Shown: in pieces, positions 1 through 64,000 of the stretch | How the letters are laid out: every line of letters begins with the position of its first letter | Numbering within the stretch: the first letter of the stretch is position 1 | Assembly: GCA_963632335.1 (NCBI GenBank) | Contig: CAVGUA010000109.1 | Coordinates: 21,982 to 85,981, forward strand | DNA length: 64,000 bases | Direction: 5' to 3' | Origin: Parabacteroides goldsteinii | GTDB taxonomy: Bacteria; Bacillota_I; Bacilli_A; RFN20; CAG-826 | Made by a program: the position numbers and the translations under genes | Notes under the pieces: model-generated | The model's database searches: none | Told to the model about the DNA's origin: nothing | What the model saw: only the letters and a program-made list of their open reading frames with translations

Positions 1-3000
1 ATTCTAAACAACATCTTTTAACCTATCACTAAAAAACGATTTATTTTGTTGTATATCATATAAAGAATCGGATTTTTTTAATCCGAAATTTTCTGCAGCA
101 GTTTTTGCCATTACGCACCCTGCTGATTGAACTTTAGTTTTTGAAGAATCAATTTTTACAAGTTCTCCATTTAAAACAACAGTGTTTTTTCTGGAAAACT
201 ATTTGCCTGTTGGACTGATTGCCATTTTTTCATCTTCTTTGACTGCAATTAAACATTTCTAAATTAAGTCTTTGTCGAAAACTTTCTATGTTTTAAACCT
301 TTTAATTAAATCGTTTGTAAGCGCAGTCTGATCTCCTTTCTAAAGTTCATTTATCGTTAAGCTAATTACTTTTTTTGCGGCCTCAATGTCAGCTTCAGTA
401 AATTTCTTTGTGTTGAACTTGTATAAAAGATAAATAGCATCTGTATCCAGCATTGAAAGTCTTCTTGATACAACGTCCTTCTACTCTACCGTAGTAAAAA
501 AAGCATCATAATGTTGCAAATCAGACCCTTTTTTCAAATAATTGCAAACACTTAATATTTCTCCATTATTTATCTTAGTTATAAAATCACGACGATCAAT
601 TGGAGTTTCTAGATATATTCTATTTGTCTTTACAGTCTTATTGTCATCATATGATTTATATTCATACCAATTGCCACATTTTATCTGTGAATAATCAATT
701 AGATTTATTCCTTCGTCTGTAGCTCGCCATGTTGGAGTAATAGCATCGTTATTTTCAATTAATGTAAAAATTGGATTATCTCTTTCTAAAGACTATAAGT
801 ATTCAACATACCATAAAACAAGATTCTCTGTTGTATACTCAGGTGGAATGTTATTGTTTTGTTTTAAATAGGTTTTGTATTCAGTTGTATATTTGATTTT
901 GTTTAATAATTTTTCAAATAAATCTTTAGAGCCAAATTTTGACATTGCTTCTGCCTGAATATTACTATATAACCTACCATTAAAAATCTTTATATGACCT
1001 TTACTTGGATTTAATACACTTAATGAACCATCCCACTTTTGTTTAATTCCATTTTTATTTAAAAAAACTGATAACTCTTTATAAATTAAACTGCTAATAT
1101 TCGCATTATTCGTTGGGGTTTTTTCAATGAATTTGTTTAATATTTCTTTAGTAATGCCACCTTCTTTTTTTATTTCTAAAACTAAATCATTACAAATATT
1201 TTTTACCAATTCAGCCCCGTCGTTACCATGTAATATGTTGTCAGCAATAACTTTTAAAGTCGACTTTTTAAATTCAATTAATAATTTTTCTTTGTTTGTT
1301 TTAGCATTTATATATTCTGCAAATGGAATTAATATCTCCGCTATATTTGCTAAAGACATATTTGCCAATGTAGTATAAAGTTGACTTGCATATTCAGACG
1401 TATAACCACCATGCGCTGCAGCGGCAATAACCTATGTCATTAAAGAAATTTCTGCAGAATCAGCCGCATGCTCCTTGTCTAACTATATACCTGCTTCTAA
1501 TAATTTTACTTTAAAATACTAAAGCGGACTGTCATTATAATAACTATCTTTTGAATTTATATTGGCAGCACCATGTTTTATTGCGCCTGCTGTTACTATT
1601 AAATTAATATCAGAATGTTTTAATGGCTAGTAAACATCATCTTGGCTTATAATAGTTTTATTATTTCTATCAACAATCTCTCCAATTTGATTTTGTAAAT
1701 AAACAACATTTTTTATAGAGTTTTCTGATTGCACGAATACGTTTGATTCTGCACGTTCTACAGAATATTGCCTACCAAATAGGCACCATAAGTCATAATT
1801 ATTTTTAAGCCTTACATTAAAATCAACATTATTTTCAGCATCAGTGACAGAAACAACCTCTAATCCTAAAGCTTTTAATATTTCATATTTCTTTTGATTA
1901 TCAACAATATTAAACTGACTTAATACTTTACCACCAATACTTTCTTTATTTATTGCTGATTTTGCCATTGCAAAATCAATTTGGTATGTCTGTGTGTTTT
2001 TGTCAAATTTGATATTTTGTAATTTATATATACTATTACCTAGCTAAAAATAAGCCTAGCTGCATATTGTATTTACTATATTTTCTCCTAAAAAGTTTTT
2101 AGTAATATCATAATTTTTTTCTTCTCCATTCCGATCTTTCCAATTAATTTTTGTCATTTTTTTCATTAAGTTTCCGAAAAGACCAACTGAACTTCCATCT
2201 ATTATATTACCGTCACTCTTTAATATTGTAGAATTAGTTATAGCAAATCCTGCTGTTTTAATAATACCACCACAGCCTATTGATTTATGGTAAAAATGTA
2301 TAAACGGTTTTGTATTTGTACCAACAGCAGCAGAACCAAGTGAATTATTCATCTGATAAACATCAAATGGATTAGTAAAAGTCGCACCATCGTAAGGTTT
2401 AACACCGTTTTCAATACTACCATTGACATTATATAATGTATCTTTTATATCCTCAATAACAGCAATATTATAATCTTCTGATATTCCATTTAATTTATTT
2501 AGAGAAAACAATTGTTTAGATGCTGTTTCAGAAACATTACGCTTATTCTAAGCATTAAAGCGAGCAGATTCTTCATTTATAGAATTAAAGTCAACTAAAT
2601 ATTCTCCAAGTTTTGGTGGATGACTTGCATGCGAGCCAACTGTTGACAATAAGAATTCTTGACCAAACAAGAACTAAAATAAATTATAACGCTCAATTAC
2701 TGGATTTAATTTAAACTAAATGTTCTATAATTTCCCTAATGTCTAAATACAATCAGATAACGTATAATCAGCATTATTTACTTTATTATAATCAGAAAAT
2801 TCCTAAGATAAATTTTGTAAGGCATTTAAATGTTTTAATAAAACAGGCGAAATTTCCGCTTTTAAAATATCATGTAATTTTGCTACATTATTGTCTATTT
2901 CAACATTGTTTCTTATGTCTGTAATTATATTTAAAATAGACTTTGTATTATCAGACTGCTACCCCTTAAAGAAATCATAAATGTTATCAAAATTCTTTGA

Positions 3001-6000
3001 AAAGTATTCATTTATTTTTGCTTTAATTTCAGCGTTTTCAAACAAATGTATAAGATCTAATTTATTAGAAATATCAATTGTTTTGATAATATTTTGATTT
3101 TCATCAGTAAACTAAAGACGCCCTAAAACCATCTGTTTTGTAGTTTCTCTAATCCATGATTCAGACACATCACTCCAACCCGGGTTTTTGTCTTTACCAT
3201 TTAAAATTTGTTCAAGCTTTTTCAATTCATTTTTGCCTTCAACATTTGACAAGTCAATTTCAAATTGACTATCAATTAAGGATTTTAGAATTTCAATATT
3301 TTGCAGCTGCCAAAATTTAGTATCCGTCTAAAAATCATGCATCTAAACAGATTGTGTGCCATCAAATTCTATTGAAGCGTTATCAATTTCAGTCCTAAAC
3401 TGATCATTTGATGAAAAACGATATGCATTGCCTACAATTGTTCTATTCCAAGCAAGGCCTTTTATTTTTGTATATGTTGTGTTTTGATTTTCATCAATCG
3501 TCTGTACAATTCTATTTTCAGAACCATAATATACCTAGTCAATTAGAGAAAATAAATTTGTTGGATGTGCAAGATTATAATCCTTGACTATTTCTTTTAA
3601 TACACTTTCTGCACTTCTATTGCTCCCGAATTTTCTAAAAACTAAAGCATTAAAAGATCTAAAATTATCATTAAGAGGGTTGTCTATTTTTGCGAATTCA
3701 CCCCATTTCGCATCATTTTTAAATGAGCTAAACAAATTTGCAAAGTCTGTTTTTATTGTATTAAATACCTTTAAATAATAATTGCCAATTTCTGTTTTAA
3801 TAGCACTACATAGTTCATTAATAGTGCATTTATATGCCTCTTTGTTTTCTTTTGGTAATTTTAATATCTTATTTAAATCAATAATTAGTTTTGCAATTGT
3901 AGTTTTATCTGCATTTACGGATGGTAATATTGCTATTTTTCTGTTACCGACGAGTGCGGAACTTGCAACATCATCGCCCTATAAAAAACCTCCAATAAAA
4001 TCATACAAAAAGTTTGAGTAGTTATACTCGTTTACATTGAAATCAGTTGCCTTTTTAGATGTTTCTCCATTATAGTACTCTTGAATGGTATACATTCCAT
4101 TATACAAATCAAATAAACTAAAATTTTCAGCAGGAGTATCTTTACCGCAAAGCAAAGTCCATTGGTCTCTAAGTTTACCATAAAGCCTACTTGCTGAAAC
4201 GGTTGTTAAAGTACTATAATCACTCATTTTGACGCTTCTAGAAGAAAGTAAATTTTCTCTATCAAGCAAGAAAAAAGCAATATCATTTTCAAGCAAACCA
4301 GCTTTGTTCATACAAACATCAAAACCGTCAATATTATCAAGATATGCTGGTTTATATTCGTCACCGAAAAAACTTAATATTTTGCTTTTTTGAACATAAG
4401 GAGTGACCTATGTGCCATTAGTAAAATAGTTTTGAATAGCAATTACTTTTAATGCATGCATTGCATACATAAATAATGATTGACTAGCATTAGATGATAT
4501 TCGCTGTATAAAATTATTTTCAAATTCATTTGTGCTTAAATTTATTCCAAGAACATCATTTATAAAGCATACAATACTTTTTGCATTATTTTTAAAAAAA
4601 TCAGCTTTTACATTTATTTTATCATTTGATCCAATTATAATATTATTGTTTTCATCAAGTTGTATAGAAACAGTTTTTTTAGTGTTATCTATTTGAATAT
4701 TGTATTTATCTTTTAATAAAAGATATTCAGATAAACAATTTTTGTTATTAAATTTTTCTCTTATTTCTCTAACTTTATTTGATACAGCATTTGATGATAT
4801 TTCTTGAAGTATTGTTTTGCCTTGATAATCTGTATAATATTGACAATGCCTGACCGAAACTAAAGAATTAAAACTTTCACACAAATCTTCAAAATAATTT
4901 TTATTTCTATTTGTTATGTCGTTTTGTATGACATTTATGGTATAGGAATTTATATAGTCAGTAAAAGCGTATCTAACAGATTCGTTACCGTTAAATATGT
5001 ATTTATTTAACGAATTTAATGTATCGTTTACTGACTAGTCAAAATTTTTAATATTTAACTATTGGAAAATTTGATTTCTGACGTTTTTTGTTCCAATTAA
5101 ATCAAATAGAATCGGAAAATATTTTTGTGGATTCCTTGTCGCCTCTGAATAAAGCCTGCTAAATGTAAAATTGTTTGCATTTGAATTTTTGATATTACTA
5201 TCATTTGCTAAATAATCATTTAGCTCTAAAAATGTTTCGTTACCATTTTGGTCTATCAATACGGAATCTTGTCCAAAAAGCCACTTGATTGTATCTGCAT
5301 TTAAATCTTTTAATAATGTATAAAAATCAGCTTCAATACCTTGAAAAATATCCTCAAATACATTAAACAAACTTTTGTGGTTTAAATTATTATTCTAAAA
5401 CAATAAACGTATTGATTCAACAGCGGCGCATACATCATCCATTTTTAAGTATTTATTGTATTCAGATGTATATTGACTTTCTTTTGGCGTCATTTCAAGC
5501 ATTATCTTTACGCTTATGTCTGTTTCATCCATGAAATTTACATCATTATCACTAGTTCGCCATGTATCTATAATCGCATTTGATTTTTTTATTACAGAAT
5601 ATTGCTTGTTATTAAAGCTGCCATCTGTTATAGTGCCATGTTGAATTTTATTTGGCAAAACAATTTCAAGCAGACTGTCAAAATGAGTAAGCAAATGCCA
5701 TGCTACATAAGCATCATATTTTTGACTGTCTTGGCTTTTCCATAGCATTGGCTCGCCAACTTTTGCAACACCATTGCTTGCTAAGTCATCATTAAACAAA
5801 GTATTAATTGCCTTGCTATATTTTTGCATCACATTAGTATATGTATCTTCATCATATAAACGTTCAAGCATTACATCAGTATAGTTACTTTTTAAAAAAG
5901 TAACTACTTTTTGCCAAAGATTTTGTTGGTAGTTTTTTATTCTATCTGTCACTTCAGAATTATCTTCAACTCGTTTTGCAAAGCCATTTTCCCTATAAAC

Positions 6001-6480
6001 AAAGAAACATTCTCCTAATGCAAACTTCACGTCGTTTAGTATCACTGTTTGTTCTTCTGACATACCAACCAGAATGTCAGCCAAGAAATTTTTGTCAAAG
6101 TTTGTATTTAACGTTTTTGAATCAGAAATGTCATCAAGCACCTCCAATTTTTCTTTAGGTGCATTGGCTTCTTTATTTTGTTGTATAGCCTAATCACAAA
6201 GTTTTTTTATTTGTTCAGTAGTTGGGAAATGCTCTTGATAAAAAGCACTCCAATCGTCACCTGCCTTAATTACATTGTTTAAATCCTGCTCATACGATGA
6301 ATAAAACGTACCTGGATCAACAATTGCATCTGGTCTTGTTAATTCATTTTGTATTAAATTTTTATACGCAGAATAAAACATTTTTTTTGCTTCGTCTTTC
6401 GACACCTCATTGTTTTCAATATATGTAAAAACTTCAGTTAAGCCGTCAAAATCAAGAGTATTCAGTTTTATGCAATTCAT
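1..6480 (-). CDS. Giant virion/ejected-type protein, first 2,160 codons (3' end lies beyond window start); function unassigned
   Basis: Nine track fragments (793, 1627, 2056, 3535, 3979, 4408, 5059, 5395, 6190) share one frame and each ends in TAG. I read every gap triplet by triplet and found no TAA/TGA from 1 to 6480. The ATG at 6478-6480 follows the terminator T-run; the alternative ATG at 6493-6495 sits inside the hairpin. Confidence 0.8.
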
Positions 6481-6490
6481 ATATAAAAAA

Positions 6491-6522
6491 ATCATTGCCA
6501 ACAGACGTCTGTTGGCAATGAT
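6491..6522 (-). terminator. Rho-independent terminator after the 3,657-aa gene
   Basis: Perfect palindrome atcattgccaacagac/gtctgttggcaatgat about 27 nt past the TAA at 6550. On the minus strand it is followed by a T-run (plus A-run 6485-6491). Confidence 0.7.
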
Positions 6523-6549
6523 AAATATAAACTTAAACCAAGTATTTTT

Positions 6550-9500
6550 TTAAGAACCAAAAAAATCATTAATGGCCCGACTGCCTAAATAACAACTGTC
6601 TTTATTATTTTTCTCAGTCGATTCAGTATCTGATTTACTCTATTCAGTACCTGGCCTTTTACTAGACGGAAGCGTTACTGTCTGCTTAGTCTATTCAGTA
6701 CCTGGTATAACATTTTGTTCAGGATTATTGTTAAGTAACACATCGTTTGACGTATAAATAAAAACAATATTTCCTTCATCCGTCTTAACAAAATCACAAT
6801 CTAACTAAACTTCTTTCCCCTTTATTATTACTTTAATATTGCTACCGTTTTGTTTTAAATTATAATGATTATTTGTTTTTTTTGCCGTACCGCTAATTTC
6901 AACATCAGCAGGAAGCTTAACTATTTCAGATCCATTATCATATTTTAATGACATAACAAATAGTTCTTTCCCGTGCGTTACTAGTTTTGTGTCCTTATTT
7001 AATTCATTATATTTTATTACTAAATCTTTAGTTGTTTTTAAATTTAAACCTTGCAGATATGTTATTTCATCAGACGTTATATCTAATTTTTTATTCAACA
7101 AAATTTCCCTAAAATTTTTAGATAAAACAGCTTCTTTATTTAATGCATTTTTAGCATATCTATATTTTGTTGAATTAGATGAACGCGTCCACGAATTACC
7201 ATTTGATTGTATAATGGTATGCGTCTTTTGCTTACCTTCATCTGTTATATCAGTTTCTTTGTATGTCTGTATATCAAACAGTTCTTCACAAGCATCAATA
7301 TTTATTTGGAACAAAGGACTATTTATTTCTCCTAACATCATAAAAGACTATCCGTCAACTTGAAATCTATTATTGGCATCAACACTAACATAGAAGAAAT
7401 CATTATTGTTTTCCAATACATTTTTAGAAGTATCAGCTTTGCATCTTATTGATATATATTGTATTTTATTTTTTTGTAACGAATCAACAATAAGCTATAG
7501 ATTGTTTGATGTTTTATGAGGGATTCCTTCAATAATATTTGTTGTACCATCATGTTTTAAAAGATCTGTTTCTTCAGTTAAAAACCAATCAAATCCTTCA
7601 TTTTTTATTTTAAGCGTATCCGAATAATAAACTAAGTTTAAAAGAAGTAGTCTAAAAATCTTATAAGTATCTACAGTTGATTTTAAACCTAAAAAGTCAA
7701 ACAAATCCGTTTCTTCTTGCGATGTTAACACGACAGATAAAGCTTCATTATAAGTTTTTAAATCATCTCTTTCTTTTAACAGCGCATTTGCTTTTTGTTC
7801 GATTTTGTTTAAAAGCTCTTTTACAAGATTTATTTTATACTCACTTATTCCGTCAGAATTACAATTTGGGTCTACTTTCTGTGGATTCTATATTGCTTCT
7901 AAAAAACTTTCATCGCCCCATAATGTTTTTATTAAATGATATGCAGTGTATTTTGTGCCATAAAAAACATTGCTATTCTTTTTTTCTTTTATTGTTTTAT
8001 ACAATAATTCAATATATGCGTCAAAGTTTGTTTTAAAAGCTTCATTCTGCTATTGCATATCCATTTTTGACATATCAGCAATTGGAGAGTGTAATAAGAC
8101 AATAGAAACGCTTTTAACCATTTTAGGATTTTCTTGTTGTTTAATAAATATATTTAACAACTCTGCGGAAGAAGCGTTGCGTAAATTCGGATTCTAAGTA
8201 ACAAGAATAAACGGAGTATGATCAGGTATATTAATATCTCCAACTTTACCATTTGTACTTTTTAGACCACCAATCATAATATTTGAAACTGCCTCAAAAT
8301 TTTTAAATGTCTCATCACTTATCTCTTTTACTGTTGGGAAATAATCATTTTGAACATTATTCGTTATGCTAGTTCTTGCTTTTGAAACTACATAGCTTCC
8401 TATTGAGTGGCCATTGTTTTCATATGGACTAAACTTTTTTAATTCTATAACATAAGCTCCACCTTTGATATAGAATTTAATTAACTTGCGCAAGTTATTT
8501 AAATACTTTAAATCAGGAGTATCTAAATTTTTATTAGCCAAGAAATTATCAAGTAGTCCTACTACTTGCTATAACTTTTTTAAATCAATTTTTCCAAACC
8601 AAATTTTTTGTAACTAATCACTAAAAGATTTTAAATCACCAGTAAATTCATTTTTAAATTCATAAATTTCTGCAATTAAACTAAATGGAGACCTCAAGGT
8701 AAATATAGGTAATTCCAAAATATCACCGTCTGATTTTGTGCCAATTACAAGACTGATTGTTTTTTTTAATACACCATCTTTTTCTTCGGTTTTTCTTACA
8801 TTTAATACCTAATCATATTCTTCGCATAATAAAGTTTTTGATTCAAATGATTTTAAATCATTTGATTTTTTACTATTTACACTATCAATATATTTTTCTT
8901 TAGTGCTTACAACGTTACATGATTTAAATATCCAAGAGACTTCAAAGTCAACATTTGAAATATCAAAATCAAAGTATTTATTAAATGTTGCACTTAACCT
9001 TCTTAATAAATTTTTTTGACTTGTTGCGAACAATACATCTGAACGAAGCTAATTTAAAATTTCTAAGTATATAACTTTTTCGGTTCTCCCATTATTAACA
9101 TCTATTCCATCTTTTAATTTCCATCCTCTCTATTCTATTAGTTTTTTTAGTCCATTAACAGAATCTATACGAAAGTTCACATCCTAATCCAACATTTCAA
9201 CATTACCATTGTTGTCAAATTTAACACCTGGCACTAATGTTGTTTGTGTATAAACGGTCATAAAATTATTTTTTAACCCACCACCATGATCTTGATTTAA
9301 AAATTCATCAAAATGTGGCTACTCTAATGGTGCAAACTATATAGTAACATCATTTACTTCTTCATCATTTAGAGTGCCTGTATCAATTAAAGTTTCAGGC
9401 ACAATTGTTTTTTCAGAACCTTCTTCCAATAAATTATCAAGAAGTTTGCTTCCTTTAGATTGTGAAGTCTGAGTAGTGGTTGTTTGTGGTGGCGTCGGCT

Positions 9501-12500
9501 AAGAAGTATCTACAACATCTTTTAGCTACGGTTGATTTATAAACGAGCTAATAGTGTTCAACAATGCATCAGGAATGTATAAATTATTATTTTTTGCACT
9601 TTGCCTTATGTCATCAATGGTAATAGTTTCATTATTATCTATCTTTGGCTAAAGTTCATTTATTATTTTATCAAGCTGCTCAACTGTTATTGTACTTTCC
9701 TCTTTTGTCGCATCGGTTTGCTAATTTGGATATGCTAAAAGTGAATCATCAACCATTTTCTTATATTCACTGACACTCATAGTCTCTTCAGTTGTTTTCC
9801 CGTCATGAACTTTTTCAAATGAAACGTTTTGTATATTACCATTATTATCTTTTTGCAAACCTGTAATATAATAAAAATCATACTATGAGCCATCTTCTGT
9901 TAAAAGCTTAAATGTACACCCAAGCCCAAAACCTTGATTTATATTATATGGGTATTTATATAATTGCTGATTTTGCTCATCAATAATTTTTTGTTCTGGC
10001 AATTTACTTTCAAGTTTTTTTATTTCATCTAAAATCTTATTTCTATTTTCTTGATTTTTTTTGTTTAAAAACGAAACCAGATCATCTTTTGTTTCTATTT
10101 TTTTTGCTTCTAATTCAATTCCTAAATCAGTTTTGGTTGGAGCTTTATATGTTATTTTTTCTGGATCGTGTATAGCGACTTCATATTGGCGTTGTTTATA
10201 AGCATTATAACTGTCTATAGCTTTTTGTGATATTGTTTCTATAACAGAAAATTTATCAGGAGACTTGCAATTTTTTATTTGAAAAGTCGAATGGTCTGCA
10301 ATTATCAATGTTGCCTAAACTCCTCTAGTTGCATTGGTATAAAAGTCTTTAATATTTGTTTGTTTGAGATTTTCTTTTTGGCGCAAAATAAAAAATCTCA
10401 TTTCTAAACCCTGAGCTTTTTTATTTTTATTAAAAATTTCTACCTTGTCTTCAAATCCTTTATTTACTATATATTGATATATTTCATCATTATTACTCTC
10501 TATGTACAATCCGATTTTTTGATTTTCTTCTAATTTGTTAAGCATATCATCTATTTCGGATTGCCATGCTTTTATTTCATCTTTATATAATATTCTATGC
10601 CCTCGTAGTTCGCCATTTTCTGTTTTAAAATAATGAAGTTCACTTTCGATTTTTTCATTGCCTAATAAAAATTTGGTAGTAATATCATTTAATATACTAT
10701 TATTAGTTATTACTTGTGTATTGCCAGATCTTAAAACAACACCCTATTTGGGAGTTGTTATAAACATATTAGGAAGTAAATTTAATACCACTTCAAAATT
10801 TGAACTAGATTTAACTACTTTTGTGCTTTGATTGAAATCGCCAGAACAAATCATTGAAATATTTTTTTGATTACAAAAATTATTTAAAGTAGCTATTTCA
10901 GGATTTGTTGCATTTGTTACCTCATCAAAAACAATCAATGAATAATCATTTGTATTTGCATTTAAATTATAATCTATATAAGTAATACCGCTCTTTGTTT
11001 TTTTAGGCTTTTTGTCAATTAAATTGTTTTTATCTTCCTTTGTATTTTTATATTCTTCACTAATTTCATCAACAAAATCAGCATAGTATTTTACGTTTTC
11101 TTTTGGAACATTAAAACTTTTTTGCAAAGATTCTTTTAAACCATCCGAATTAACACCAGAAAGAACAAGAATTTTAGAAGATAATTTTGGATTAATTTGA
11201 GTAGCTATTTTAATAGCATTTTTAATTATCACACTTGTTTTACCAGTTCCTGCAAGACCTTGTATAAGAATACTATTCTCAAAAAAAGGTAATTCGATAT
11301 GATCAATTAAATCAGTATTTTTTATTTTACCTTTATCAAACCTTTCCTTTAAAACTTTTATATAATCTGGGTTAAAGTTGTATTTTTTTGTAAAGTCTTC
11401 AAGTTGATTTGTTGTTTCAATATTTTTTAATTCTTTTAAAATTGTCAACTATAAAGCCTTAATAACATTTTTTGTTACATCGCCATTAACCAAATGAGAT
11501 ACTGCGTGATGAATGGCAATCTATTGTGAATTAATCTCAATAATTTTGCCATCGCTTGTTTTTTGGCATAAATCATAGAAACTAGATGTTTTTACACCGA
11601 TCCAACTGCTAAGTTCCGCTAAAAAGTTTTTGTCGTCAATATCCTATGTTGTTTCATTTAATTCAAAATTATTACCTCTGAAATTTGCTAACTATGAAAA
11701 TACATCAGTATTAAAATATTTCTATAGCCTTTCAACAGAAGTGTCATCTTTGAATAAATCATAAAACGCATCTTTTATTGCGACAATCTCTTCAAACATT
11801 TTATTCTCAACATCAGGAGGGAGTGTTAAAGCTCTATCTTTAACATCTGCTTTATAATAACTTTCTAATGTTTTGGCACTTATAACTGCAGCAATTATAG
11901 TTTTATTTATTTTTTCTACCTCATCATTGTCACTATTCTACAAAAAAACAGTGCGAATATTTTCTGCAAAATTTTTAATTCTGTTATAAACAATATACTA
12001 ATAATTTAATTGCGCTTTTTTAGTTGATAAAATTTTCTTTTTGTTGTTTACGTCAAATAAAGTTTTATAATGCTCTAAAGTTGCTAAAAGTTTATTAATG
12101 TCTGTCAATAAAACATTTCCAGAGTTGCTATCGATAACCAATAAGTCCTCCCATCCTTCTAAATTGACTTTTTTTGCCACGGCATTTATTGTTGCATTAA
12201 AACATGATAATTTACTTAAGCTCAAATCATCATTAACTGCACAGGCAACAATAGATCGTAATGATTTTAAATGACTAATTAAATCTGTCAACTACTAATA
12301 ATCTGCATAGTCGAAATTATATTTAGTTAAATCAGTTTTATTGGCATTACTTTTATCTTTTATTGAATAAATTGGTACTGTTTGATTGAAAATTTTTTCA
12401 AATTTATCCAACAAATCATTAACTGAGAAAGTCTAATTAGTTTCGTTGTTTATAAACTATTGTAAAAGACTTACAATTGGAGTATCAGATAATTTTGCTA

Positions 12501-15500
12501 TCTCACTTTCTTCATTATCAAAATTGTTTAGTTGATTTATATTTTTAGCATCATTTTGATAGTTTTTGTAATCATTCCTAAGATTAGCATCTAAAAAATC
12601 AAAATTAGTCAGGTTATTGTGTTTTAAAATACGATCTTCAAATGATTTATAAGTTATATCGCTATCTTCATCAGAGAAAATATATAAACCTTCAATTTGA
12701 TTTAATTGATATAGATTATTATTACTTTCATCAAGATACTCAAAACGAGATGCAAAATCAATTATTGTGTTTTTTAATTCTGGTGTTACATTGTTAAACA
12801 AATCCTCTAAAAGAGGGTTGATTTCATTTATGTCATTATTTAGGTCATTTTCTTGCTCTTTAATAAATTCTTCAAAAAGTTTTTTATTTTTTAAAACAAA
12901 AAGCAAAAAGTATTCATTAACCTATTCTTTTATATTGTTTAAATCTTCTGATATTCTTAAACATTCTGTATCATTTTCTATTTTTTCTTTGTCTATTTTA
13001 GTTAATTCATTTATTTTTTTCTTATCAAAGAAAATATCTATTAACTGCTAGTCTGAATAATTTTCATATTCTTTTTTTCCTGCCTTATCCAAAAGGTATC
13101 TTAAATCAACAATATTTATAGACTAAATAATATCTTCTTTCTTTTTAGAAAGTTCTTGATTGAAAACACTATTAAATTTATCGACAAAATTATTTAATCT
13201 TTTTTTGTTTATATCTATAATATATGCTTTAAGAACGCTTGTATCCGCAGTAGCTTGCAACCGATCAGCTAACTAGTTTAAAATTACGTCATTAATAACA
13301 GAGCTATAATTGTTTTTTGCATTCCTATAAATAGAGATTAACTATAAAAGCATTGTTTTCGTTTGTACATCACACATTCCTTTTATTAAAATACCATTAG
13401 ATACAACCTCTTCAAGTAAAGTTTTGAAATCTAATATAATTTCTTTTTGCATGTCTTTAATTGCGAGATTTACTTTTAGGATTGTGTTTTGAAAATCTTC
13501 TTTTATTTTGTCTTTCAATGCTTCGTTTAACTAGCTTATAATATCTTCTTTATTTTCATTAAATGCCTATTCTAACTTTTCTGAATTTTCTTTTAAGTTG
13601 CTTAATTGATTTTTTATATCTTCTAGTTCAGTTTTTTCAGCATCTGTAAGCTAATCAATTTTTTGCTCTAATTCACCTTGCCTTGTATATATTGCACTTG
13701 TAAAATCATTTAAATTTTTTATAAATAAATTAATTTTGCGTCTACTTTTTTTATTTAATTTATTTATTTCATGTAATAGTACAGAAGCAGCATTATTTTT
13801 TTCTTTCGACGCCTCGTATTTATCTATTGCATCCTAAAATCTTTGTCTAATTTCCTGCCATGATTTTCTAAAATTTTCAACAAGCGAACTATTAGCAATA
13901 GAAGGATTATTATTTACATTGTCTAAATATGTATTAATAATTCCATCTAATAAGCTGTTTTTTTGAGTTTGATTCTAAATAGTACTATTTAAAAGTGCAT
14001 TTGCCTACTATGTTAGACCATAAAGTATTACATCAGAAGCTTTGACATTTTTTGCATCCTTGAAGTTTTCAATAGAATCTTTAAAAAGTTTTTTAAAACT
14101 ATTTAGACTTGATATTAACTTATTAAGTTTTTCACTTTTGTTTTTTATCCTGTCACTCTATTTATTAAAGCCAATACTTTCTGCAAGTTCATAAACTAAT
14201 TGAGCAAGTTGTTTGGTGTAAACAAAACCATTTTCATCGGCTACAATTGAACCAAATACTTCATTTGCATCCTCGCTATATGTGTCCTATTGCATTTCAA
14301 TCCAACGCTCGTAAAAACTTTTGTCACCCTTAGTTCTGTTTGCATGGTTCCGCATTTGGTTTATGCGGAATAAACCAATTATGTCATTTATTTTTTGTAT
14401 ATTGATATTATCGTTTCGCAAAAGATAATTTTGTATAGTTTCTTTTAAGTATGCAGAACTGTTTCGACCATGCTCTAAATACCATTTTGATAAAGCATCA
14501 GCCGCTAATGCTTTATCCATTTGATTGAATGCTTCATATTCTTTTTTCAGCTTTTCAATGGTATCATTGTCTATTTCATTATATTTTTTATGAGTTACCG
14601 CTGCACAATATGTTTCAAATGTGGGTGGAATCATATTTTGATTAATACCAGGCGTCATCTCTACAAGTGCGGCAGCGATCATTTCAGGCGCACGTTTCCC
14701 TGACAAAATATCATCCTTTAACTAAATCTTTTCGTTAAGCTATTCTTGAATTTTTTCTATTTCTTTTTGTTTGATTACATCATTACTTTCATTACTATTT
14801 GTTTCTTTAGCTTCTTTTTTTGCTGCTATTTTTTGAGAATCAGTCATCTCAGAGCCGTCAATATTTTGTGTTTTTACACCTTTTGCCTCATTTAAAGCAA
14901 GACTTAATTTAACAATGTCATTTGCAACGATATTAAATGCCTGTACACTATTACCAATAGTAGCTGATTCTGATAATACACCAAGTCTAAATTCTTTTAA
15001 TAAATCAGCATGCAAGCCCATTAAAGAATCATCAGAAACTTTTGCTCCATTTGCATCTGCAGCTCTTTCGATTAAGTCGATCTAATCAAACAATGCTTTT
15101 TTACATGCATAATCCTAAGAATCATAATAGTCTTTTGCAACATCATACGATTCTGTACCAGGAACAATTCTCGTTGAAAGATTCCTAGATGCAAGTGTCA
15201 TATGTTTATTTATATAATCCTTATACTCAGCGGTCTAATTGTTTCGAACAATATAAACCAGCTATTTCATTGCTTCATCAAAACTATTTACACTTTGCTG
15301 TTTTACGGCTTTATAATTAGTGAATGCGCTATTAACACCTCCACCGACTATACCAGCAAACATACCCATTCCGTACCTGTCAAATTTGTTTTCAAAGGCA
15401 CCTATTCTCTCGTCAGAACCTACAAAATAGTTTTTAGCATTCCATGCGGATTTTGTTAAATCATTAAACAATTCCTCAATGTCATTTACAACGCCAGCTT

Positions 15501-17523
15501 CAAGACCTCCAGCAAAAGAAGCGTTAAATGTTAATCCTACTGTATTTCCCTTAAGCTAACCAGCTGCAGCCTTATCAGGAAGAGACTTGAAGAAATTTAA
15601 TACCTTTTTAAAATAATTCTGCTTTTCAATAGAAGACGCATCAACTGCTGGTCTTGGTGTTAACTTTATTTGATTCATCACTGTTCTAGTGAATGCATTT
15701 GCCGATTCACCTTCTGCTGTTTTAGCATTCATTGCTGCCCTTGCTGTATTTCGCCATTGCAACTTATTAATACGCATTTCTGGCAAAAAGAAATCACCAA
15801 TTGGTGTGTTTAACAAAGCCATTTCTGCGGCAAAACGAGCGAATGTAAAAATACTAGCATCCACGTCGTCAGCACCTGCAAGTTTTAATTCTCCATACAT
15901 TGGGCTTGCCATCAATCCTGCCATGTATACTTTAGATGCTACTTCGCCAATTTTATTATAGCCTTGCATATAAGCAGCAAAATCAGCCATTCCCTGCATA
16001 TTTGCTGCTTTCTCTAAGAACTATGCATCTGCTACACTTTGCATTGTGAATTGTCCTTCCTGTTCAGTGATGCCAGCTTTTATTGCTCTTTTTTTAGCTA
16101 ATTGATTTGCTTGTGTTGTTAATAATTCTTTTCTTTTCCTGATAAGTTCTTGTTGAAATTTTATTTGTTTTCCCTCGTCAAATCCCCAATCAATACTGCT
16201 TTTTAATTTATTGCCTTTAAAAACAGCAGGAAGCCATTCAAACAATATTCGCTATTCTCTTATCTGAGCAAGTAAATCAGCACATGTTGAAAACCAACTT
16301 TCAAAACACCAAGTATGAGTTTTTGCATACTCAGTTCTAAGGGTCTGCCTATTCCATGACTAGGCAAATCCTTCTATACTATTCAATATAGGACTATCGC
16401 TCCCAGTAATCATTTTCCCTGCAATGCTAAATAATCCCCCTAACTATGTCAACAAACTTGCTCCTGTAATAACAGGTCCAATATATGGGATGAACATTGC
16501 GCCAATAAGCACTGCATTTTTTGCAACAGTACCAATCATTGATTTTTGATTAATATCATCACTATCAAATGGGTCAAATTGGTTTATCCAAGAGCCATCT
16601 GTTGTTATCGTATTGAATTTATTTAACACAACCTTACCATCAACAGAACGTCCATTTAATTCTTCATAATAAAACGTTCCATTGTCATTAGTTTTGTATT
16701 GTCCTTTTTTATAAACTATTTTATCTTCATCTTCTGTTGGATTTCCGTTTTCATCGGCATTAAATTCCCATTGAGCTAAAACACGAGTGTCAAATATATG
16801 GGCAAAAAATGATTCGTCGTTTGGCGATTCATTCCAAGTATCTGTAGCAGGGTCGTAAATTTTTTGGGTTTGTGCAATTTCTTCATCAGACAATTGCCTT
16901 GGACCCATTTGCCCAATTGTTGTTAGTGAATTATTTTGCCGATATGGATTGTAAACAACTTGAAGTTTTTTATTGTTTGGATCATCCCAATCAACTTTTT
17001 GTTCATCAGGAGCATATATATTATTGGGGTCATACACAAATTGTTGCTGCATATCATACGAATCTGCAATCTCAACAATCCCATCACGAAGTATTTTTGC
17101 ACTGTCGTAAACTTCAGAAAAAGCTTTTTCGTTAAATTCTCCGTTCTAATCAGTAAAGGCTTTTTTTACAAGATCGTTACTTAAGTAACTATCTTTTGAT
17201 TTCAGTGTTACATTATTAGCAGTATAACCAACATCCAAAAAATCCTGCATTGAGTATGTAGGGTTTGTTATGATATTTAAAAACATATCATGTGTTTTTT
17301 CAGTTGGTTTAGGATTGTCAATTGACGGACTTTGTACATTATTTAATTTTGAAAAAAGTTCATCATAATTGGTATGATCCTCAAAATCATTTTCTAAAGA
17401 ACTATTAGGTACAGACACTCCAGAGGTCTCATTTGAAACCTCTGGAGTGTTTTCCTGTACAGCTGTATTTTCAATTTCTTGTGATACTTCACTCGTATTT
17501 TCAGCCATATTTAACATTTTCAT
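6550..17523 (-). CDS. Giant 3,657-aa protein with embedded RecD/Dda-like SF1 helicase core; probable virion/ejected protein
   Basis: Fourteen fragments (6805 to 17146) share one frame and all end in TAG. All gaps were checked and hold no TAA/TGA. The first real stop is TAA 6550-6552. The ATG at 17521-17523 overlaps the upstream TAA (TAATG). Helicase motifs: GLAGTGKT (~11236-11259), VFDEV (~10920), SGDFNQ (~10840), KAQGLE (~10411). The N-terminal third has hydrophobic Gly/Ala-rich stretches. Confidence 0.8.
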
Positions 17524-19463
17524 TATTCTGGAGCTTCAACATATTCAGCTCTTTTTGGTTTTATATTTTGTTCTTTTCTGTATAATTCATTTACTAAAGA
17601 ACCTGGTATTTGAACGCCACTCGCCGTAGCGGATAATAAGAAGCTTGATTCAACAGGAATAAATATAAGGCCTTCATAAGCATCGTCTGCTCCAATCCAA
17701 CTGTCAACGTCAATCTTATATTTCTTCTTTTCGTTTTCAGAAGCATTCCTCCCTAAGATTCTAGATATTTGTTCTGCTGATGACTAATCATTGCTGCCTA
17801 ATTTCTTTAAATGCACTGTTGCATCCGCTGCATCTTCTCCGCCATCAAATGCTTCTGCCTTAGCCGCGCCTTGTATTACCGCAAAGCGTTTGTATGCATA
17901 GTCATTAACAAGACCATCCTCTCTAAGATAAACTTGCAAACCAGCACTTCTAAATGCATCATTGACTTCTTGAATCATTTGTTTTTTCTTTGATTCACTT
18001 GTCTTATCATCAACATTTAATTCATGACCCTTTAATAAACCTCTAGAACGAAGGTCATCTTTAACCGCTTCTATCTCGCCAAGAAACTCAAGATTTGGTT
18101 TAACAGCTTGTGTATTTTCATCAAGAGTGCTTGGTAAATATACTAATGAAACTTTCCCGTCAGTACTACATGCCATATCTAGATTTTTGATTCTCTATCC
18201 GCCCATGTATATACTATTAAAATCAAGTAATGCTGCAATATCGGTTTCTGTCATGTCATACAATGAACAAGCACCATAATTCTTGTCGTTCTTTGTTATA
18301 GGAGCAGTGTAAAATCTAGCTGTAAACGCATCAGATGTTCCTGCAAATATTGTTATATCACGCCTTGGAACATTTCCTGTTTCAAGAAGCATCAAAGTAC
18401 TGTTCTTTAAATCTAATAATTTATCAGATTTTGACGAACCTTTCTTGCTGTTGTCAGCAGTATCAGCTTCAAGATCAGCTTCAATATTATAATCTTGCGT
18501 AAGCCTACTTAATAACAACTATGAAACTAATTCCAATGCTTCTTTTTCAGAACCTTCTTCACACTTTGTTTTTAATAATGTTTTAGCATTTTGTGGAAGA
18601 GTTTTCCAAATATAATTAAGGGAACGCACTATTTGACCATAATTATCCTTGGTAATAAGTTTTGCCTTGTACAAACCGTCAACTGTCATTAACTCTTCAA
18701 GACCGCCAGGAACTGAATTCGGGTCTTCTTTAACCATCTGTACTGCTTTGTTATAAGCTTCCTTTAGATAATCTATTCCAATCCTATTTTGCTTGTCAAT
18801 ATATCCTTCTTGAGAAGTACTAGTGGCCCCAATATTTTTTGCGCTGTTTTCAATTAAGTCTGTCGCCTCTTTAATTCCAATGCCATTAGAAACAAACTAT
18901 AAAACTTTATCGTTAAACGCAAAATCATCATTTTCAGCCCTACTAACAAGAACGTCATTGTTAGTGACAAGACTTACTTTATCCCTATATTTTGCATATT
19001 CTTCTGGCCTCATCCAAGCCTAATTGCCTTTTGCGTCCATTACTAATACCGCACCTGAATCAGATATAACAGCTTCATACATTCCTCCTGTTTTTTCAAC
19101 TTGGTCAGCTGCTTTTTTATATGCCTCCTTAGACTATGTTGCGCTTCCCATTTGTGACAGAATAGATAAATATACCTACTATGCATGAGACTAATCAATA
19201 GTGCCATTTCCATAAGCATCAGCATAATAAAATAACTATTCAACAGATTCAAGCATTTTTCTTTTGTCATTTGGCAATCCGTCAACTTTTTCGATTAGTG
19301 TAGCAAAATCCTTGAAATTCAAACCGTCATCATCATCTTTTTCGGTCTTTTTTTCTTCTCTTTTTGCCTCTGGCTTCTGTGGCGTATAGTTATATTCAGC
19401 ATTTGTATAGGTGGTCCAAACTGGACCACCATTATCAAATATATTTATAAAACTGTTTTGCAT
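17523..19463 (-). CDS. 646-aa structural-module protein, unknown function
   Basis: Fragments 17784, 18195, 18519 and 19236 share one frame and end in TAG. Gaps were checked. TAA at 17523-17525, ATG at 19461-19463, 3 nt after the upstream TAA. Confidence 0.8.
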
Positions 19464-19466
19464 GTT

Positions 19467-22400
19467 TTAATTTTTTAAAAATCTCTAAAGATATACTAAA
19501 GCATTACTTCTTATTGAAAGTTTAGTTGCCTCTAATGCGCCTCCATTTTTATATGTTGGTTCAGTCGTCCACTTAGTATTTAAATATTTAGAGATACTTC
19601 CTGCTTGCGGTGCACCCCATGTACTAAATCCATTTGGGTTTGCTATATGTTGTAAATATGACTACAAATAATCATTTTGTTTGTTTTGATACGTTGCTGC
19701 TGCTAAAGTATACGCATTCGTAAGATCTTGCAGCTATTTTTCTTTTTTCTATTGTGCAGCCTTTATTTGAATTGTATCACCATTAGCCTTATTATATGCG
19801 TCTTGATATTCTTGTTGTATTGTTACCTTGCCTTTGGTTAAAGCAATCTAAGCTTTATTGACTGCATCTTTCAATTCTTTACCTTCCTTTGTTGTATCAA
19901 ACTGTCCAACAGCAGCCTTGAGTGCATTATCGCGATCTTCTGTGTGGTACGCATTAAGTCTTGTTATCAAGTTCTTTGCATACTAACTAATCTTATTTGT
20001 GCTTTCTTTTGTATAATTAGCATCAATCTAATTGTTATAGTTATTAATTTTTGAACGAAGCTCATTATTTTCGTCAGCAACTTTTGTCCTTTCTGCTGCG
20101 TTTTTATAAGCCGTTTGTAATGCAGCCTATTTTTGTTCTTCGTCATTGGCTGCAATTTTTAAATTAACATTATTCCTTGCTGATTCTATTTGCTAATCTG
20201 CCATAAGGTCAGCAACAAGACCTGTCGCGGCGTCCGCAGTATTGCGTTTGTAATTATATGCAGAATTTCGATAAGTCTATCCAGCGTTATTTAATGTCTA
20301 AATTAAAGCACTTGGTGTTGAAATTCTTGTTTGCATCTAAGCAGGAGCCTGCTTGGGTGTATATTCAATTTTGCTTAAATTCCTGATTTTGTTATCAGCA
20401 TTTAATTGCAAACCAAGCATTGCCGCATTCGCACCCTCAGTTGCTTGCCTTAAATAATCATACGATTTAACAGGAGGAGTAACAACATTTTGTGGTTTAG
20501 TTGCCGATGCCTTTTGTAGCATTTCCGCTAATATGTCTTGCTGATTGCTGTATTCGTCAGTCTTTAAAAGACCATTATTAACGGCACCAATATGCTATAA
20601 AACACTTTGCAGCTCATCGTTTTTCAACCCACCTTCTATTGTATCTGTTTGATTATTCCAAGAACCGATAAGCCTTTCAATGTCATCATATATCTTTTTT
20701 TGCCTTTTTGGTGTATCAAAATCATAAGTTCCATCAGTATTTTGGGTGGCAAAATCATTCCAATCATAAACATTCTTATCGTTACTTAAAGCGTCAATAA
20801 TATTCTATCTAGCATAATAAAAATCAGTTGAAGAGGCTGCGTTTTTTGCTGCGTTTATCTAATCAGTTGTAATTAGCCCAGATTCAATAGCTTTATTTAA
20901 ATAATTATTCTGTGGAACAAATTCTGAACCTTTTTGCCAATTGTCTTTTTCGTTATTGACATTTAAATCAGATTCATTTAAATAAGATGGCCCGTCAGGA
21001 TTTGAAGAATAATAGCGTCCTTTTATCCTTAATGATTTTTCATTAAAAGTAACACCAGCTTTAGTTAAATCGTCTCCTTTAAGAACTCTATCATCTTTTA
21101 TATAATTGCCATCAGAATCTTTTGTGTATATATTATAAGTATCACCGTCCTTGTATAAATGCTAATCCTCATTCAATCCTAATTCCAATCTTTGCTTGTC
21201 AGTTAATATTAATTCATCCCTATCTTGTTTGTTTAAAGTTTCTAACATTCCATTGACATATCGATAATACTGATTTGCATTGACTTGGTCGTTTTGTAAA
21301 TCGAGTGCCTTGTCATATCTGCTCCGATCGTATGTATACACTCGTTCAAGTTGATTCCCTTTTCTTTGATACCTATTACCATTTACATTCATTTCACTCC
21401 CTTCATCTCCGACGTCAACCCAATTGTACTCATATATTCCATCTTTATTTTTTTGACCAACAAGATATTTTAATTTCCCGTCATTCTAATCAAAACTCAA
21501 TTTATAAGTTTGTTGATTAGGATCATATCCAACAATTGCCTTTTTTAAATCGTCTAAATTCCAAGTAATATAATTTCCATTATTGTCAATTTTTCCAAAT
21601 TCAATGTCTGAATTTGCCCTTTGATAATTTTCAGTATATTTTCCTAAGTTATTTTTAAAGGAATGGATTATATCATAAGCTGTTTCATAATTATTAGCCT
21701 GATCGCCAAAAATTGACTAAAATTGTTTATTTCTGAATACACCAACTTTTTTAGGGTTTATAATTGTGCCATCATCAGCAGTCCAATTGCCATCAGAATT
21801 TATTCTTATTGTATTTCCTGCTTTATCAGTTATAGTAAATGTTTCAGTATCCTTGTCAAAATTTAGTTTTAACTATGACGGAAGCCCTGCTCGATAATCG
21901 TATATATTGCCATTATGATAATTGTATAAAATAGAATTTGAAAAATTCTACCATAGCGGATTAGTGCTTAAAAAATTGTTTGAATTATTTTCGTTCCCTT
22001 CCTGAATTTGCATTCCAGTTTGTCCATACCCAATCATTCGGGAAGAATATGATCGGGCTTGACTAAAAGGGGTGAGTTTGCCTCCATATTTATTAGTTGT
22101 AGTTGTACCTGTATTTGCATTTGTAGTTTGTTTTTTGTTGTTGAAATTTTCATACAACACTTTTGCCTAATCATAGCTCATGCCCGTTTGAAGTCTAAAA
22201 AACATTCTTTCAACAAAACTACTTTCTAAATTTGGTTTTTGTTTTTCAAATTCTTTTGCAGCAGAAGCATTAAACGCATATCCTTTTAAATTTTTGTCAT
22301 ATTCTAAATTATTAAACCCAATATTGAATTTATTTTTTAAATTATACCACTTTCCATTTGGGTCTTTATATGACATTCCATCTATTTGAAAATTGTTGAC

Positions 22401-24923
22401 ATCAATAGTATTATCATTTGTTTTTGTTTTTACGATGTTTGCTGCTTTTTGATTCGCTGCTGCAGTACCATTTTTTGTACCAATATCATTGATTTCTGCA
22501 ATTTCTCCCTCTGATAGCTTAACTGTTTTTGAATTACCATTAGAAGTCACGTTAACCTCCATTTCTACATTTGAATCACCTAATCTTTTATTGGCCTCAC
22601 TTCCTCGTTTTGCTCTTCCTACAGCAGCAGAGCTTATTCCAAGGGTCAAAGTAAGGGCATTTATAAGTTCAAATGCTTCTTCTTTTTTAATCTCGTCTAG
22701 TTTGCCATCACAAAGTTTTTTCCAACAACTTAATGATTTGTCTGCGTTATTAATAGTACCTCTAACAGCTTCTGCTGTTAATAAACCACCAATTAAATGT
22801 CCAACTTTTGGTAGGTACTTAGCAATTTTTCCATATTTTCCTGCTACACCTATAACTGGAATTACACCAATTAAATCTAATCCTACATTAAGTGCTGTAT
22901 TACGAAATGCATCGCCAAAAGTTAATTGATCATCTGAAAAATCAGCACCAGCATTAATAAGATCAGAAGTAACACTTGATATCGCATTAATAACCGTACC
23001 TGGCCCAACAAACATATTACTCAAAAGAGATACAACATCAGCACCGAGTGCAACAAGCCTTGCCGTATCTCTACCGTTTAAACTAGACAACAAATAATCT
23101 GCGTCATCAAACGCTGGTTCTTGTCCTGTTAAAAACTACTTCTACCCAGAAAGATTTGTTTTTGATTTGTCATACTTTTCCTATATATCACTTTTAGGCT
23201 TTTTATTGCTTTTATTTTCCAAAATCTCACTTTCTGTTAAATACACCGTTCCTCCTGCTTGCATTTTATTTATACTAGATGCAACTTCAGCCGCTGCTTT
23301 TTTTCTATCTAATTCTTCAAAATCCCATTGATATTGTTTGTCTAGTTCATACTCTGGTTCGTCATAATATGCTCTATAAAAATCATTAGATTTTGTTGGA
23401 TCGTACTATGTTAACGTGTCCATATATTTCTTCTTTAAAAGGTTTAATTTTTGTTGACTTTTATACGGGTTTTCATTAATTTTTTCTATCAAATCTTTTA
23501 TTGATGTTTTTAATATTTTTAATTTACCTGTGCCTGTATCAACAGAAAGCGCATAACACCTACCTGTTTCTGGATTAATCATTCCTTGGGCAACAAATAT
23601 TTTTTTCCCTTTACCTTCATAAATAGGCTCGATCCCATCAGAATCTGATGTACCTCCGTCTGCTTTTGATAGAAACTACCTGTAAAAATCAATTAAAAAC
23701 CAATTCATTCTAATGCGCAATTTGCTACTAGTTACGAGCGGATCGTTAATATCATATGAATTTACTTGTGCCTTATACCAGCTAAAATCTGATTTTCCAG
23801 CAGGTTTTTGCCCTGTAAAAAAATAGGTTAATTGATTATTGCCGCCTTTACTATACAACAAATAACTTGGATCCATAGTATATACAGCATCCATTATCTA
23901 TGCTCCTTGTGTCAAAAATCTTTTTGACATATCTGTCAAATATGGGTTATCATCTCTAAATGATAATAAGTCAAAATCATAATCGTCTAAAATTGTTAGA
24001 TCATTTTGTGCTGCCTTATCAAAATTCTCTTCTAACATTTTTTCATATTTATATTGATCTGCTGTTTTCTATTCATTTTTTTCTGTGTCTAAAATTTCTT
24101 TTATATTTCCATCTCCATCGATAGCAACTTGATATTTACCATCTTTTACAACTTGTTCTTTTGGAGATTCTTCAGTTTTGTTAACAGGGTCGTATTCTAC
24201 TACTTTTTCTTGCGCAATTAGTGGAAAGAAAAATGGTTTATAATCATCAATAGTTCTTTTTTCTCGTGGTTTTGTTAAGAGCTTATCAATGTCCAAAATG
24301 GTTTCATCCTTAATTTCGTCAGAAATATTAAAATCATCATGAGAAAGTTTATAGCGGAAATCTTTTAAACAACGATCCCATTCTGAATAAACAGGGCTAT
24401 AATCCAATTTTATAGTATATGTATTTTTACCTGTTATCGGGTCAACATCGTTATTTTTAGTTTTTGTTGTTTTTATATAATCTTCAATATGGGTATTACC
24501 CTTTTCGTCGCTAGGTAAATCATTCATGAATTTATTAGCAGCATAATACCTATCAAATTCTATTTTTTTAGCGTCGCCCTTTTCTGATACTATAGGTTCA
24601 TCTTGTTTTTTATTCTTTAACAAAGTATCAACTGCGTCATTTATATAATAAACAGCATATTGTGTTGGACTAACACCATTATCATAAACTGGTAATTCAC
24701 TTTTGCCAATGATACTTCCAGCGTCATTAAATGCGTATGCACCAGAGGCAAGTCCATTCATAATGTCAGAAACCTCAGAAGCCACTTCCGCTTTTTGTTT
24801 GTCCTTTAATGGCATTATGCTTGTATATTCATTGAGGTTGTTCATGACTAACCTTGTCAAATCTGTTACATCGACTTGGTCGTTGCCATAAGTATATGTA
24901 CGCCTCTCCTTTTGTTCAGCCAT
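19467..24923 (-). CDS. 1,818-aa protein with central hydrophobic Gly/Ala/Val-rich region; tape-measure/ejection-like
   Basis: Fragments 20337, 21162, 21948, 22167, 23676 and 24069 share one frame and end in TAG. All gaps were read and hold no TAA/TGA. TAA at 19467-19469, ATG at 24921-24923 with an upstream in-frame TAA. The membrane-like stretch is ...LDLIGVIPVIGVAGKYGKIAKYLPKVGHLIGGLL... Confidence 0.8.
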
Positions 24924-24954
24924 AATATATTATATTTTATATTTTTTTTGTGTG

Positions 24955-25275
24955 TTAATAACTAAAATTATTGTAGTTATTTTGTAATATAGATGTATTA
25001 TTAAAAATCTACCTATTTATATTGTTTTGCAATTTTGCGTACTATTTCGCTTTTTCAAACATCTCTACACGCTAATCCTCTTTTTGTTTAATTAAACTTT
25101 TTGCATTTAAACCACTAGTAATTCCGTTTATAATACTGCTGCCAATTTTTAAAAAATTACCACCAAATGTACTTTGATTATTCTGTTCCTTTTTTCTTGA
25201 CTAAAGTTTGTCTGATATATTATCAAACGGGTTTGTCACACTTAAATATGGTTTTTTTGAAGATAAATATTCCAT
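24955..25275 (-). CDS. 106-aa hypothetical protein
   Basis: ATG at 25273-25275, 1 nt after the upstream TAA. Four in-frame TAG, then TAA at 24955-24957. It fills what would otherwise be a 350-nt gap. Confidence 0.6.
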
Positions 25276-25276
25276 T

Positions 25277-26491
25277 TTAGATTTTAGTTTTTCTTATTAA
25301 TCCAGTGCGGTCGTCAGTGTTGTTAATAATCTAGTCAGTTAAATATTTTCCACACAAAATTGCTAATTCTTCTTTTCTTTTTTGGTCTTCAGTTTCGCAC
25401 CATTCTTTCCACCATGTTTCAACTGTTTTTGTAACTTCATAAGTTAATATTAATTCATTAACTTCTATTTCAGCCTGCTAACGGCCTTCTGAATCTACAA
25501 CTGGAATGCCTTTTTTTGTGATGTGTTCATCATCTTCCATATGATGTTTTCTTGCGTGTAAGTTTCCTTCGGGTATAACATTCATTGTTCCACCATCCTA
25601 AAACTTTTGCGGATTAACTTCAAATCTAGCGGGATTACTCCAAAATTCTTTAGTTAGCTTTCTAACTTCCGCTTCCTATGTTAACAAACCGCCAGTTTTT
25701 AAAATTTTTGATTCCCAAAATGTTTTTGAAAATTCTCTAGACTATTGTCTTGTTTTTAAAACACCTCCTAATTTTGCAGCTCTAGCAAGAACGGAATTAT
25801 AACCTAATAATTCATTTTGTGCCCTTGACGCTAACATTGAGGCCATTGATGACGCAGCATTTTGAGCGTCTCTACTATTTTGATAAATATTCTATATAGC
25901 AGAATCTTGCTTATTTACTTCATTAATAAAATTATTTACCTTTTTTCTATTTTTCTTACCGAGAATTTTTGCGCCTGCATTCTTTTCTGCAGTTAATGCA
26001 GACGAAGCCGTACCTGCATAAGCAGATGCCATTTGCTGTAGCTCATTAGAGGCTTTATAGTTGTTTGTTTTTTTAGCAAACCAACCTGAGCCTGGCAATG
26101 CCCAAGACATTATTTTTGTTTTATTGTCAAACGACTTGCCAAGTCCCATGCTTTCGGCTAAGGCATCTCCTGATGTCATTGAATTATCCCCAAAACCTCC
26201 TGATGCTTGTAGCGCAGCAATACCAGCTCCTGCGGCCATCGCATACGGATTACCGCTTGACATTAATCCCTTTGCAACATTATACCTTACATTTGCACTC
26301 TGCTCTGACGAAGAATTGACGGTATTTGCATTTGACAAGTTCTGCCCTATATTCGCTCCTGCGATACCAATAGCAGAAACTGCTGGCTTCCAATTCATCG
26401 ACTAAAAAAAACCACCAATAATAGTTTTGTTATCGTTAGAATCACCAGTACCGCCGTCTTCAAAATATTTTATTTTATGTGTTTTGAACAT
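25277..26491 (-). CDS. 404-aa Gly/Ala-rich virion-type protein, unknown function
   Basis: Track fragment 25892..26398 extends through TAGs to TAA at 25277-25279. The upstream ATG at 26489-26491 lies just past the terminator; the alternative start is 26398. Confidence 0.7.
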
Positions 26492-26510
26492 GCTAACATT
26501 AATAAAAATT

Positions 26511-26548
26511 TTAAGGAGTGTCTTTTGTTTTGAAAAGACACTCCTTAA
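26511..26548 (-). terminator. Rho-independent terminator after the 2,242-aa gene
   Basis: 16-bp perfect stem ttaaggagtgtctttt/aaaagacactccttaa with a 6-nt loop, 33 nt past the TAA at 26581. T-rich tail on the minus strand. Confidence 0.7.
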
Positions 26549-26580
26549 AATTAAGTATTTTTAATCGTTTATTAAATCCA

Positions 26581-29500
26581 TTAGACATCAAAAGTTGTTT
26601 GTATCGCTTTTAATAACACTAATTTATCCCCTGTCCAACGTAGTTTAACATCCATGTAATTATCTAATAATGGTACATTTTTCTTGCCATTATAATATGT
26701 ACCCCAAGAGGACAAGTCAAGTTGTGAAGTGTCCTTATAAAACGCATAAACATCGCTAGGGACAAATCGTTGAAGACTAGTATTATCGCCTCTTTCATTT
26801 GCGTTAATTACCTTTTCACCGATTCCATTTGTTAACAAAGATTCATTAATTTTTTTGTCGCTTAAAAATATTTTACCATCATTATTACCAACAGTAATTT
26901 TTAATGGATTAAAATCCTCTGGTACAGGTGCATTGCCAATACTGATTGGAGGGACAATGTGACTTGAATCTTTATTATACCAAGAATCAATATCCTCATT
27001 TTTCTGATAAATATTCAAGGGCTAAATCTGTATTGCCCAATAACCATTAGTAAACTATGCGTTACCTCTTGTCCTGCCAACTTCTTCAATGTCTCGTATT
27101 AACTAGTGATTGCATAATTTAAACGAATCTTCTTGCTTGTTAAACACAACTTCACCACCTGAATAATCTTGATAATTAATGTTGTTATTATGATTAACAG
27201 CTTTTTTATAAAAATCTTCAATTTCATTAAACGTGTCTTGTTTAGAATAAACCAATGGTAACATTGTAGCTTTGTAATAATTTGACTATGCAACTTTATT
27301 CCTTAAATAATTATTATCATCTGCTTTTTCAAGGAAATCACTAGCCAAAATTGGCTTTACGTTAGTCATAAAATCACTATCCTAAAATGGCGTATGATCG
27401 TATAAAATATCAGATCCATTTTGTTGATAGAAAGCCTTGGTTGCTTCTTGTCTTAAATACATGTTCCTCTTGTCTTTTGAGAAATCATATAAATCGCCAT
27501 TTATCGTCATATGTACTGATTCTGGTTTGACATTATTTGAGAATACCATTAAATTCTAAAAACGTTTTAAAGTGCCATCTTCTGCGCCAACAATAAAGTT
27601 TATTTCAAAAGGATGCTGTTTACCATACCATAAACACGGTTTTATTTTTTCAACATCATCAATTAATCCTGCTTGACCGTGCTTCCAAAAATCAGTTCTT
27701 AACTTTGGATAAACAGCAGAGAATCTTTCTGTATAAGACTTCTAATTCGTTAAATTATAGATATTTGAAACGCCATTTGCTAATGAGACAAATGCTAATA
27801 CAGTTGGCGTGTTTCCAGTGAGAATGCAAGAACCAGAAGCAAATTCAACTTCCTTTAAAGATGTGACCTCTGAAAATGTTAAACATAATTGAGTTTCAAA
27901 ATATCCAGCATTATAACTAACATATTTTTCTGAACGTTTTACGTCATAACTACCAATTGACGTTGCGTTAACATCAACCGCATTCATTTCGCATTTAATA
28001 CATAACTATATTACTGGCTTCTGAGGCTCTTCCTTTAGCATCTTATATCTAAGTTTAACAACATTGTCTTTTTCGATATATAAATAAGATGCTCCATAAT
28101 CAAAAAATCCTTCTTTATGCCCAACGCCATCTGTCTAATCGGATTCTTCAATATTTGAATTTGTAAAGAAATATTTAAAGTTTCCGAAATTATCTCTCTC
28201 TACAGAAAATTTATATTTTACCCAAACGTCTTTGCCTGTTGGAAAATATTTGTTTTGCAGATATAATGGCGTTCTGTAGCAATTTATAGATTTGTCACCT
28301 TCTTTTATTATGCATTCTTCCCATTTGTCAATTAAAACGGATTTAACACAAGTTCCACGGGCGTCCGTGTCAAATTCATCAAACTCATCAAAATAAGAGA
28401 ATGACTATGCTGTAGTGTTTGAAATTTTTGGCTATGTAACTGTATCCGCAATACTCATTCCTAAATTAGCAATCCACTTTGAAGCATTTCTATCATAACT
28501 AAAATAAATATTATGAATATTTTCAGACCAACTAGGAATCCAAGAATAGAATGTGGTAAATTTCCCCAACTATTCATTATAACATAAATTCCACGTCTTT
28601 TCCTCAAAACCTATTGTATTATCATAATAAGTAAACATTACATCGCCTTTATAAGCATTGTAATGCGTCTTAACATTTCTTACGCCAATAATAGTTTCTG
28701 TTTCACGCTCTTCAAGCGTAATGTTTTCATTTAAGAATTTTTGAACTTTAAAGTCAGAAATAAGTTTAAATCCAGATGAAGAAACTTGCCATATCTTTTT
28801 ACCAACTGTATCAACTCCATAAACGGCATTATTTGTTACACAAACGCTTTCTGGCCATTGTGTCCCAAAGTCGGTAGAATACATCTATATTTCAGACAGT
28901 ACACTTGCAACCCCAAGTTTTAACTATAAATCTTTCTCGTTACTACTATTAAATAGAGCTTGCTAGTTTACGGCTATTCTTCCAATACCGTGCTCAAATA
29001 CAGCTATTAACTAATTACCAAATTCTACAAGTCTCATCAAACCACCATATTGTAATGGATAATCCTTATAAGCTGTAGACTAAAATTCTCTAAAACCATT
29101 CCTAAAAGCATCAGTTGATGCTTGTACTGAATAGGCAATTCTAGTCTAAAAATTATTTTTTAAATACGGAACATTTGTATTTGTAAAATATGTTTTTTGT
29201 CCCGTTGAAGAACTGAAGCCTTGATTGTAGCATTGAGATTCTGGTACTTTATGATTGCCAGCAACTGAAATTTCTTGGAATGGATAAAAACCACGAGGAA
29301 TCCCACAAGCTGCATATTCAGTAGAATAAGTTGAATCAATATCACGATAACAAAGATTCATTGAACTTCTAATCGGGAACGTTATCCAGAGACCTAATTT
29401 TACCGCATTTATATCTCCTCTATTAACATCTGCATGATCAGACGTTCCTTTCCAATTGTTTTTCCAAGTGTTTTTATCAACTATAATATCATTATATTGC

Positions 29501-32500
29501 GCATCAGGGTCGTTGAAGTTTCTATTAAGTCTATGAGTGAAATTACTGATATAGCAGTCGCCTCTAAATACAGCTATTACACTATCATTCATTGTTCTTG
29601 TGTTTCCTCTAGAATCAGTATAACTTAATGAACTACACCTATTTGTATAATCATGATATTCAACTCGGTCGGTAACAGCATAATATGGAGATTGATCGTT
29701 GAAGCGTATTTTAAATTTAGTAAAATCACTAGTTGATTCATTGCCTGGAACATAAATATTTACAATTTCAGACGGTAATAAATTCTTATTCCCAGACATC
29801 CCCAAGTAAGCACCAAATGAACCACGAATAATAGCAGAATTTAACGGAGTATAACCTTTTGGTGTGCTATCTCCAAATATTGCTTTTGCTCCAGACGCAA
29901 CACCTTGCATTATACCTGCTGTGGCAGCACCAGTTGCAACTGCAACCCCAAGTGTTAATGCTGTTGCAGCAACTGTTGAACCAACAGCTGTAGCAACGCC
30001 ACCTATTGTTGTTATTGCTCCAATTGCAGAAACTGCACCACCAATGCTTATTGGTGCAGCTGCACCCCAAGTACAAACTGTTACTGCTACTGCAGCTGCA
30101 ACTGTGACAGCAATTGAGACAATTTTGAGCCATTTTTTAAATTTTGACTTTTTCTTTTTGAAAGATACATAATTATCTTTTGTCGGTATTTTATATCTTT
30201 CTTTAGGTACACAAGAAACAAAAGAAATATCTTCTGCTTCTCCGCATCTTGCACGGAAGTTATGTCCATTATTTCGTATAAGTGGAGTGTTGTCTGGGAT
30301 TGAAATTATATGTAATTGCTCTAAAATATCTTTTGTTGGTTTTTTCCAGCAATTATTCCATGAGCAAAACATGAATCTATCATTGTTTTCATCGCAAATC
30401 ATTCTTAATTGGTCTGTAACATTTTTTACAGGGAATTTTCCTCCGCTAAAAATTGAATTATAATATGACTAGTTTAATTCAAATTCGGGACAAAATGCAG
30501 TTAATGTTTCAGTACTTGGCTCATCTAGTAGTTTTTCAGTAAATTCTGTTGAAGTATATGATTTTTTTGTTTTAGTAGGCCATGATATTAATTGTGGATT
30601 AACATCCGCGTCATCTAAATCTTCATCGTCATTTACTGGCAAACTAGCATCAGTCTTCAAAAATGTTTCAGTGCAATAAAGAGCAGGTTGAGATGTATAG
30701 TCATTTGCGTGGTTTATTCTAATAATAGGAGTTCCAGAAACATCATCAAAACCTTCCGTAAAAGCCTGTGCTAATATTGTTGGTATTCTTTTTTGACGCA
30801 CAATAAAATGTCCTTTTATATGATGCTTTTCTCTTAACTCCTTAATAACATCATCTCCAACCTTTATTGCTAAACCATATATCACTGGATTGCCAAATTC
30901 AAATTGTTCAACTGATTGTTCTCTGTATTCTCCACTTGCTTTATTGACATTTGTACTGCTGGATTCATAATCCCATTGTTCCTCTGTAGACTTCCTTTTT
31001 ACAGCAATCTAATCAGAAGGAAAACGAACAACGCCAGCTGAATTTTCTAGTGTCAATTTGTTTATCCAATTAGTATCATAATCAATAGTAAACGTATCGC
31101 GTTCTGTATATGGATTATTATTAGAACATATCGCTATTTTCCCTGTTTTGTCAGCAATTTTAACTGTATCTGGCTGCTTGTCCCATTCTGTTGAATAAAA
31201 AGGAGAAGGTGTGTTTGTGGTGACCATCACGTCTTCAATATTGGTTAACTCTCCAATACCTCTTATATTAAAAACAGGTGTTAAGCTACCATCGTCCATT
31301 ATATAAACAACACCAAACCGATACATCTCTTCTGGCCAATAACCAACATAATTGTATACGCTTGATGCATTATAATACCCTCCTATACCATAAGCATCTT
31401 CACCATCGTATTGTGGATAGCCAACTAAAGCATCACATGAAAGAACTTGATAAAATGGCAAGAACTCAAGACTGAGTTTTTGTAATTCGTCATAATCAAT
31501 TTTAGGCTTTGTGGCATTGCCAAGGAATAACATGTTTTGACACTGAGCTTGTGTTTTTACCCTACTAAAAATTTGATGTTCTGAAAGTATCTCGTCTTTT
31601 GCGGCTACTTCAGTTGTTTCAGTTCCTGTGATTATAAATGAGCAGCTCTATGACAATATTCTATATTTGTCTAATATTTTATGATATGTGACATTTCCTT
31701 CAGCACCAGAAGCATTGCTGCTTCTTGAATAATATATAGAAAGATAATCATATGCTGTATCAATATTTGATACAGTTAAATTAATACCTTTGTATGAATT
31801 TTCGTCAAGCTGTCCTCCTCTAATTGTTTGTGGACTATTTATATTTCCAATATAAACAGGTATACATCCAGTTTCGGCGATAACATCAGTTTCATTTCCG
31901 TCAGCGTCAGCCAACTTGAAATAAAACGTATACATTCCAACTTTTAATTGACCACCATATGTTAATCCATTGAATGTTATAACAGGTATGTGTTTATATC
32001 GTTTATTTAAAGACGTGTCAAGATCAAACTCATCACTATCATACAAATTTGTATCTGTATTTCCCTTTCTATCAACACGTTCATAAGTATTTAATTCTAA
32101 AGGAGTAAATCTGGTATTTATTAATCTTGGAATATTTTTATTATCATTTAAGATAAGGTTTGTTGAACCATCATAAGACTATTGACATTCTATTTCAACA
32201 GGATGCCTTAAATCAAAATCTAAAACATCTGTTTCTCCATTGCCTCCTGTTATTAAATCTTCTATAATTCCATCCTCTTCAAAAACAAGGGGATAAATGT
32301 CACTTGTTACATGTTTTAGGCCTACAATATTTCCATCACTATCATATTTCCTATGAGCATTGTCAAGGCATTTGTAGTATTTACCATTACGAGTAAAATG
32401 ATAAGCTGACTCTTCCGAAACTTCAGTCACGATTTTGTTTGCAGAAGCATATAAGTCTAAAATACCAACACCATATTTATATTCATCAGATACACTTGTG

Positions 32501-33309
32501 TTTGTCAAAACAGTGCTATCAGAAAAATCATCAGTGGCATCACCTGCAGGAGTGCTGTATTTATAATTGCTTACAATAAATTTTGTATCAACGTTTTTAT
32601 ATTCTGTTTTTAAAACAGAAACTAGTTTTATGTCGAGACTGCCAACGTTACTTATCAAACCTGTTGCATTGATAAATACTATATTATCGGTATAATCAAT
32701 TGTTTTACCTGAACTGTCTTTTGTTGGCAGTTCATCTTTAGAACCAGATAACGACATTGCAAGTTGTCTACAGAGTTCCTACACTGAACCGCAATTAGAA
32801 AAACATGAAGAAACAGGAATGTTTTTTAAATCTATTTCTGTCTCACCATCACTCCAAGTTGTGTTATTGACGTAATATTTTACATTTGTTGTTTCTGAAT
32901 TACTATCAGCTTCTACACTACTGACTTTAGATGTTGTGACAAGAGGTCCAATAGTTTTCTATTGAGAATCAAAACTAATGCTTGTTATACCTGAAAAACC
33001 AAGATTCTCTAAAAGGGTTTTAAATGAACGAGAAAGCTAAACAGAATAAGTTACTTTACTGATTGTTGTTACTTGTTTGGTTATTGAACTAGAAGCCGCT
33101 TCAATTAAACCTGCCTCTAGCACATTGTTAATAGCACCGTTATTCCAAATGACAACATTAGTCAATATATTCCTATCTGCAGACAAATAGTTGCCTTCGG
33201 AATCCTTTAAATACTAATTACCTTTTCTAAAATTATATAATGGATTGTACTCCCAGGCCATTGACCCTTTATTTTTTATACATTGTGTTGCGTATTTTAT
33301 TCGCGTCAT
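26581..33309 (-). CDS. 2,242-aa tail-associated protein with an internal 87-aa Ala/Gly/Val/Thr hydrophobic segment
   Basis: Fragments 26581 (TAA), 27742, 28570, 29146, 30469, 31009, 31648 and 32179 share one frame; all but the first end in TAG. Every gap was checked. The ATG at 33307-33309 is 2 nt after the upstream TAA. Confidence 0.8.
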
Positions 33310-33311
33310 AT

Positions 33312-36300
33312 TTATTTTATTATGTAAAAATTAGAGTCTGCTGGGCCGATGCCAGCTTCATATCTATGATCCATATCAGTGGCAAATGAAAATAAACATT
33401 GATAACCTCTTTCTGAAGAAGTTGAAGGATGATCATGCAACCAAGTGCCTGTATACCAATAATTTCTACAATAAATTTCGTTTTTGCCAGCAACAATAGA
33501 ATAGTCTTTGCCTATAAAACCAACATATTTTTCTGTAGTAAAATTACTTGTATTAGAGCTAATCTCTTTCCACGGCAATACTTCATACGTTGGATCATTA
33601 GTTGAAATTTTAGTTGTAGCCCCTTTCATATAAACGGGTACGTATTCACTATTATCATCAACCCATTTAAAATCTGCTTTTGATAATAATGTGTCTACAA
33701 ATGTATTGCTTCTAATTCCTGTATAGATACAATTATTGTTTAATGTAGGTTCACCAACGTTAAATGATAATATATCAGAATTGTTAGAAGCCACGAAATA
33801 ACCCGATCTTGATATAACTGTATTTTTATCAACCATTACGTCGCTGTAATTTTCGCTAATATCCAATTGAGAATATGGCTCTTCAATTGTAACAACACTT
33901 TCTTTATTACAAGCAAAAGATATTTTATAAGCATCAAAAGTATTGGCACTTATGCCTTTGTAGTAGAAACAATTATCAATATCATAATTAACTGTTATAG
34001 TATTTATCACTGTATGACTTTTTGTAATATCTTCTATTGCAATGTTTTGAATTTTTGAAGTTTGCTGTATTGAATTAACATTGCTTGTTAACGTATGATT
34101 ATTTTTTAATTCTGTTAAAAATGTAGTTATCCTGCTATCTTCTGAAGAACCTATATATTTACTATATGGCGGCATTTCACGGTCTTCTACATCTATTTTG
34201 TAGGTGCCTGACCCATATCCGTATAAAGTGCCATAGTCATAGCCATTAAAGGCTGATTTTTCCTAATATAGACTTGGAAAAATGATATTTGTAGGCGAAT
34301 ATCCATTTTGAGTTTGTACAGCCAAAATACTAACACAATATGAACCTAATAGCTTAAAATCGTCAGTTTTAATATCACAAACTTTCATGTGCCCTAAAAA
34401 AGCAAGCATTGGAAGTTGTGGCTCTGTTTTTAATAAATTGCTAGTAGCCAAATAACTATTTGGAATTAAATACGAGAAAGTATCTTTTGTTCTACTCTCG
34501 CTTGCTTTTTTATATGCACTTACTTGCAAATTGTCTTTTAATAGCTCATATTCACCATATAAATTTTCCAAACAAAAAACAGTTTTTGTCCTACCATCTT
34601 GTTTCCTTCCTCCAGATGAATCAAAAAAACAAGCAAACATTTTATCTGTTGTTGTTTGTTTTGGCAAAACATGATAACTTCTATTACTTGATATTAAACT
34701 TATATATTCGTTTCCTGTATCGTTTGTTATATAATTAATTTCACCATTATTTGTAATACTGTATTTATAAGAAACTGTTTTTTTGAATTTTAAATCACTT
34801 ACTTTATTCCATGTAATTAAATTGTCAGGGTCATCCGTTTTTATCCCACCACTAGGTATGCTAAATTTCGCCTAGCTATTTTTAATAGAGAATAAATTCA
34901 ATATACTTTCGTCAAATGTAAATGTAAATTCGGCATTGTATGTTTTTGTTGCAGTATATTCAGCCGTACCTTTAGCAATATCATCAATGTCAGGAATATC
35001 CATTGATTCACACTTTGTTTGTAAAACAGAATTAACCTTTGGAGTAAAAACTAAAGTTTTTGAATCGGTAGTTATATCACCCTCTTTAGTGTCTCCGTCA
35101 CGAATGAATGTGTCTGTTGAATTATATAACGAATTTCCATCTGGTACAGTAATTATTACAAACACATCACTATTACTTGTTGTGACTGTTGAATTATTTG
35201 ACATTGTTTTGTCAACTGAGATCCACGCATAATAAATACTATCCAAACTTAATGTAGTGCCATAATTTTCAGTTTCTTTTGGCTGAAGATATATTCCATC
35301 AACAAACGATGAATTATAATTATTACGTGAAGTTAATGTTTTCGTTATATGATATTTTGCATAATCACCAGTTAAATATTTTGATATATTTTCACAATTG
35401 CTTGGGTTTTTTTCTGCTGCGGTGTATTTACTACAGATTTTATTCCAACCATAGTAATCAACACAATGTAATGTTACGTTGCTAATAAATTGCTTGTTTT
35501 TTAGATATGTTTGCAATTGGTATTTTAACAAAAGCTATCCATAATCAGTTGCGTCTTCAATATAATATTGAATTGACTAAAACAAAATTTTGCCTGAATT
35601 TAGCCACGCCAAATTAAAACTTCCTTTTGTTGTTAACTAACTCAACCAGCCATTATTAAAGTTTTCATGTGTTGTATCTGAGATTCTATAGTATGGTGTG
35701 ATTTCATAATTTAAATAAGCTTTTGCATCAGACAAACTTGCAATAGTTTCTTCTGTTTTTATGCCATCTGGCCAACCTATTTTAAAATTGAAAACCTTTT
35801 CATAGCTATCATACGCTTCCTTGTCATCATTATCAATCGTAACATCCTTATCAGAAATTAATTCAATTGATTCATAGTTATTGCCTTGTTCTGCTGGCGA
35901 AATCTTTATCTTATAAGTATTTATTGCAATATTTGCATATTTCTTTATGAAAGAATAACGAATAAAATAAGCCGATGCGGTATTAACAGGATTAATTAGC
36001 CAATAATATTCAGCGTTTGCCTGTTTGCCAGTGACCTACCCTTCAACTTGGCTCATTAATGCTTCTTTGCCAATTTCTCGTTCTGTGCCAATAGAACAGT
36101 CTTCATACAAATATATGTCTTGATATGGCTTACTACTTGCGTCCTTTATTTCATATACTAAACAATCATCTGTAAAAATTATTGGTTGGTTATATAAATT
36201 TAATGTATAATATGTGAGCAAGTTGATTCCCATTGAACACTCAGAAGGAAGGTCAACTCCTTGTATATTAACAAAGGTAGGCTCCATAACTCCTTCTATA

Positions 36301-37289
36301 AAACTTGACAAAATATCAGGAGTGTTTAGCGTAAAAATCAAATATAAATCACCAACAATTTTATTTTTATAAATATTCCAAATAATATCCTTAGTATCAG
36401 TTACATCCTTCATATTAATAAAGGACTGATAATAAATATCACTATGTGTTTTATTGTTTGAATCCACATAATCACATTGACACCAGCTATAGAAGTCATA
36501 GGTGCAAGTATTTACATTAGGTGGCGTGTTTGTCCAATTCTTTTTATAAGTGATTTTATTATCGCCTGAAAGTTCAGTTATATTATACCAATATTGAGAA
36601 GCTAAGGCATTTAATGCAATGTTTGTCAAGTTGCCAGATGCATCAATAACCGCCACATCCATTTTTAAACTTCCTCTTTGAAGCCAAATCATTAAATTGT
36701 CAATAACATATTCTGTATTGTCATCAGGAATATGTATTGAAAATTTATCACCAGGTCGAATTGTATCAGCAAGCATTATTTTCTAAGTTAAAGAATCTAT
36801 TGTGGCTTCTCTTATATAACTATATTCTTTAACTACTGAACTATCATCATTTCCTACGTATTTTGAATAAACTATATTATCAGCACCAAATTCAATATTA
36901 GTGCTTGCTGATTCATATTTTTGCTCGCTTTTGTATGACTAAGTAAAATTTTCCAATTTTTTTACCGAGGAGCCATTTTCGTCACTGCTCACATTTCTTT
37001 CTGGACTAGGGAAACACCCAATCTAACTCTATTTTGTTAATGGATTATGGCTTGCAACATAAACAATTCCTCCAAACTCCTTCATTCCTACAGGCACAAA
37101 TCCAGCTGGCAAATAAGCAGATTCCACACGTCCATTGCCCATGTCGTTTTGCAAAATAAACTCATTGCCATCCATTGTGATTGTTGTAGCATTTAAGGCT
37201 CCTGCAAGTTCCGTTTTTGACATTGCAATTGGATTTTTGTCAAGCACCATGCCCTCTTGCCATTGATTTATCGACGTTTGTCTTGCCAT
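33312..37289 (-). CDS. 1,325-aa tail/receptor-binding-type protein
   Basis: Fragments 33312 (TAA), 34263, 34872, 36036 and 37029 share one frame. Gaps were checked. ATG at 37287-37289 with an in-frame TAA upstream. Confidence 0.8.
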
Positions 37290-38236
37290 ATCGTTTTGTT
37301 AATTTTCATCAAGTCTTTCATTGTAAAATTGGTACCATCTCGTATATATATTGCCTTCTTAAAAGGGATTGTACCATCACTATTCAAATCTGTTTTTAAA
37401 ATTTTATATAATTTATTTGTTGCCGCTGCAAGGTCGCATAATATTTCATACTTCCATAATTTTTGTCTTACTATTTCATCTGAAACTATTAAGTTTTTTG
37501 GCATCTGAAAATAATAATAATCATCAGCAGGCTTTTTTCTGCGATTATATAAAACCCCAAGTTTCGTTATTAATTTGCTTTGATAATAAGCCTTATGCTT
37601 TAACGAATCTGTAGTTAATTTTCCAACCAAAAATAAAAAATCTCTAACTTTAAAGCATATATCTCCACCATATTGTATGTGACGATATACTGAATCAAAA
37701 CCATATGTCATGATATACAGCAAATCTTTTATGTTTAAAGTTGGAAACATTTCCTATAAAACACTTTTATAATCAACTACTTTTTTTTCATTTTTCTAAA
37801 AAAAAATTGTTTGATTTTCAGTATGTTCGATTAATTTTCTTTTTTCATCGCCACTTATATAAACTCGCAAAAATGGATCTTTAATATTTCTGTTTTTTCT
37901 ATGTATTACTAAAGCTAATGCAGAAAAATTAGTCTTTAAGAAATCAACGTCCTAAAATACGCCCAATCTTCGTAGCCTTTTAAAATCTTCTCCTGCATAA
38001 CGTTTTACATACATTGAAAAATTACTCCTACCAGGGAAGATAAATTCAATATCATTGTCAATTATATCATTTATGATATATTTGAGTGTCTTCATAAACA
38101 CATAATGAACAAATCGTATTTTAGAATAATCATGAAAATACTACCATGTTTCCTTTTGTGTAAAATGTATTTTTTTTAAATCAAAATTCTCAAATATATC
38201 AAATAAATCAAAGCAATATCCTAAAGCAAATCTCAT
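37268..38236 (-). CDS. 322-aa basic protein, unknown function; first gene of the giant-gene transcription unit
   Basis: Track fragment 37268..37750 (TAA stop) extends upstream through four in-frame TAG to the ATG at 38234-38236, which is preceded by an in-frame TGA. It overlaps the next gene by 22 nt. Confidence 0.65.
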
Positions 38237-38332
38237 AAATCATTTTATATATTATTTAAAAATACATTTAATACATTCTATTTTCTAAAAAAATGGAATT
38301 AACGATACTTTTATATATATAGTTAATGCTCA
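38237..38332. promoter_or_regulatory. Divergent intergenic region (candidate promoters for both strands)
   Basis: The only divergent gene junction in the window: 96 nt, very AT-rich. I recognised no consensus promoter. Confidence 0.3.
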
Positions 38333-38620
38333 ATGAAAATGAATAAATTACAACAATTTAAAGACATAATTAATGGTCATGTAAAAGAAGTTTTAAACGA
38401 TGAAGAAGCATTATTAAAAAGACGTTTAAAAAAATGTAAATCATGCCCGTTGTTTACAGATAAATTAGGCGGCATGTGTGACCGTGATAAATATTATGAT
38501 TTTTAGAATAACAAGCAGTGCAAACCTGAAGATTCTGAAAATTGTATACATGGCTGTGGGTGCAGACTATAGGCAAAAGGAAGGCTGCCTTATGCAAATT
38601 GTGTTGCTAATAAATGGTGA
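38333..38620 (+). CDS. 95-aa Cys-rich (CxxC ... HGCGC ... C) zinc-ribbon-like protein
   Basis: ATG at 38333, in-frame TAG at 38504 and 38570, TGA at 38618-38620. Nine Cys residues, including KKCKSCP and CIHGCGCRL. Confidence 0.6.
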
Positions 38621-38623
38621 TAT

Positions 38624-39454
38624 ATGGAGAAAGCAAAAATTTTTGTTACTGATTTAGTTAAGCAGTATTCAGGTGTTTTTGACGTTCAATTTTGGAGTAC
38701 GTATAAAGCTTTAGAAAGATTACTTCCTGCTGATGTTTGGAAAGAAGAAAGGAAGAAATTTATGGACACAAGAGTTGTTAATAAAAAAATATTAACTAAA
38801 TATGAAATCACATAGGAACAATTGGATTCGACTTGCGCAGACATTAAAACTGAGTGGCAAAAAAAGAGTGATGAAGCCGCAGAAAGAGGAATTAAAATCC
38901 ACGCATAGATTGAACAATAGTTTAAAGATCCGAGTAGTTCTATAGATCTTAAAGCATTCGGTATTGGTGGGATTATAGATGTCCCAATATGTAATATATC
39001 TACTCCTGATCTTCCCTCTGGCGTTTATTCTGAGTACCCCATTCTTGTTGATTGCGGAGATATTATACTTAGTGGTAGAATCGACTTGCTTGTCAGAGAT
39101 GGCAACGACATATATATTGTTGATCATAAAACCAATAATTAGATAAAAAATAAGGGTGTGTATAATGGGAAAAAACATGATATACAAAAAATGAAATTCC
39201 CATTAAACGATTTGGAAGACACTACGTTTAATCATTATTCAATGTAGCTGTCGATTTATGCCTGGATGTTGCAATAGCTTTTTAAAGATATTCAAATAAA
39301 AGAATTAATAATCAATCATTTTGGTGAAGGTAATAAACATGAGTTTATTCATTGTGACTACATGAAAGAGCATGTTGAAAAACTAATGAATCAATATTAG
39401 AAAAAAATAAAGCATAAAACACAGCTTGATAAGTTAAAGCCGTTTGAATATTAA
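38624..39454 (+). CDS. PD-(D/E)xK (RecB/Cas4-like) nuclease, 276 aa
   Basis: ATG at 38624, seven in-frame TAG, TAA at 39452-39454. Motifs: GIKIHA, GRIDLLV, IYIVDHKT and Q(TAG)LSIYAW (QxxxY). Confidence 0.75.
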
Positions 39455-39496
39455 AAAAATAGTAGTTGATTATATTAATCAACTACTATTTTTTTA
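39453..39496. terminator. Bidirectional rho-independent terminator
   Basis: 15-bp stem aaatagtagttgatt/aatcaactactattt with a 5-nt loop. An A-run lies upstream and a T-run downstream, immediately after the nuclease stop. Confidence 0.7.
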
Positions 39497-39804
39497 TCTA
39501 ATAACATTTCCTTGTATAATATAAGTTTTTATTTTCAACAACTTGTGTGTGCAATATTTATGTTAAAACCAGCCAAAAGTACTTTCGTTGTTTTATTTTA
39601 ATCGACGTTTATAACAATAACATCTGACATGCTAATCTAAAGCAAATGTTTATACAAAGTTTTTGACTAAAATAATCTTTTATTGCTTTTCTCCAAGCTT
39701 TGCCTTCTTTATATTTTTATTAACGGCTCCCATCTGGGGCTGTATTCATATTGCACCTAGCCAAATTTTGACAAAAATTGTTTATTTTTTTTTCTTCAAT
39801 TGGT

Positions 39805-40680
39805 TTAATATATTCCTTTTAATTTTAAATCACCACACGTTAACATTTGATTGCCTAAGCAATAAACATATATAGTTTCGTTGTTGCATAAAAACGAACC
39901 AATCAAATTGCATTCTGTTAAAACATTATGCCCAGCATCGTCTATAAGAGATAAATAGCGTTTTTCGTTTTCTGGTATACAGAAATAATGATAATTATTT
40001 TCACCAATTATAGGAATCCAAAAATTTTGCCTTCTTCCGTATGAAGGCTTTTTTGAATTTTCATGATTAGTATACTTTTTGATGATTTCATCTAATGTGA
40101 ATGGCTCTGCGTTACTTTTTGTTTCATACCACATGATGCCATTAATTGCAGTTAAGTAAAATTGCTAACTAAATTTTTTTGACATCCCTTCGTTATATCG
40201 ATAGTCGTTCGGGTCAGTTATTGCCTTTGTCGTGATTTCAAACGTCAAATCAACGTAACCTTTTTTTAAATCTTTAATTGCAAATAAGCTATTCAATAAA
40301 TATTCATTAAAATCATCCTTAGTGCCTGTTTGTTTTAGTATTATATTATTTTTTTGCTCAACAGTTAAAGACCAAGTTTCAATTTCTGCTTTTAATTCGT
40401 TAGGGGCATTTTTATATTCGTCGCTAAAAACAATTGTAATCAATTCTACCGAAGTAGAACCTATAATTATATAAGGGTCTGGTGCGTCTATTGTAAATTC
40501 AGGAAAAACACAATGGGGTGCTACCATTCTTTTTACTACTTCTTTGACAGATAAATCTGATAATTCATCTTTTGCATTTATATTGCCAATTTTAGTTGTA
40601 GCATATGTTGGCTCGTCATAAAAACCTGGAGCAATCGAATATGTTTCTCCGTTAAGCCTGATATTTTCAATGTTTTTCAT
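39805..40680 (-). CDS. 291-aa hypothetical structural-module protein
   Basis: Fragments 40165 (TAG) and 39805 (TAA) share one frame and are joined. The ATG at 40678-40680 follows the terminator T-run. The longer track start at 40731 lies inside the hairpin. Confidence 0.65.
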
Positions 40681-40695
40681 AAAAAAAATATTATA

Positions 40696-40733
40696 AATTG
40701 CACACAATACTACGTCTAGTATTATGTGCAATT
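40696..40733 (-). terminator. Rho-independent terminator
   Basis: 17-bp stem with a 4-nt loop. The single mismatch is C.A on the plus strand but a G.U wobble in the minus-strand RNA. T8 follows on the minus strand. Confidence 0.65.
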
Positions 40734-40745
40734 TAGGAAAATATA

Positions 40746-43046
40746 TTAATAGAGGATTAGAGTTTTTGTTTCTTTTTCATACTCATGAGGCTATCGCCAT
40801 TTTGTTTCTGTCGTGTCTTCAATTAGTGCTGGGTTAAAATTACCGTCTAAAGCATATAAAATAAATTTCTTATTTTCAACATCATATATTTTCTAGACAA
40901 AATTATAACCGCTCGCTATTAGCTCATCTTCTGTTGTTACAGCTATTTTTTTATATGATTTGGCTGTTGTATATTTCATATACTATGATGTTGTAGTATC
41001 ATAATATGTTGAGCCTTCTGTTTTTGCATCTGGAGCAGCACTAAGTTTTTGGACAAAAAAATCAGTTGAATTTAAGTAAATATCTTTTAATGGATTATTT
41101 ATAGTCAGCTTAACATAAGTTCCCTCTGTCAACCCCAATTCTTCTGCTTCAGAGGTAGATAAATTAATAAATTTTCCGTCTGTAATATACCTGTCATCAG
41201 GTATTTCAATGTTTGCAATATCAAGAATTTCGTTATCTTTTCCTTGCGTTATAGTGTAAATTGTTTTGTAATTTTCGTCATCATGTTGTTTTGACATTCT
41301 AACGACTAATTTATCAAAATCAATGTATATTGGCTATTCTCTGTTAGCAATATCTAATTTTAGATATAATCCATTTTTTTGTTTTATTGGCTCGTCAGTG
41401 TATATCGAATCTTCAATTATAGAATTGTCGGTGTCAACATTATCATTGATTGAATAATATTTTTTATCATTATATTCAAATTCAGTGAGAATGCCGCCTT
41501 TTATAAACAATCCTGATTCTGTTTTTTTATAATAAACCTACCCATCAGCTAAAACATCACCACTTTGTAAAAATATTTTAGTATCACCTGCGTCATAACA
41601 ATGATATGTATAAACAACACTTTCTGTGCTTTCTCCGTCTCCAGTTAAAAGCGTCACTTCTCCATTTGAAATAACAAGATCCGACGGTACTAAAATATTA
41701 CCTACTTCCTTTTCGTTTTGGAGCAATGTATATTTTACATAATCATCATTTAATATTTTATCAAGTTGCAAATCAACACTATATTTCTCCCATCCAGAAT
41801 CAACAATAGTTCCTGTTAAATCAATTTTATAATAGGCAATATAAATACATTTTTCTTCTGTATTGTAGTAAACCCCTTTTGGTGTGCCAATTATATCTTT
41901 AAAATTTTCATCGTCAACAGAATAAGGATGTTTGTTGAAACAAGCAAGATATAAATCTCTAGCTTCTTTTTCGGTTAAAAGCGATTTAAAAAAATCTTCA
42001 AACTTTGGATTAACTCCAACATTATTTGTTTTATCATTGTCTAAATAATAAAGTGAATCAATCGTTTTTGTTATTATAGAGCCGTCTTTATTGATAATAG
42101 TAGTAGGTATTTGACCTGAAATTTTCATTGCCCACTCATTATCATACTCTTTAACCTATTCTTTGTTAATCAATGGGACTTCCTCTAAATTAAAGTAGTT
42201 ACCGCCAAGGTCTTTAACGTCAATATATAAAGACCAATCTTGATTTGCAATATCAAGCTGTAGGTATACTCCTTTTTTTAAAGTTGTATAATCATATATA
42301 TTAGAGCCAGAAACATAATTTGACGCATCAAATCTATTCTATTCATCATCAGTATTCTAAATATAAACATTTCCTGCTTGTGATGATTTTTTTAATTCTC
42401 CTTCTGTGACAATATCATCATCTGTATTTTTTATATAATAATAATTGCCAGCAGCCAATTGCTGTTCGGCTTTAATATATATTGTTTTGTATTGATTATT
42501 ATATGCTTTATATAATATTCCCTAAATAACTTTTAATCCATCATCACCAACCTTAACAACACATCCTGACTTTACAACTAAATCTGCATTGAAATTTAAT
42601 TTGCCAAATAAATCATTTCCTTTATAAAAGGAATATGTAATTATTCCATTTTGTTTTGTTGATACAACACTTAATTCTTCTGCATCACTTATTGAAAGTT
42701 TTGTGTCTCCAATTTGAAAATATTTTATTTTCAAATTTTCACCATCTTCTGTTTTTATTATCGCATTTTCTGTTTTTAATAAAGAAGATTTTGGAGTGTA
42801 TGTATATTGCTGTATAATATCGTTTGAGTTTGCAATTTCACGCCACTATCCAAGTTTAGAGTCAATACTGTTTTTTTTTGAAAAAATGTATGCTTTCCCT
42901 GTCTCTGTTACTGTTGCAATAAAACTATCTGGTAAATCATCAACATCAAAAGCCAATAATTGTTTTAATGTATCAAACCCATCTCGCTCAAAGTTTCTTA
43001 ACGGACCTTTATAGTCAAAGCCCGAACCTATAATAATTCCAGACAT
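40746..43046 (-). CDS. 766-aa tail protein, unknown function
   Basis: Fragments 40983, 41538, 42522 and 42846 share one frame and end in TAG. Gaps were checked. TAA at 40746-40748. The ATG at 43044-43046 overlaps the upstream TAA (TAATG). Confidence 0.75.
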
Positions 43047-44194
43047 TACTTAAATATAAATTTAATGGGTTCATCTGCGGTAAAATAATCATGCTTAATA
43101 TAGCATATATATGGTACGCCAACCGTTGTTTCGGAATCTTGATTTACTATTGAATACTATTTTGTGCTATTATCATACTGCACATTAAATGTTGTTTTGT
43201 TAAATAGATTAATTATTTCATAATTCATTATAATAGAAGACAATTCATTTAACTTTGCAGGATAAGCAAAAAATGGACACTTTTGCACAAAAGAAATACT
43301 ATCCGATTCAAAAGGCAAAGTATTTATATCTGTTACGATACAATTATTTAAATCATATTCAGTAATTGTTCTTGCAGCAACAGGATCTACTCCTGATTTC
43401 TTTTCAATTGTAGATATAACTTTTTTCTACAAGTTCGTGCTAGAAAACTAATACTACTAACTGTCCTGTATTGTATAATACTTGCCAGTAGCCGTTGATT
43501 GTTTTAACTAACCACCAAGCGTAAATATTATTTGATTTGCAGTATAATAAAAATCTAAACCATCTTCTAATGTAGAAGTATTTTTTAGATAAATAATACT
43601 CTATCCATTTGAAAAGCTATACCACTAAACAGTTTCATCTTTTTTTGACGTATTATTAATAACCCCAAAGAATGCTGGGTATACAATCTAAATTTTGATT
43701 GATGATGTTGTAGTCAAAAACTAATTTTGTAAAACAACATCAATATTAGCAATAGGGAATTGGGCAATATTTATTAGATAATAATAAATACCATTATCTA
43801 AAGCCGTTGCCTTAGTTGTGCAACCTTTATCTGAATATAGTTCAATATTATTTACTGTTGAAGTACTTAATATTGTACCATTATTTATTATTTTTACAGA
43901 TTTAACAGCTTCAACAACATTATTAATATCAATCTACAACAAAACTGATTTTTCATTATTTGTCATTAAATTCACAGCTTCGTTGTTGGCTGTAATAGTA
44001 ATAATTGGTTTATTGGGTTCAGTCAAGATTTGCTTTAACAAATCCTCAACCCTGTCGCCTTCCTTTACAATTGTGCCAGAAATGACCTCTCCTATAGGCT
44101 TTGTCACCTTAAACGGAGAGGTCTTTTCTGTCATCAAACTTGATATTAATATTTTTTCGTTGTTGTCAATCTGTATTTTTGAAATACTAGACAT
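43046..44194 (-). CDS. 382-aa tail protein, unknown function
   Basis: Fragment 43934..44194 was read through 13 further in-frame TAG to TAA at 43046-43048. Confidence 0.7.
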
Positions 44195-46737
44195 AATTAT
44201 TCAGAAAGTAATGTAACTGTTTTTCCGTTTGAACCTGTTAAAATTAAACTGCCATCTTCTTTAACCTAAAAATCAACATATACGGTTGGTGAATATGCTA
44301 ATCTCAATAAGTTGCTAGTGGATTCATTTCCATTAATATATAAAGCAGTTCCCGTAGAAGACGTGTCGTTTTCAATCTTTAAGCCAGTTCCTGTTCCTCC
44401 ATTTGTAATATATTCTCCAATTCCATTTCCTGAATTTGTAATCCTTGAACCAATACCATCATCTGCGGCATTTTCAACGCTGAATCCAGAACCAACTTCA
44501 TTATTAATATAAATACTTTCTTCAACACTTCCAGCTCCAATAAACTAACCAGTCATTGGAGTACTGCCGTCAAGACTTAATTTTGAATTATAAAATCCTG
44601 ACATTAAATCAGATGTTATAGTTTCTACGCCATCTGTATTAATAGTAAATGTCAAGCCTGATAAATTTCCACTATCATCAAAAGTCTAATTTGCAATAAT
44701 AGTACTAGAAGAACCATCTTCTCCGTCTTTACCAGCAGCTCCAGAAGGTAGTGAAATTGAAGTAGTTGAACCATCATCAAGATTAACATACATCTTTGTT
44801 AAATCAGCAGATTGCGTCACAGATTCAATGCCAACGCCCTTTTCTCCTTGCGCTCCTGTATCTCCTTTTTGACCGTCCTAAACGTCAAACATAATAACAT
44901 CTGTTAATTCTCCATTAAACATAATAGGCGAATCAAAAGTCATCGTAACAAGTTGATACCCAGCAGAATTATCAGTCGCATCAACATGAGTAATGCCAAT
45001 GTCTTTTATTCCTGTCCCTGTTGCGCCCTTAGCTCCTCTATGTATCTTGAACTAAACTTCAGTTGTACTCTCGCCATTAAATTCAACATAATCATCAAAA
45101 GTAAGAGTACAAACAGAATAGCCGTTTTCTAAAATATTACCATCTTCATCAACAAGATTCGAATCGTCGATAAAAAATTTATTTATTCCATTGCCTTTTT
45201 CTCCAATTATTCCTTGTTTGCCATCGTAAATTTTAACAGCTTTTGATAATTGTGTTTTAGCTTCGTCATTTAATTTAAATGATACTGTAGTATAACCGTC
45301 AACAACAACAACATTGTCTTTAATAACAGGTTCAGTATATTCAGATTCAACACTGCCAACTGAATAGCCTCGCTCGCCCTATATACCCTGATCACCCTTC
45401 GGTATTGTCAACGTGTCGGTTTGATGAGAGTCGCTTAGAACAAATGCGAATCTACCGTTGCCATCCTCGTCGTTTGAAATCTTTTTTATATCAGATACAC
45501 CAACTCCTTGAATTCCTCTCTAAACATGAATTGGGCTTGGTAGTGCATTCCCGTTTGCACTGAATGTTACAATAGTATCACCAGTTGTATCATAAGAATA
45601 ACTAACACTATCAACTGAATCGCCAGTCTCTCCTTTTTGACCTTTAGACACTTCTATTGACGTTGGCAAATAATTGCCATTTGTTGTCTAAAACTAAACC
45701 TACGTATTGCCACTTGATAACTAAGTCTCCTTTACATCTACAATTGACGCGCCATCAAAGACGTTAACAGAACCAATTGAATTTGTCGTGTTTTCTCCTG
45801 CGTAAAACTTTATAGTTGAATAACCCAAGCTCGTTGATGAACCATCAGTATGTGTGCTAGTCGCAAGAGTTACCGAATCGCCTTTTGCTCCCGAATCGCC
45901 TTTTGCTCCTCTTGGTATGTAAATTGTTTTCTATGTGCCATTATACATTGTAAAAACAATAGGAGTTTTATAGTCAGTTGTAAGATTCTATACGTCAACA
46001 CTTTTGATATTAGTTCCTATCGCAGGAAGCTAAACTGTTGATTTAGTATTATCAGTGTAAGTTATTATAATATCAGTAGTACCATCAGCATTAGTAGTAT
46101 CATTGGCAGTAATTTGCTTTATACCAATTCCATCATCACCTGAATTGCCATCAGGTACTTTAAATTCATACGGACCACCTTTGCTTGTGGTAACCTTTAC
46201 TAAAGTATAGTTGCGATCCGTTGACCATTGCCCAGCATCATTTACTGCAGTTATTCCAGTTATGCTTGTGCCGTCTGCACCCTTTGCTCCAGTTGCGCCT
46301 TTTTCTCCCTAAATACCCTAATCTCCTTTAGCTCCAGTTGCGCCCTTTTGACCATTGTAAACAAATATTTTTCCAAGCGTACTGCCTTGATCTCCAACTA
46401 AATAATATGTATTACAGGCACCACTTTCAGTACTTATTGTATTATATGATAGTTGGTTTATTCCTTCTGGTCTTTTAATTTTAAATTGTTTTATATCACC
46501 ATTGCTTAATGTGCATGAAACAACATATTGTTTTGCTTCTGTACTAACTGAAATGTCAGTTAAACCATTACCATCAACACCAAGCCATTCCTTTACTGCT
46601 TCTTTTTCAAGGTCTGTTAAATCGTCCTTTGTTGTACTAGCTGCTGCTTTGAAAATAGCTTTTGCTATTTCAGGATTGCTAGTCAAATCCTCATATGCTA
46701 TATAATGAACCGCATCTGGGTCTTTGTAACTGTACAT
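44167..46737 (-). CDS. Collagen-like tail fibre, 856 aa
   Basis: I translated every codon by hand. 17 in-frame TAG, no TAA/TGA until TGA at 44167-44169. Nine short Gly-X-Y tracts (for example GEKGATGAKGADG, GAKGDSGAKGDS, GQKGDTGAQGEKG) alternate with beta-rich modules. Confidence 0.85.
45873..45908 (-). repeat. Perfect 18-nt tandem duplication inside the collagen fibre
   Basis: ccgaatcgccttttgctc occurs twice in tandem and encodes GAKGDS-GAKGDS. Confidence 0.9.
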
Positions 46738-47006
46738 TATTCTTGATTTAATAAATATTCTTGATATTTTTTATTATTGGGAATATCATAAAAATTATCT
46801 ATAAGAGTTATTAGGGCTAGCAATTTACTATATTCTGGCCAATAACCTTTATTCATTCGTTTCATTAGTTTAAGAAACCTATCAATAGCCACCAATTTCA
46901 AATTATTGATGACAACCACATCCGCTCTTCCTTTCATTTGTTGTGTTGTTTGAACATATCCCTCCACACGCATGAATCCAATCAAGTATTCTTGCTGCTT
47001 CATCAA
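46737..47006 (-). CDS. Small hypothetical protein, start uncertain
   Basis: Its TAA overlaps the fibre ATG (TAATG). The longest form overlaps the upstream gene by 104 nt. An internal ATG at 46863-46865 would give 42 aa. Confidence 0.35.
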   Translation of the reverse strand: MMKQQEYLIGFMRVEGYVQTTQQMKGRADVVVINNLKLVAIDRFLKLMKRMNKGYWPEYSKLLALITLIDNFYDIPNNKKYQEYLLNQE

Positions 47007-47706
47007 AATGGTTTAGTTCCATACAATATTGAATAATACTTAATGCCATTGATGCCAAGTCTCGTTTATAAGTTATGTTTTCAGAAGTAGAATTGCATTT
47101 AGAACAAGTATAACTATCTAAAATTTTTTGACAATAATTTACGTAACAAAGTCTCAAAAAATGTAAACTAAGAATTTGGTTGCTATCATAGTTACATTTA
47201 AAAACACCATTCTCAAAGCTATTCTAAACTTCTGTTAAAAACGACTGACCAATTGTCTTAAATTCAACACATGTATCTTCTGCTGTATATATAGTCGTAC
47301 TTGAAGTTGTACTTTTTGTCAATTTATGAAATATACACTTGTTTGTAGAGGCGTCAAAATAATATATTCCATTCGGATAGGCAGCATATAATTCAGCATT
47401 TGTGTATTGAGAAATCCACTTCTACGTTGGTATTATAACATGATACACCTCAAAAACACCATCTTCTTCAAGCAGAAAACTCATCTTATCATCAACATTA
47501 GTACTTTTAGTGGTAACATAATGTGGTAAAATGCGAGCATCAACAAAAGCGGCCTCTCCATCTTCGTTCATTTTACATACAACATTCATTGTTGCTGAGT
47601 TACTCCATTGGAAAAGTTTTTTATCTGTAGTACTACTGTCATAAGTATCTTCGGCAATAACAGTAAGTCTATTTAAGTCTGTTTTTAAAAAAAATTTAAG
47701 TTCCAT
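46903..47706 (-). CDS. 267-aa protein with Cys-rich C-terminus
   Basis: Fragments 47422 (TAG) and 46903 (TAA) share one frame; the gap was checked. The C-terminus reads ...HACGGICSNNTTNERKSGCGCHQ. Confidence 0.7.
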
Positions 47707-47708
47707 AA

Positions 47709-49916
47709 TTAATGTCGCATTTGTACAATTCTATCATTATTTGGATTGCCGTCATTTAACTATTCTATTTCAGCTTCTGTTCTCTTATCATCATTTTTAT
47801 TCTCATTATTAACAGAAGACCTTTCAGTTTGTGCATTGAACCACCTAATCTTAACATCGTCAGCAGCCTTTTGCTCTTCAAGTTTCATCTTACGTTCGTC
47901 GTATTGCTATATCTACTGAGTTAATTGCTAGTTCTGCTTCTATAACTATTGTAATTGTTGCTGGAATTGCATAAGCTACTCTTGTGCCTACTTGAGCTAA
48001 TCATTTTCTTTTTTAAATTTATCGGTTGCTTTCCGAACACTTGATTTAGCCTAAGACAAACTTTTTGAAGTCATGACTTCAAATATAGTGTCCATTCCCA
48101 TCACTCCTGACTACATTAGCTATGGAACAATGGCTTTAATAGTTTCCAAGTCTCTAGCAATGTCCGAATTTGCAGTTACATGGACATCAAAATCAGTTGT
48201 CGTAAAATTATCTGGCAAAGCAGTGAATATTTTCTAGTATTGTTCTCCTAAAATAATTGTTCCAGTCAGTCCCTTTTTGTATACTATTTTTGCGAGATTT
48301 AATGAATCACTAAGTATTTCCTCTGTTACTAAATCCATTTGTTGGAACCAATGCTTTGTAATAATAAACGAATTATTTGCACTGACTTTTACATTTGTAA
48401 CTGCATCTCTTTGTTCAATTCCATTTAATCGCTCCCTAAAGACACCACTTATAGAACAAACTGTATTTTCAATTGATTCAATTGCAAGTTGTATTGCCTA
48501 AATTGACCCTAGTTTAGCAGTATCATCATAACCACTAAATGTCGTGTTCAACGATTGTCCAGTTGCATAACGTCCTTCCTGTGAAGTATCTATTAAAGCC
48601 AACCCTTGCTTTTTCATTGCAATCCACTTCTGTAGTCTTTCAACAGTATCTGTTCCAAGAATTGCAGGCAACATTGACACATCTAACCAATCGCCACTAG
48701 AACCTGAATTTGCAATTAACGTATCACGATAAAAATGCAACAAGTCATATTTATCTTGCAGGTGCATACATGCTATTACAAAACTAAATGGTTCATTGTT
48801 TCGATTATCAAAATAAACACCATTAATACTTAATGACGCATAAGTTGGATTAGTTATACTCCTCTATACAGTCTCATCTTTTCCTGTTAAAACAAAAATG
48901 TCTTCACCAATTCGAATGGTTTTATAACGCTACATAACATAATCGCTATCAGTCTCAAGCCATTCGACTTCATAAACAGGCACAAGACGATAATTATAGT
49001 TACTTACTTTATTGTATGGGTATCCTGGCGTTGTTACTTCATGGTCTGCCATTAAACCAGGAGTTTCCTAACACTTGTCATGAAACAATCTAACATACTT
49101 TCCTGGAGCATCATACTTTTCTTCACCAAGCATGTCTTTTATGCTTTGCTTATCCTCTTTCGACAAAACCGCTCCGTATTTATTTAATATCTATGATTTT
49201 GTCATCCAACGACGGACAACTGCTCTATAAGAATCTTTTATATAAGGAGAATCTGGATTTTTGTCAATAAAAGTATTTAACGGATTTAATACTTCTATCT
49301 AAATATTGCCACCATCAGACGTTGGTTTTACTTGGTAAAATGTATAACCTGTGATTAAAAGATCTAACAACAAAGTTTTTAACTTTGTCTATAAATCCAT
49401 TTGTCTTGATTGAATAATATACTATATTACATCTTGCGCAGCAATTTCAAATTTTGAAACAAAATTTTCAGAAACATCCGCAATTAAAGCTTCTATTTCT
49501 TTACCTACATATGGGTCGGTAAGATTGTTTTTATCACCTGTTTGTAAAAAGTCTAAAATTTTGTTTTTTGCTTTTTTCTATAATGTTGTATAAACCTCCT
49601 TAGTAATAGTCAACTCTTTTTCACGCATTATTTTTGAAATAGTATCTTGATCCTTGCAAGATACTTTTGGTATTATTGGAGAACCAAGATATTCTCCAAT
49701 CAAAGCGTCAACATGTTTGCGTATTAACGGAGTAAAGCTAACGCTGATAGGACTACCAACTCCAAAATTTTCTTCAAGAAATCTGAATTGTTCCTCATCA
49801 CGTTTGCCATTATAATAATTGTACGCCTTCTGCAAATCGTCCTTATCATAAACCAATTCGGAAATAGCCCTATTGGTTTCTTCAATCATGTCCTATTCTG
49901 TTTTTGTATATTCCAT
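47709..49916 (-). CDS. Portal protein (SPP1 Gp6-like N-terminal YYxG signature), about 735 aa
   Basis: Fragments 49578 and 48498 plus the gaps form one frame with over 20 in-frame TAG, ending at TAA 47709-47711. The N-terminus reads ...LQKAYNYYNGKRD.... The C-terminal coiled coil is Gln-rich. The alternative start is 49889. Confidence 0.7.
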
Positions 49917-49953
49917 GCTAAACGATTTTATTTTGTCTAAAAATAATATTTTT

Positions 49954-50238
49954 TTAACATATGAGCTACGTCTAGACAGAAGGTTCGTCAATTATACGTC
50001 TATTTATTTTATACATATAAAAGCCGTCAACATTCATCCCACGTATTTGCTCTTTAAAAAATTTTAAAAATTTTTCTTCTGGTAAATCACCTTGAATAAT
50101 AGTAGGCGCATCAACATCTGGTATACCAAGTTTTACTATGAAACCATATTTTGTCTACTCTAATTTTAAAGAGCCAACATAATCACAATCCCATGTTTGA
50201 TTTATAATATTTATCAAATCGTTTTTTGTCATATACAT
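49954..50238 (-). CDS. 94-aa hypothetical protein
   Basis: The ATG at 50236-50238 overlaps the TGA region of the upstream gene. Three in-frame TAG, TAA at 49954-49956. Confidence 0.6.
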
Positions 50239-51191
50239 CCAATCTTTTTTCGAAGATTATTTATTTGTGCTGCTAATTTATTACAATTGTCAATGTAGTT
50301 TTCATGTACACTTCCACTATAATTATTCTCGCAATACCCAGCTTCTAATAATTTAGGAATTAAATCTTTTGCTTTCATATTATAAACATCAATTCCTTTA
50401 TTAACGTATCTTGGAAGCTTAAATAATTTATTAACTTTTAAATTGCAATACTCTTCAACGTTTTTTGGAGCACAATAATATACTAAATGATATTTACCAT
50501 CTTTTTCAGATTTCTAAAATCTCAATGCAACATTATCCGCAAAAGCTCCTGCGTTTATATTGCCAAAGTTATTATAAACACTAGCTCCCTTTTTCCCCCA
50601 ATCAGATTCTAAAACATCCTAAGCTATTAAATAATTAATCATTGCATCGCTTTTGATACCAATTGATTTATAACCGTCATTCAATGCCTTAACAAATTCT
50701 TCTTTTGTCCAATCGGTCCTCCCGTCAGGAGTTAATGTTCTATCTTCCTTATAATTTTTTCTCCAAAGCTATTCTGGCGTTTTGTTTATTACAACATTTT
50801 TATTTCCCTTCTTGGATATTAGCCATTCATATGATTCTGGATTCGGTTCACCAGAAGTAACATCTTTTTCATTAATATCTTCTTTTGAAGAATCTTCTTC
50901 CTCTGTCTATTTTTGCTGTTTGAATAAAAAGGTATTTTCAAAACCAGGTATTGAGAGCTTTTGTGTTTTTTTTGAACTATTAATAGTTTTTATAAAATTA
51001 TCAAACAAACTTCCTTTAACGGTTGTTGCTGCAGATTCAAATATTGTAGGTTTTAATTTCTATGCTATACCCTATCCCCCACCCTGATTTTTACTTTCAC
51101 CAACAGTTCCTCCGTTCTAATAAGAAGGTATATCAAAAAAAGTATTTTTTTTTATGTTTACATTGGCATTCTCTTTGAATTTTATAAACAT
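50229..51191 (-). CDS. Peptidoglycan hydrolase with GH73 (N-acetylglucosaminidase/FlgJ-like) domain, 320 aa
   Basis: No fragment of this gene appears in the track because it is cut by 8 TAG. The hand-read frame is open from the ATG at 51189-51191 to TGA at 50229-50231. The motif is ...LIA-Q(TAG)-DVLESDWGKKGASVYNNFGNI... Confidence 0.7.
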
Positions 51192-51886
51192 TATCGTACA
51201 GGTTTGAATGATTTATTATGAACTTTTCTATTCCAAGAAGACATTGCATCAAGTACTTTATTCATGTCATTTTGATTGATATAATCAGGAACTCTAGCCG
51301 CGTCGCATGCTCTAAGCCATTCCATTTTTAACATCTACGCTGTTGCTAAAACACTCTAATTTAAAGTCATATATACTTCTTTCATTTTTGTGATGTATGC
51401 TACGTATGCGGCTATTGCCAATGCCTCTTTATCATTTATTTTTGGTAGTCCATCTTCACCAAGATATTCTCCTTTATATAATACCTTTACTTTACCAACA
51501 CAATCTTTGAAATACAATGTATTGCCAATTCTATTATATTGTAACAAATGACCACTTTGATATAATGGATCCGTGTTGCGTTTTTGAGATTCAATATATT
51601 GTTCTGTATGTGCCGATGAAATATCTCCTTCCCAACTATTATTTGTTACGTAATTCCAATCTTCAGGATCTGCTGTAACACTTTCAATTATATCAGCATT
51701 ACATGGTAATTCAAGTGAATTATCTTCACTGTTTACTTCTCCAATATATTGATAAACACGTATTTGTTTGTTACCTATTAGATTATGTGCAATCAACGCC
51801 AATTCTTCAAATTTAGATGTTGATAATTCAACACCGTATAATTCCTTTGCTAAAAAGGCCGCACGGCCCATATCATCGTATGTCAT
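51191..51886 (-). CDS. 231-aa head/neck-module protein, unknown function
   Basis: Fragment 51356..51886 was read through two TAG to TAA at 51191-51193, which overlaps the next ATG (TAATG). Confidence 0.7.
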
Positions 51887-52554
51887 TTATATGCCTAATC
51901 GTTTATTTGTAATGCTCTTTGCGTCCTGTAAATCTAAAGTTTTTCTTGTACAATCTGTTTTCGGACCTCATCATCTATTACGCTAGTTGTCATGTTTTCT
52001 ATATCTGCACAGCAGCTGTAATCTTTTATTTGCCGTAAATCCTTAAATACCGCAACTACTGAAACTTCTTTCAAAAACGGAGCGTTAAAAACAAAACAAT
52101 CTAATTTGTTATTTGCGTTTGGGGCAGGATCAATATATACGTACGGTTTATTTTTACCCCTCCTCCTATATTTATCATATTTATTTTCAAAATCAGACAT
52201 AATATAATACTCAAAAGAGTTCATTCTGTCAGTTGAGCCAATATAATAAATTGCATTTTCATTTAAATCATCATAAAGCAATGGAATCTCAAAATGCAAA
52301 TTAGGAGTTTCGTTTTCACCCCTACATTTAGGGCACCGCTCCAAATAGTCACAATCAACAGGTATACAATTAATGGCAAATAACAAATCTTTTATTGGCA
52401 ATATTTTATTTAATTGCATCTATCGCATTATTGAGATGCGTTTTGCAACTATCTCATCCTCAATTTGTTCGATTGAAATTGAATTACCAATATGTTCATT
52501 TTGTAGACCACCATAAATATCATTATAGATAGCCGATGCTAATTTCGTATACAT
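51883..52554 (-). CDS. 223-aa head/neck-module protein, unknown function
   Basis: Fragment 51934..52419 extends both ways through TAG. The ATG at 52552-52554 comes straight after the terminator T-run. TGA at 51883-51885 forms an ATGA overlap with the next gene. Confidence 0.65.
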
Positions 52555-52563
52555 AATAAAAAA

Positions 52564-52593
52564 TAGGCTAAGGCTAATAAAAGCCTTAGCCTA
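52564..52593 (-). terminator. Rho-independent terminator
   Basis: 12-bp stem taggctaaggct/agccttagccta with a 6-nt loop, followed by T6 on the minus strand. It lies 26 nt past the TAA at 52619. Confidence 0.75.
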
Positions 52594-52618
52594 TTAGGTT
52601 TAAAATTAAATCAGTTTA

Positions 52619-53578
52619 TTAAATCTTAGAAGTTGGAACCTCAACGTACTTGGAAGTTACTCCTGTTACGGTCTCAAGATCAGTAAGGAACGCCTCGGCA
52701 ATTCCAGCTGCAGGAGTAGTAGTGCCAGTTGCTTCATTTTCAGCAGGTTTGGAATCTGCAACATAGAATACATGAGTGGTACGAGACTTTGCAAGGCCGC
52801 CCATTACATCGCCATTTCCAAGTCCACGCTCTGCTTCATACGTGACAGTAATTTGAGTATAATAAGTACCTTGAACAGGCTGGTCATCATTTGGCTCGCC
52901 GCCCATAAGGTCGCCTACTGCGATGCCATACCAATAACGATTTTCGCAAGTTGGGAGGCGAAGGTCTTTAAGCGCATGAGTGTAATCTCCAAACGCTTCC
53001 TTTCCTACACAGACAGCGGTAACTTTACCGTCGACTGGTTTGAATACATAAGGTTGTACAAGTGCATCAGCATCAGAATAAGGGGTTGTGTCCTTATCAA
53101 GAACCTGAAGCTGTACGCCATAGCCATTGTCCTGTGTAAGGAACTTCTAGAATTGGTTCTTGGCGGTGATAACTACCTTACCGTCAGAAGCCTTTATAGA
53201 AAGAAGATCTTCACCATACTATGCAAGGCAATACTTCTTGCAAAGAGAAACGACTTCAGCAGCAGTCTTGCCGCCGACAAACTCGCCAAGATATAAAGGC
53301 TTGCCCTTGAAGCTGTAGTCAGTAGCATAAATAGACGCATTGTTATTGGAAATGCGAATGTAAACTGCAATCCTGTATCGCTTGGATGCGTCAAGACCGC
53401 TAACATCAACACTTGCAGATGCAAGCTCAGCCTTGGAAGCCTTGTTTACAGAAATGGAAGTTACCTTGTGGTCATCATCAATACGAAATTCAGGACCAAA
53501 ATTCAAGCGAAACTTGTTGTCAGTTGTGGACCACGTACCAGCGGTATTCACAAAATTAGTTGTTGTATACTACAACAT
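52619..53578 (-). CDS. 319-aa abundant-type virion protein (higher GC, biased codons)
   Basis: Fragments 52619 (TAA) and 53219 (TAG) share one frame; the gap was checked. ATG at 53576-53578. A strong terminator follows. Confidence 0.75.
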
Positions 53579-53600
53579 AATTCAAAATATATAATTTTTT

Positions 53601-54560
53601 TTATTTTGTTTGAGCCGTGACATCCATTATTGATTGACTAATAGGACCATGAGTTTGTAATCTAACATTTGATTGGTTCTCCATTATTATATGGACTAGC
53701 TCGTTTATAATTTCCATGCAAACATAGTCTGGAAATTCTAATATCTAAGAAGTATCTGTAGTTAAGTCTATTTGTTCTTGCGTTAAAACTATATGCTACG
53801 GAACTCGTATATAATCAACTCGAACATCTACAAGTTCATGAGTACCCTTTTTACCAAAATAAATTTCCATACGAACAGGATTTGGATTGCCTGTCCTGTC
53901 AACCTATTCTTGTGATTCAAATTTCATTAAATTCGTACCACCACCAAGAGTAAATGTTCTGCTTCCGTTTAATGTTTCAGTGTTTGATTTAAAAGCAGAA
54001 TCTCTATAATCCCCTTTATACGGGTCGCCTATTTTATTTTCTTCAAAATAACTAGGTTGCGTAAACTCATCAGATCCGTTTATATAATAATAAGGGCGGT
54101 TTACAGCAGGTTTTGTGTAATAATTCTACATTACCATTGGTAATGTATCTGCGGTTAATCGTTTTGCAGGGTATGATTCGTATGCTTCTTCGTCATCACA
54201 TTGCGCTTTTGCCATTTTTTTAAACGAACATACACAATTTAATATATGTATATAATCAAGCGGCAAAAACACTTCTTTGACTGTACCATAAATACTTTTA
54301 ATTGATTGCCGTTGCCAAGTATCCTCATCGCTTCCAAAATCACTTTTTAAAACTTCATTTGGATCAAGGTGAACGGTTTTTTTGACAGCTCTTAAATTAT
54401 CCGTCGCCTACTGATTCATATCGTAAATATTATAGTGTTTATTTATATACTACGATACGGCTTTGTTAAAAAAATAATTAAAATCCTCTAAAAGTAGGTT
54501 CGGTGCATGTACTTTATTAAGTTCTATAAGAACTGCTTGGTAACAATCTAATGCCGTCAT
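53601..54560 (-). CDS. 319-aa head-module protein, unknown function
   Basis: Absent from the track because it is cut by 8 TAG. The hand-read frame is open from the ATG at 54558-54560 to TAA at 53601-53603. Confidence 0.7.
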
Positions 54561-54571
54561 TTTAATTTATA

Positions 54572-55411
54572 TTATTCCTTTGCAGCTGCATAAAGGTCTG
54601 GATAAGTATCCCTTCTAATCAGCTCCAAAACTTTATTATTCTTTGGATCTTTCATCCAATTTAATACTGCATCTTCAGTTGCTCCAAGCACAATATTGTC
54701 GGCATAAATATACAGCTTGTTTTTAAAATAAATGACCTTTTTATCTCGTGCATCAATAGATAACATACGAAGTGCACTATCAGTGCCAGTGCAAATCTGA
54801 ATTATCTTATCAGGGTCGGATTCAGCAACAGTCATAAGGTAATCTTCAACATCAGTGTCCATAACACCATCCATATGTTTTCCAAGGAGTTTTGCAGTCA
54901 TCAAACGTCCTTCTGCGCCCTTGGGGTCGTCAACAATAAGATTAAGTGCTTTGCGATACTTATCTTTCTTTGACACTCTACGCTGCGCTTCTTCACCTGG
55001 CTTGTCAACATAAAGTTCCGCAATGCCATATCGAGGATTGCGGTTATTCCAGCCCATCGTACCATCAATAAGGCTATTACCATTGTTATCCTTCGCATAT
55101 CGATCGGGCGCAATATAAGGACAATTCTTTATTGCCTCCCATGTCTTACGCTCAACTTCGTCATTTAAATTGAAAGTTTGTCCATCAGTAACTTTTATTA
55201 CGTCATATTCACCAATATAATAGGCTCCACTATTACGTTCTGCATCGGTGAGAATTAAATCGCCACTAGCGTTTCGATGCTTAACGCAATCTGGCCATTT
55301 TCCTGTTTTAGGATCCTTGGCAGGCATAATAAAATACTTTTGTCCAACCTTGCCATATACGCTCCTTAATACAATAACATTGCTTGTTAAATCACTTTTT
55401 TTAGCAACCAT
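54572..55411 (-). CDS. 279-aa abundant-type virion protein, contains no TAG
   Basis: An intact ATG-to-TAA ORF in the track. Higher GC than its surroundings. It sits directly downstream of the putative capsid gene and its terminator. Confidence 0.85.
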   Translation of the reverse strand: MVAKKSDLTSNVIVLRSVYGKVGQKYFIMPAKDPKTGKWPDCVKHRNASGDLILTDAERNSGAYYIGEYDVIKVTDGQTFNLNDEVERKTWEAIKNCPYIAPDRYAKDNNGNSLIDGTMGWNNRNPRYGIAELYVDKPGEEAQRRVSKKDKYRKALNLIVDDPKGAEGRLMTAKLLGKHMDGVMDTDVEDYLMTVAESDPDKIIQICTGTDSALRMLSIDARDKKVIYFKNKLYIYADNIVLGATEDAVLNWMKDPKNNKVLELIRRDTYPDLYAAAKE

Positions 55412-55444
55412 AATACATAAATCATTAAATACTTTATAAAAAAT

Positions 55445-55474
55445 GAGGGAGGTAAGTCGTAGTATGCCTCCCTC
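55445..55474 (-). terminator. Rho-independent terminator after capsid gene
   Basis: GC-rich 8-bp stem gagggagg/cctccctc, then A+T6 on the minus strand. It lies 31 nt past the TAA at 55505. Confidence 0.65.
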
Positions 55475-55504
55475 TTATCTAATATCTTTTATTTTTAAAT
55501 TTTA

Positions 55505-55982
55505 TTAGGATTCACGGATAATGAATGACCTATAAGGGTTGAATACTGCAATACCAGCGTAGCCCCAGTTGATAAGCTTAGAACCTGCAACAGGGCTAGA
55601 AACAACACCGCTGCTGAGACCGTTTTCGCCACCAACGCCAAGATACTTATTCGTAATAAACTCGCCACCCTTTAAGGTGAAGCAAGCAATTGCTGGCTGG
55701 TTCTTGGATTCGTCAGCCGTAAGGTCAATCGCTACCATGTAACCCTTTTCAGAACCGTATTCACGAGTGAGCGCACGGTCAACAGTGAATGAAACCTGAT
55801 TGCCTGCATACTCATATGCGTTATACGTTGCGCCAACCTTAATGTCGCCGCCAGCAGCCTTAGAGTAAAGATAGCAGCCGTCGGTCTTGAAGTTAGCAAG
55901 ATAATCGCCAAGAGTGGTCTGAATATCATTCCAGGCTTTCTGATTGCAAATGAAATGATCAATTTTGTTAATCTTAAATTCT
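55505..55982 (-). CDS. Putative major capsid protein, exon 2 (5' boundary approximate)
   Basis: The frame is open from an in-frame TGA at 55982-55984 down to TAA at 55505-55507. There is no start codon for about 80 codons, so it cannot be translated alone. GC-rich and TAG-free. Confidence 0.6.
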
Positions 55983-57125
55983 CATTTAAGTTCAGACTAT
56001 ATCTTCATCTTATTTTAACGGTTTAATATTTTTTTTGTCTCCTATAAAAAATCTCCATCTAAATCCTCCGCAGCGTTTTTGTAATCCTTTTATTGCTGCT
56101 GTAATATTTGACGGTGTTTTTATTTTATTTCCCCTTGCCGCTTCAGCAATACTTGTGTAAGATTCAATAAAAAAGCCTTCATCATTATATTTAGCCACGG
56201 CTATTCCAGTATGTTCAAAATCAAAATGTCTTTTAAAAGACCAGTAGTAGCCATAAGCCTATTTTGATTTTTTGTTACATACATTACTAATTGCGTCCCT
56301 TGCGGCTGATTGATTTTTAAATTCTTTAGAAGCCTCAGTTATAGATTTCCAAATTTTCAAAAGATTGCCAAGCAAATCAAATTGATAAACAACCTTTTCT
56401 TTTTTTATTACTGGTTCAATATTATCAGTTTTGCCTAAATAATATTTCCACTAAAAATCACCGCAATATTTACTTCTACAGCAAACCGCATTGTAAATGC
56501 CTGTCAACCCCAACTCTTGTTGTGCTTTTTTTATTGATGGCCAAGTTCTTATAAATACTCCATCCAAAGTATATTGAGCAATTTCAATTTCATTAACCCA
56601 ATTCATTGTTATTTTGCCGCCAATAGTTAAGTTATAATTATTGCTTGATTTAACAAATTCTGGCGTTACTAATTCGGCTTCGTATTTATATGCCTCAAGC
56701 ATACCTTCTGTTGTATCAGGAAATATTTTTAAGGTTTGTCGCTTAAAATTAGAATATCCATATTTTAATACCGCAGCAGGAAAACCTCGTGTGTTTTTTT
56801 TTGAATCTTTATGAGTAACTCCACAACCTATATATCCATCAAATATATCAGGATTTGTGTAATGTACTCCAATATAAATTTTACCGTTAATTATATTTGT
56901 TGTTTTATAAACAATATAATTCATAAGATGTTAAACATTTAGTCGTTGAACGTCCCTCCCTTTCGGAGGTCTTCGCTGCTGATTGCCCAATCTTTATGAT
57001 TTTCTAGCATTCACATTCATTATTACTAATCATTGTTGTAGCTCATAAAGCTCTAAGGGGTTTCCAGCAATTTGAATAATTTATTCATACAGCATTCTCA
57101 TGCTGCCCAAGCTATCATATCATTT
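55983..57125 (-). mobile_element. Group-I-like self-splicing intron carrying a homing endonuclease (boundaries +/- ~10 nt)
   Basis: It interrupts the capsid reading frame. About 200 nt of non-coding sequence 5' of the endonuclease gene contains the hairpins CAGCAU-GAGA-AUGCUG and CCUCC-GAAAG-GGAGG. The sequence GCUUG can pair with the exon end CAAGU (candidate P1). The model UU|...G|A restores the frame: 965+478 nt = 481 codons. Confidence 0.55.
56010..56924 (-). CDS. GIY-YIG homing endonuclease with three NUMOD/IENR1-like DNA-binding repeats, 304 aa
   Basis: Fragments 56451 (TAG) and 56010 (TAA) share one frame; the gap was checked. In-frame TAG at 56451 and 56259. Motifs: YIVYKTTNIINGKIYIGVH, FKRQ, YEAELV, NYNLTIGG. 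The repeats are WPSIKKAQQELG, WKSITEASKEF and YTSIAEAARG. Confidence 0.8.
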
Positions 57126-58090
57126 AACTTGTTGCCACGATCATTTGCGGCTTTCTCATTAAGAGTTGCAATTACTGTATTGAACAACTCGATGGTTGGC
57201 TTGCCATTGTATGCGTACTTCGATGCGAAACGCTCTACCTGAGGCAAGAAGCCGTCACCAATATTGATTGGACGACCAGTGTCAGGATCAACAATAGTTG
57301 AACGACCAGTCTTAGGATTAATGTTGGTCTTGTTGAAGAGAAGACCCTGATTACGAGAATCCATGAAGTTGTCAAGAAGGGTCTTCTGTACGTTGTCCAT
57401 CTTATAAATGGTCTCCTTGCCGTCCTGTCCACCGCCAATCTTAATGAATACATCTTCATGTGCCTTATAAAGAGCGGAATAAGAAATGTCATTACGGAAG
57501 GTGGTGATGTAGTTCCTGTGATGCTCAACAGAAGACTGAGCCTTTACATAACCCTCTTCGTGAAGTTCAGGATGAGCATTAGACTAGAAACGAGTAGTCA
57601 TACCCATCTTGCAAGCGTCAAGGTCAAGCTCAACGTCATAAGAATTGTCAACAAGACGAACCTAAACTTCCCAGAAGTTATCAGCCTTACGAATTGGTCG
57701 ACTTACAACCATGCACTGCTGGCGAGATTCATCAATCTTGAAAATATCGTACTTCTCGTAGTAACGCTCCTTGAAGTACATCGTTATTTCGCTTCCATTT
57801 GCACCAGTGTCGGTTACATCAGCCGCAAACTCTACACGCTTAATAAAGTTTGTCTCAATATCCCATTCAAACATCATGCTATCAATAGACTAGAAGCGAT
57901 TTGCCTTCTTAGTGTCCATGTGATATACATTCATAAGGGATTCAGTAAGGAAAGAAGCACTCAAGTTAGGAAACATACGACTCACAACACCAAGCTTGTG
58001 AGGGCGAGTGCCAAGAAACTTGTAAAAGTCCTCATAGGTATAAGTTTCACTCTATGTGGGCCTTACAGTAACGTAATTTGCTACAATCAT
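57126..58090 (-). CDS. Putative major capsid protein, exon 1 (3' boundary approximate)
   Basis: ATG at 58088-58090, four in-frame TAG. The frame runs on into the intron to TGA at 57098. GC-rich with biased codons. It is preceded by an acidic scaffold-like gene. Confidence 0.6.
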
Positions 58091-58108
58091 AATTTATATA
58101 TAAATTAA

Positions 58109-59230
58109 TTAAAACTAATAATCCAGATCATCAATTGTCATATTAGTTGGCTATCCAAGTGGTTTTGATGCATTTTTAGGTGGAACACGTTGCCGAACAA
58201 TTTTTGATGGCTGATTTTGCCTCGCCTCGTTAATGCCAATATTATAACCCTCCTGTTTTGCTGCCATTGTAGCTCGCTGCACCATATTCTGTATATCCTC
58301 AAAAATACTATCTTGATTCAACAGGAACCATGAAGCCTTTACTAGATTTTCAGGATCTTGTAAAGCCTAGCCCAATCCGCTTGCTCCAAGTTCGTTGTGA
58401 CCCAAAATAAATTGTGCAATATCCTCTGCGTCAGACTGAGTGAGTGCAACGTCAAGATTTCCAATTCCATTAAAATTATTAATAGAATCAAGCACACTGT
58501 TCTAAAAGACTTCTAAACGTTGAGCCTCGGCTTGATGAGCAGCCTCATACTATTGAGCCTGTTGTGCTACCTCGTTGTCTGCAAATTGTTGCCGCAAACT
58601 TGCTACTTGTCGCTCGAATACTGAAGGGTTTAATTTTGCGCTGGCCAAAGACGCCTCTGCTTCTTCATCTGTAATGTCAGGTACCTTAGTAATTAAATCG
58701 GCAATATAAACATCATCATCACTAAGACTGGCAAGCCCACCTTCAATTGGCTTTTCTGCGACCTTAGGCTAAATATTCATAACCGCCTAAGCATACTAAT
58801 CAAGGTATTGCGCAGGAGAAAGTCCCTTCTCGCGAATATTATTTAATAATAATATTTCTTGCTAACTCAAGTCCGTCTAAGGATCTTTATGTGCATCTTC
58901 CAAAATATTGTACTGCTCTTCAGCGGTTAAGTCATTCCATTTTTTTTGAGTTACCAGCCCATTTGGGTCTTGAAACTTAATGCTTTCAGTTTTTATACCA
59001 TTGTTTTCCAGGTAGGTTTGTACAATATCTTTTTCATTTTCAGAATCGCTACTATCATTAGCATACGATTCTTCTTCGGTATTCGTGTATTGATTACGTT
59101 CATCTTCGATAATCTAAGAACTATCAATCCACGGCTTTACTTCTTCACCGCCCGTGTAATCATCTAAGCTTGAATCGTCAAAATTAAAATCAAGCTTACT
59201 TTCATCACCAAGCTTTGTTTCGTCAATCAT
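58109..59230 (-). CDS. 373-aa acidic, Gln/Glu-rich scaffold-like protein
   Basis: Absent from the track because it is cut by about 14 TAG. The hand-read frame is open from the ATG at 59228-59230 to TAA at 58109-58111. It lies directly upstream of the capsid gene. Confidence 0.65.
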
Positions 59231-59276
59231 ATTACATTATCATTTAAACTTTATAGATACATCTCTATAAAGCGTA

Positions 59277-59471
59277 TTATATTTTGTAGTTTATAATATT
59301 TACATGTTCAAAACGCAATGTGTCATCATCTTTTTTAATTTCAATAGAAGCAGCTTCGTTTAAAATAGAAGATAATGTTTCCCCATTGTCATTATATACA
59401 TATTTTGCGTTTGTCCCAATAGGGCGAACCTCTCCATCGATTTCAACCCTTGTTATTACCTTGTCAGCCAT
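59277..59471 (-). CDS. 64-aa hypothetical protein
   Basis: Intact ATG-to-TAA ORF. Its ATG overlaps the upstream TAA (TAATG). Confidence 0.6.
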   Translation of the reverse strand: MADKVITRVEIDGEVRPIGTNAKYVYNDNGETLSSILNEAASIEIKKDDDTLRFEHVNIINYKI

Positions 59472-59755
59472 TAATATTTGTTTAAGCGTAATCCGTATTC
59501 ATGCTTACTAATAGCATCTTTAGTGTATTTCTATAACTCATTAGCACTGATAAAATTTGCGTCCGATTTAGGTGTTAATGTCAAGCTTATTAAAGTGCTA
59601 TAATCATCATTTTTTTTATAATTAGTATTATAAGTATGTACCATATCTTTACCTACATAATAATTCTTTATTGGTAAATCCTGATATTCTACATTAGTAT
59701 AAATTTCATGATTTGGTATACCTATATAAATACCATTTATAATATTCCTAAACAT
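59471..59755 (-). CDS. 94-aa hypothetical protein
   Basis: Fragment 59531..59755 was read through TAG to TAA at 59471-59473. Confidence 0.6.
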
Positions 59756-60024
59756 TACCAGCCGTATTGCAACTCACCATCATCGGTAAGTTCTACACCA
59801 TTAACAAGTTCTGGATTCCATCCTGGAAATAAAAGTGTATCTATCCAATCCGTCTATCCACAAGGAAGGATTCTTGCGCTGACATAGCGAGGAACGCTTG
59901 TTCTTGAAACGGAAATATTTTTTATTAAAAATGCTGTTGGAGATTCAAATTTTTTTGACGGTATATTCTAAACATGCCCAACTTGAATGCTGGCTACTTG
60001 ACCGTCTCTATTCGTTATATTCAT
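59755..60024 (-). CDS. 89-aa hypothetical protein
   Basis: The ATG at 60022-60024 forms an ATGA overlap with the upstream TGA. Two in-frame TAG. TAA at 59755-59757 overlaps the next ATG. Confidence 0.55.
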
Positions 60025-60299
60025 TTTTTGTATTTTTCAAGTTCATCAAGAAACCACGTCAATTTGGTTTCGCCAATCGTCTTTTTCCCAACAGGTAATT
60101 CTCCATTATTTATTTTTCTATCAAAAGTTCGCTCGGAAATGTTAAGCCTTTCAGCGGCATCTTTCTTTGTTAATTTTATATGAGCAATATTTGATATTAA
60201 TTGCAAAGCATCTTCTTCAGATAATTCACAAGTACCTGTTCGTATCTTAGAAGCGTAATCATCTAAGATATTTGCTATTATACTCTTCAAACTTAACAT
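60021..60299 (-). CDS. 92-aa helix-turn-helix DNA-binding protein
   Basis: Intact ORF with a TGA stop. The HTH-like segment is LTKKDAAERLNISERTFDRKINNGELP. Confidence 0.65.
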   Translation of the reverse strand: MLSLKSIIANILDDYASKIRTGTCELSEEDALQLISNIAHIKLTKKDAAERLNISERTFDRKINNGELPVGKKTIGETKLTWFLDELEKYKK

Positions 60300-60338
60300 T
60301 ATTAAAAAAATAAAAAAACAATTTTACAAAATAAAAAT

Positions 60339-60366
60339 ACGGAGGTTAATTCACATTAACCTCCGT
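60339..60366 (-). terminator. Rho-independent terminator
   Basis: 11-bp stem acggaggttaa/ttaacctccgt with a 6-nt loop. T-rich tail on the minus strand. It lies 24 nt past the TAA at 60390. Confidence 0.7.
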
Positions 60367-60389
60367 TCAAATATAATTTTTGTAGGATT

Positions 60390-60782
60390 TTAATCAAATA
60401 AATTTAATGAATTACAATAATCAAATATTATCTGATTAATTGCACCTATTAAATAACACACTTGCTCACTGTCGGCTTTTATTTTGTAAACATCAGCAAT
60501 ATGCTATTGCAAATGTCTAGATTCGTGTGCTATTGTATTTATAAGTTGTGATTTTGTGTCATGCATTCCAATCACCATCACACTTTGCCGCTAAAATAAA
60601 TTTGAATACGTAAAACCCACATTATGAGATTCTTGTTTCATAAGCTGATAAGCGTTGAAGGTTTGTATTTTATTACAATGCAACTTCCATAATTGTTCTA
60701 TTATTTCTCCAATGTGGTATGTATCCAACGCAATAAATAGGTGTATTTCCCATTGTTCAATATTAAATTCATATTTTATCAC
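60390..60782 (-). CDS. 130-aa protein with HExxH motif (possible mini zinc-metallopeptidase)
   Basis: The GTG start at 60780-60782 overlaps the upstream TGA (GTGA). Two in-frame TAG, TAA at 60390-60392. The motif is ...NTIAHESRHLQQH... Confidence 0.5.
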
Positions 60783-61195
60783 AACATTTCAGACCAATCG
60801 ATTGGCGTTCCATTACAAACACATGTTGCATAAAAACGAGTAAATACCAATCCTTCGCAAGCGTCTTGATCGTCAATGACATCTTTAATATATAAAGCTA
60901 TCTACTCTTCTGTTTTTATTGAAGAACCTAGAAAATCCGCCTTTACCATAGATGCAATATAAACATAATCATATAGCTCGTTATTTTCAAGTGTAATTTT
61001 GAATTTATTTAATAACTAATCTACTTGCTCTTTTGTGTATGGTGTTATTTTCTAAAGTTGCCCTGCACTATCACGCTTTTTCATTTTACCAACAGCAAAC
61101 TAATAAAGTTTGTTGTTAAAATGTTTGCCATAATGTTTTAAATAATTCAACATATCAGGAGGCAAAACATCATAAACATCTAAACTATTACGCAT
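60779..61195 (-). CDS. 138-aa hypothetical protein
   Basis: Absent from the track because it is cut by four TAG. Open from the ATG at 61193-61195 to TGA at 60779-60781. Confidence 0.6.
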
Positions 61196-61199
61196 AACA

Positions 61200-61415
61200 T
61201 TAATAATCATATCGTCCACCACGACCTTTCTTTATAGACCAGTCGTAGTCTTCGCCGTTTTCTTGCATATAATATTTATCCCTATTTCTAAAGCCACTTC
61301 TAACCGATGTTTCGTCGTTTAGTTTTTCCATAATTTTTTTACCGCAACTAACAATTTTATTAACCCAATTTGATAATTCTTCGTAATTGTCTTCTTCTAT
61401 TGTATAAACTTTCAT
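61200..61415 (-). CDS. 71-aa hypothetical protein
   Basis: Intact ATG-to-TAA ORF in the track. Confidence 0.6.
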   Translation of the reverse strand: MKVYTIEEDNYEELSNWVNKIVSCGKKIMEKLNDETSVRSGFRNRDKYYMQENGEDYDWSIKKGRGGRYDY

Positions 61416-61416
61416 T

Positions 61417-61893
61417 TTATTTTAATTTTTGCGAGAGTATTGAACATATATCATCAAGTTTTGTTTCTATACCTCCTATTTTACTCTCAAGATTATTTAT
61501 TTTATCTTCCTGATCTTTTTGTTTCGCTAATTCAGGATTTAACTATCTTAATATCTATTCTCCTGTTTCTAACACTGACTAATGATATGGTATACTATTT
61601 AAAATTTGCTAGCTATTATTAATCATATTATTAACTTCCTGTATAATTATATCTTTCGAATCACTTATAATGGTTTTGCCATTATCGTAATTAGCAATAC
61701 TTAGCTATCCAGGTAATTGTTTGAAATCAGTTACAACATCATCTATTTTAACTTGTATATCTATCGTCTAAGGCAAATAGTTATTAAAGCCAGTTGACGA
61801 TACAACATTAGAAACAGTTTTTATACTTAAAGCTGGTGGCTCGTCTTTTTGTAGTATATATACTATAGAGCCTGCTCTTAAATTCTAAAACAT
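61417..61893 (-). CDS. 158-aa hypothetical protein with C-terminal coiled coil
   Basis: Absent from the track because it is cut by seven TAG. The ATG at 61891-61893 overlaps the upstream TAA. TAA at 61417-61419. Confidence 0.6.
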
Positions 61894-62201
61894 TAAATAA
61901 TTAGACTAAGTGTATTAGTATGTTTATTAAACAAAACAATGTGTAATCCTATAGTTACTGACGTTAACGTCATTCCTGTAGAACTAGTTAAAGTTTGCGT
62001 CTAGCCATTGTTTGTCTAAAAACTTATACTAGTGGCAGAAGTTGTCGCTGAATCTAAATTAACAACTACAAGACCAGCATTCCCAATGAACCTAAAAGTA
62101 TGGTTTGGTATTGTATACACAGCAACAGTAGAATCAGTTCCTGCCGTTGTTAACGTAGCGTCAATTAATGGAATACCATTTCTATTTCCAATGTAATTCA
62201 T
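61893..62201 (-). CDS. 102-aa Thr/Ser-rich hypothetical protein
   Basis: The ATG at 62199-62201 is 2 nt after the upstream TGA. Two in-frame TAG, TAA at 61893-61895. Confidence 0.6.
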
Positions 62202-62203
62202 AA

Positions 62204-63130
62204 TCAGTTCCAAAATGAATTATTATATCCATATCCAACATATTGGCTCATTGGAACGCCTATAAGATTTGGATAAGTCACAGTGGCAGTTGCAGGTTGT
62301 GCAGCTTTTATCGCATTAAGTTCCTGTTGTAAAGGGCTAATCATTGCTTGAATCGCCTAATTCTACTATTCTTGTGAAATTTGGTTTTGCAATTGAGTTC
62401 GCTATTCTTGTAGATCATTTATCTTGTCCTGTAAAGCATTAGCTTGCATCTAATCGAGCTTGGCTATAATATTTGTTGTCTAATTAACAGTTGCGTCTTT
62501 TATACTCTACACTCCAAGATTTACAGTATTTTGTATTGCGCATGTTTGAGCTTGAGATTCATAAGCATTTGAACTAAAACCACGTTCAAGACCAGTATTA
62601 ACTGTATTTATTGCAGACTATAATGTACTTGTTTGGTTTGCTATAGCAAGTCTGTTTTCACAACAGCAGGATGCTATCTGTTGTCCAAGTGCGGTATTGC
62701 CAGACTGAACCGCATTTATTGTCTGCAAACTAGACATACCAACCTGATTACCAACGTTCTATATAGCAGACATTTCACTGTTTATTGCAGATTTAACAGA
62801 ATTAATATCACAATTAAGCTATGTGGCTAATGAATTAATTGCCTGCTGATTACCTTGTATTGCGCTCATTAATAATTCTCTACCAGTGTCATTGTTTGCT
62901 AAATTAGCAAGATAACCAGTTCCGTCATTACCATTATTGCCCCAACTACCAAACCCTCCGTTACGCATAAGAGGATAAAGAAAAAATAAAAAGATGATCC
63001 ACATCCAATTGCCATTACCCCCAAAACCTCCGTTGTTATTCAATGCCATTAACAAGGCTGGATCAATTGAATTGTTTCCTCCAGATGCGCCAGCTTCTGG
63101 AAAAGTAAAAATTTTTGTACCGTCACTCAT
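62204..63130 (-). CDS. 308-aa membrane-anchored Gly/Asn-rich, Gln-rich coiled-coil protein
   Basis: Fragment 62819..63130 was read through about 13 TAG to TAA/TGA-free end at TGA 62204-62206. The transmembrane-like stretch is WMWIIFLFFLYPLM. The C-terminal two thirds are Q/N-rich heptad-like sequence. Confidence 0.7.
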
Positions 63131-63207
63131 GTTTTAATTAATTTGAATGTTATAATCAAATTTAATTTGAACCATGTTTTTGTCAATATTATAGACAATA
63201 AAAAGTT

Positions 63208-63239
63208 AACCCCTGCAATCTCAATTGATTACAGGGGTT
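63208..63239 (-). terminator. Rho-independent terminator
   Basis: 13-bp stem aacccctgcaatc/gattacaggggtt. The one mismatch is a G.U wobble only in the minus-strand RNA. AACUUUUUAUU follows. Confidence 0.65.
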
Positions 63240-63264
63240 TATTATGTTGACATTTTAATTTTTA

Positions 63265-63735
63265 TTATTTTATTTCAGCAAGATAATCGTCTATTCGACG
63301 AGACAAAAATTCTTGTAAAATTTTTATCTGTTCTGACATTTCAGAAATTTGATTTTGCAACTATTTATTCTATTCCTTTAGCTGTTCATTCTATTCCTAT
63401 AATGTTTTAACCTATTCCTACAACATTTTATTCTGCTGTTGAGTAATCTAATTTTGTGTTGTTAGATTAGTTATCTATGCTTTAAATTCAACATTCTATT
63501 CTCTTAATTCGTCAAGTTGTTTGTCTAATGATTGATTTTGCTAAATTTTTAAATCGAGATTGCGCATGCTATCTTCGTGCAGTTTTTGATAAATCTCCAT
63601 TTGTTTAGCCATATTAGCCAAATCGCTACTCTTTACTTCTGATTTGTATTTTGCCCGTGTAAAAATAAAAGATACAAAGCCAGTACCCAATGCAGACAAA
63701 ATACTTATTATAATTGCTGAGACGGAATTAATCAT
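63265..63735 (-). CDS. 156-aa N-terminal transmembrane plus Gln/Glu coiled-coil protein (holin/spanin-like topology)
   Basis: Fragment 63541..63735 was read through 10 TAG to TAA at 63265-63267. The transmembrane stretch is SAIIISILSALGTGFVSFIF. The coiled coil reads ...QEQVKTLQEQNEQLKEQNKQLQNQ... Confidence 0.7.
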
Positions 63736-64000
63736 GACTAAAAAACTTCTTTATCTTTTTATATATTTTAATATACCACGGAGTTTTTAACTCTTGTATT
63801 TCTGAGGTTAATATTCTAATTGCCTATAAGGCTACTATTGATAACTTTGCATAATCAACACTTAAAAACTAATCTTCATTAACAATACTTGGGATTATTT
63901 TTTGCACTTGTTGCGCAACGGTTCCTATCTAAATGCCTTGCTTTGGATTTTTCTTCCAAATAAACCGTTTTAATGGTATTGAATTTATTTGTTCAAGTGT
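63728..64000 (-). CDS. C-terminus of a tail fibre/spike with peptidase-S74 intramolecular chaperone domain (5' part outside window)
   Basis: The frame is open from 64000 to TAA at 63728-63730 with three in-frame TAG. The sequence ...RFIWKKNPKQGIQIGTVAQQVQKIIPSIVNEDQFLSVDYAKLSIVALQAIRILTSEIQELK matches the S74 pattern (G.iAQeV..v.P..V....l.vdY.kl....i.AiqeL). Confidence 0.7.

What the first reader, a model, noticed from the sequence alone, without database searches (positions are those of the whole stretch)
1..64000. TAG is a sense codon (Gln) across the whole window, on both strands
Seen:
- Every internal minus-strand fragment in the ORF track that I checked ends in plus-strand 'cta' (TAG).
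- Consecutive fragments stay in one frame for up to 11 kb, for example 14 fragments from 6805 to 17523.
- My triplet-by-triplet reading of the gaps finds no TAA/TGA.
- Real gene ends use TAA or TGA.
- The two plus-strand genes also carry in-frame TAG (2 and 7).
The amino acid is identified because TAG falls on conserved Gln positions:
- the Q of the QxxxY motif of the PD-(D/E)xK nuclease (39245-39247);
- the AQ preceding LES(D)WG in the GH73 domain (50619-50621);
- Gln-rich coiled coils, where it alternates with CAA/CAG.
Established: TAG->Gln (table-15-like) recoding is documented in crAss-like and other gut phages, usually described as concentrated in late genes.
Inference: this window cannot be annotated with table 11. 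The recoding also covers an accessory nuclease island and a homing endonuclease, not only virion genes.
Basis: partly seen in the sequence, partly recalled or inferred. Interest (0 to 1): 0.8.

Follow-up and report, generated by a model that had tools for sequence, protein, structure and literature searches.

The report
TAG read as glutamine, crAss-like phage

Summary
Under table 11 the longest ORF is 1.3 kb. With TAG as sense it is about 11 kb, against at most 0.7 kb in 50 randomised sequences, and the window becomes about 37 tightly packed genes. These carry about 333 in-frame TAGs and end in TAA (31) or TGA (7).

TAG means Gln by three independent tests:
- At 146 TAG positions aligned to standard-code relatives, the residue profile matches that of CAA/CAG codons. 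The log-likelihood lead over Glu is 37.
- Between strains 91-94% identical, 86-88% of changed TAG codons become CAA or CAG.

The recoded proteins match their standard-code homologues in length.

The phage is about 156 kb and crAss-like, and it fits the "Zeta" group. TAG, TGA and standard-code branches, intron-split capsid genes and late-gene recoding have all been published for that group. Public gene calls for this phage already read through TAG.

I found no suppressor tRNA or release-factor gene in the window or in 4.7 kb beyond it. About 87 kb of the genome could not be retrieved. A complete 176 kb recoded relative, which I closed from two GenBank scaffolds, has a TAG-free replication arm, a TAG-dense late arm and no canonical tRNA(CUA).

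Verdict: real, correctly interpreted, already known.

The parts
1..6495 (-). giant late protein, truncated by the window's left edge (at least 2165 aa), 30 in-frame TAG
   Evidence: 28% identical to the MT835470 2275-aa protein
6550..17523 (-). giant late protein, 3657 aa, 60 in-frame TAG, stop TAA
17523..19463 (-). 646-aa protein, 10 TAG
19467..24923 (-). 1818-aa protein, 28 TAG
   Evidence: no PHROG match
24955..26491 (-). two genes (106 aa with 4 TAG; 404 aa with 7 TAG)
26581..33309 (-). 2242-aa virion structural protein, 26 TAG
   Evidence: phrog_28748 5.5e-23 and phrog_15100; 39% identical to the MT835470 homologue
33312..37289 (-). 1325-aa protein, 10 TAG
37268..38236 (-). 322-aa protein, 4 TAG
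38333..38620 (+). 95-aa Cys-rich protein, 2 TAG, stop TGA; conserved partner of the nuclease
   Evidence: phrog_13558; orthologues next to the nuclease in MT835470 and MT835539
38624..39454 (+). PD-(D/E)XK nuclease, 276 aa, 7 TAG; TAG at 39245-39247 is the Q of the QxxxY motif
   Evidence: PF12705 30.7 bits (gathering score 22), phrog_298 1.7e-17; orthologues have Q at residue 208
39805..46737 (-). four fibre-like genes (291, 766, 382 and 846 aa; 1, 10, 11 and 16 TAG); the last is collagen-like
   Evidence: weak PF01391 Collagen match on the 847-aa orthologue
46903..47706 (-). 267-aa protein, 2 TAG
47709..49916 (-). portal protein, 735 aa, 23 TAG
   Evidence: phrog_6547 2.3e-53, PF16510; 51% identical over residues 5-730 to the 733-aa standard-code portal
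49954..51191 (-). 94-aa protein (3 TAG) and 320-aa glucosaminidase-like protein (7 TAG; TAG at 50619-50621 opposite Q)
   Evidence: PF01832 26.1 bits, below the gathering score
51191..54560 (-). four virion genes (231 aa ring protein, 223, 319 and 319 aa; 2, 3, 3 and 6 TAG)
   Evidence: PF24228 CrAss_Ring_1 on the orthologue; lengths match the homologues, 231/229, 223/225 and 319/318
54572..55411 (-). 279-aa protein with no TAG (only 4 Gln codons)
   Evidence: exact copies in at least 23 public contigs
55505..55959 (-). major capsid protein exon 2 (no TAG), stop TAA
   Evidence: 65% identical to residues 326-472 of the intact MT835470 MCP; junction
55960..57126 (-). group I intron in the MCP gene; it carries a GIY-YIG/NUMOD homing endonuclease ORF at 56010-56924 (304 aa, 2 TAG)
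   Evidence: RF00028 52.5 bits (gathering score 50) at 57131-56922, plus a 27-bit 3' piece; phrog_314 2.8e-24, PF07453
57127..58090 (-). major capsid protein exon 1 (4 TAG)
   Evidence: PF23898 Crass_capsid 38.8 bits; 61% identical to the MT835470 MCP
58109..59230 (-). 373-aa protein, 11 TAG
59471..61210 (-). five small genes (94, 89, 92, 83 and 143 aa; 1, 2, 0, 2 and 4 TAG); the 92-aa gene is an HTH_17 protein
61417..64000 (-). genes of 158, 102, 308 and 156 aa, plus the C-terminal part of a Peptidase_S74 fibre protein (7, 2, 10, 10 and 3 TAG); the 156-aa protein has an N-terminal membrane anchor and a Gln-rich coiled coil, with the highest TAG density in the window (64 per 1000 codons)

Best explanation
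The window is the late block (virion, packaging and lysis genes) of a crAss-like phage of about 156 kb that fits the Zeta group. In this block UAG is a glutamine codon, as in NCBI table 15, and only UAA and UGA terminate.

**Shown here:**
- TAG is sense.
- TAG means Gln.
- Recoding affects every gene class in the window on both strands, including the nuclease pair and the intron-borne homing endonuclease.

**Inferred from the published model and from a complete relative:**
- The phage infects a standard-code host.
- It expresses a TAG-free replication arm first.
- It then supplies a UAG-decoding tRNA charged with Gln, so the TAG-laden late genes can be translated only late in infection. The code acts as a timing lock.

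The decoding tRNA is not in the window. I expect it in the unseen 87 kb, but it may be non-canonical.
For: **ORF restoration and randomisation control:**

**Gln identity:**
- Across 146 aligned TAG positions, Q is the commonest residue (29%, against 32% opposite CAA/CAG). The log-likelihoods are Q -361.4, E -398.5 and K -410.9.
- Strain-level TAG to CAA/CAG exchanges are 32/37, 15/17 and 28/32, with reciprocal counts 23/30, 16/17 and 28/34.
- Orthologues have Q at both motif positions.

**Full-length proteins:** lengths equal those of standard-code homologues, for example portal 735/733 and spliced MCP 472/473.

**Not an assembly artefact:** the same TAGs recur in independent assemblies that are 91-99.98% identical.

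**crAss-like identity:** Crass_capsid, portal, ring protein and virion structural PHROGs.

**Architecture in a complete relative:** MT835492 and MT835539 join by exact 124-nt overlaps into a 176,324 bp circle. The replication arm at 0-63 kb is TAG-free and about 64-160 kb is TAG-dense. Every homologue of a window gene that lies in MT835492 falls in its TAG-dense minus-strand block, and the portal and the 267-aa gene lie in the TAG-rich part of MT835539.

**Literature:** PMC7886860 (Zeta group: 145-192 kb, introns, TAG/TGA/standard branches, late-gene recoding), 10.1101/2021.08.26.457843 (timing model), PMC9523058 (peptide proof of TAG=Q in crAss-like phages), PMC12386605 (amber-recoded Zeta phages with tRNA-Sup-CTA).
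Against: - I found no tRNA in the window (ARAGORN; Rfam; custom scan) or in the 4.7 kb to its right.
- A local probe found no release-factor homologue.
- The complete recoded relative also lacks a canonical tRNA(CUA), so the step where the phage supplies a CUA suppressor is not shown for this clade.
- The early arm of the window's own genome was not seen, so late-only recoding is by analogy.
- In distant comparisons Glu is somewhat over-represented opposite TAG (18%, against 8% opposite CAA/CAG). The strain-level data do not support Glu.
Confidence: 0.85

Rival explanations
1. TAG is sense but encodes an amino acid other than Gln (Glu, Lys, Tyr, Trp, Leu, Ser or pyrrolysine).
For: Glu is the second commonest residue opposite TAG and is enriched relative to canonical Gln codons.
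Against: The log-likelihood deficit is 37 for Glu, 50 for Lys and 89 or more for every other residue. Between strains, TAG exchanges with CAA/CAG in 86-94% of changes, often by two-nucleotide steps. It almost never exchanges with its other single-step neighbours GAG, AAG, TAT, TTG, TGG or TCG.
Confidence: 0.02
2. The TAGs are real stops and the genes are pseudogenes, or the TAGs are assembly or sequencing artefacts or rare programmed read-through sites.
For: None beyond the table-11 appearance.
Against: About 333 TAGs and no TAA or TGA lie within frames of up to 11 kb, against at most 0.7 kb by chance. The proteins are full length against their homologues. The same TAGs are present in many independent assemblies from different samples.
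Confidence: 0.01
3. TAG is Gln, but decoding does not rely on a canonical phage-encoded tRNA(CUA). It uses a host suppressor, a host with an altered code, or an atypical phage tRNA.
For: - There is no tRNA(CUA) in the window or its flank.
- There is none in the complete 176 kb recoded relative, which instead has two tRNA-like genes with 16-18 nt anticodon loops. One of them has UUA at positions 34-36.
- Yutin et al. and Borges et al. report that many recoded genomes lack a detectable suppressor (about 60% of TAG-recoded genomes in Borges).
Against: - 87 kb of this genome is unseen.
- Other amber-recoded Zeta phages do carry tRNA-Sup-CTA (PMC12386605, Table 1).
- The sharp boundary between TAG-free and TAG-dense arms in the relative argues for a phage-controlled switch, not a host whose code is permanently altered.
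- A UUA anticodon would also read the UAA terminators.
Confidence: 0.12

Closest known systems
TAG->Gln (code 15) recoding of late genes in crAss-like phages (Yutin et al. 2021, PMC7886860; Borges et al., 10.1101/2021.08.26.457843; Peters et al. 2022, PMC9523058)
   Same: The same codon and amino acid are involved, TAA and TGA are kept as stops, and recoding is dense in structural, packaging and lysis genes. Recoding is combined with introns and homing endonucleases, and close relatives use the standard code.
   Different: Nothing of substance differs. The suppressor tRNA and the early arm were not seen for this genome.
Zeta-group crAss-like phages with amber suppression (Babkin et al. 2025, PMC12386605, Table 1: S22M_St_77 at 155.7 kb, ctIv631 at 162.9 kb and 32.7% GC, ctkor1)
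   Same: The genome size class (about 156 kb), the low GC, amber recoding, the MCP split by a group I intron, and the large nucleotide-metabolism and replication module in relatives.
   Different: Membership by TerL phylogeny was not tested, because TerL is not in the window. The listed amber-recoded genomes carry tRNA-Sup-CTA, which was not found here or in the closed relative.
Other stop-codon-recoded gut phages (Lak, Agate, Jade, Garnet and others; Borges et al.)
   Same: The same logic applies: a standard-code early module and a recoded late or lysis module.
   Different: They are different lineages. Several use TGA->Trp and some encode release factors or aminoacyl-tRNA synthetases, none of which were found here.

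Membership tests
Stop-codon recoding TAG->Gln (code 15) in phages | In-frame TAG in conserved genes, with ORFs restored only when TAG is sense | tested here: met
Stop-codon recoding TAG->Gln (code 15) in phages | TAG positions align with Gln in standard-code homologues | tested here: met
Stop-codon recoding TAG->Gln (code 15) in phages | TAA and TGA still terminate, and protein lengths match homologues | tested here: met
Stop-codon recoding TAG->Gln (code 15) in phages | Phage-encoded suppressor tRNA with a CUA anticodon | tested here: inconclusive
   None in the window or in 4.7 kb beyond it. About 87 kb of the genome is unseen. None in the complete relative.
Stop-codon recoding TAG->Gln (code 15) in phages | Early or replication module compatible with the standard code | not testable with these tools
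   The rest of this genome could not be fetched. It is shown only for the closed relative MT835492+MT835539.
Stop-codon recoding TAG->Gln (code 15) in phages | Peptides with Gln at TAG positions | not testable with these tools
   This needs metaproteomics.
crAss-like phages (Crassvirales), Zeta group | crAss-type major capsid, portal and ring proteins | tested here: met
   PF23898, phrog_11589, phrog_6547; PF24228
crAss-like phages (Crassvirales), Zeta group | Genome of 145-192 kb | tested here: met
   Assemblies 91% identical to the window are 156,337 and 156,061 bp. The closed relative is 176,324 bp.
crAss-like phages (Crassvirales), Zeta group | Self-splicing introns or inteins in core genes | tested here: met
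   Group I intron in the MCP gene. TerL and the nuclease are interrupted in MT835539.
crAss-like phages (Crassvirales), Zeta group | Placement in the Zeta clade by TerL/MCP/portal phylogeny | not tested
   TerL is not in the window and no Zeta reference sequences were at hand. Classical crAss phages are only about 22% identical in portal and MCP.
Group I intron with homing endonuclease | Match to the RF00028 core, with in-frame exon ligation restoring the host protein | tested here: met
   52.5 bits against a gathering score of 50. Junction 57127|55959 restores GNK-Y-HF-ICN, against GNK-Y-VL-ICN in the relative. Splicing itself was not tested.

The most novel reading that the evidence does not exclude
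This clade of large crAss-like phages may decode UAG as Gln without a canonical tRNA(CUA). The complete 176 kb recoded relative has 17 tRNA or tRNA-like genes and none has a CUA anticodon. Two tRNA-like genes have 16-18 nt anticodon loops, and one carries UUA at positions 34-36. If the window's genome is the same, the decoder would be an atypical or processed tRNA, or a host factor. That would address the long-noted mismatch between recoding and detectable suppressors.
Probability: 0.12. Interest if true: 0.55.

Novelty: already known. Interest (0 to 1): 0.15.

Why it matters
The practical point is that annotating this window with table 11 shatters every gene, so code 15 is required. Even code-aware public gene calls truncate the capsid protein at 330 aa because they miss the intron.

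Scientifically it adds one more well-supported example of late-gene amber recoding in Zeta-type crAss-like phages, with a standard-code sister lineage only about 50-65% diverged in core proteins. It does not open a new question. The one open thread is where the UAG decoder is encoded.

Tried and rejected
**Attempts to reach the rest of the genome (all failed):**
- Megablast of 20 kb of the window against GenBank phages found nothing.
- The exact-match and protein-pattern scans of IMG/VR found nothing.
- The protein-pattern scans of GTDB genomes and JGI metagenomes found nothing.
- A homology search with the truncated giant protein found only relatives of 40% identity or less.
Only the two TAG-free proteins could be looked up.

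**Probes that landed on other phages:**
- PolA probes gave L012-L015 (36.5% GC) and L019. I could not link them to the window and rejected them as its genome, because the relatives have nearly equal GC in their early and late arms.
- The 804-aa late-gene probe gave L018, a different standard-code phage.

**Other dead ends:**
- PDB sequence searches for the two motif proteins gave nothing usable.
- Relaxed ARAGORN settings gave only artefacts with kilobase "introns".
- ARAGORN's "tRNA-Stop(tta)" calls in MT835539 are atypical tRNA-like genes, not clear suppressors.
- The idea that the two TAG-free genes avoid TAG on purpose was rejected, because they have too few Gln codons.


Full report
**Observation**

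The window has 31.5% GC. Under table 11 its longest ORF is 1323 nt and ORFs of at least 900 nt cover 4.1 kb. If TAG is read as sense, the longest ORF is about 11 kb and that coverage is 55 kb. Treating TGA or TAA as sense gives no comparable gain. Fifty Markov-1 randomisations never exceed 699 nt.

The TAG-sense map has 39 ORFs, two of them spurious overlaps. They are packed with gaps of about 0-100 nt, and all but the pair at 38333-39454 are on the minus strand. Terminators are 31 TAA and 7 TGA. There are 336 in-frame TAGs in 20,621 codons, so TAG is the second most used Gln codon (336 TAG, 539 CAA, 119 CAG).

The plus-strand genes carry 2 and 7 TAGs, and codons 39245-39247 and 50619-50621 are in-frame TAGs. 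There are two corrections. The 11 kb gene spans 6550-17523 with 60 TAGs. The GH73 match is below Pfam's gathering score.

**Which amino acid**

Two GenBank scaffolds from human faeces, MT835470 (117 kb) and MT838543 (5 kb), are relatives that use the standard code. Their portals are 50-56% identical to the window's. I aligned all window proteins to them with TAG masked as X.

- 146 TAG positions were aligned, and Q is the commonest residue opposite TAG (29%).
- This compares with 32% Q opposite CAA/CAG codons in the same alignments.
- Using empirical substitution profiles from those alignments, the log-likelihood is -361.4 for Gln, -398.5 for Glu and -410.9 for Lys.

A second, independent test uses public assemblies 91-94% identical to the window (L006, L009, L011).

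- Of the window TAG codons that differ in those strains, 32/37, 15/17 and 28/32 are CAA or CAG.
- The reciprocal counts are 23/30, 16/17 and 28/34.
- About half the exchanges with the two 91%-identical strains are TAG<->CAA double changes, which are expected only if the change is synonymous.

Reading through TAG to the next TAA or TGA gives proteins whose lengths match the standard-code homologues:

| Protein | Window / homologue (aa) |
|---|---|
| Portal | 735 / 733 |
| Ring protein | 231 / 229 |
| 223-aa protein | 223 / 225 |
| 319-aa protein | 319 / 318 |
| 373-aa protein | 373 / 369 |
| Spliced MCP | 472 / 473 |

**What the sequence is**

Pfam and PHROGs identify the following:
- a Crass_capsid major capsid protein;
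- a portal (phrog_6547, 2e-53);
- a virion structural protein of 2242 aa;
- a PD-(D/E)XK nuclease;
- a GIY-YIG/NUMOD homing endonuclease.

Exact or near-exact copies occur in many public assemblies, two of which are 156,337 and 156,061 bp long. Their stored gene calls already read through TAG, for example the 735-aa portal. L016 and L017 are 99.7-99.98% identical to the window. The six further genes in the 4.7 kb to the right also contain TAG.

Size, low GC, intron content and the standard-code sister lineage all fit the Zeta group of Yutin et al. 2021 (PMC7886860). That paper explicitly reports TAG, TGA and standard-code branches, intron-split MCP genes, and recoding mostly in late genes. Babkin et al. 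2025 (PMC12386605, Table 1) list amber-recoded Zeta genomes of 156-188 kb carrying tRNA-Sup-CTA. Peters et al. 2022 (PMC9523058) give peptide evidence for TAG=Q in crAss-like phages.

**The claim that recoding covers more than virion genes**

The nuclease aligns to its standard-code orthologue over residues 8-276 through 7 TAGs. In both relatives, this nuclease and the small Cys-rich protein next to it sit beside the terminase and portal genes. They are therefore a conserved part of the late or packaging block, not an accessory island.

The homing endonuclease has TAGs at residues 158 and 222, before its NUMOD domains at 179-203 and 255-289, so it needs read-through. It lies inside a group I intron of the MCP gene (see below). 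Borges et al. (10.1101/2021.08.26.457843) already describe a preferentially recoded intron endonuclease.

**Mechanism**

I found no tRNA in the window (ARAGORN; Rfam at gathering scores; a permissive custom scan for CUA/UUA/UCA anticodon arms with a T-loop) or in the right flank. A local tblastn with GGQ-domain probes written from memory found no release-factor homologue.

I could not retrieve the remaining ~87 kb of this genome. PolA-containing loci L012-L015 and L019, and locus L018, belong to other phages.

As a proxy, I found that the two recoded GenBank scaffolds MT835492 (121.6 kb) and MT835539 (55 kb) share exact 124-nt overlaps at both ends. They close into a 176,324 bp circle. That genome has three parts:
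- a plus-strand replication arm (NrdD, helicase, ligase, PolA, ThyX) that is essentially TAG-free;
- a convergent late arm of about 96 kb dense with TAG, up to 128 in one protein;
- a 16 kb stretch of small TAG-free genes with a tRNA array.

All homologues of window genes lie in the recoded part. This is the architecture on which the published timing-switch model rests.

That complete genome has no canonical tRNA(CUA). Such absence is a known and frequent situation: Yutin et al. note it, and Borges et al. detect suppressors in only about 40% of TAG-recoded genomes. The steps "phage-supplied Gln-tRNA(CUA)" and "early arm in standard code" are therefore inference for the window's own genome.

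**Side findings**

*MCP intron.* The MCP gene is split.
- Exon 1 (58090-57127) and exon 2 (55959-55505) align at 61% and 65% identity to the intact 473-aa MCP of MT835470.
- The 1.17 kb between them matches RF00028 above the gathering score and holds the endonuclease ORF.
- A second in-frame junction, 57122|55972, suggested by the covariance-model alignment, cannot be excluded.
- Public gene calls list only a 330-aa capsid fragment.

*Atypical tRNA-like genes.* In MT835539, two tRNA-like genes score 53 and 47 bits with RF00005 but have 18- and 16-nt anticodon loops.

*Possible ribozyme.* In MT835492, a weak HDV-like ribozyme match follows tRNA-Met directly. Theta ribozymes have been reported next to phage tRNAs (PMC10879173).

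**Verdict**

It is essential for annotating this window, but it is an already documented property of this phage group.

Noticed in passing
window 55505-58090 (-): The major capsid protein gene is interrupted by a group I intron of about 1.17 kb (RF00028, 52.5 bits) that carries a GIY-YIG/NUMOD homing endonuclease (56010-56924). The spliced product is 472 aa, against 473 aa in the standard-code relative. Public gene calls list only the 330-aa exon 1 product and miss exon 2. Two in-frame junctions are possible (57127|55959 or 57122|55972).
   Followed up: yes
L021-L023 (MT835492) and L004+L020 (MT835539): These two 'UNVERIFIED' GenBank scaffolds share exact 124-nt overlaps at both ends. They close into one circular 176,324 bp genome of a TAG-recoded relative: 0-63 kb TAG-free, about 64-160 kb TAG-dense, and 160-176 kb of small TAG-free genes plus tRNAs.
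   Followed up: yes
L004 6357-6440 (-) and 6870-6950 (-): Two tRNA-like genes score 53 and 47 bits with RF00005 but have 18- and 16-nt anticodon loops. One has UUA at positions 34-36 (ARAGORN calls it 'tRNA-Stop') and the other has UCC. Neither contains CUA. This complete recoded genome has no canonical amber suppressor.
   Followed up: partly
L021 12473-12540 (+): A weak HDV-like ribozyme match (RF02682, 28.9 bits, gathering score 44, local E 0.002) lies directly 3' of tRNA-Met(CAU) at 12403-12471. It resembles the theta ribozymes described next to phage tRNAs (PMC10879173).
   Followed up: no
about 4.7 kb beyond window position 64000 (L016 position 1; L006, L009-L011): Five independent assemblies start within about 100 nt of the same point, inside a gene. 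This suggests a repeat or hypervariable segment that breaks assemblies, or a fixed genome end. Other assemblies (NODE_40, NODE_154) run through it.
   Followed up: no
L004 24808-26751 (+) and 29562-34322 (+): In MT835539 the nuclease orthologue carries an in-frame insertion of about 1 kb (intein-like) and has no TAG among TAG-rich neighbours. The terminase orthologue is split into at least three pieces with endonuclease-like ORFs between them.
   Followed up: no
window 38333-51191: Gene order differs from MT835470. The block holding the nuclease pair, fibre genes, portal and the GH73-like gene lies between two genes (37268-38236 and 51191-51886) whose orthologues are adjacent in the relative. 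The nuclease pair is inverted, and no terminase large subunit lies in the window or its right flank.
   Followed up: partly
window-wide: In distant comparisons, Glu is about twice as frequent opposite TAG (18%) as opposite CAA/CAG (8%). Strain-level data show no TAG<->GAA/GAG excess, so this probably reflects where TAG-encoded Gln sits (coiled coils, surface positions) and not a second meaning.
   Followed up: partly
window 63265-63735 (-) and L016 3309-3737: A 156-aa protein with an N-terminal membrane anchor and a Gln-rich coiled coil has the highest TAG density in the window (64 per 1000 codons). It lies about 1.5 kb from a Peptidase_M15 endolysin-like gene just outside the window. This recalls the preferential recoding of spanin and lysis genes reported by Borges et al. 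Its TAG share of Gln codons (10/24) is not significantly above the window mean.
   Followed up: partly
L012 3733-7570: Relatives' replication arms carry what looks like a tRNA-repair set: a 461-aa protein whose MT835470 counterpart looked RNA-ligase-like by eye (no Pfam match on record), a PF01743 nucleotidyltransferase and a PNKP.
   Followed up: no

What the first reader, a model, noticed from the sequence alone, without database searches (positions are those of the whole stretch)
1..37289. 37-kb train of eight co-oriented genes dominated by five giant proteins
Seen: from 37289 down to 1 the genes encode 1,325, 2,242, 404, 106, 1,818, 646, 3,657 and >2,160 aa. Spacers are 0-90 nt and there are only two internal terminators (26511, 6491). 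More than half of the window therefore encodes five polypeptides.
Established: crAss-like phages (phi14:2 gp66, crAss001 gp47/49/50) place giant ejected proteins, one of them a two-DPBB RNA polymerase with a DxDGD-type motif, downstream of the tail genes.
Inference: the RNA polymerase is probably among these genes or just beyond position 1. I did not find a DxDGD motif in the parts I translated, so the assignment stays open.
Basis: partly seen in the sequence, partly recalled or inferred. Interest (0 to 1): 0.65.

Follow-up and report, generated by a model that had tools for sequence, protein, structure and literature searches.

The report
CrAss-like phage giant virion-protein block
This is the tail-to-RNA-polymerase gene block of a large (~156 kb) crAss-like gut phage that reads TAG as glutamine; the last, cut-off giant gene is the phage's virion RNA polymerase, so the finding is real but belongs to an already described kind.

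Summary
With TAG read as Gln, the minus strand from 37289 to 1 holds eight genes of exactly the stated sizes. Five giants fill 52% of the window.

The truncated gene (1-6480) is the N-terminal two thirds of a 3,200-3,900-aa protein family (blastp E=1e-121 to full-length members; 1,545 clusters). Members carry GSD[FLY]D[IVG]D about 235-270 residues past the point where the window ends.

- An AlphaFold model of that region in a homologue (pLDDT 81) has phi14:2 gp66 (6VR4) as its only Foldseek PDB hit at E<=0.001, followed by bacterial RNAP beta' chains.
- Profile-profile comparison with classical crAss RNAPs gives E=1e-13 for the catalytic part. It gives E=1e-5 for window residues 1614-1832 against gp66's first-barrel end plus Connector.
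- The 2242-aa protein is the Tstab/muzzle homologue. The 3657-aa protein contains an SF1-helicase-like domain. The other giants are lineage-specific.

Gene order matches phi14:2 and crAss001. The catalytic motif itself lies outside the window and could not be read.

The parts
33312..37289 (-). 1325-aa protein with 10 in-frame TAG. It is the first gene of the train. It is a lineage-specific putative tail or hub protein lying between the Ttub-side genes and the Tstab homologue.
   Evidence: Gene call. The orthologue in MT835470 is 1143 aa; the N-terminal 360 aa are 32% identical. There are no PHROG, Pfam or crAss001/phi14:2 matches.
26581..33309 (-). 2242-aa homologue of the crAss tail-stabilisation ('muzzle') protein (crAss001 gp44, phi14:2 g071). 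It is enlarged and carries a 75-aa Gly/Ala-rich hydrophobic stretch at aa 1058-1134 (nt 29908-30138).
   Evidence: phrog_28748 at E=5.5e-23, the same PHROG as crAss001 gp44 at 4e-99. phmmer against phi14:2 g071 gives E=9.3e-11 in two collinear blocks. Hydrophobic segment.
26507..26552 (.). Perfect 20-bp-stem hairpin in the 89-nt spacer after the Tstab gene. It is terminator-like on both strands.
25277..26491 (-). 404-aa protein, Gly/Ala/Ser-rich at the N-terminus. Putative internal or ejected virion protein, judged by position.
   Evidence: Gene call. The C-terminal 110 aa are 47% identical to the MT835470 568-aa protein. No family match.
24955..25275 (-). 106-aa small protein of unknown function.
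   Evidence: Gene call. No matches.
19467..24923 (-). 1818-aa giant with hydrophobic Gly-rich segments at aa 621-696 (nt 22836-23063) and a Gln/Asn/Ala-rich, probably helical, C-terminus (composition read by eye). Putative cargo or ejection protein.
   Evidence: (orthologue MT 1554 aa). No PHROG or Pfam match.
17523..19463 (-). 646-aa protein of unknown function, conserved in MT835470 (610 aa).
   Evidence: E=3e-22.
6550..17523 (-). 3657-aa giant. It has an N-terminal conserved region with a hydrophobic segment (aa 330-358). A long Lys/Asn/Glu-rich, low-GC, possibly coiled-coil middle follows. It carries an SF1-helicase-like P-loop domain at aa ~2082-2400 (nt ~10318-11280). Motifs: Walker A GLAGTGKT at 2089, LIVFDE at 2196, GDFNQ at 2228, TRG at 2399.
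   Evidence: Pfam AAA_30 at E=1.3e-6 (28.7 bits, cut-off 27) and Viral_helicase1 at 22.8 bits (cut-off 21). The MT835470 orthologue shows the same domains. Motif positions. The C-terminal half has no detectable homologues.
6491..6522 (-). 14-bp-stem hairpin followed by a T-run, immediately upstream of the RNAP start codon. It is an intrinsic-terminator-like site between the 3657-aa gene and the RNAP gene.
1..6480 (-). The N-terminal ~2160 aa of the virion RNA polymerase. The probable start is the Met at 6480, and about 1,050-1,350 aa are missing beyond position 1. The most conserved core is aa ~1255-1840 (nt 961-2718).
   Evidence: blastp to full-length homologues reaches E=1e-121. Family size and lengths. 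Fold and profile evidence.
985..1641 (-). RNAP residues 1614-1832. These align to phi14:2 gp66 residues ~1044-1249, which are the end of the first (beta-like) barrel plus the Connector domain.
   Evidence: hhalign Prob 82.6%, E=9.6e-6, collinear with the catalytic-region hit. gp66 domain limits are from bioRxiv 10.1101/2020.03.07.982082.
51191..51886 (-). 231-aa tail tubular/ring protein (Ttub, P22 gp4-like).
   Evidence: phmmer against phi14:2 g072 gives E=3.5e-6. PF24228 CrAss_Ring_1 is weak here but recorded on the identical protein in public contigs.

Best explanation
The region is the distal part of the late (virion) gene module of a crAss-like podophage. The phage has a genome of about 156 kb and translates TAG as glutamine.

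In transcription order the genes are:
1. A lineage-specific 1325-aa tail protein.
2. An enlarged homologue of the tail-stabilisation/muzzle protein (2242 aa).
3. Four proteins of 404, 106, 1818 and 646 aa. They occupy the position of the internal 'cargo' proteins of phi14:2 and crAss001.
4. A 3657-aa giant with an SF1-helicase-like domain.
5. The virion RNA polymerase, of which the window holds the first ~2160 of about 3,200-3,500 residues.

Shown:
- TAG is recoded to Gln.
- The gene structure is as described.
- The 2242-aa protein is homologous to Tstab, and the 231-aa protein to Ttub.
- The last gene belongs to a large family whose catalytic region has the GSDFDID-type Mg-binding motif and the fold of phi14:2 gp66.
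- Window residues 1614-1832 are homologous to the first-barrel end and Connector of gp66.

Inferred by analogy with phi14:2 and crAss001:
- These proteins are packaged in the capsid or tail and ejected with the DNA.
- The hydrophobic Gly-rich segments help form the trans-envelope conduit.
- The polymerase then transcribes early genes independently of the host RNAP.

The two hairpins (26507-26552 and 6491-6522) probably attenuate transcription, so that the cargo genes and the RNAP gene are expressed at lower levels than the tail genes.
For: Recoding and genes.

crAss-like identity:
- The portal matches phrog_6547 at 2e-53, and its nearest annotated relatives are crAss portals.
- Crass_capsid and CrAss_Ring_1 are recorded on the identical proteins in 156-kb ENA contigs.
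- Ttub and Tstab homology.
- Synteny with phi14:2 (g072 Ttub, g071, g070-g067, g066 RNAP, all MS-verified virion proteins) and with crAss001 gp43-gp50.

RNAP:
- 15 homologues, most 3,213-3,526 aa; blastp E down to 1e-121.
- 11 of the 15 carry LQGSD[FLY]DID.
- 125 of 162 collected family members carry GSDxDxD, including GSDFDGD and GSDFDVD.
- The deep profile search found 1,545 clusters.
- AF2 model of homologue P0076: pLDDT 81.2, pTM 0.75.
- Foldseek against PDB: 6VR4_A at E=3.9e-5, prob 1.00, the only hit at E<=1e-3, followed by dozens of RNAP beta' chains.
- BFVD: 23 hits at E<=1e-3, mostly crAss-like phage proteins, including the phi14:2 protein and a 'Putative RNA polymerase' of cr111_1.
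- hhalign against a 10-sequence crAss RNAP core: Prob 98.1%, E=1.1e-13, plus a second collinear block inside the window at Prob 82.6%, E=9.6e-6.

Literature:
- A 'transcription gene block' of several large proteins, TAG recoding of late genes, and disruption of RNAP ORFs at DxDxD in the Zeta group are described in PMC7886860.
Against: - The catalytic DxDxD motif is not in the window. No D-x-D-G-D and no convincing D-x-D-x-D occurs in any of the eight proteins, so catalytic competence in this phage is inferred from homologues.
- In relatives the RNAP is often split at the motif, so the gene here might also be interrupted beyond position 1.
- Sequence-to-sequence and profile-to-sequence searches do not link the family to gp66 or gp50.
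- Foldseek TM-scores are low (0.25). The model is of a homologue (P0076) that overlaps only about the last 75 residues of the window protein.
- The motif match for the beta-like barrel proper (DGATFxNPF / IIKTAGF against TDAQxYxTP / KNAEF) is not significant (E=0.16).
- Virion packaging and ejection are untested. Five of the eight proteins have no detectable homologue in characterised crAss phages.
Confidence: 0.85

Rival explanations
1. The truncated gene is an RNAP-family protein, but in this phage it is split, intron-interrupted or catalytically dead. The window would then hold only a non-catalytic 'N-terminal subunit'. The polymerase would have to be assembled from pieces or spliced.
For: - In MT835470 the homologue reads LQGSDY, then a ~1.06-kb insertion with a LAGLIDADG-type ORF, then DIDKAY.
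- Many family members are ~1,000-aa proteins that begin at profile positions 314-358, at the motif.
- P0001, P0014 and P0015 lack the motif.
- Yutin et al. report disruptions within DxDxD in the Zeta group.
- This phage does carry a group I intron in its capsid gene.
Against: - The 2160 codons in the window are uninterrupted and align along their length to single-chain homologues of 3,200-3,500 aa.
- Most family members are single-chain with an intact motif.
- An intron at the motif would still give a functional enzyme after splicing.
Confidence: 0.25
2. The giants are purely structural proteins (tail fibres, tape-measure-like or decoration proteins) with no role in transcription. The resemblance of the last gene to RNAPs would then be a distant fold relic.
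For: - Five of the eight proteins have no family assignment.
- PHROG labels the only hit 'virion structural protein'.
- Low-complexity and possibly coiled-coil stretches and hydrophobic Gly-rich segments are common in structural or ejection proteins.
Against: - The metal-binding heptad GSDFDID is conserved across hundreds of clusters and is identical to that of gp66, where each Asp is essential.
- Fold and profile hits are specific to RNAPs.
- An SF1 helicase domain with intact Walker A/B motifs sits in the neighbouring giant.
Confidence: 0.05
3. The giant polymerase-sized gene is an N4-like (Schitoviridae) virion RNAP of the T7 single-subunit type.
For: N4-like phages also package a ~3,500-aa RNAP together with ejection proteins (PMC13434306, listed), and the size is similar.
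Against: - Foldseek gives two-barrel RNAPs only. No T7-like polymerase appears among the top 50 listed hits.
- The portal, capsid, Ttub and Tstab proteins are crAss-type.
- There are no Pfam hits for T7-like RNAP domains.
Confidence: 0.01

Closest known systems
Cellulophaga phage phi14:2 gp66 (PDB 6VR4), virion-packaged two-barrel DNA-dependent RNA polymerase
   Same: - Both carry the GSDFDID-type catalytic heptad, in homologues of the window protein.
- It is the best and only significant PDB fold match.
- Profile-profile comparison gives E=1e-13 for the catalytic part and E=1e-5 for the first-barrel end plus Connector.
- It holds the same genomic place, downstream of Ttub/Tstab and mid-size virion proteins and in the same orientation.
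   Different: - The window's family is 3,200-3,900 aa, against 2,180 aa for gp66.
- About 1,600 residues precede the aligned block, against ~1,040 in gp66.
- About 430-600 extra residues sit between the Connector and the DFDID barrel.
- Sequence identity is about 14%, and HMM-to-sequence searches fail.
- The motif context is LQGSDFDIDAVS rather than TGSDFDIDKMY.
Bacteroides phage crAss001 gp43-gp50 (tail tubular, muzzle gp44, gp45/gp46, 'RNAP subunits' gp47, gp49, gp50)
   Same: - The order Ttub, Tstab, membrane-active or cargo proteins, giants, RNAP is the same.
- gp44 and the window's 2242-aa protein share phrog_28748.
- gp50 carries GSDFDVD.
   Different: - In crAss001, gp49 and gp50 are on the opposite strand to gp44-gp47. 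Here all genes are co-oriented.
- No sequence similarity was detected between the window's 404/106/1818/646/3657-aa proteins and gp45-gp49.
- The window has two extra genes (322 and 1325 aa) plus the portal-fibre module between Ttub and Tstab.
Zeta-group crAss-like phages (Yutin et al. 2021, PMC7886860)
   Same: - Human-gut origin.
- A genome of about 156 kb, within the 145-192 kb reported for this group.
- TAG recoding.
- A group I intron in the capsid gene.
- A transcription gene block is present.
- In relatives the RNAP is disrupted inside DxDxD by a LAGLIDADG element.
   Different: Group membership was not tested by TerL phylogeny, because TerL is not in the window. The closest GenBank record, MT835470.1, uses the standard code and has a different module order.
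Neurospora QDE-1 and cellular multisubunit RNAP beta'/beta
   Same: The catalytic region has a two-barrel architecture. Bacterial beta' chains fill Foldseek ranks 2-50.
   Different: The window's enzyme is a single giant chain, putatively delivered in the virion. The E-values for cellular RNAPs are only 3e-3 to 3e-2.

Membership tests
crAss-like virion RNA polymerase (gp66 family) | DFDxD Mg-binding motif in the beta'-like double-psi beta-barrel | not testable with these tools
   The motif is absent from the 2160 residues in the window. It is expected 235-270 residues beyond position 1. It is present in 11 of 15 close homologues and 125 of 162 family members. The contig could not be extended.
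crAss-like virion RNA polymerase (gp66 family) | Two-barrel fold similar to 6VR4 / QDE-1 | tested here: met
   The test was done on family member P0076, not on the window protein. The AF2 model has pLDDT 81. 6VR4 is the top and only PDB hit at E<=1e-3. crAss RNAPs dominate the BFVD hits.
crAss-like virion RNA polymerase (gp66 family) | Homology of the window-encoded part to gp66 (first barrel and Connector) | tested here: met
   hhalign aligns window residues 1614-1832 to gp66 1044-1249 at Prob 82.6%, E=9.6e-6, collinear with the E=1e-13 catalytic block.
crAss-like virion RNA polymerase (gp66 family) | Sequence signature of the beta-like barrel proper | tested here: inconclusive
   The motifs line up in the right order (DGATFxNPF / KPFxHFY / IIKTAGF against TDAQxYxTP / QPxKxxYY / KNAEFVLIP). 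The restricted profile comparison gives only E=0.16.
crAss-like virion RNA polymerase (gp66 family) | Location downstream of Ttub/Tstab in the virion module | tested here: met
crAss-like virion RNA polymerase (gp66 family) | Packaged in the virion and ejected; transcribes early genes | not testable with these tools
   Known for phi14:2 only. Testing it here needs virion proteomics and infection experiments.
crAss-like phages (Crassvirales and allied groups) | crAss-type portal, major capsid protein, Ttub and Tstab in one structural block | tested here: met
   Portal. Crass_capsid on the 330-aa exon-1 product. Ttub and Tstab. TerL and IHF were not examined, and TerL is not in the window.
Zeta group of crAss-like phages (Yutin 2021) | Genome of 145-192 kb, stop-codon recoding, many introns, transcription block present | tested here: met
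   156-kb contigs; TAG read as Gln; group I intron with a GIY-YIG ORF in the capsid gene; RNAP block present (this report).
Zeta group of crAss-like phages (Yutin 2021) | Placement in the Zeta clade of the TerL tree | not tested
   TerL lies outside the window, and no Zeta reference genomes were fetched.
N4-like virion RNAP (T7-type single-subunit) | T7-like palm/fingers catalytic fold | tested here: not met
   Foldseek returns only two-barrel RNAPs among its top hits. There are no Pfam hits.
SF1 helicase (domain in the 3657-aa protein) | Walker A, Walker B (DE), motif III (GDxxQ) and a RecA-like domain 1A | tested here: met
   AAA_30 at 28.7 bits (cut-off 27) and Viral_helicase1 at 22.8 bits (cut-off 21). 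Motifs GLAGTGKT, LIVFDE and GDFNQ located. The MT835470 orthologue shows the same.
SF1 helicase (domain in the 3657-aa protein) | Second RecA-like domain (2A) with motifs V/VI | tested here: inconclusive
   No Pfam hit for a C-terminal helicase domain. Only a TRG tripeptide at aa 2399 could correspond to motif VI.

The most novel reading that the evidence does not exclude
The 3657-aa giant encoded immediately upstream of the polymerase may be a co-packaged, co-ejected SF1 helicase that unwinds the incoming phage DNA and hands single-stranded template to the virion RNAP. This would explain how crAss-type virion polymerases start on double-stranded genomes. In vitro, gp66 transcribes ssDNA efficiently but dsDNA poorly, and its eukaryotic relative QDE-1 needs the helicase QDE-3. 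In this lineage the polymerase itself has also grown by more than 1,000 residues, including a ~430-600-aa module inserted between the Connector and the catalytic barrel. That module could dock such a partner.
Probability: 0.15. Interest if true: 0.7.

Novelty: new member of a known kind. Interest (0 to 1): 0.35.

Why it matters
This confirms that a very abundant but almost unannotated protein family is the virion RNA polymerase of the large-genome, TAG-recoded crAss-like gut phages. The family has about 1,500 clusters at 50% identity, and its members listed with annotation carry no Pfam domains or source names. The report supplies a usable gene map for this recoded block.

It also marks two testable features of the lineage. 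One is an SF1-helicase-bearing giant next to the polymerase. The other is a recurrent split of the polymerase exactly at the catalytic aspartates. Both bear on the open question of how ejected two-barrel polymerases are delivered and how they start transcription on double-stranded DNA. For annotation pipelines, it shows that without code 15 more than half of this window would be called as junk fragments.

Tried and rejected
- Megablast of 20 kb of the region against 50,697 phage records found no match.
- Motif scans for DxDGD and DxDxD in all eight proteins, and in the MT835470 giants, found nothing credible. An 'SDYDLDV' in the MT835470 983-aa protein was a false lead: the true motif there is split by an insertion.
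- PHROG and Pfam scans gave no hit for most giants.
- phmmer and a family profile against PDB sequences gave no hit to 6VR4.
- Whole-profile hhalign against single gp50 found nothing. A deep HMM against the crAss001 proteome found nothing.
- hhalign against a low-diversity gp50 alignment gave only weak collinear hits, E 1e-3 to 4e-2. A diverse template was needed.
- The first AF2 model (8-sequence MSA) had pLDDT 58.6, with the motif region below 50. Its Foldseek search gave only noise.
- A homology search with crAss001 gp50 listed only relatives at 68% identity or more, of little use for a profile.
- Extending the contig failed. An exact 47-mer and a 31-mer were absent from IMG/VR and JGI contigs. 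The search for related loci found nothing in either collection. TAG-bounded fragments are not on record.
- The homology search with the full 3657-aa protein timed out. Its C-terminal 1,384 aa found no homologues.
- tblastn of the other giants against ten crAss transcription-block loci found no hits.
- A region-restricted test for the beta-like barrel was not significant, E=0.16.
- ARAGORN found no tRNA in the window, so the suppressor tRNA must lie elsewhere.


Full report
**1. The observation**

Under the standard bacterial code the window contains only short ORFs, the longest 418 aa. Reading TAG as sense, but not TGA or TAA, produces ten minus-strand frames of 400 aa or more.

They carry 4-60 in-frame TAGs each, and all complete genes end in TAA.

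The amino acid is glutamine. At 80 TAG positions in well-aligned context, standard-code orthologues have Q in 34 (42% against a 4.4% background).

Spacers within the train run from -1 to 89 nt. The five giants occupy 52.5% of the window.

The first ATG of the last gene lies inside the hairpin stem. Homologues begin MxKC, so the true start is probably the Met at 6480.

Minus-strand genes continue upstream to 64000, giving 95% coding. No tRNA is present in the window.

**2. What phage this is**

- The portal (47709-49916; phrog_6547, 2e-53) has crAss-like phage portals as its nearest annotated relatives, at about 23% identity. Three unannotated human-gut 'Bacteriophage sp.' records are closer, at 51-58%.
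- One of them, MT835470.1 (117 kb, standard code), has a collinear orthologue for seven of the eight genes; only the 106-aa gene lacks one.
- A TAG-free window protein (54572-55411) occurs identically on ENA contigs of 156,337 and 156,061 bp. The public gene calls there use the recoded frame. They carry PF23898 Crass_capsid on the 330-aa product and CrAss_Ring_1 on the 231-aa product.
- The 231-aa protein matches phi14:2 g072, the P22 gp4-like tail tubular protein, at E=3.5e-6. The 2242-aa protein matches phi14:2 g071 at E=9.3e-11. It also falls in phrog_28748, the PHROG of crAss001 gp44, the tail-stabilisation protein.
- Several features fit the Zeta group of Yutin et al. (PMC7886860): a 156-kb genome, TAG recoding, a group I intron in the capsid gene, and a transcription block.
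- I did not test Zeta membership by TerL phylogeny.

**3. The RNA polymerase**

The truncated protein has no Pfam, PHROG or PDB sequence match.

A homology search found 15 relatives, none with a name or a Pfam domain. Twelve of them are 3,213-3,526 aa long. Eleven carry LQGSD[FLY]DID[ATC]V at residues ~2100-2440.

blastp aligns the window protein along its length to these relatives, with E down to 1e-121. Its last 60 residues align to P0002 residues 2119-2178, P0004 2111-2170 and P0006 2108-2167. The motif in those proteins is at 2440, 2432 and 2429. The catalytic loop is therefore expected 235-270 codons beyond position 1, and about 1,050-1,350 residues are missing.

A profile of the catalytic region was searched against 1.84 billion representative proteins. 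It found 1,545 clusters at E<=1e-3 and 631 at E<=1e-30, mostly 3,100-3,900 aa. Of 162 collected members, 125 have GSDxDxD, including the cellular-type GSDFDGD and the crAss001-type GSDFDVD. Classical crAss polymerases read [TQ]G[SAF]DFD[IV]D[KS], and phi14:2 gp66 reads TGSDFDIDK. In gp66 each Asp of 1361-DFDID-1365 is essential.

**4. Linking the family to gp66**

HMM-to-sequence methods fail. This fits the statement that crAss RNAPs are 'extremely divergent'.

A first AlphaFold model with 8 sequences was poor. A 35-sequence MSA led by the 702-aa family member P0076 gave pLDDT 81.2 and pTM 0.75.

- Foldseek against the PDB returned 6VR4_A ('Virion-packaged DNA-dependent RNA polymerase of crAss-like phage phi14:2') as the top hit, with E=3.9e-5, prob 1.00 and 500 aligned columns. 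It was the only hit at E<=1e-3. Dozens of bacterial RNAP beta' chains followed.
- Against BFVD, 23 hits reached E<=1e-3. They were mostly crAss-like phage proteins, including the phi14:2 protein and a 'Putative RNA polymerase' of cr111_1.
- The poor first model gave only noise, so it served as an informal negative control.

I then built a diverse crAss RNAP core alignment from gp66, gp50, DAC15, Dulem virus 41, Fpv1, crAss002, Rudgehvirus, LMMB and cr10_1. hhalign of the 71-sequence family alignment, with the window protein as master, gave two collinear blocks:

| Block | Prob | E-value | Location |
|---|---|---|---|
| Catalytic region | 98.1% | 1.1e-13 | Beyond the window |
| Window residues 1614-1832 against gp66 ~1044-1249 | 82.6% | 9.6e-6 | nt 985-1641 |

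The second block corresponds to the end of the first barrel plus the Connector, gp66 residues 1095-1238.

So the window encodes the N-terminal region, probably the beta-like barrel, and the Connector. The beta'-like barrel lies beyond position 1. The motif match for the beta-like barrel proper has the right order but is not significant.

Compared with gp66, this family has about 600 more residues before the aligned block. It also has about 430-600 extra residues between the Connector and the DFDID barrel.

**5. The other giants**

- The 3657-aa protein has an SF1-helicase-like P-loop domain at aa ~2082-2400. AAA_30 scores 28.7 bits against a cut-off of 27, and Viral_helicase1 scores 22.8 against 21. 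GLAGTGKT, LIVFDE and GDFNQ motifs are present, and the MT835470 orthologue shows the same domain. Its N-terminal ~1,000 aa are conserved with MT835470. Its C-terminal 1,384 aa have no detectable homologues.
- Hydrophobic Gly/Ala-rich segments occur in the 2242-aa (aa 1058-1134), 1818-aa (621-696) and 3657-aa (330-358) proteins, but not in the RNAP.
- The 1325-, 404-, 106-, 1818- and 646-aa proteins have no PHROG or Pfam hit and no significant crAss001 or phi14:2 match.
- By position they correspond to phi14:2 g070-g067 (593, 420, 579 and 1797 aa), all MS-verified virion proteins, and to crAss001 gp45-gp47.

**6. Mechanism**

Shown: gene structure, recoding, homology of Tstab, Ttub and the RNAP, and the presence of the helicase domain.

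Inferred by analogy with phi14:2, whose gp66 is translocated with the DNA and makes early transcripts:

- The block encodes the tail tip plus internal proteins, which are packaged and ejected.
- The hydrophobic segments help form the conduit across the cell envelope.
- The polymerase starts the infection programme.
- The hairpins after the Tstab gene and before the RNAP gene may lower expression of the low-copy cargo proteins.

More speculative: gp66 transcribes ssDNA well but dsDNA poorly, and QDE-1 depends on a helicase. The adjacent helicase-bearing giant could be the polymerase's template-opening partner.

**7. Limits**

The catalytic loop of this phage was not seen, because I could not extend the contig.

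In relatives the gene is often split exactly at the motif. In MT835470 a ~1.06-kb insertion with a LAGLIDADG-type ORF separates LQGSDY from DIDKAY. Many ~1,000-aa family members start at the motif, matching Yutin et al.. The same could be true just beyond position 1.

**8. Verdict**

The feature is the known 'transcription gene block' of crAss-like phages, in a large-genome, TAG-recoded lineage. It is a new member of a known kind and of moderate interest.

Noticed in passing
window 55511-58090 (minus strand): The major capsid gene is split. Exon 1 runs ~58090-57131 (aa 1-~322 of the MT835470 orthologue) and exon 2 runs 55954-55511 (aa 325-472). Between them lie an Rfam group I intron core (56922-57131, 52.5 bits) and a 304-aa ORF (56010-56924) with an N-terminus that looks GIY-YIG-like and NUMOD-type Pfam hints.
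   Followed up: partly
window 38333-39454 (plus strand): This is the only opposite-strand island in the window. It holds a 95-aa Cys-rich ORF and a 276-aa ORF with 7 in-frame TAGs. The 276-aa ORF is 37% identical to an MT835470 protein that sits elsewhere in that genome (108 kb). That MT835470 orthologue weakly matches crAss001 gp47 residues 1700-1849, a segment that hits phrog_298 'exonuclease'. It may be a PD-(D/E)XK-type nuclease cassette.
   Followed up: partly
window 39805-51191: Module order differs from relatives. Here the portal and the fibre genes lie between the Ttub gene (51191-51886) and the 322/1325/Tstab genes. The fibre genes include an 846-aa protein with collagen-like G-x-x repeats at 44197-46737. 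In MT835470, phi14:2 and crAss001 the portal lies upstream of the capsid gene.
   Followed up: no
L001 ~21960-23030 (MT835470.1 41963-43025): In the closest GenBank relative the RNAP gene is interrupted exactly inside the catalytic motif. It reads LQGSDY, then a ~1.06-kb insertion encoding a LAGLIDADG-type protein (LLGDG...YMDDG), then DIDKAY. In the deep search many ~1,000-aa family members begin at the same profile position, so the split recurs.
   Followed up: partly
window 6480-6522: The first ATG of the RNAP ORF (6495) lies within the stem of the terminator-like hairpin, and the T-run follows it. The second Met (6480, MNCIKLN) matches the MxKC start of homologues, so the RNAP gene starts directly after a terminator-like structure.
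   Followed up: partly
window 10000-14000: GC content drops to 24-26% inside the 3657-aa gene, against 29-34% on either side. The dip coincides with a long Lys/Asn/Glu-rich, possibly coiled-coil middle region that is not conserved in MT835470.
   Followed up: no
whole window: In-frame TAG is used in most predicted minus-strand genes (33 of 37), including the small genes at 59-64 kb at up to 6 per 100 codons. No suppressor tRNA is in these 64 kb, so it must lie elsewhere in the ~156-kb genome.
   Followed up: partly
window 50229-51191: A 320-aa protein lies between the Ttub and portal genes. It has weak lysozyme or glucosaminidase-like signals (phrog_3513 endolysin at 2e-4; PF01832 weak on the public gene call). 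It shows a short similarity to phi14:2 g067 and to a 981-aa MT835470 protein, so it may be a virion-associated cell-wall hydrolase.
   Followed up: no
L008, L009, L010, L011, L012 (Fpv1, crAss002, Rudgehvirus, LMMB, cr10_1): Several other crAss-like and related phages annotate RNAP-containing polypeptides of ~4,070-4,460 aa. Some BFVD or GenBank entries matching the RNAP region are named 'DNA helicase'. This hints that helicase-RNAP fusions may exist in other groups, whereas here the helicase domain is in a separate neighbouring giant.
   Followed up: no
L001 12003-18988 (MT835470.1 32003-38988): Downstream of the RNAP in MT835470 lie two more co-oriented large genes (804 and 1523 aa). The 1523-aa protein has a weak Cas4/PD-(D/E)XK-like PHROG hit and a weak match to crAss001 gp49. 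The window's train therefore probably continues beyond position 1 past the RNAP.
   Followed up: no

What the first reader, a model, noticed from the sequence alone, without database searches (positions are those of the whole stretch)
6550..17523. Single 3,657-codon ORF in the virion module carrying a RecD/Dda-like helicase core
Seen: one uninterrupted frame of 10,974 nt (TAG read as sense), translationally coupled to its upstream neighbour (TAATG at 17521-17525) and followed by a strong terminator. Its middle contains an ordered SF1 motif set:
- Walker A GLAGTGKT (~11236-11259);
- Walker B VFDEV (~10920);
- GDFNQ (~10840);
- KAQGLE (~10411).
The N-terminal third looks like an ejection/tape-measure protein (Gly/Ala-rich hydrophobic stretches). 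The C-terminus carries PGTEQ repeats.
Established: crAss-like phages package giant cargo proteins, including a virion RNA polymerase.
Inference: a helicase fused into a presumptive ejected protein is unusual. It could act on the genome during or just after ejection.
Basis: partly seen in the sequence, partly recalled or inferred. Interest (0 to 1): 0.8.

Follow-up and report, generated by a model that had tools for sequence, protein, structure and literature searches.

The report
Giant crAss-like cargo protein with helicase
A real 3,657-residue, TAG-recoded gene of a Zeta-type crAss-like gut phage carries an intact SF1B helicase and always sits directly upstream of the virion RNA polymerase gene, so it is probably an injected helper of early transcription; databases already label relatives "RecD-like" but nobody has studied them.

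Summary
Window 17523-6550 (- strand) is one 3,657-codon frame with 60 in-frame TAG and no TAA or TGA. TAG reads as Gln. Relatives in standard, TAG-sense and TGA-sense codes keep an intact 2,650-3,640-aa ORF.

Its catalytic residues are invariant in 57/57 family members. An AlphaFold model of the 80%-identical ortholog (pLDDT 83.5) matches SF1B helicases such as RecD, nsP2, nsp13, Dda and Upf1.

The phage is a deep-branching crAss-like phage, Zeta-type by gene order. The gene follows the muzzle gene and four smaller ORFs. It immediately precedes the giant virion RNA polymerase gene, and this pairing holds in 34/36 IMG/VR loci.

Best reading: a virion-delivered cargo protein whose helicase serves the co-injected RNA polymerase, probably by unwinding entering DNA. 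The characterised crAss-like polymerase prefers single-stranded templates. Packaging and activity are inferred, not shown.

It is not a tape measure, a true RecD or the phage's Dda-type helicase. A relative is listed as "RecD-like protein" in a 2025 supplementary table and in UniProt, so this is a new member of a known but uncharacterised kind.

The parts
6550..17523 (-). Giant ORF: 3,657 codons, 416.8 kDa, pI 5.2, 60 TAG read as Gln, stop TAA at 6550-6552.
   Evidence: Orthologs intact in three genetic codes.
17299..17523 (-). aa 1-75: acidic, low-complexity N-terminal extension absent from most homologues. The true start could be M1 (TAATG-coupled), M6 or M80.
14404..17298 (-). aa 76-1040: N-terminal module, the best conserved part. 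It is 29-35% identical to homologues from other clusters, and Ka/Ks is 0.05. Function unknown.
16402..16539 (-). aa 329-374: Gly-rich hydrophobic segment (KD peak 1.78 at aa 336-358) followed by a W..E..GD-type motif. This is the stretch that aligns weakly with the N-terminus of crAss001 gp47.
12574..14403 (-). aa 1041-1650: variable, AT-rich Lys/Asn/Glu-rich spacer, coiled-coil-like. It is mostly an insertion relative to homologues. Ka/Ks is 0.44.
11287..12573 (-). aa 1651-2079: conserved region preceding the helicase core.
10264..11286 (-). aa 2080-2420: SF1B helicase core with two RecA-like domains.
11236..11259 (-). Motif I / Walker A, GLAGTGKT. G, G, G and K are invariant in 57/57.
10918..10932 (-). 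Motif II / Walker B, VFDEV. D-E is invariant in 57/57.
10828..10842 (-). Motif III, GDFNQ. G, D and Q are invariant in 57/57.
10723..10737 (-). Motif IV region, VLRSG. The Arg is invariant in 57/57.
10402..10419 (-). Motif V, KAQGLE. G is 57/57, E is 56/57, Q is 52/57.
10321..10341 (-). Motif VI, YTNATRG. T and the Arg finger are invariant in 57/57.
7294..9273 (-). aa 2751-3410: conserved C-terminal module of unknown fold, with no Pfam, PHROG or PDB match.
6553..7293 (-). aa 3411-3657: variable tail. It holds two PGTEQ repeats (6640-6705) and the family-wide lone Cys near the C-terminus (aa 3644, 6592-6594).
6481..6522 (-). Terminator-like hairpin (14-bp stem) plus T-run between the giant ORF and the next ORF. 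The stem is identical in the closest relative.
1..6480 (-). N-terminal 2,160 aa of the virion RNA polymerase gene, which runs off the window. It is 86% identical to a 3,947-aa ORF whose GSDFDID catalytic motif lies at aa 2381, just beyond the window.
17523..19463 (-). Upstream 646-aa ORF, translationally coupled to the giant ORF. It is syntenic with a 615-aa ORF of MT835470 and sits in the position of cargo protein C2.
19467..24923 (-). 1,818-aa ORF with Gly/Ala-rich hydrophobic stretches, a candidate channel-forming cargo protein.
26581..33309 (-). Crassvirus muzzle protein, which anchors the block to the crAss-type tail.
   Evidence: PF25731, E 4.7e-36, 124.8 bits

Best explanation
The ORF encodes a ~417-kDa multidomain protein of a Zeta-type crAss-like phage. 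It is made late, together with the virion proteins. By analogy with crAss001 gp47, gp49 and gp50, it is packed into the capsid as cargo and expelled into the host with the DNA.

Its middle is an active SF1B ATP-dependent helicase/translocase. The gene is always paired with the giant virion RNA polymerase gene immediately downstream. I therefore propose that the helicase is the unwinding subunit of the injected early-transcription machinery. It would open or strip the entering duplex so that the virion polymerase has a single-stranded template, or clear proteins and RNA-DNA hybrids for it. The characterised crAss-like polymerase transcribes single-stranded or denatured DNA well and native duplex poorly.

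The conserved N-terminal module, with its hydrophobic Gly-rich segment, would dock the protein in the ejection channel or membrane. The C-terminal Cys-containing tail may be a packaging or anchoring signal.

Shown:
- The ORF is real.
- The domain has the SF1B fold.
- The catalytic motifs are conserved.
- The domain is under purifying selection.
- Synteny with the muzzle and polymerase genes is conserved.

Inferred:
- Virion packaging and ejection.
- ATPase and helicase activity.
- The substrate.
- Coupling to the polymerase.
For: ORF reality:
-. Of the 36 IMG/VR loci, 17 are standard-code, 18 TAG-sense and 1 TGA-sense; their helicase-bearing ORFs are 2,650-3,240 aa, except one cut short by a contig end. 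The closest relative P0001 is 3,638 aa.

Helicase identity:
- Pfam AAA_30 in 19/19 family segments, AAA_19 in 18/19, Viral_helicase1 in 10/19, UvrD_C_2 in 7/19.
- Family profile against PDB sequences: nsp13 and Upf1 at 1e-7, RecD weaker.
- AF2 model of the ortholog segment: pLDDT 83.5, pTM 0.81.
- Foldseek hits at probability 1.0: RecD, CHIKV nsP2 helicase, nsp13, SLFN11, Dda, RecD2, Upf1, Ighmbp2, Sen1.
- All catalytic residues of motifs I, II, III, IV and VI invariant in 57/57, and motif V nearly so.
- Ka/Ks of 0.13 for the helicase against the closest ortholog.

Context:
- Muzzle protein PF25731 at 26581-33309.
- The downstream ORF is 86% identical to an ORF carrying QIWLQGSDFDID.
- A polymerase homologue directly follows the giant ORF in 34/36 IMG/VR loci, and the GSD[FY]DID motif is seen in the 9 loci whose flanks reach it.
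- All genes in the block use the late-gene TAG recoding.

Literature:
- crAss001 virions contain gp45 and gp46 cargo plus the giant polymerase-associated gp47, gp49 and gp50 (PMC10172136).
- phi14:2 gp66 polymerase transcribes ssDNA and denatured DNA but not native dsDNA. Its eukaryotic relative QDE-1 needs the helicase QDE-3 and RPA (bioRxiv 10.1101/2020.03.07.982082).

Independent association:
- In cr118_1 gp14 (4,946 aa), the GSDFDID polymerase motif is fused in one ORF to a canonical Dda-like helicase.

Weak links to crAss001 gp47:
- hhalign probability 60%, E 8.8e-5.
- A shared near-C-terminal Cys.
Against: - There are no proteomic data for this clade. Packaging rests on gene position and weak similarity only.
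- HMM searches find no similarity to crAss001 gp44-50.
- crAss001 shows no helicase in the part of the block that I scanned. A helicase is therefore not a universal requirement of crAss-type virion polymerases.
- SF1B enzymes need a single-stranded 5' tail to load, and none is known at the entering genome end.
- A 340-residue RecA-fold motor would have to unfold and refold to pass a channel narrower than 50 A.
- The window protein's own AAA_30 score (26.2 bits) is just below Pfam's cut-off of 27.
- A conserved terminator-like hairpin separates the two genes here. This argues against strict co-translation stoichiometry.
Confidence: 0.45

Rival explanations
1. Genome-internalisation motor. The N-terminal module anchors the ejected protein in the envelope channel. 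The SF1B motor translocates along the incoming DNA and pulls the 100-190-kb genome into the cell, as transcription does for T7 and N4. This could coexist with the transcription role.
For: - A conserved hydrophobic segment lies in the most conserved module.
- The gene lies directly after candidate channel-forming cargo genes.
- Genomes of this clade are large, with contigs up to 190 kb.
- The ATPase motifs are intact.
Against: - SF1B helicases track single-stranded DNA 5'->3' and are not known as duplex pumps.
- The strict pairing with the polymerase gene and the cr118_1 fusion point to polymerase-linked function.
- No TM-helix bundle is seen. Only one segment passes a hydrophobicity threshold.
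Confidence: 0.2
2. Injected anti-defence factor. Like P1 DarB, a giant capsid-packaged protein with a helicase domain travels with the DNA. It would protect the DNA from restriction or from RecBCD/AddAB-type nucleases, for example by stripping or out-competing host enzymes at the DNA end.
For: - The best structural match is RecD inside RecBCD.
- The size and the presumed packaging resemble DarB (my own knowledge of P1 Dar, not tested here).
- The variable spacer and tail evolve fast, with Ka/Ks of 0.32-0.44.
Against: - No methyltransferase or other anti-restriction domain is found.
- The helicase and N-module are under strong purifying selection rather than arms-race diversification.
- The protein is conserved across the whole clade with fixed synteny to the polymerase, unlike accessory anti-defence genes.
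Confidence: 0.12
3. Not a virion protein. It is a late-expressed intracellular helicase used for replication, recombination or genome packaging, and it merely lies at the end of the structural operon.
For: - No direct evidence of packaging exists.
- Helicases are normally replication-module genes.
- There is no detectable sequence similarity to the crAss001 cargo proteins in HMM searches.
Against: - A relative has a separate canonical Dda-like helicase 50 kb away (MT835470 3315-4664).
- Embedding in a ~3,000-aa protein between muzzle, cargo and polymerase genes is conserved in every locus.
- The 60 TAG codons mean it can only be made late, which is too late for replication initiation in the same cycle.
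Confidence: 0.12
4. A helicase-derived domain that has lost unwinding activity and serves only as a structural or nucleotide-binding module of a scaffold-like internal protein.
For: - The core is very divergent from characterised helicases, with 10-15% identity to PDB hits.
- It is sub-threshold in Pfam for this sequence.
Against: - Every catalytic residue is invariant in 57/57 sequences at 21-26% overall identity: Walker A Lys, Walker B Asp-Glu, motif III Gln, motif IV Arg and motif VI Arg.
Confidence: 0.06

Closest known systems
'RecD-like protein' of Zeta crAss-like phages: Lera phage ORF191, 8,346 nt (Babkin et al. 2025, PMC12386605, Table S1), and UniProt A0A8S5RTY8 'RecD-like protein [Siphoviridae sp. 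gcode 4]'
   Same: - Lera has the same gene order: muzzle, smaller ORFs, a ~630-aa ORF, a ~2,800-aa RecD-like protein, then the polymerase ORFs.
- It is stop-codon recoded.
- A0A8S5RTY8 is the best structural match in BFVD, with E 3e-16 and TMq 0.65.
- This is almost certainly the same family.
   Different: Family membership therefore rests on synteny and size for Lera, and on fold match for the UniProt entry.
- The window protein is the largest version, because of a ~600-aa spacer insertion.
- The published work gives only the label, with no analysis of the domain or of its link to the polymerase.
crAss001 gp47 (with gp49 and gp50): giant 'RNA polymerase-associated' virion cargo proteins
   Same: - Same position downstream of the muzzle and cargo C1/C2 genes.
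- Giant size.
- A lone Cys near the C-terminus.
- Weak profile-profile match of the N-terminal hydrophobic motif.
   Different: - No helicase domain is detectable in crAss001 gp44-gp49 or in the C-terminal 1,503 aa of gp50.
- Homology is not established, at 60% probability.
- gp47 packaging is shown by mass spectrometry; packaging of this protein is not.
cr118_1 (Suoliviridae) gp14, 4,946 aa, annotated 'exonuclease V' / 'DNA helicase'
   Same: - An SF1B helicase is physically linked to the crAss-type virion polymerase, in the same block after the muzzle-like gene.
   Different: - There the helicase is a canonical Dda-type domain (GDKAQLQPV, HKSQGS) fused to the C-terminus of the polymerase polypeptide itself.
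- Here it is a divergent SF1B core inside a separate protein upstream of the polymerase.
- The two helicases are only distantly related, with HMM E 7.6e-7.
SF1B helicases RecD/RecD2, T4 Dda, Upf1-like, nidovirus nsp13, alphavirus nsP2
   Same: - Ordered motifs I-VI.
- Two RecA-like domains.
- Foldseek probability 1.0.
   Different: - 10-15% identity.
- It lacks the Dda/RecD signatures QLxPV and HKSQGS.
- It is embedded in a 417-kDa protein.
- Polarity and substrate are unknown.
Phage P1 DarB (capsid-packaged giant antirestriction protein with helicase motifs); poxvirus core NPH-I, NPH-II and A18 helicases packaged with the virion RNA polymerase
   Same: - The concept of a helicase delivered inside the virion with the genome.
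- For poxviruses, it is delivered together with a virion polymerase for early transcription (my own knowledge).
   Different: - Those are SF2 enzymes in unrelated viruses.
- There is no sequence or domain-architecture relationship.
- These are analogies only.

Membership tests
Superfamily 1B helicases | Walker A (motif I) GxxGxGK[ST] and Walker B (motif II) DE | tested here: met
   GLAGTGKT at aa 2089-2096 and VFDEV at aa 2198-2202. Invariant in 57/57 family members.
Superfamily 1B helicases | Motifs III (GDxxQ), IV (Arg), V (QGxE) and VI (TxxxR Arg finger), in order | tested here: met
   GDFNQ, VLRSG, KAQGLE and YTNATRG are present in order. Key residues are 56-57/57 conserved.
Superfamily 1B helicases | Two tandem RecA-like domains with an SF1 fold | tested here: met
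   The AF2 model of the ~89%-identical ortholog segment (87% in phmmer) has pLDDT 83.5. Foldseek gives probability 1.0 to RecD, nsP2h, nsp13, Dda, RecD2 and Upf1, with TM about 0.45-0.49. The window's own sequence could not be folded with an alignment because of tool restrictions.
Superfamily 1B helicases | Curated Pfam threshold for an SF1 family model | tested here: inconclusive
   The window protein scores 26.2 bits on AAA_30 against a cut-off of 27. The ortholog segment scores 28.0 bits, and 19/19 family members match, best 1.8e-10.
Superfamily 1B helicases | Nucleic-acid-dependent ATPase with 5'->3' unwinding | not testable with these tools
   Needs biochemistry.
RecD (exonuclease V alpha subunit) | Match to the RecD equivalog model, and partnership with RecB and RecC | tested here: not met
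   TIGR01447 matches only 2/19 members, at 1e-4. There are no RecB or RecC genes in the block. The 'RecD-like' label describes the fold class only.
Phage Dda-like helicases | Signatures GDxxQLxPV (III) and T[VI]HKSQGS (V), in a stand-alone ~450-aa replication-module protein | tested here: not met
   Motif III is GDFNQS and motif V is KAQGLE. The relative MT835470 has a separate Dda-like gene at 3315-4664, far from the giant ORF.
Crassvirales virion cargo / polymerase-associated giant proteins | Encoded in the block downstream of the muzzle and cargo genes, adjacent to the DFDxD virion polymerase | tested here: met
   Muzzle PF25731 lies at 26581-33309. The polymerase homologue lies directly downstream here and in 34/36 related loci.
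Crassvirales virion cargo / polymerase-associated giant proteins | Sequence homology to crAss001 gp47, gp49 or gp50 | tested here: inconclusive
   hmmsearch finds nothing. hhalign against the gp47 family gives probability 59.7%, E 8.8e-5 over 100 columns.
Crassvirales virion cargo / polymerase-associated giant proteins | Presence in purified virions | not testable with these tools
   Mass spectrometry exists only for crAss001 (PMC10172136).
Tail tape-measure proteins | Long-tailed virion, TMP family match, position between tail chaperones and distal tail proteins | tested here: not met
   The phage has a crAss-type muzzle. The giant ORF has no PHROG or Pfam TMP hit.
P1 DarB-like antirestriction proteins | Methyltransferase domain plus an SF2 DExH helicase | tested here: not met
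   Only SF1-type domains are found across 16 full-length members.

The most novel reading that the evidence does not exclude
The giant protein is a dedicated, virion-injected helicase subunit of the crAss-type two-barrel RNA polymerase. It would be the phage counterpart of QDE-3/RPA for QDE-1. It would melt the incoming duplex genome to create the single-stranded template that this polymerase class needs. That would explain how promoter-less early transcription starts in crAss-like phages. In lineages without it, a host or other phage helicase would substitute.
Probability: 0.3. Interest if true: 0.8.

Novelty: new member of a known kind. Interest (0 to 1): 0.55.

Why it matters
[quoted passage not shown] How their injected RNA polymerase starts transcription on duplex DNA is unresolved: the purified phi14:2 enzyme works on single-stranded or denatured DNA, and no early promoter motif is known.

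A catalytically intact helicase is genetically locked to the polymerase gene in one clade and fused to the polymerase in another phage. That gives a concrete, testable candidate for the missing template-opening activity. It also adds an ATP-driven enzyme to the list of proteins that may be threaded through a phage tail.

Practically, the result shows that a 3,657-codon TAG-recoded ORF is genuine. Standard gene callers shred it into more than 60 pieces.

Tried and rejected
- **Whole-protein word-index search:** timed out. The same search with the 481-aa helicase segment found nothing, probably because low-complexity words filled the candidate list.
- **TAG->Q sequences:** I used the TAG-free 234-aa piece for the search and the 80%-identical ortholog P0001 for the model.
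- **Single-sequence AF2 of the 234-aa piece:** useless, with pLDDT 47.5, and it cost one of two structure jobs. The N- and C-terminal modules therefore could not be modelled.
- **PHROGs:** no match for the giant ORF or for 16 relatives.
- **NCBIfam:** almost nothing.
- **PDB sequence search with the full-length profile:** hit only the helicase.
- **PDB search with the downstream ORF:** nothing.
- **megablast against GenBank phages:** no match.
- **Polymerase motif inside the giant ORF:** I looked for a DFDxD motif in the family. None is present; 'DFDIS' at aa ~2853 is not conserved.
- **Lera phage record PV725988:** not in the collection.
- **Yutin 2018:** not held. I could not check whether that paper mentions the domain.
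- **MT774391:** guessed as cr118_1, which was wrong.
- **Rejected readings:** tape measure, assembly artefact or frameshifted pseudogene, RecD ortholog, and DarB homologue.

Full report
**1. The observation**

On the minus strand, 17523 to 6550 is a single frame of 3,657 sense codons. It starts with ATG and ends with TAA (6552-6550). It contains 60 TAG and no TAA or TGA, whereas the other two frames of that strand hold 325 and 556 stops. At the off-frame TAA+TGA rate, the chance of such a run is about 1e-107. Every long ORF from 6.5 to 64 kb lies on the same strand and carries in-frame TAGs. No tRNA gene is in the window.

TAG is read as Gln:
- Against the 80%-identical ortholog, 42 TAGs are shared and 17 sites swap TAG with CAA or CAG.
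- At TAG columns, distant homologues show Gln 3.5-fold and Glu 2.7-fold above background.

The TAATG overlap with the upstream 646-aa ORF is as described. So are the 14-bp-stem hairpin plus T-run at 6522-6481 and all motif coordinates.

**2. The ORF is real, not an assembly or annotation artefact**

- The uncultured gut phage MT835470.1 uses the standard code. It has syntenic uninterrupted ORFs of 1,557, 615, 2,971 and 2,282 aa. The 2,971-aa ORF matches the giant ORF at its N-terminal third (E 7e-65) and at the helicase (E 2.5e-11).
- An exhaustive HMMER search with the TAG-free piece (aa 2026-2259) found 21 cluster representatives. Nearly all are 2,746-3,638 aa, with the match at a fixed relative position. 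P0001 is 80% identical over its full length.
- A scan of IMG/VR gave 36 loci on contigs of 75-190 kb. In all but one contig-truncated locus the helicase lies inside a 2,650-3,240-aa ORF: 17 in the standard code, 18 with TAG as sense and 1 with TGA as sense.
- Ka/Ks against the closest ortholog is 0.21 overall, 0.05 for the N-module, 0.13 for the helicase and 0.44 for the spacer.

**3. The helicase**

- The window protein scores just under Pfam's AAA_30 cut-off: 26.2 against 27 bits, E 7.8e-6, aa 2086-2238.
- The family as a whole is unambiguous. AAA_30 matches 19/19 segments (best 1.8e-10), AAA_19 18/19, Viral_helicase1 10/19 and UvrD_C_2 7/19.
- A profile of 19 segments hits MERS and SARS-CoV-2 nsp13 and Upf1/NAM7 in PDB sequences at about 1e-7, and RecD more weakly.
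- An AlphaFold2 model of the ortholog segment built with that alignment has pLDDT 83.5 and pTM 0.81.
- Foldseek matches the model at probability 1.0 to RecD, chikungunya nsP2 helicase, nsp13, SLFN11, Dda, RecD2, Upf1, Ighmbp2 and Sen1. All of these belong to the SF1B/Upf1-like class.
- Across 57 giant proteins, the following are invariant: Walker A G-x-x-G-x-G-K-[ST], Walker B D-E, motif III G-D-x-x-Q, the motif IV Arg, the motif V Gly, and motif VI T...R. The motif V Glu is conserved in 56/57.

At 21-26% pairwise identity, this is the signature of a working ATPase. The subfamily and the substrate (DNA or RNA) cannot be resolved.

It is not a RecD ortholog. It is also not the phage's Dda-type helicase. 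The Dda signatures are absent, and MT835470 encodes a separate Dda-like gene about 50 kb away.

**4. Architecture**

| Residues | Feature |
|---|---|
| 1-75 | Lineage-specific acidic extension |
| 76-1040 | Most conserved module, with many invariant polar residues and a Gly-rich hydrophobic segment (aa 336-358) |
| 1041-1650 | AT-rich, coiled-coil-like variable spacer, which accounts for the extra length here |
| 1651-2079 | Conserved pre-helicase region |
| 2080-2420 | Helicase core |
| 2421-2750 | Linker |
| 2751-3410 | Conserved C-terminal module |
| 3411-3657 | Variable tail with two PGTEQ repeats and a lone Cys 14 residues from the end |

Only the helicase matches anything in Pfam, PHROGs, NCBIfam or PDB.

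**5. Context**

- The portal is 54% identical to that of MT835470 and about 22% identical to Crassvirales portals.
- Window 26581-33309 encodes the crassvirus muzzle protein (PF25731, 124.8 bits).
- A PD-(D/E)XK nuclease sits in the structural block. This is a crAss-like hallmark according to Yutin et al. 2021.

The order of transcription is: muzzle (2,242 aa), 404 aa, 106 aa, 1,818 aa, 646 aa, the 3,657-aa helicase protein, then a further giant ORF that leaves the window after 2,160 aa.

That last ORF is 86% identical to a 3,947-aa ORF on the relative's contig. The relative's ORF carries QIWLQGSDFDIDAASL at residue 2381. This is the DFDxD catalytic motif of crAss-type virion RNA polymerases (abstract).

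A polymerase homologue follows the giant ORF directly in 34/36 IMG/VR loci. The motif itself is visible in the nine loci whose flanks reach far enough.

The same order and sizes appear in the published annotation of the Zeta crAss-like phage Lera. There the ~2,780-aa protein is called 'RecD-like protein'. In MT835470 the polymerase motif is interrupted mid-motif, as Yutin et al. describe for the Zeta group. I therefore place the phage in or near the Zeta group.

**6. Mechanism**

[quoted passage not shown] They are thought to be expelled partly unfolded ahead of or with the DNA. The helicase protein occupies the gp47 position. It shares a weak N-terminal motif with the gp47 family (hhalign 60%, E 8.8e-5) and a near-C-terminal lone Cys. 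It can only be translated late, because of its 60 TAGs. Packaging is thus a reasonable inference, but it is unproven.

The phi14:2 virion polymerase transcribes single-stranded and denatured DNA efficiently and native duplex poorly. No promoter motif is known for it. Its eukaryotic structural relative QDE-1 needs the helicase QDE-3 and RPA.

Two observations argue that the helicase works with the polymerase:
- The invariant pairing of a catalytically intact SF1B helicase with this polymerase.
- The independent in-frame fusion of a canonical Dda-type helicase to the polymerase polypeptide in cr118_1 gp14.

Most simply, the helicase would open the entering duplex. My confidence is about 0.45.

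Alternatives are set out with their evidence in the rival list:
- a DNA-internalisation motor
- an injected anti-defence factor
- a non-packaged late helicase
- an inactive domain

The first of these is compatible with the main model.

**7. Novelty**

- The family exists in public databases under fold-level labels: 'RecD-like protein', 'Helicase' and 'exonuclease V'.
- The searchable literature does not discuss it. No paper holds crAss-like + RecD + RNA polymerase. The Lera paper mentions only that TGA disrupts 'helicase'.
- I could not read Yutin 2018 or see Fig. 3 of Yutin 2021, which may show the domain.

This is therefore a new member of a known but uncharacterised kind. What is new here is the evidence that the domain is catalytically conserved, universally paired with the virion polymerase, and distinct from the replicative Dda-type helicase.

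Noticed in passing
window 56010-58090 (- strand): The major capsid protein gene is split. Its N-terminal part is 57098-58090 (phrog_11589). It is followed by a group I intron (Rfam RF00028, 56922-57131, 52.5 bits) carrying a GIY-YIG homing endonuclease ORF (56010-56924). The C-terminal exon should lie around 55.4-56.0 kb.
   Followed up: partly
window 1-6480 (- strand); L003 20989-30917: The gene downstream of the finding is the giant virion RNA polymerase, ~3,950 aa in the relative. Its GSDFDID catalytic motif lies about 700 nt beyond the window's start.
   Followed up: yes
window 6592-6594 (Cys 3644); family C-termini: Nearly every member of the helicase-giant family ends with a lone Cys 2-15 residues from the C-terminus, often C-P-x-x-I-K-I-K-L. 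crAss001 gp47 and its homologues (..IKNCR, ..LRCNS), crAss001 gp50 and cr118_1 gp14 do the same. gp44, gp45, gp46 and gp49 do not. This may be a packaging or anchoring signal of giant cargo proteins.
   Followed up: partly
L044 (NC_055872.1, cr118_1) 16381-31221: This single 4,946-aa ORF, annotated 'exonuclease V', carries the polymerase motif GSDFDID at aa 3209 and a textbook Dda-like SF1B helicase at aa ~4460-4930. Other crAss-like phages have this helicase as a stand-alone ~460-aa replication gene.
   Followed up: partly
window 6481-6522 (- strand); L003 ~20940-20985: The terminator-like hairpin between the helicase gene and the polymerase gene has an identical stem in the relative, although the flanking sequence differs. 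Most other family loci have the two ORFs abutting with no spacer. It may be an attenuator or processing site that sets the ratio of the two proteins.
   Followed up: partly
window 38624-39454 (+ strand): This is the only convincing plus-strand gene, a PD-(D/E)XK nuclease (PF12705, E 3.9e-7). It lies where the GC skew flips sign (38-40 kb). It matches the 'PDDEXK_a in the structural block' hallmark of crAss-like phages.
   Followed up: partly
L001 (MT835470.1) ~23200-23270: The 2,282-aa polymerase ORF of the standard-code relative ends ...QTWLQGSDY|RLNLP. The catalytic DxDxD motif is broken in mid-motif, presumably by an intron or intein, as reported for Zeta-group phages.
   Followed up: no
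window 10000-14000: G+C drops to 24-26% here, against 29-34% on either side. The low region coincides with the variable Lys/Asn-rich spacer and the helicase part of the ORF.
   Followed up: no
window 44197-46737 (- strand): An 846-aa protein has long collagen-like G-x-x repeats (GATGAKGDQGIQGEKGATGAKG...). It is probably a tail fibre.
   Followed up: no

What the first reader, a model, noticed from the sequence alone, without database searches (positions are those of the whole stretch)
29872..30132. 87-residue Ala/Gly/Val/Thr hydrophobic block buried in a 2,242-aa tail protein
Seen: WLKIVSIAVTVAAAVAVTVCTWGAAAPISIGGAVSAIGAITTIGGVATAVGSTVAATALTLGVAVATGAATAGIMQGVASGAKAIFG. It is preceded by a Lys cluster (KKKKSKFKK) and flanked by ordinary beta-rich, Asn/Tyr-rich sequence. 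Locally the DNA is much more GC-rich, which produces long spurious ORFs in other frames on both strands.
Inference: this is three or four membrane-spanning or fusion-peptide-like helices inside a tail-tip protein. That would fit a channel or pore-forming role in genome or cargo delivery across the Bacteroidota envelope.
Basis: partly seen in the sequence, partly recalled or inferred. Interest (0 to 1): 0.6.

Follow-up and report, generated by a model that had tools for sequence, protein, structure and literature searches.

The report
Hydrophobic cassette in crAss-like tail muzzle
A gut crAss-like phage carries, inside the large protein that caps the tip of its tail, a conserved and apparently exchangeable ~105-residue greasy cassette that most relatives lack and that probably lets the tail tip itself engage the host membrane, something not previously described for this phage group.

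Summary
With TAG read as sense, window 26581-33309(-) encodes a 2,242-aa protein. Residues 1060-1146 hold a 79-residue run with no charged residue; the longest such run in 2,000 shuffles was 55.

The protein is a crassvirus muzzle protein (Pfam PF25731, E=4.7e-36), the hexameric gatekeeper at the tail tip.

The block is a conserved cassette, not generic low complexity:
- a basic lead-in (SFKKKKS..W);
- one strong TM-type helix ending V.T.G.AA;
- an apolar Gly/Ala/Thr stretch of variable length;
- a '(I/T)P.GY' exit.

It lies in the distal 'crass domain' region, not in the propeller gate loop.

It is accessory. crAss001 gp44, 120 gp44 relatives and the nearest standard-code relatives lack it. 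It is present in 13 of 116 database homologues and in 35 of 80 IMG/VR loci (11 of 28 de-replicated clusters), all 35 TAG-recoded. It occupies at least three different insertion sites.

It is under strong purifying selection (dN/dS 0.02-0.06) and shows signs of exchange by recombination.

The most likely role is a membrane-inserting hairpin at the tail tip, analogous to the phi29 gp9 loop. That role is inferred, not shown. '3-4 helices' is unproven.

The local GC rise and the other-frame ORFs are composition artefacts.

The parts
26581..33309 (-). Muzzle protein gene (2,242 aa, 26 in-frame TAG codons read as sense; homologue of crAss001 gp44)
   Evidence: ORF under TAG as sense. Pfam PF25731 crAss_MUZ, E=4.7e-36. 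PHROG 28748 and 15100, 'virion structural protein'. hhalign to the gp44 family, probability 97%.
29851..30165 (-). Whole hydrophobic cassette, aa 1049-1153 (SFKKKKSKFKKW ... TPKGY); an insertion relative to cassette-free relatives
   Evidence: Clean ~100-aa insertion between conserved flanks, compared with L001 and L002. Inserted between profile states 682/683. Both cassette flanks are conserved in 23 diverse homologues.
30124..30165 (-). Basic lead-in, aa 1049-1062 (SFKKKKSKFKKWLK)
   Evidence: K1051-K1053 conserved in 61-70% of cassettes. Forms the start of the AF2 helix at query 102-134.
30067..30123 (-). TM1, aa 1063-1081 (IVSIAVTVAAAVAVTVCTW); the one strong TM-type helix, with the conserved end motif V.T.G.AA
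   Evidence: KD 19-residue window up to 2.28; Hessa-scale sum 0.06. AF2 helix with pLDDT around 80 and 66-77. T1080 conserved in 78% and G1082 in 87% of cassettes.
29887..30066 (-). Apolar Gly/Ala/Thr/Val-rich region, aa 1082-1141; marginally hydrophobic, structure undetermined
   Evidence: KD 1.2-1.6; Hessa sums +2.4 to +2.7. AF2 pLDDT below 50. Length varies from about 30 to 65 aa among homologues. No significant periodicity.
29851..29886 (-). Exit motif, aa 1142-1153 (KAIFGDSTPKGY), containing the conserved '(I/T)P.GY' re-entry into the fold
   Evidence: P1150, G1152 and Y1153 each conserved in 74% of cassettes, whichever insertion site is used.
30199..30552 (-). Conserved ~120-130-aa beta-rich subdomain (aa ~920-1037, profile states 551-682). 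In the window the cassette follows it; in most other lineages the cassette precedes it.
   Evidence: hmmalign site mapping. AF2 pLDDT 63-90 over query 1-80.
29864..30172 (+). Spurious 102-aa ORF on the opposite strand, caused by the GC-rich (Ala/Gly/Val/Thr codon) composition of the block
29867..30133 (-). Spurious 88-aa ORF in another frame of the same strand

Best explanation
The block is an accessory, evolutionarily mobile hydrophobic cassette inserted into the distal 'crass domain' region of the hexameric tail muzzle protein of a divergent, TAG-recoded crAss-like phage.

Shown:
- It has a fixed architecture: basic lead-in, one strong TM-type helix, a 30-65-residue apolar Gly/Ala/Thr stretch, a basic/polar exit, then the '(I/T)P.GY' re-entry.
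- It is conserved under purifying selection.
- It occurs at different loops of the same protein in different lineages.
- Many relatives lack it.

Inferred:
- In the virion the six copies are shielded, either bundled together or packed against the crass domain.
- On contact with the host envelope, the muzzle undergoes the conformational change already proposed for crAss001. The cassettes are then released and insert into the outer membrane as helical hairpins.
- Because the cassette is an insertion in a loop, both of its ends must stay on the virion side. The basic flanks would sit on the anionic LPS or phospholipid head groups.
- This would anchor the tail tip irreversibly and/or nucleate the opening through which the TM-bearing cargo proteins and then the DNA pass.
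- The closest precedent is the hydrophobic L-loops of the phi29 tail-knob protein gp9, which exit and form a hydrophobic helix barrel for membrane penetration.
For: Identity and location:
- Pfam crAss_MUZ.
- hhalign anchors: window 848 = gp44 457 (start of the crass domain), 1310-1318 = gp44 969-977, 1419-1451 = gp44 1060-1092. These place aa 1060-1146 inside the crass/IG2 insertion region.

Membrane-type character:
- 79-aa charge-free run, KD up to 2.28, Hessa sum about 0 for TM1.
- AF2 predicts a 33-residue helix (pLDDT ~80) for the lead-in plus TM1, and no soluble fold for the rest.
- Basic residues flank both ends.

Functional constraint:
- dN/dS is 0.02-0.06 in the cassette, equal to the rest of the gene. 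For example, 6 non-synonymous vs 54 synonymous differences in 87 codons.
- The architecture is conserved in 23 sequences whose muzzles are only 42-60% identical.

Recurrence:
- 13 of 116 database homologues.
- 35 of 80 IMG/VR loci, or 11 of 28 clusters at 90% identity.
- Flavobacterium phage FpV4 gp29.
- Insertion sites at profile states 550/551, 573/574, 682/683 and ~798/812.

Precedent: phi29 gp9 (PMC6542822).
Against: - No experiment or structure shows membrane insertion.
- Most muzzle proteins, including the structurally solved crAss001 gp44, work without the cassette.
- The phage also has cargo-like giant proteins with their own TM-like segments. By analogy with crAss001 gp45 these could do the channel job alone.
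- Only TM1 is clearly TM-grade. The rest is marginal, with no GxxxG enrichment or helical periodicity.
- Whether the cassette faces the channel lumen, the outside or the distal tip could not be determined. The residue-level alignment to gp44 has low confidence in this region, and Foldseek found no match for the fragment model.
- No dedicated TM predictor could be run.
Confidence: 0.5

Rival explanations
1. Assembly-time membrane tether. TM1, preceded by its basic cluster, inserts into the host cytoplasmic membrane while the muzzle protein is made, with the positive flanks staying in the cytoplasm. Tail or muzzle assembly would then take place at the membrane. The cassette has no role at infection.
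For: TM1 is hydrophobic enough for autonomous insertion (Hessa sum ~0). Basic residues on both flanks fit the positive-inside rule for a hairpin inserted from the cytoplasm.
Against: Podovirus tails are thought to assemble in the cytoplasm on DNA-filled heads (general knowledge). crAss001 and many close relatives assemble the same muzzle without any such tether. A virion tethered through 6 hairpins would have to be extracted from the membrane before release. The cassette sits in the distal, host-facing domain.
Confidence: 0.15
2. Purely structural hydrophobic plug or oligomerisation core. The six cassettes bundle on or near the tail axis to seal the distal channel or stabilise the larger (about 1,900-2,200-aa) muzzles, without ever entering a membrane.
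For: Cassette-bearing muzzles are systematically longer (1,868-2,184 aa) than cassette-free ones (about 1,590-1,640 aa). Apolar Ala/Gly-rich helices pack tightly. The crAss001 paper notes a restricted channel diameter below the gate.
Against: A buried structural core would be expected at a fixed position, but the cassette occupies at least three different loops. Its middle part varies from 30 to 65 aa. AF2 finds no packed fold for it even with an MSA. The basic flanks and one TM-grade helix are typical of membrane hairpins.
Confidence: 0.17
3. phi29-style lumenal plug that becomes a pore. The cassettes fill the muzzle channel in the virion, are expelled ahead of the cargo, and themselves form the outer-membrane pore. 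This is a stronger version of the first reader's reading.
For: The phi29 gp9 precedent. Six copies with 2-4 apolar segments each would be enough for a barrel. The Gly/Ala/Thr-rich composition resembles pore-lining segments (general knowledge).
Against: The cassette is not in the propeller blade-4 gate loop that closes the crAss001 channel. A lumenal location is undetermined. The cargo-like proteins carry their own TM segments. Cassette-free relatives deliver DNA without it.
Confidence: 0.15
4. Functionless low-complexity insertion or expansion (compositional junk, or a mis-assembly or recoding artefact).
For: Low-complexity composition. Absent from close relatives.
Against: dN/dS is 0.02-0.06 with many synonymous changes. 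Motifs are conserved on both flanks and at the end of TM1 across distant lineages. Codon usage is native. The cassette is found independently in dozens of contigs from different datasets.
Confidence: 0.03

Closest known systems
Crassvirus muzzle protein (crAss001 gp44; PDB 7QOK/7QOL/8CKB; Pfam PF25731)
   Same: Homologous protein (Pfam E=4.7e-36; hhalign probability 97%). Same genomic position: after the tail ring and hub genes and before the giant cargo/RNA-polymerase genes. Same inferred domain order: ring-joining domain, propeller, IG domains and crass domain.
   Different: gp44 (1,371 aa) and all 120 of its close homologues have no hydrophobic segment. The window protein is 2,242 aa and carries the ~105-aa cassette inside the crass/IG2 insertion region. 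The second gp44 Pfam domain (PF25729) was not detected at E<=1.
phi29 tail-knob protein gp9 hydrophobic pore-forming L-loop
   Same: A long hydrophobic segment embedded in a hexameric distal tail-tip protein of a short-tailed phage. In phi29 it exits during infection and forms a hydrophobic helix barrel for membrane penetration (PMC6542822). This is the proposed mode of action here.
   Different: No sequence or fold relationship was found. The phi29 host is Gram-positive, so the target there is the cytoplasmic membrane. In phi29 the loop belongs to every virion of the group, whereas here the cassette is accessory, variable in position and exchanged between lineages. A lumenal location is not established here.
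TM-bearing ejected cargo proteins of podoviruses (crAss001 gp45; T7 gp14)
   Same: Virion proteins with a TM helix that are thought to form or seed the trans-envelope channel (PMC10172136). The window also has cargo-like proteins with such segments.
   Different: Those are internal proteins ejected through the tail. The cassette is part of the fixed tail-tip gatekeeper itself.
Glycine-zipper membrane segments (Pfam Gly-zipper_Omp, Gly-zipper_OmpA, Gly-zipper_YMGG)
   Same: Gly/Ala-rich apolar composition.
   Different: No Pfam glycine-zipper hit at E<=1. GxxxG and small-xxx-small spacing is not enriched over composition.

Membership tests
Crassvirus muzzle protein (PF25731, crAss_MUZ) | Significant match to the family profile above the curated cutoff | tested here: met
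   124.8 bits against a cutoff of 27; E=4.7e-36; aa 1234-1601 = profile 925-1217.
Crassvirus muzzle protein (PF25731, crAss_MUZ) | Full-length homology to crAss001 gp44 (propeller, IG and crass domain order) | tested here: met
   hhalign probability 97.3%, 1,152 aligned columns, window 351-2116 = gp44 83-1351. High-confidence anchors at the crass-domain start and in the propeller. Residue-level alignment inside the crass domain has low confidence.
Crassvirus muzzle protein (PF25731, crAss_MUZ) | Gene position between tail ring/hub genes and giant cargo/vRNAP genes in a crAss-like structural module | tested here: met
   The window has a Crass_capsid MCP and a portal upstream, with giant proteins of 1,818, 3,657 and more than 2,165 aa downstream. 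The order is the same in crAss001 and cr115_1.
Crassvirus muzzle protein (PF25731, crAss_MUZ) | Hexameric assembly at the tail tip with the 'crass fold' | not testable with these tools
   The Foldseek search with the 440-aa fragment model gave no PDB hit. No multimer prediction or coordinates were available.
phi29 gp9-type pore-forming tail-knob loop | Sequence or fold homology to gp9 | tested here: not met
   No PDB sequence hit for the whole protein at E<=0.01. No Foldseek hit. The resemblance is functional only.
phi29 gp9-type pore-forming tail-knob loop | Loop stored in the tube lumen and expelled on ejection; membrane pore activity | not testable with these tools
   Needs cryo-EM before and after ejection, plus liposome or bilayer assays.
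Transmembrane helical segment(s) | At least 19 consecutive apolar residues with hydropathy in the TM range, flanked by charged residues | tested here: met
   TM1, aa 1063-1081: KD 1.95-2.28, Hessa-scale sum 0.06, preceded by KKKKSKFKK. AF2 helix with pLDDT ~80.
   The later segments are marginal (KD 1.2-1.6; Hessa +2.4 to +2.7). AF2 gives one further low-confidence helix (pLDDT ~40) or coil. No consistent periodicity. TMHMM and DeepTMHMM were not available.
Glycine zipper (Pfam Gly-zipper families; GxxxG-type packing) | Profile match, or enrichment of (G/A/S)xxx(G/A/S) spacing | tested here: not met
   No glycine-zipper family at E<=1. At gap 4, 19 observed vs 19.0 expected; for G-G at gap 4, 2 observed vs 1.6 expected.

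The most novel reading that the evidence does not exclude
A subset of crAss-like phages has equipped the tail-tip gatekeeper itself with a modular, recombining membrane-insertion cassette, a fusion-peptide-like device. In these phages the muzzle, and not only the ejected cargo proteins, would breach or anchor in the Bacteroidota outer membrane. The cassette would be swapped between loops and between lineages as a host-entry adaptation.
Probability: 0.3. Interest if true: 0.7.

Novelty: new variant of a known kind. Interest (0 to 1): 0.55.

Why it matters
How crAss-like phages, the most abundant viruses of the human gut, cross the Bacteroidota envelope is unknown. The only structural model (crAss001) assigns channel formation entirely to ejected cargo proteins and treats the muzzle as a passive gate and sensor.

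A conserved, selected membrane-type cassette built into the muzzle of a large, mostly TAG-recoded group of crAss-like phages suggests a second strategy and gives a concrete, testable handle. Peptides or domains can be tested on liposomes. Cassette-plus and cassette-minus relatives form natural comparison pairs.

There is also a methodological point. Standard gene calling fragments recoded genes and hid most carriers: 11% of homologues in protein databases carry the cassette, against 44% of the IMG/VR loci once these were translated with the right code.

Tried and rejected
1. First word-indexed homologue search with the block included. The low-complexity block swamped the candidate list and only 2 hits came back. 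I replaced it with the exhaustive phmmer search.
I used the TAG-free 440-aa stretch instead.
3. phmmer of the whole protein against the PDB: no hit. gp44 is too distant for single-sequence search.
4. Foldseek of the 440-aa AF2 fragment model against the PDB: nothing, not even gp44.
5. Residue-level mapping of the insertion sites onto gp44 by hmmalign and hhalign. The two alternative alignments disagree and confidence is 0-4 inside the crass domain. Only the domain-level placement is retained. My motif-based guess that 'RGDCYI..FTHR' equals gp44 'GDTYYQRYDC' remains unverified.
6. Hypothesis that the block sits in the blade-4 gate loop: rejected.
7. Lead that cr115_1 gp47, annotated 'glycine zipper domain', is a stand-alone equivalent: its sequence is not hydrophobic.
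8. Hypothesis that cassette-free relatives compensate with a TM segment in a neighbouring gene: none found within the fetched flanks.
9. Glycine-zipper membership: no Pfam hit and no spacing enrichment.
10. Fourier analysis of helical vs beta periodicity: inconsistent across homologues.
11. Cassette-profile search for non-muzzle carriers: it found only one more muzzle fragment. Sensitivity is limited by the word index.
12. Foreign origin of the GC-rich stretch: rejected by codon usage.
Full report
**1. The observation**

The quoted 87-residue peptide is encoded at window 29872-30132 on the minus strand. Under table 11 the surrounding frame is open for only 440 codons. If TAG is read as sense it is open for 2,249 codons (2,242 aa from the first ATG; 26 in-frame TAGs; gene 26581-33309, minus strand).

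Recoding is a property of the whole window. ORFs of at least 150 aa cover 22.8 kb under table 11 and 63.3 kb with TAG as sense, while TGA as sense gives no gain. No tRNA gene lies in the window.

The block is far from chance. It has a 79-residue run without D/E/K/R, against a mean of 26 and a maximum of 55 in 2,000 shuffles. Ala makes up 28% of the block and 4% of the rest of the protein.

The local GC rise (0.46-0.49 vs ~0.33) is purely compositional. GC at codon positions 1+2 is 0.64 vs 0.37, and GC3 is lower than in the rest of the gene (0.13 vs 0.22). The GC expected from the peptide plus the gene's own synonymous usage is 0.49, against 0.47 observed. The stretch is therefore native, not recently imported. 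The two other-frame ORFs (29864-30172 on the plus strand; 29867-30133 on the minus strand) translate to low-complexity nonsense.

**2. What the protein is**

Pfam identifies it as a Crassvirus muzzle protein (PF25731, 124.8 bits against a cutoff of 27). PHROGs says only 'virion structural protein'.

The window is a crAss-like structural module. It has a portal (PHROG 6547) and a Crass_capsid major capsid protein, then tail genes, the muzzle, and giant cargo-like proteins of 1,818, 3,657 and more than 2,165 aa. This order matches crAss001 (gp43 ring, gp44 muzzle, gp45/46 cargo, gp47-50 RNA polymerase) and cr115_1.

The phage is divergent. Its portal is 21-24% identical to classified Crassvirales and 51-58% identical to unannotated human-gut scaffolds.

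In crAss001 the muzzle is a ~1 MDa hexamer at the tail tip. It comprises a ring-joining domain, a seven-bladed propeller resembling the T7 nozzle, IG1, IG2 and a large 'crass domain' inserted into IG2 (residues 453-904 and 940-1012). It is gated by a loop in blade 4. The crass domain is proposed to contact the cell surface and trigger opening. No TM segment is reported in gp44, and channel formation is ascribed to the cargo proteins gp45 and gp46 (PMC10172136).

**3. What the block is**

It is an insertion. The two closest GenBank relatives (~38% identity; MT835470 = L001, standard code; MT835492 = L002, TAG-recoded) align cleanly on both sides ('R.R.GEAE...' and '.IRG.Y.PYLG..IINIYIPG') and simply lack ~100 residues.

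An exhaustive phmmer search with the TAG-free 440-aa stretch found 317 homologues. I built a 1,535-state HMM from 98 block-free homologues and aligned everything to it. This showed that similar blocks occur in a minority and at different places:
- Between states 550/551: P0002, P0008, P0009, P0013, P0014, P0016, P0023, P0029, and probably P0006.
- Between states 682/683: the window, P0004, P0005, and a degenerate Arg-containing version in P0003.
- Between states 573/574: P0085.
- Around states 798/812: Flavobacterium phage FpV4 gp29.

The median insert length at every site is 0-1 residue for the three precisely defined sites and 11 residues across the ~798-812 span.

These blocks share one architecture and are therefore homologous:
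- a lead-in '(SEGFL)SRY.F.FKKKSS.(W/F)' (window: 'NYVSFKKKKSKFKKW');
- a ~20-residue helix ending 'A.V(F/V)T.G.A' (window: 'VAVTVCTWGAAA'; G1082 conserved in 87%, T1080 in 78%);
- a variable 30-65-residue Gly/Ala/Thr/Val stretch;
- 'G(I/V)Q', a basic stretch, and 'GR.T..P.GY...E.D.SRKL' (window: 'GIMQG...TPKGY').

Sites 550/551 and 682/683 flank a conserved ~130-residue beta-rich subdomain. The same cassette therefore sits before that subdomain in most lineages and after it in the window's lineage.

**4. Frequency, and a sampling bias**

Among database homologues that cover both main sites, 13 of 116 carry a cassette. Full-length cassette-free members occur inside both cassette-bearing clades. 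None of the 120 close gp44 homologues has one.

Predicted-protein databases fragment recoded genes. When I fetched 80 IMG/VR loci and translated them with the appropriate code, 35 carried a cassette. All 35 are TAG-recoded, with muzzles of 1,868-2,184 aa. None of the 41 standard-code loci (~1,590-1,640 aa) carries one. After de-replication at 90% identity, 11 of 28 clusters carry it, all at site 550/551.

The link to recoding is not absolute. FpV4 and L008 use the standard code. The window's site-682/683 placement is the rare variant. P0004's contig (L007) is also TAG-recoded and syntenic with the window.

A profile search with the cassette alone found only one more muzzle fragment.

**5. Selection and mobility**

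Between close relatives the cassette accumulates synonymous but not non-synonymous changes. For L060/L079 there are 54 synonymous and 6 non-synonymous differences in 87 codons. dN/dS is 0.02-0.06, indistinguishable from the rest of the gene.

In other pairs the cassette is much more diverged than the rest of the gene at both kinds of site. For L060/L057 the cassette has dN 0.49 and dS 2.3, against dN 0.09 and dS 0.69 for the rest. L042/L088 behaves similarly. This is what cassette replacement by recombination would produce. Together with the multiple insertion sites, it marks the cassette as a mobile module.

**6. Physical character**

TM1 (aa 1063-1081) is TM-grade: KD up to 2.28 and a summed Hessa-scale free energy of 0.06. 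AF2 with a 42-sequence MSA predicts one continuous helix for the lead-in plus TM1 (query 102-134, pLDDT ~80), confident beta-rich flanks (pLDDT 80-90), and no fold for the remaining ~60 residues (pLDDT below 50).

With the cassette MSA alone, AF2 gives two helices: residues 17-44 (pLDDT 66-77) and 72-106 (pLDDT ~40).

The later segments are only marginally hydrophobic (KD 1.2-1.6; Hessa sums +2.4 to +2.7). There is no enrichment of small-xxx-small spacing, no consistent helical or beta periodicity, and no Pfam glycine-zipper hit. 'Three or four TM helices' is therefore unproven.

One topological constraint follows from the anatomy (inference). The cassette is an insertion in a loop of a folded domain, so its two ends must stay on the same side. 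That implies a hairpin (an even number of crossings) or an interfacial or re-entrant element. The shortest cassettes (47-53 apolar residues) fit a two-helix hairpin.

**7. Where it sits**

Profile-profile alignment to the gp44 family (probability 97%) gives solid anchors: window 848 = gp44 457 (start of the crass domain), 1310-1318 = gp44 969-977, and 1419-1451 = gp44 1060-1092 (propeller). The cassette is therefore inside the crass/IG2 insertion region at the distal tip, not in the blade-4 gate loop.

Residue-level placement, and whether the cassette faces the lumen or the outside, could not be resolved. The crAss001 authors noted that muzzle length variation comes from insertions in exactly these regions.

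**8. Mechanism**

The best-supported reading (confidence ~0.5) is a membrane-active hairpin cassette on the tail tip. It would be shielded in the virion, released when the muzzle rearranges on host contact, and inserted into the outer membrane with its basic flanks on the anionic head groups. It would then anchor the tip and/or seed the opening used by the TM-bearing cargo proteins, which this phage also has (g19467-24929 aa 621-696; g6550-17535 aa 330-369).

phi29 gp9 is the documented precedent for a hydrophobic loop in a hexameric tail-tip protein that exits and forms a hydrophobic helix barrel (PMC6542822).

The rivals are an assembly-time inner-membrane tether, a purely structural hydrophobic plug or core, a full phi29-style lumenal plug that becomes a pore, and junk. 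The last is effectively refuted.

Shown: identity, architecture, conservation, selection, patchy distribution and domain-level location. Inferred: shielding, release, membrane insertion and the benefit to the phage.

**9. Novelty**

The protein family is known and the idea of membrane-active tail-tip segments is known. I found no description of a hydrophobic cassette in crassvirus muzzle proteins in the searchable literature. Only two papers contain 'muzzle protein', 'transmembrane' and 'crass' together. In the crAss001 structure paper the TM predictions concern gp45, not the muzzle; the other paper, a review, was not opened. The zeta-crAss paper mentions the muzzle only in the context of recoding.

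I class the finding as a new variant of a known kind and rate it moderately interesting (0.55). It is a concrete, testable entry-mechanism feature in an abundant but poorly understood phage group, with an unusual modular evolutionary behaviour. Its function remains inferred, and it is dispensable in many relatives.

Noticed in passing
window 55505-58093 (-): intron at 56922-57131; endonuclease ORF at 56010-56930: The major capsid protein gene (Crass_capsid, profile 68-315 of 496, ORF 57098-58093) is interrupted by a group I intron (Rfam RF00028, 52.5 bits). The intron carries a GIY-YIG/NUMOD1/I-HmuI-like homing endonuclease ORF. The likely second capsid exon is the ORF at 55505-55981, which has no Pfam hit on its own.
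   Followed up: partly
window 1-64000: The whole window uses TAG as a sense codon (for example 60 in-frame TAGs in the 3,657-aa ORF), yet ARAGORN finds no tRNA, and so no suppressor tRNA, in these 64 kb. Any suppressor must be encoded elsewhere in the genome.
   Followed up: no
window 22836-23063 (-) and 16417-16536 (-): The giant cargo-like proteins downstream of the muzzle carry their own TM-like segments: g19467-24929 aa 621-696 (two segments) and g6550-17535 aa 330-369. This is analogous to the predicted TM helix of the crAss001 cargo protein gp45.
   Followed up: partly
window 33312-37298 (-): A 1,325-aa protein immediately upstream of the muzzle has no Pfam or PHROG hit. A large ORF occupies the same syntenic position in L001 (1,147 aa), L002 (1,138), L005 (1,099), L007 (1,228) and L008 (1,307); whether these are homologues was not tested. 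It is an uncharacterised large tail-module protein of this lineage, with no counterpart at that position in crAss001.
   Followed up: no
L008 7170-7172: In the standard-code contig that encodes P0002, the muzzle ORF is split by a single in-frame TAA. The gene callers report it as two genes of 1,080 and 916 aa, both hitting crAss_MUZ. It could be a sequencing error, a pseudogene or read-through.
   Followed up: no
L057 vs L060, and L042 vs L088 (IMG/VR loci), cassette region: The cassette is several-fold more diverged than the rest of the muzzle gene at both synonymous and non-synonymous sites, which suggests recombinational replacement of the cassette between lineages.
   Followed up: partly
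L003 3860-4321 (cr115_1 gp47): The GenBank note 'glycine zipper domain / peptidoglycan-associated protein-like' is not borne out by the sequence, which is a charged, non-hydrophobic 153-aa protein.
   Followed up: yes
P0003 (closest homologue, 59% identity in the conserved region), profile site 682/683: It carries a degenerate cassette at the window's site ('KKYIKKWAKATLALAVRSSVQIATGRIRTGTLSALASTATGIAATYYGVAQ'). Arg residues interrupt the apolar run, so it looks like a decaying or amphipathic derivative of the cassette.
   Followed up: no

What the first reader, a model, noticed from the sequence alone, without database searches (positions are those of the whole stretch)
38237..39804. Opposite-strand island (Cys-rich protein plus PD-(D/E)xK nuclease) and a ~300-nt silent spacer inside the tail operon
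Seen:
- These are the only plus-strand genes in 64 kb.
- They sit between a divergent AT-rich gap (38237-38332) and a bidirectional terminator (39453-39496).
- Both genes are TAG-recoded.
- They are followed by 39497-39804, the longest stretch in the window in which I find no plausible ORF on either strand.
Inference: this is a moron-like or mobile cassette, or an early/middle gene pair embedded in the late arm. The nuclease could serve recombination, host DNA degradation or anti-defence. The spacer may hold promoters, a packaging or replication signal, or a small RNA.
Basis: partly seen in the sequence, partly recalled or inferred. Interest (0 to 1): 0.6.

Follow-up and report, generated by a model that had tools for sequence, protein, structure and literature searches.

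The report
Relocated nuclease gene pair, dead gene
The opposite-strand "island" is an ordinary gene pair (a DNA-cutting enzyme plus a small cysteine-rich partner) found in all relatives of this gut phage but sitting in an unusual place here, and the "silent spacer" next to it is the decayed stump of a deleted 770-residue gene.

Summary
In this TAG→Gln recoded, crAss-like phage window, 38333-38620 (95-aa, Cys-rich, "A") and 38624-39454 (276-aa PD-(D/E)xK nuclease, "B") are the only credible plus-strand genes. A 96-nt AT-rich divergent gap lies on one side and a perfect bidirectional hairpin terminator on the other.

The pair is not a moron or a foreign cassette. In 80 of 80 related IMG/VR loci, B is followed at once by A at the head of the terminase-portal operon. 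Only this lineage (the window and three related contigs, one near-identical and two about 91% identical) has the pair on the opposite strand, in the order A→B, at what looks like a rearrangement breakpoint. Its composition and TAG usage match the surrounding late genes.

B has a Cas4/RecB/EXO5-like fold with all catalytic motifs but no Fe-S cysteines. A has six invariant cysteines and no known fold.

The 308-nt spacer is a pseudogene. A 91%-identical relative carries an intact 770-aa gene there. The window keeps only its decayed 5' and 3' ends. No RNA family, structure or coding signal was found.

A structural-block PD-(D/E)xK nuclease is already described for crAss-like phages. Interest is low to moderate.

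The parts
37268..38236 (-). 322-aa tail-module gene, first gene of the minus-strand unit that restarts after the island
   Evidence: ORF with 4 TAG. 96% identical protein P0014 in L008 and L009. Its homologue in MT835470.1 directly follows the homologue of window gene 51191-51886.
38237..38332 (.). 96-nt, about 85% A+T divergent intergenic region; presumed promoters for both directions (inferred)
   Evidence: Sequence. Identical to L008 apart from one TA indel, while the flanking coding sequences are 94-95% identical. No sigma-70-like enrichment. No motif shared with the regions upstream of B in canonical loci.
38333..38620 (+). Gene A: 95-aa (or 93-aa from 38339) protein with six invariant Cys, CxxCP...C...GCGC...C
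   Evidence: 2 TAG. phrog_13558, E 3.9e-7. Weak DUF6171 hit, 19.4 bits against a cut-off of 27. 549 homologues. Invariant Cys. AF2 pLDDT 74.8. No PDB fold match. Only uncharacterised viral proteins in BFVD.
38624..39454 (+). Gene B: 276-aa PD-(D/E)xK nuclease of the Cas4/RecB/EXO5 type, without Fe-S cysteines
   Evidence: PF12705, 30.7 bits against a cut-off of 22. phrog_298 exonuclease, E 1.7e-17. Invariant H93, E97, D154, D167, K169, Q208, Y212. AF2 pLDDT 88.8. Foldseek top hits are Cas4 SSO0001, EXO5, DinG nuclease and AddAB. Weak Cas4 and RecB HMM hits.
39452..39496 (.). Bidirectional intrinsic terminator shared by the A-B unit and the converging minus-strand unit
   Evidence: dG -22.1 kcal/mol, z -9.3 and -8.2. 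The stem is conserved in L008 and only the loop differs. In L008 it directly abuts the stop codons of both converging genes.
39497..39804 (-). Pseudogene: decayed 5' end (39804-39623) and 3' end (39572-39497) of a 770-aa gene, with about 2.05 kb deleted between them
   Evidence: blastn against L008. The 5' part is 75% and the 3' part 64.5% identical, with indels and a lost ATG. tblastn of residues 3-62 gives 42% identity, E 1.7e-4. Coding score is negative in all frames. No Rfam hit. Fold z-scores -0.8 and -1.5.
39805..40680 (-). 291-aa tail-module gene, last intact gene before the terminator on the minus strand
   Evidence: ORF. 83% nt identity to the L008 293-aa gene. No family hit.

Best explanation
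Shown. The island is this lineage's copy of a two-gene unit carried by every sampled member of a large clade of crAss-like gut phages with 130-195 kb genomes. One gene (B) encodes a Cas4/RecB-type PD-(D/E)xK nuclease with a complete catalytic site and no iron-sulfur cysteines. The other (A) encodes a roughly 90-residue partner with six invariant cysteines. In nearly all relatives the order is B then A, at the start of the operon that continues to the large terminase and the portal.

In this lineage the genome has been rearranged. The portal-fibre block sits between the head genes and the tail-tube/muzzle genes. The pair lies at the far end of that block, on the opposite strand, in the order A then B.

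Inferred. The pair forms its own unit, read from a 96-nt divergent region and ended by a hairpin terminator that also ends the converging tail-gene transcript. Because seven of B's Gln codons are TAG, including the active-site Gln, the enzyme can only be made once TAG is being read as Gln. That points to the later part of infection.

Its most likely job is processing ends or branches of replicated phage DNA for recombination and packaging, with A as a metal-binding subunit or cofactor.

Shown. The silent spacer has no function of its own. It is what remains of a 770-residue accessory gene after a deletion of about 2 kb.
For: Recoding and strand layout.

Nuclease identity:
- Pfam above cut-off and PHROG exonuclease.
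- Invariant motifs.
- Confident model with Cas4, EXO5, AddAB and RecE as best structural matches.

A family: six invariant Cys and 549 homologues on contigs of up to 180 kb.

Linkage:
- A lies within -16 to +150 nt downstream of B on the same strand in 80 of 80 IMG/VR loci.
- TerL lies 2.1-6.0 kb downstream in 74 of 74 loci with room. The portal lies downstream in 59 of 60.
- The same order is seen in contexts seeded from A and from B.
- TerL identity.

Derived position:
- The island is present at the same site in L008 and L009, which are 91% identical in nucleotides.
- In MT835470.1 the homologues of window genes 51191-51886 and 37268-38236 are adjacent, and B-A sits upstream of TerL-portal.

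Not foreign: G+C 0.31-0.32 and TAG share 0.40-0.41, like the neighbours. Purifying selection.

Regulatory elements: the gap is identical to L008 bar one indel. Terminator.

Spacer as remnant. Negative results for RNA or coding.

Literature: a PD-(D/E)xK nuclease in the structural block is a described hallmark of crAss-like phages (PMC7886860). Alternative code marks late genes (10.1101/2021.08.26.457843).
Against: - No expression data exist, so timing and promoter use are inferred. No recognisable promoter motif was found.
- The biochemical role is inferred from family and gene neighbourhood only.
- Structural matches have low TM-scores (0.3-0.4), so only the catalytic core is comparable.
- Physical interaction between A and B was not tested.
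- One closer relative by capsid protein (L003, MCP 86% identical) has B without a detectable A next to it. The pairing is therefore not absolute.
- The location of TerL in this genome is unknown because it lies outside the window.
Confidence: 0.78

Rival explanations
1. The pair is a moron or mobile cassette acquired from outside and inserted into the tail operon.
For: It has its own divergent gap and terminator and lies on the opposite strand. Its position differs among lineages: the window, L003 and the canonical site.
Against: Homologues occur as an adjacent pair in 80 of 80 sampled relatives. Composition and TAG usage are native. Divergence from relatives (40-48% for B) is in line with other proteins of the genome. 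No transposase, integrase, homing endonuclease or flanking repeats are present.
Confidence: 0.04
2. The pair is an early or middle transcription unit embedded in the late region, serving replication or recombination before morphogenesis.
For: It is a separate unit with its own regulatory region. Nucleases of this family commonly act in DNA metabolism.
Against: TAG supplies 40-41% of its Gln codons, including the catalytic Gln208. In recoded crAss-like phages the replication genes use the standard code and the late genes the alternative code. In relatives it heads the terminase-portal operon.
Confidence: 0.15
3. The nuclease degrades host DNA or counters a host defence, with A as a regulator or inhibitor.
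For: The fold is Cas4/RecB-like, and some phages use such nucleases against host systems (my own knowledge, not tested here). The small partner could be a control subunit.
Against: Strict conservation and a fixed position next to the packaging genes across a very diverse clade are not typical of fast-turnover anti-defence genes. So is frequent intein invasion at the catalytic site. The PADLOC search gave only weak Cas4 hits.
Confidence: 0.12
4. The spacer 39497-39804 is a functional element: a small RNA, a promoter, or a packaging or replication signal.
For: It is the longest non-coding stretch in the window. It contains a short G+C-rich hairpin at 39723-39743.
Against: It aligns to the two ends of an intact gene in L008 and has decayed faster than any neighbour: 75% and 64% identity against 94-95%. 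No Rfam match. Folding is no better than shuffles. It lies upstream of a terminator on the minus strand, so a promoter there would drive nothing.
Confidence: 0.06

Closest known systems
Structural-block PD-(D/E)xK nuclease of crAss-like phages ('PDDEXK_a', Yutin et al. 2021, PMC7886860)
   Same: It is a PD-(D/E)xK nuclease encoded among the morphogenesis genes of a crAss-like phage. The window has a crAss-type portal, MCP and muzzle protein.
   Different: Sequence-level orthology to the published family was not tested. The obligate six-Cys partner and the position at the head of the terminase operon are not mentioned in the passages I read. In this lineage the gene lies antisense inside the tail module.
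Cas4 / AddB / EXO5 nuclease domains
   Same: These are the best structural matches. B shares the D...DxK and QxxxY motifs and gives weak Cas4 HMM hits.
   Different: B lacks the four-Cys iron-sulfur cluster that staples those domains. There is no CRISPR or helicase context. It scores far below the curated Cas4 and RecB cut-offs. TM-scores are only 0.3-0.4.
Phage recombination exonucleases (RecE, lambda Exo type)
   Same: PHROG exonuclease families match and RecE is among the fold hits. A phage-encoded end-processing role is plausible.
   Different: No single-strand annealing protein lies next to it. Its constant partner is a small Cys-rich protein, and its constant neighbours are packaging genes.
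Phage morons
   Same: It is a small unit on the opposite strand with its own start region and terminator.
   Different: It is conserved in all relatives, compositionally native and under purifying selection.
Pfam DUF6171 (PF19668)
   Same: Six of seven A homologues give weak hits over the CxxCP region. Some database homologues carry the precomputed domain.
   Different: The window protein scores 19.4 bits against a cut-off of 27. The family has no known function, and no paper in the library mentions it.

Membership tests
PD-(D/E)xK nuclease superfamily, PDDEXK_1 (PF12705) | Profile score above Pfam's gathering threshold | tested here: met
   30.7 bits against a cut-off of 22, E 3.9e-7.
PD-(D/E)xK nuclease superfamily, PDDEXK_1 (PF12705) | Catalytic D ... 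(D/E)xK motif conserved | tested here: met
   D154, D167 and K169 are invariant in 13 homologues.
RecB/Cas4-like branch | QxxxY motif after the core strands | tested here: met
   Q208 and Y212 are invariant. Q208 is encoded by TAG in the window.
RecB/Cas4-like branch | Fold resembles solved members | tested here: met
   Foldseek probability 1.0 to Cas4 SSO0001, EXO5 and AddAB, but TM-scores are only 0.3-0.4.
Cas4 / AddB / EXO5 iron-staple nucleases | Four conserved Cys binding a 4Fe-4S cluster | tested here: not met
   No Cys is invariant in the B family, and the window protein lacks the one Cys that most homologues share.
CRISPR-associated Cas4 | Curated equivalog score and CRISPR-cas neighbourhood | tested here: not met
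   TIGR00372 scores 18.1 bits against a cut-off of 65. The neighbours are phage structural genes.
crAss-like structural-block nuclease PDDEXK_a | PD-(D/E)xK gene located among the structural genes of a crAss-like phage | tested here: met
   It is flanked by tail genes. Portal phrog_6547, and crAss_MUZ on the 2,226-aa L008 homologue of window gene 26581-33309. Definition from PMC7886860.
crAss-like structural-block nuclease PDDEXK_a | Sequence orthology to the published family members | not tested
   No published member sequence was at hand. The B profile did not hit crAss001 at E<=0.01.
Moron | Sporadic presence among relatives and foreign composition | tested here: not met
   The pair is present in 80 of 80 loci. 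G+C and TAG usage are native.
Moron | Own promoter and terminator | tested here: inconclusive
   The terminator is clear. The conserved gap has no recognisable promoter.
Intrinsic bidirectional terminator | Stable stem-loop flanked by an A-run and a T-run, so that both strands read hairpin plus U-tract | tested here: met
   dG -22.1 kcal/mol on both strands, z -9.3 and -8.2. Termination itself cannot be tested with these tools.
DUF6171 (PF19668), for protein A | Score above the gathering threshold | tested here: not met
   19.4 bits against a cut-off of 27. Weak hits in 6 of 7 homologues.
Deletion remnant (pseudogene), for the spacer | Both ends homologous to the ends of an intact gene in a close relative, with loss of frame and start codon and faster decay than the neighbours | tested here: met

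The most novel reading that the evidence does not exclude
B and A together form a split nuclease. The six-Cys protein A would supply in trans the metal (Fe-S or zinc) module that Cas4, AddB and EXO5 carry in cis. This two-subunit enzyme, encoded at the head of the terminase-portal operon in the whole clade, would be a dedicated DNA-maturation factor needed for packaging in these crAss-like phages.
Probability: 0.15. Interest if true: 0.5.

Novelty: new member of a known kind. Interest (0 to 1): 0.25.

Why it matters
The result mainly clears up an apparent oddity.
- The island is a core gene pair left at a rearrangement breakpoint.
- The silent spacer is a recent gene loss, not a hidden regulatory or RNA element.

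Two modest points may be useful to people working on crAss-like phages.
- The structural-block PD-(D/E)xK nuclease always travels with a small six-Cys protein next to the packaging genes. That gives a concrete two-protein target for biochemistry.
- TAG encodes the catalytic Gln of that nuclease, which ties its activity to the code switch.

The presence or absence of the 770-aa gene between 91%-identical genomes marks a dispensable, fast-changing accessory gene next to the tail genes.

Tried and rejected
- Megablast of 12 kb around the island against GenBank phages: no match.
- Single-protein searches of IMG/VR with B and with the 291-aa neighbour: nothing. The profile search then worked.
- The 322-aa neighbour has only one homologue cluster in 5.8 billion proteins. 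Wider synteny therefore had to come from MT835470.1.
- ARAGORN: no tRNA in the window.
- Rfam at permissive threshold over 38100-40000: only noise on the terminator.
- Spacer folding: not better than shuffles.
- Sigma-70-like promoter scan: fewer sites than in shuffles.
- The Bacteroidetes -7 motif TAnnTTTG is not in the divergent gap.
- No 9-mer of the gap is enriched upstream of B in canonical loci.
- No repeats flank the island.
- A against the PDB by sequence and by fold: only chance-level hits.
- A is not homologous to the zinc-finger protein Gp11 that occupies a similar position in crAss001.
- The A and B profiles do not hit crAss001.
- No A domain is fused to any of 149 nuclease representatives.
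- The 770-aa protein has no Pfam, PHROG or GenBank-phage homologue.
- DUF6171 and MT835470 appear in no paper of the library.
- The phAss-1 paper and the Zeta-group paper say nothing about this nuclease.

Full report
**What the window is.**
- Under the standard code the window is a mosaic of short ORFs. Reading TAG as sense gives a nearly continuous minus-strand array with ORFs of up to 3,662 aa.
- The portal (phrog_6547), the major head protein and a homing endonuclease are recognisable. The 2,226-aa L008 homologue of the window's 2,242-aa protein carries the crAss muzzle domain.
- The portal is 51-58% identical to unannotated human-gut "Bacteriophage sp." records and about 23% identical to named Crassvirales.
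- The identical nuclease protein is recorded on a 129,446-bp contig. The window is therefore part of a TAG→Gln recoded, distant crAss-like phage.
- Relatives found later have contigs of 150-195 kb and many inteins. This fits the published description of the Zeta group (PMC7886860), but I did not test that assignment.

**Checking the observation.**
- With TAG=Gln the plus strand carries two ORFs. A is at 38333-38620 (95 aa, 2 TAG). B is at 38624-39454 (276 aa, 7 TAG).
- A codon-usage score trained on the long minus-strand genes is positive for A and B. Every other plus-strand ORF of at least 50 aa either scores negative or lies entirely inside a minus-strand gene.
- GC and AT skew change sign only in the 38-39 kb bin.
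- The 96-nt gap 38237-38332 is about 85% A+T and separates two diverging start codons.
- The hairpin at 39452-39496 folds at -22.1 kcal/mol on either strand (z -9.3 and -8.2). It is flanked by A7 and T7, so it can terminate in both directions.
- The stretch 39455-39804 is the longest gap in my gene table.
- All parts of the observation therefore hold.

**What the two proteins are.**
- B passes the Pfam threshold for PDDEXK_1 and matches PHROG exonuclease families.
- In alignments with homologues, H93, E97, D154, D167, K169, Q208 and Y212 are invariant. These form the D...DxK core and the QxxxY motif of RecB/Cas4-type nucleases.
- Codon 208 is TAG in the window. The active-site Gln itself depends on recoding.
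- A confident AlphaFold model (pLDDT 88.8) matches Cas4 SSO0001, human EXO5, a DinG-linked nuclease, AddAB and RecE best. TM-scores are only 0.3-0.4.
- B has no conserved cysteines, so it lacks the iron-sulfur cluster of Cas4, AddB and EXO5.
- A has six invariant cysteines, CxxCP...C...GCGC...C, and a weak, sub-threshold resemblance to DUF6171.
- A belongs to a family of at least 549 proteins of about 88 aa on large phage contigs. It has no solved structural relative and only uncharacterised viral matches.

**Is it a foreign or mobile cassette? No.**
- I seeded context searches from B homologues, from A homologues and from a profile scan of IMG/VR.
- In 80 of 80 IMG/VR loci, A lies within -16 to +150 nt downstream of B on the same strand.
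- The large terminase (identified) follows 2.1-6.0 kb further on in all 74 loci with enough sequence. The portal follows in 59 of 60.
- The pair is thus a fixed bicistron at the head of the packaging operon, just after a strand-switch junction.
- The island's G+C content (0.31-0.32) and TAG share of Gln codons (0.40-0.41, against 0.34 overall) are native.
- Against the 91%-identical relative L008, the codon differences are mostly synonymous: 29 against 11 for B and 14 against 3 for A.
- Many family members carry an intein exactly after the catalytic DHK. That is typical of conserved, important enzymes.

**Why it is on the other strand here.**
- L008 and L009, close relatives, have the island at the same place and in the same orientation.
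- In the more distant MT835470.1 the homologues of window genes 51191-51886 and 37268-38236 are directly adjacent. B→A sits upstream of TerL and the portal on the same strand as everything else.
- Compared with that genome, the window's 38.3-51.2 kb block is placed between the head genes and the tail-tube/muzzle genes. This block holds a lysozyme-like gene, the portal, the fibre-like genes, the gene remnant, and then B and A. The pair lies at its distal edge, inverted and in swapped order.
- A third arrangement is seen in L003 (MCP 86% identical). There B sits upstream of the head module and no A is detectable.
- The island is therefore best read as a core gene pair at a rearrangement breakpoint, not as an insertion.

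**Expression (inferred).**
- The divergent gap is identical between the window and L008 except for one TA indel, while the flanking coding sequences differ at 5-6% of positions. This points to constraint, most simply promoters.
- I found no recognisable promoter consensus.
- The minus strand contains several other strong hairpin-plus-T-run sites between genes. The "tail operon" is thus already divided into several units.
- The heavy TAG usage argues that A and B are translated only after the code switch. In recoded crAss-like phages the alternative code marks late genes.

**The spacer.**
- L008 aligns to the window on both sides of the spacer but carries 2,051 extra bases. These bases complete a 770-aa ORF with 10 TAG codons and a gene-like coding score of 0.41.
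- The window retains the first ~180 nt (75% identical, start codon lost, indels) and the last ~76 nt (64.5% identical) of that gene.
- tblastn still detects residues 3-62 at 42% identity.
- The remnant has decayed much faster than its neighbours and scores negative for coding in all frames.
- It shows no Rfam match and no unusual folding.
- A second sample (L002, 99.99% identical) has the same deletion.
- The 770-aa protein has no homologue in Pfam, PHROGs or GenBank phages. Its function is unknown, and it is evidently dispensable.

**Comparison with what is known.**
- Yutin et al. 2021 already reported that crAss-like phages characteristically encode PD-(D/E)xK nucleases, one variety inside the structural block. 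The island's nuclease fits that description by location, but I could not test orthology.
- It works like a Cas4/RecB-type nuclease but is not a Cas4. It scores far below the curated cut-offs, has no Fe-S cysteines and has no CRISPR context.
- The constant six-Cys partner is not mentioned in the passages and papers I could search.

**Verdict.** This is an accurate observation of an ordinary feature: a new member of a known kind, in an unusual position, next to a pseudogene. The most novel reading still open is a split, two-subunit nuclease dedicated to DNA maturation. It rests only on strict gene linkage and on the missing cysteines in B.

Noticed in passing
window 55508-58090 (-): The major capsid protein gene is split. 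Exon 1 runs 58090 to about 57125 and exon 2 about 55954 to 55508. The roughly 1.17-kb interruption holds an Rfam group I intron match (56922-57131, 52.5 bits) and a GIY-YIG homing endonuclease ORF (56010-56924). The MCP of MT835470.1 is uninterrupted.
   Followed up: partly
proteins P0135-P0267 (homologues of window 38624-39454): 27 of 149 cluster representatives of the nuclease family carry a 130-340 aa insertion exactly after the catalytic DHK lysine. The insertion ends ...THN followed by T/S-N, and some have LAGLIDADG or Hom_end hits. These look like inteins in the active site.
   Followed up: partly
window 38333-51212 compared with L022/L001 (MT835470.1): The whole block from the lysozyme-like gene through the portal and fibre genes to the island is absent from the corresponding junction in MT835470.1. 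There the two flanking genes abut, and the portal follows TerL elsewhere. This indicates a large-scale module rearrangement in the window's lineage.
   Followed up: partly
window 26492-26580, 40694-40735, 52555-52618, 55412-55504, 60300-60389, 63131-63264 (-): Several minus-strand intergenic gaps hold strong hairpins followed by T-runs. The 19-bp stem at 40694-40735 folds at -24.1 kcal/mol, z -8.3. The long same-strand gene array is probably divided into several transcription units.
   Followed up: partly
window 1-64000: ARAGORN finds no tRNA gene, suppressor or otherwise, in the 64 kb, although TAG supplies 34% of all Gln codons in the listed genes.
   Followed up: no
window 54572-55411, 55505-55738, 60021-60299 (-): Three minus-strand ORFs in the head region contain no TAG codon at all. 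55505-55738 is part of MCP exon 2. MCP exon 1 has 4 TAG codons, and neighbouring genes have 8-64 per 1,000 codons.
   Followed up: no
window 44197-46737 (-): The 847-aa product has runs of collagen-like G-x-y triplets and repeated beta-rich units. It is probably a fibre protein (sequence). It was not searched against any family library.
   Followed up: no
L004 11127-11354, L012 8909-9076 and similar: Some standard-code relatives carry a second, weaker copy of the A-type Cys-rich gene directly after the first (A4 profile about 27 bits, E about 7e-7).
   Followed up: no
window 39805-40680 (-) compared with L008 5550-6431: The 291-aa gene next to the remnant is only 83% identical to its L008 counterpart, while the surrounding genes are 94-95% identical. 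This is a locally fast-evolving tail region.
   Followed up: no
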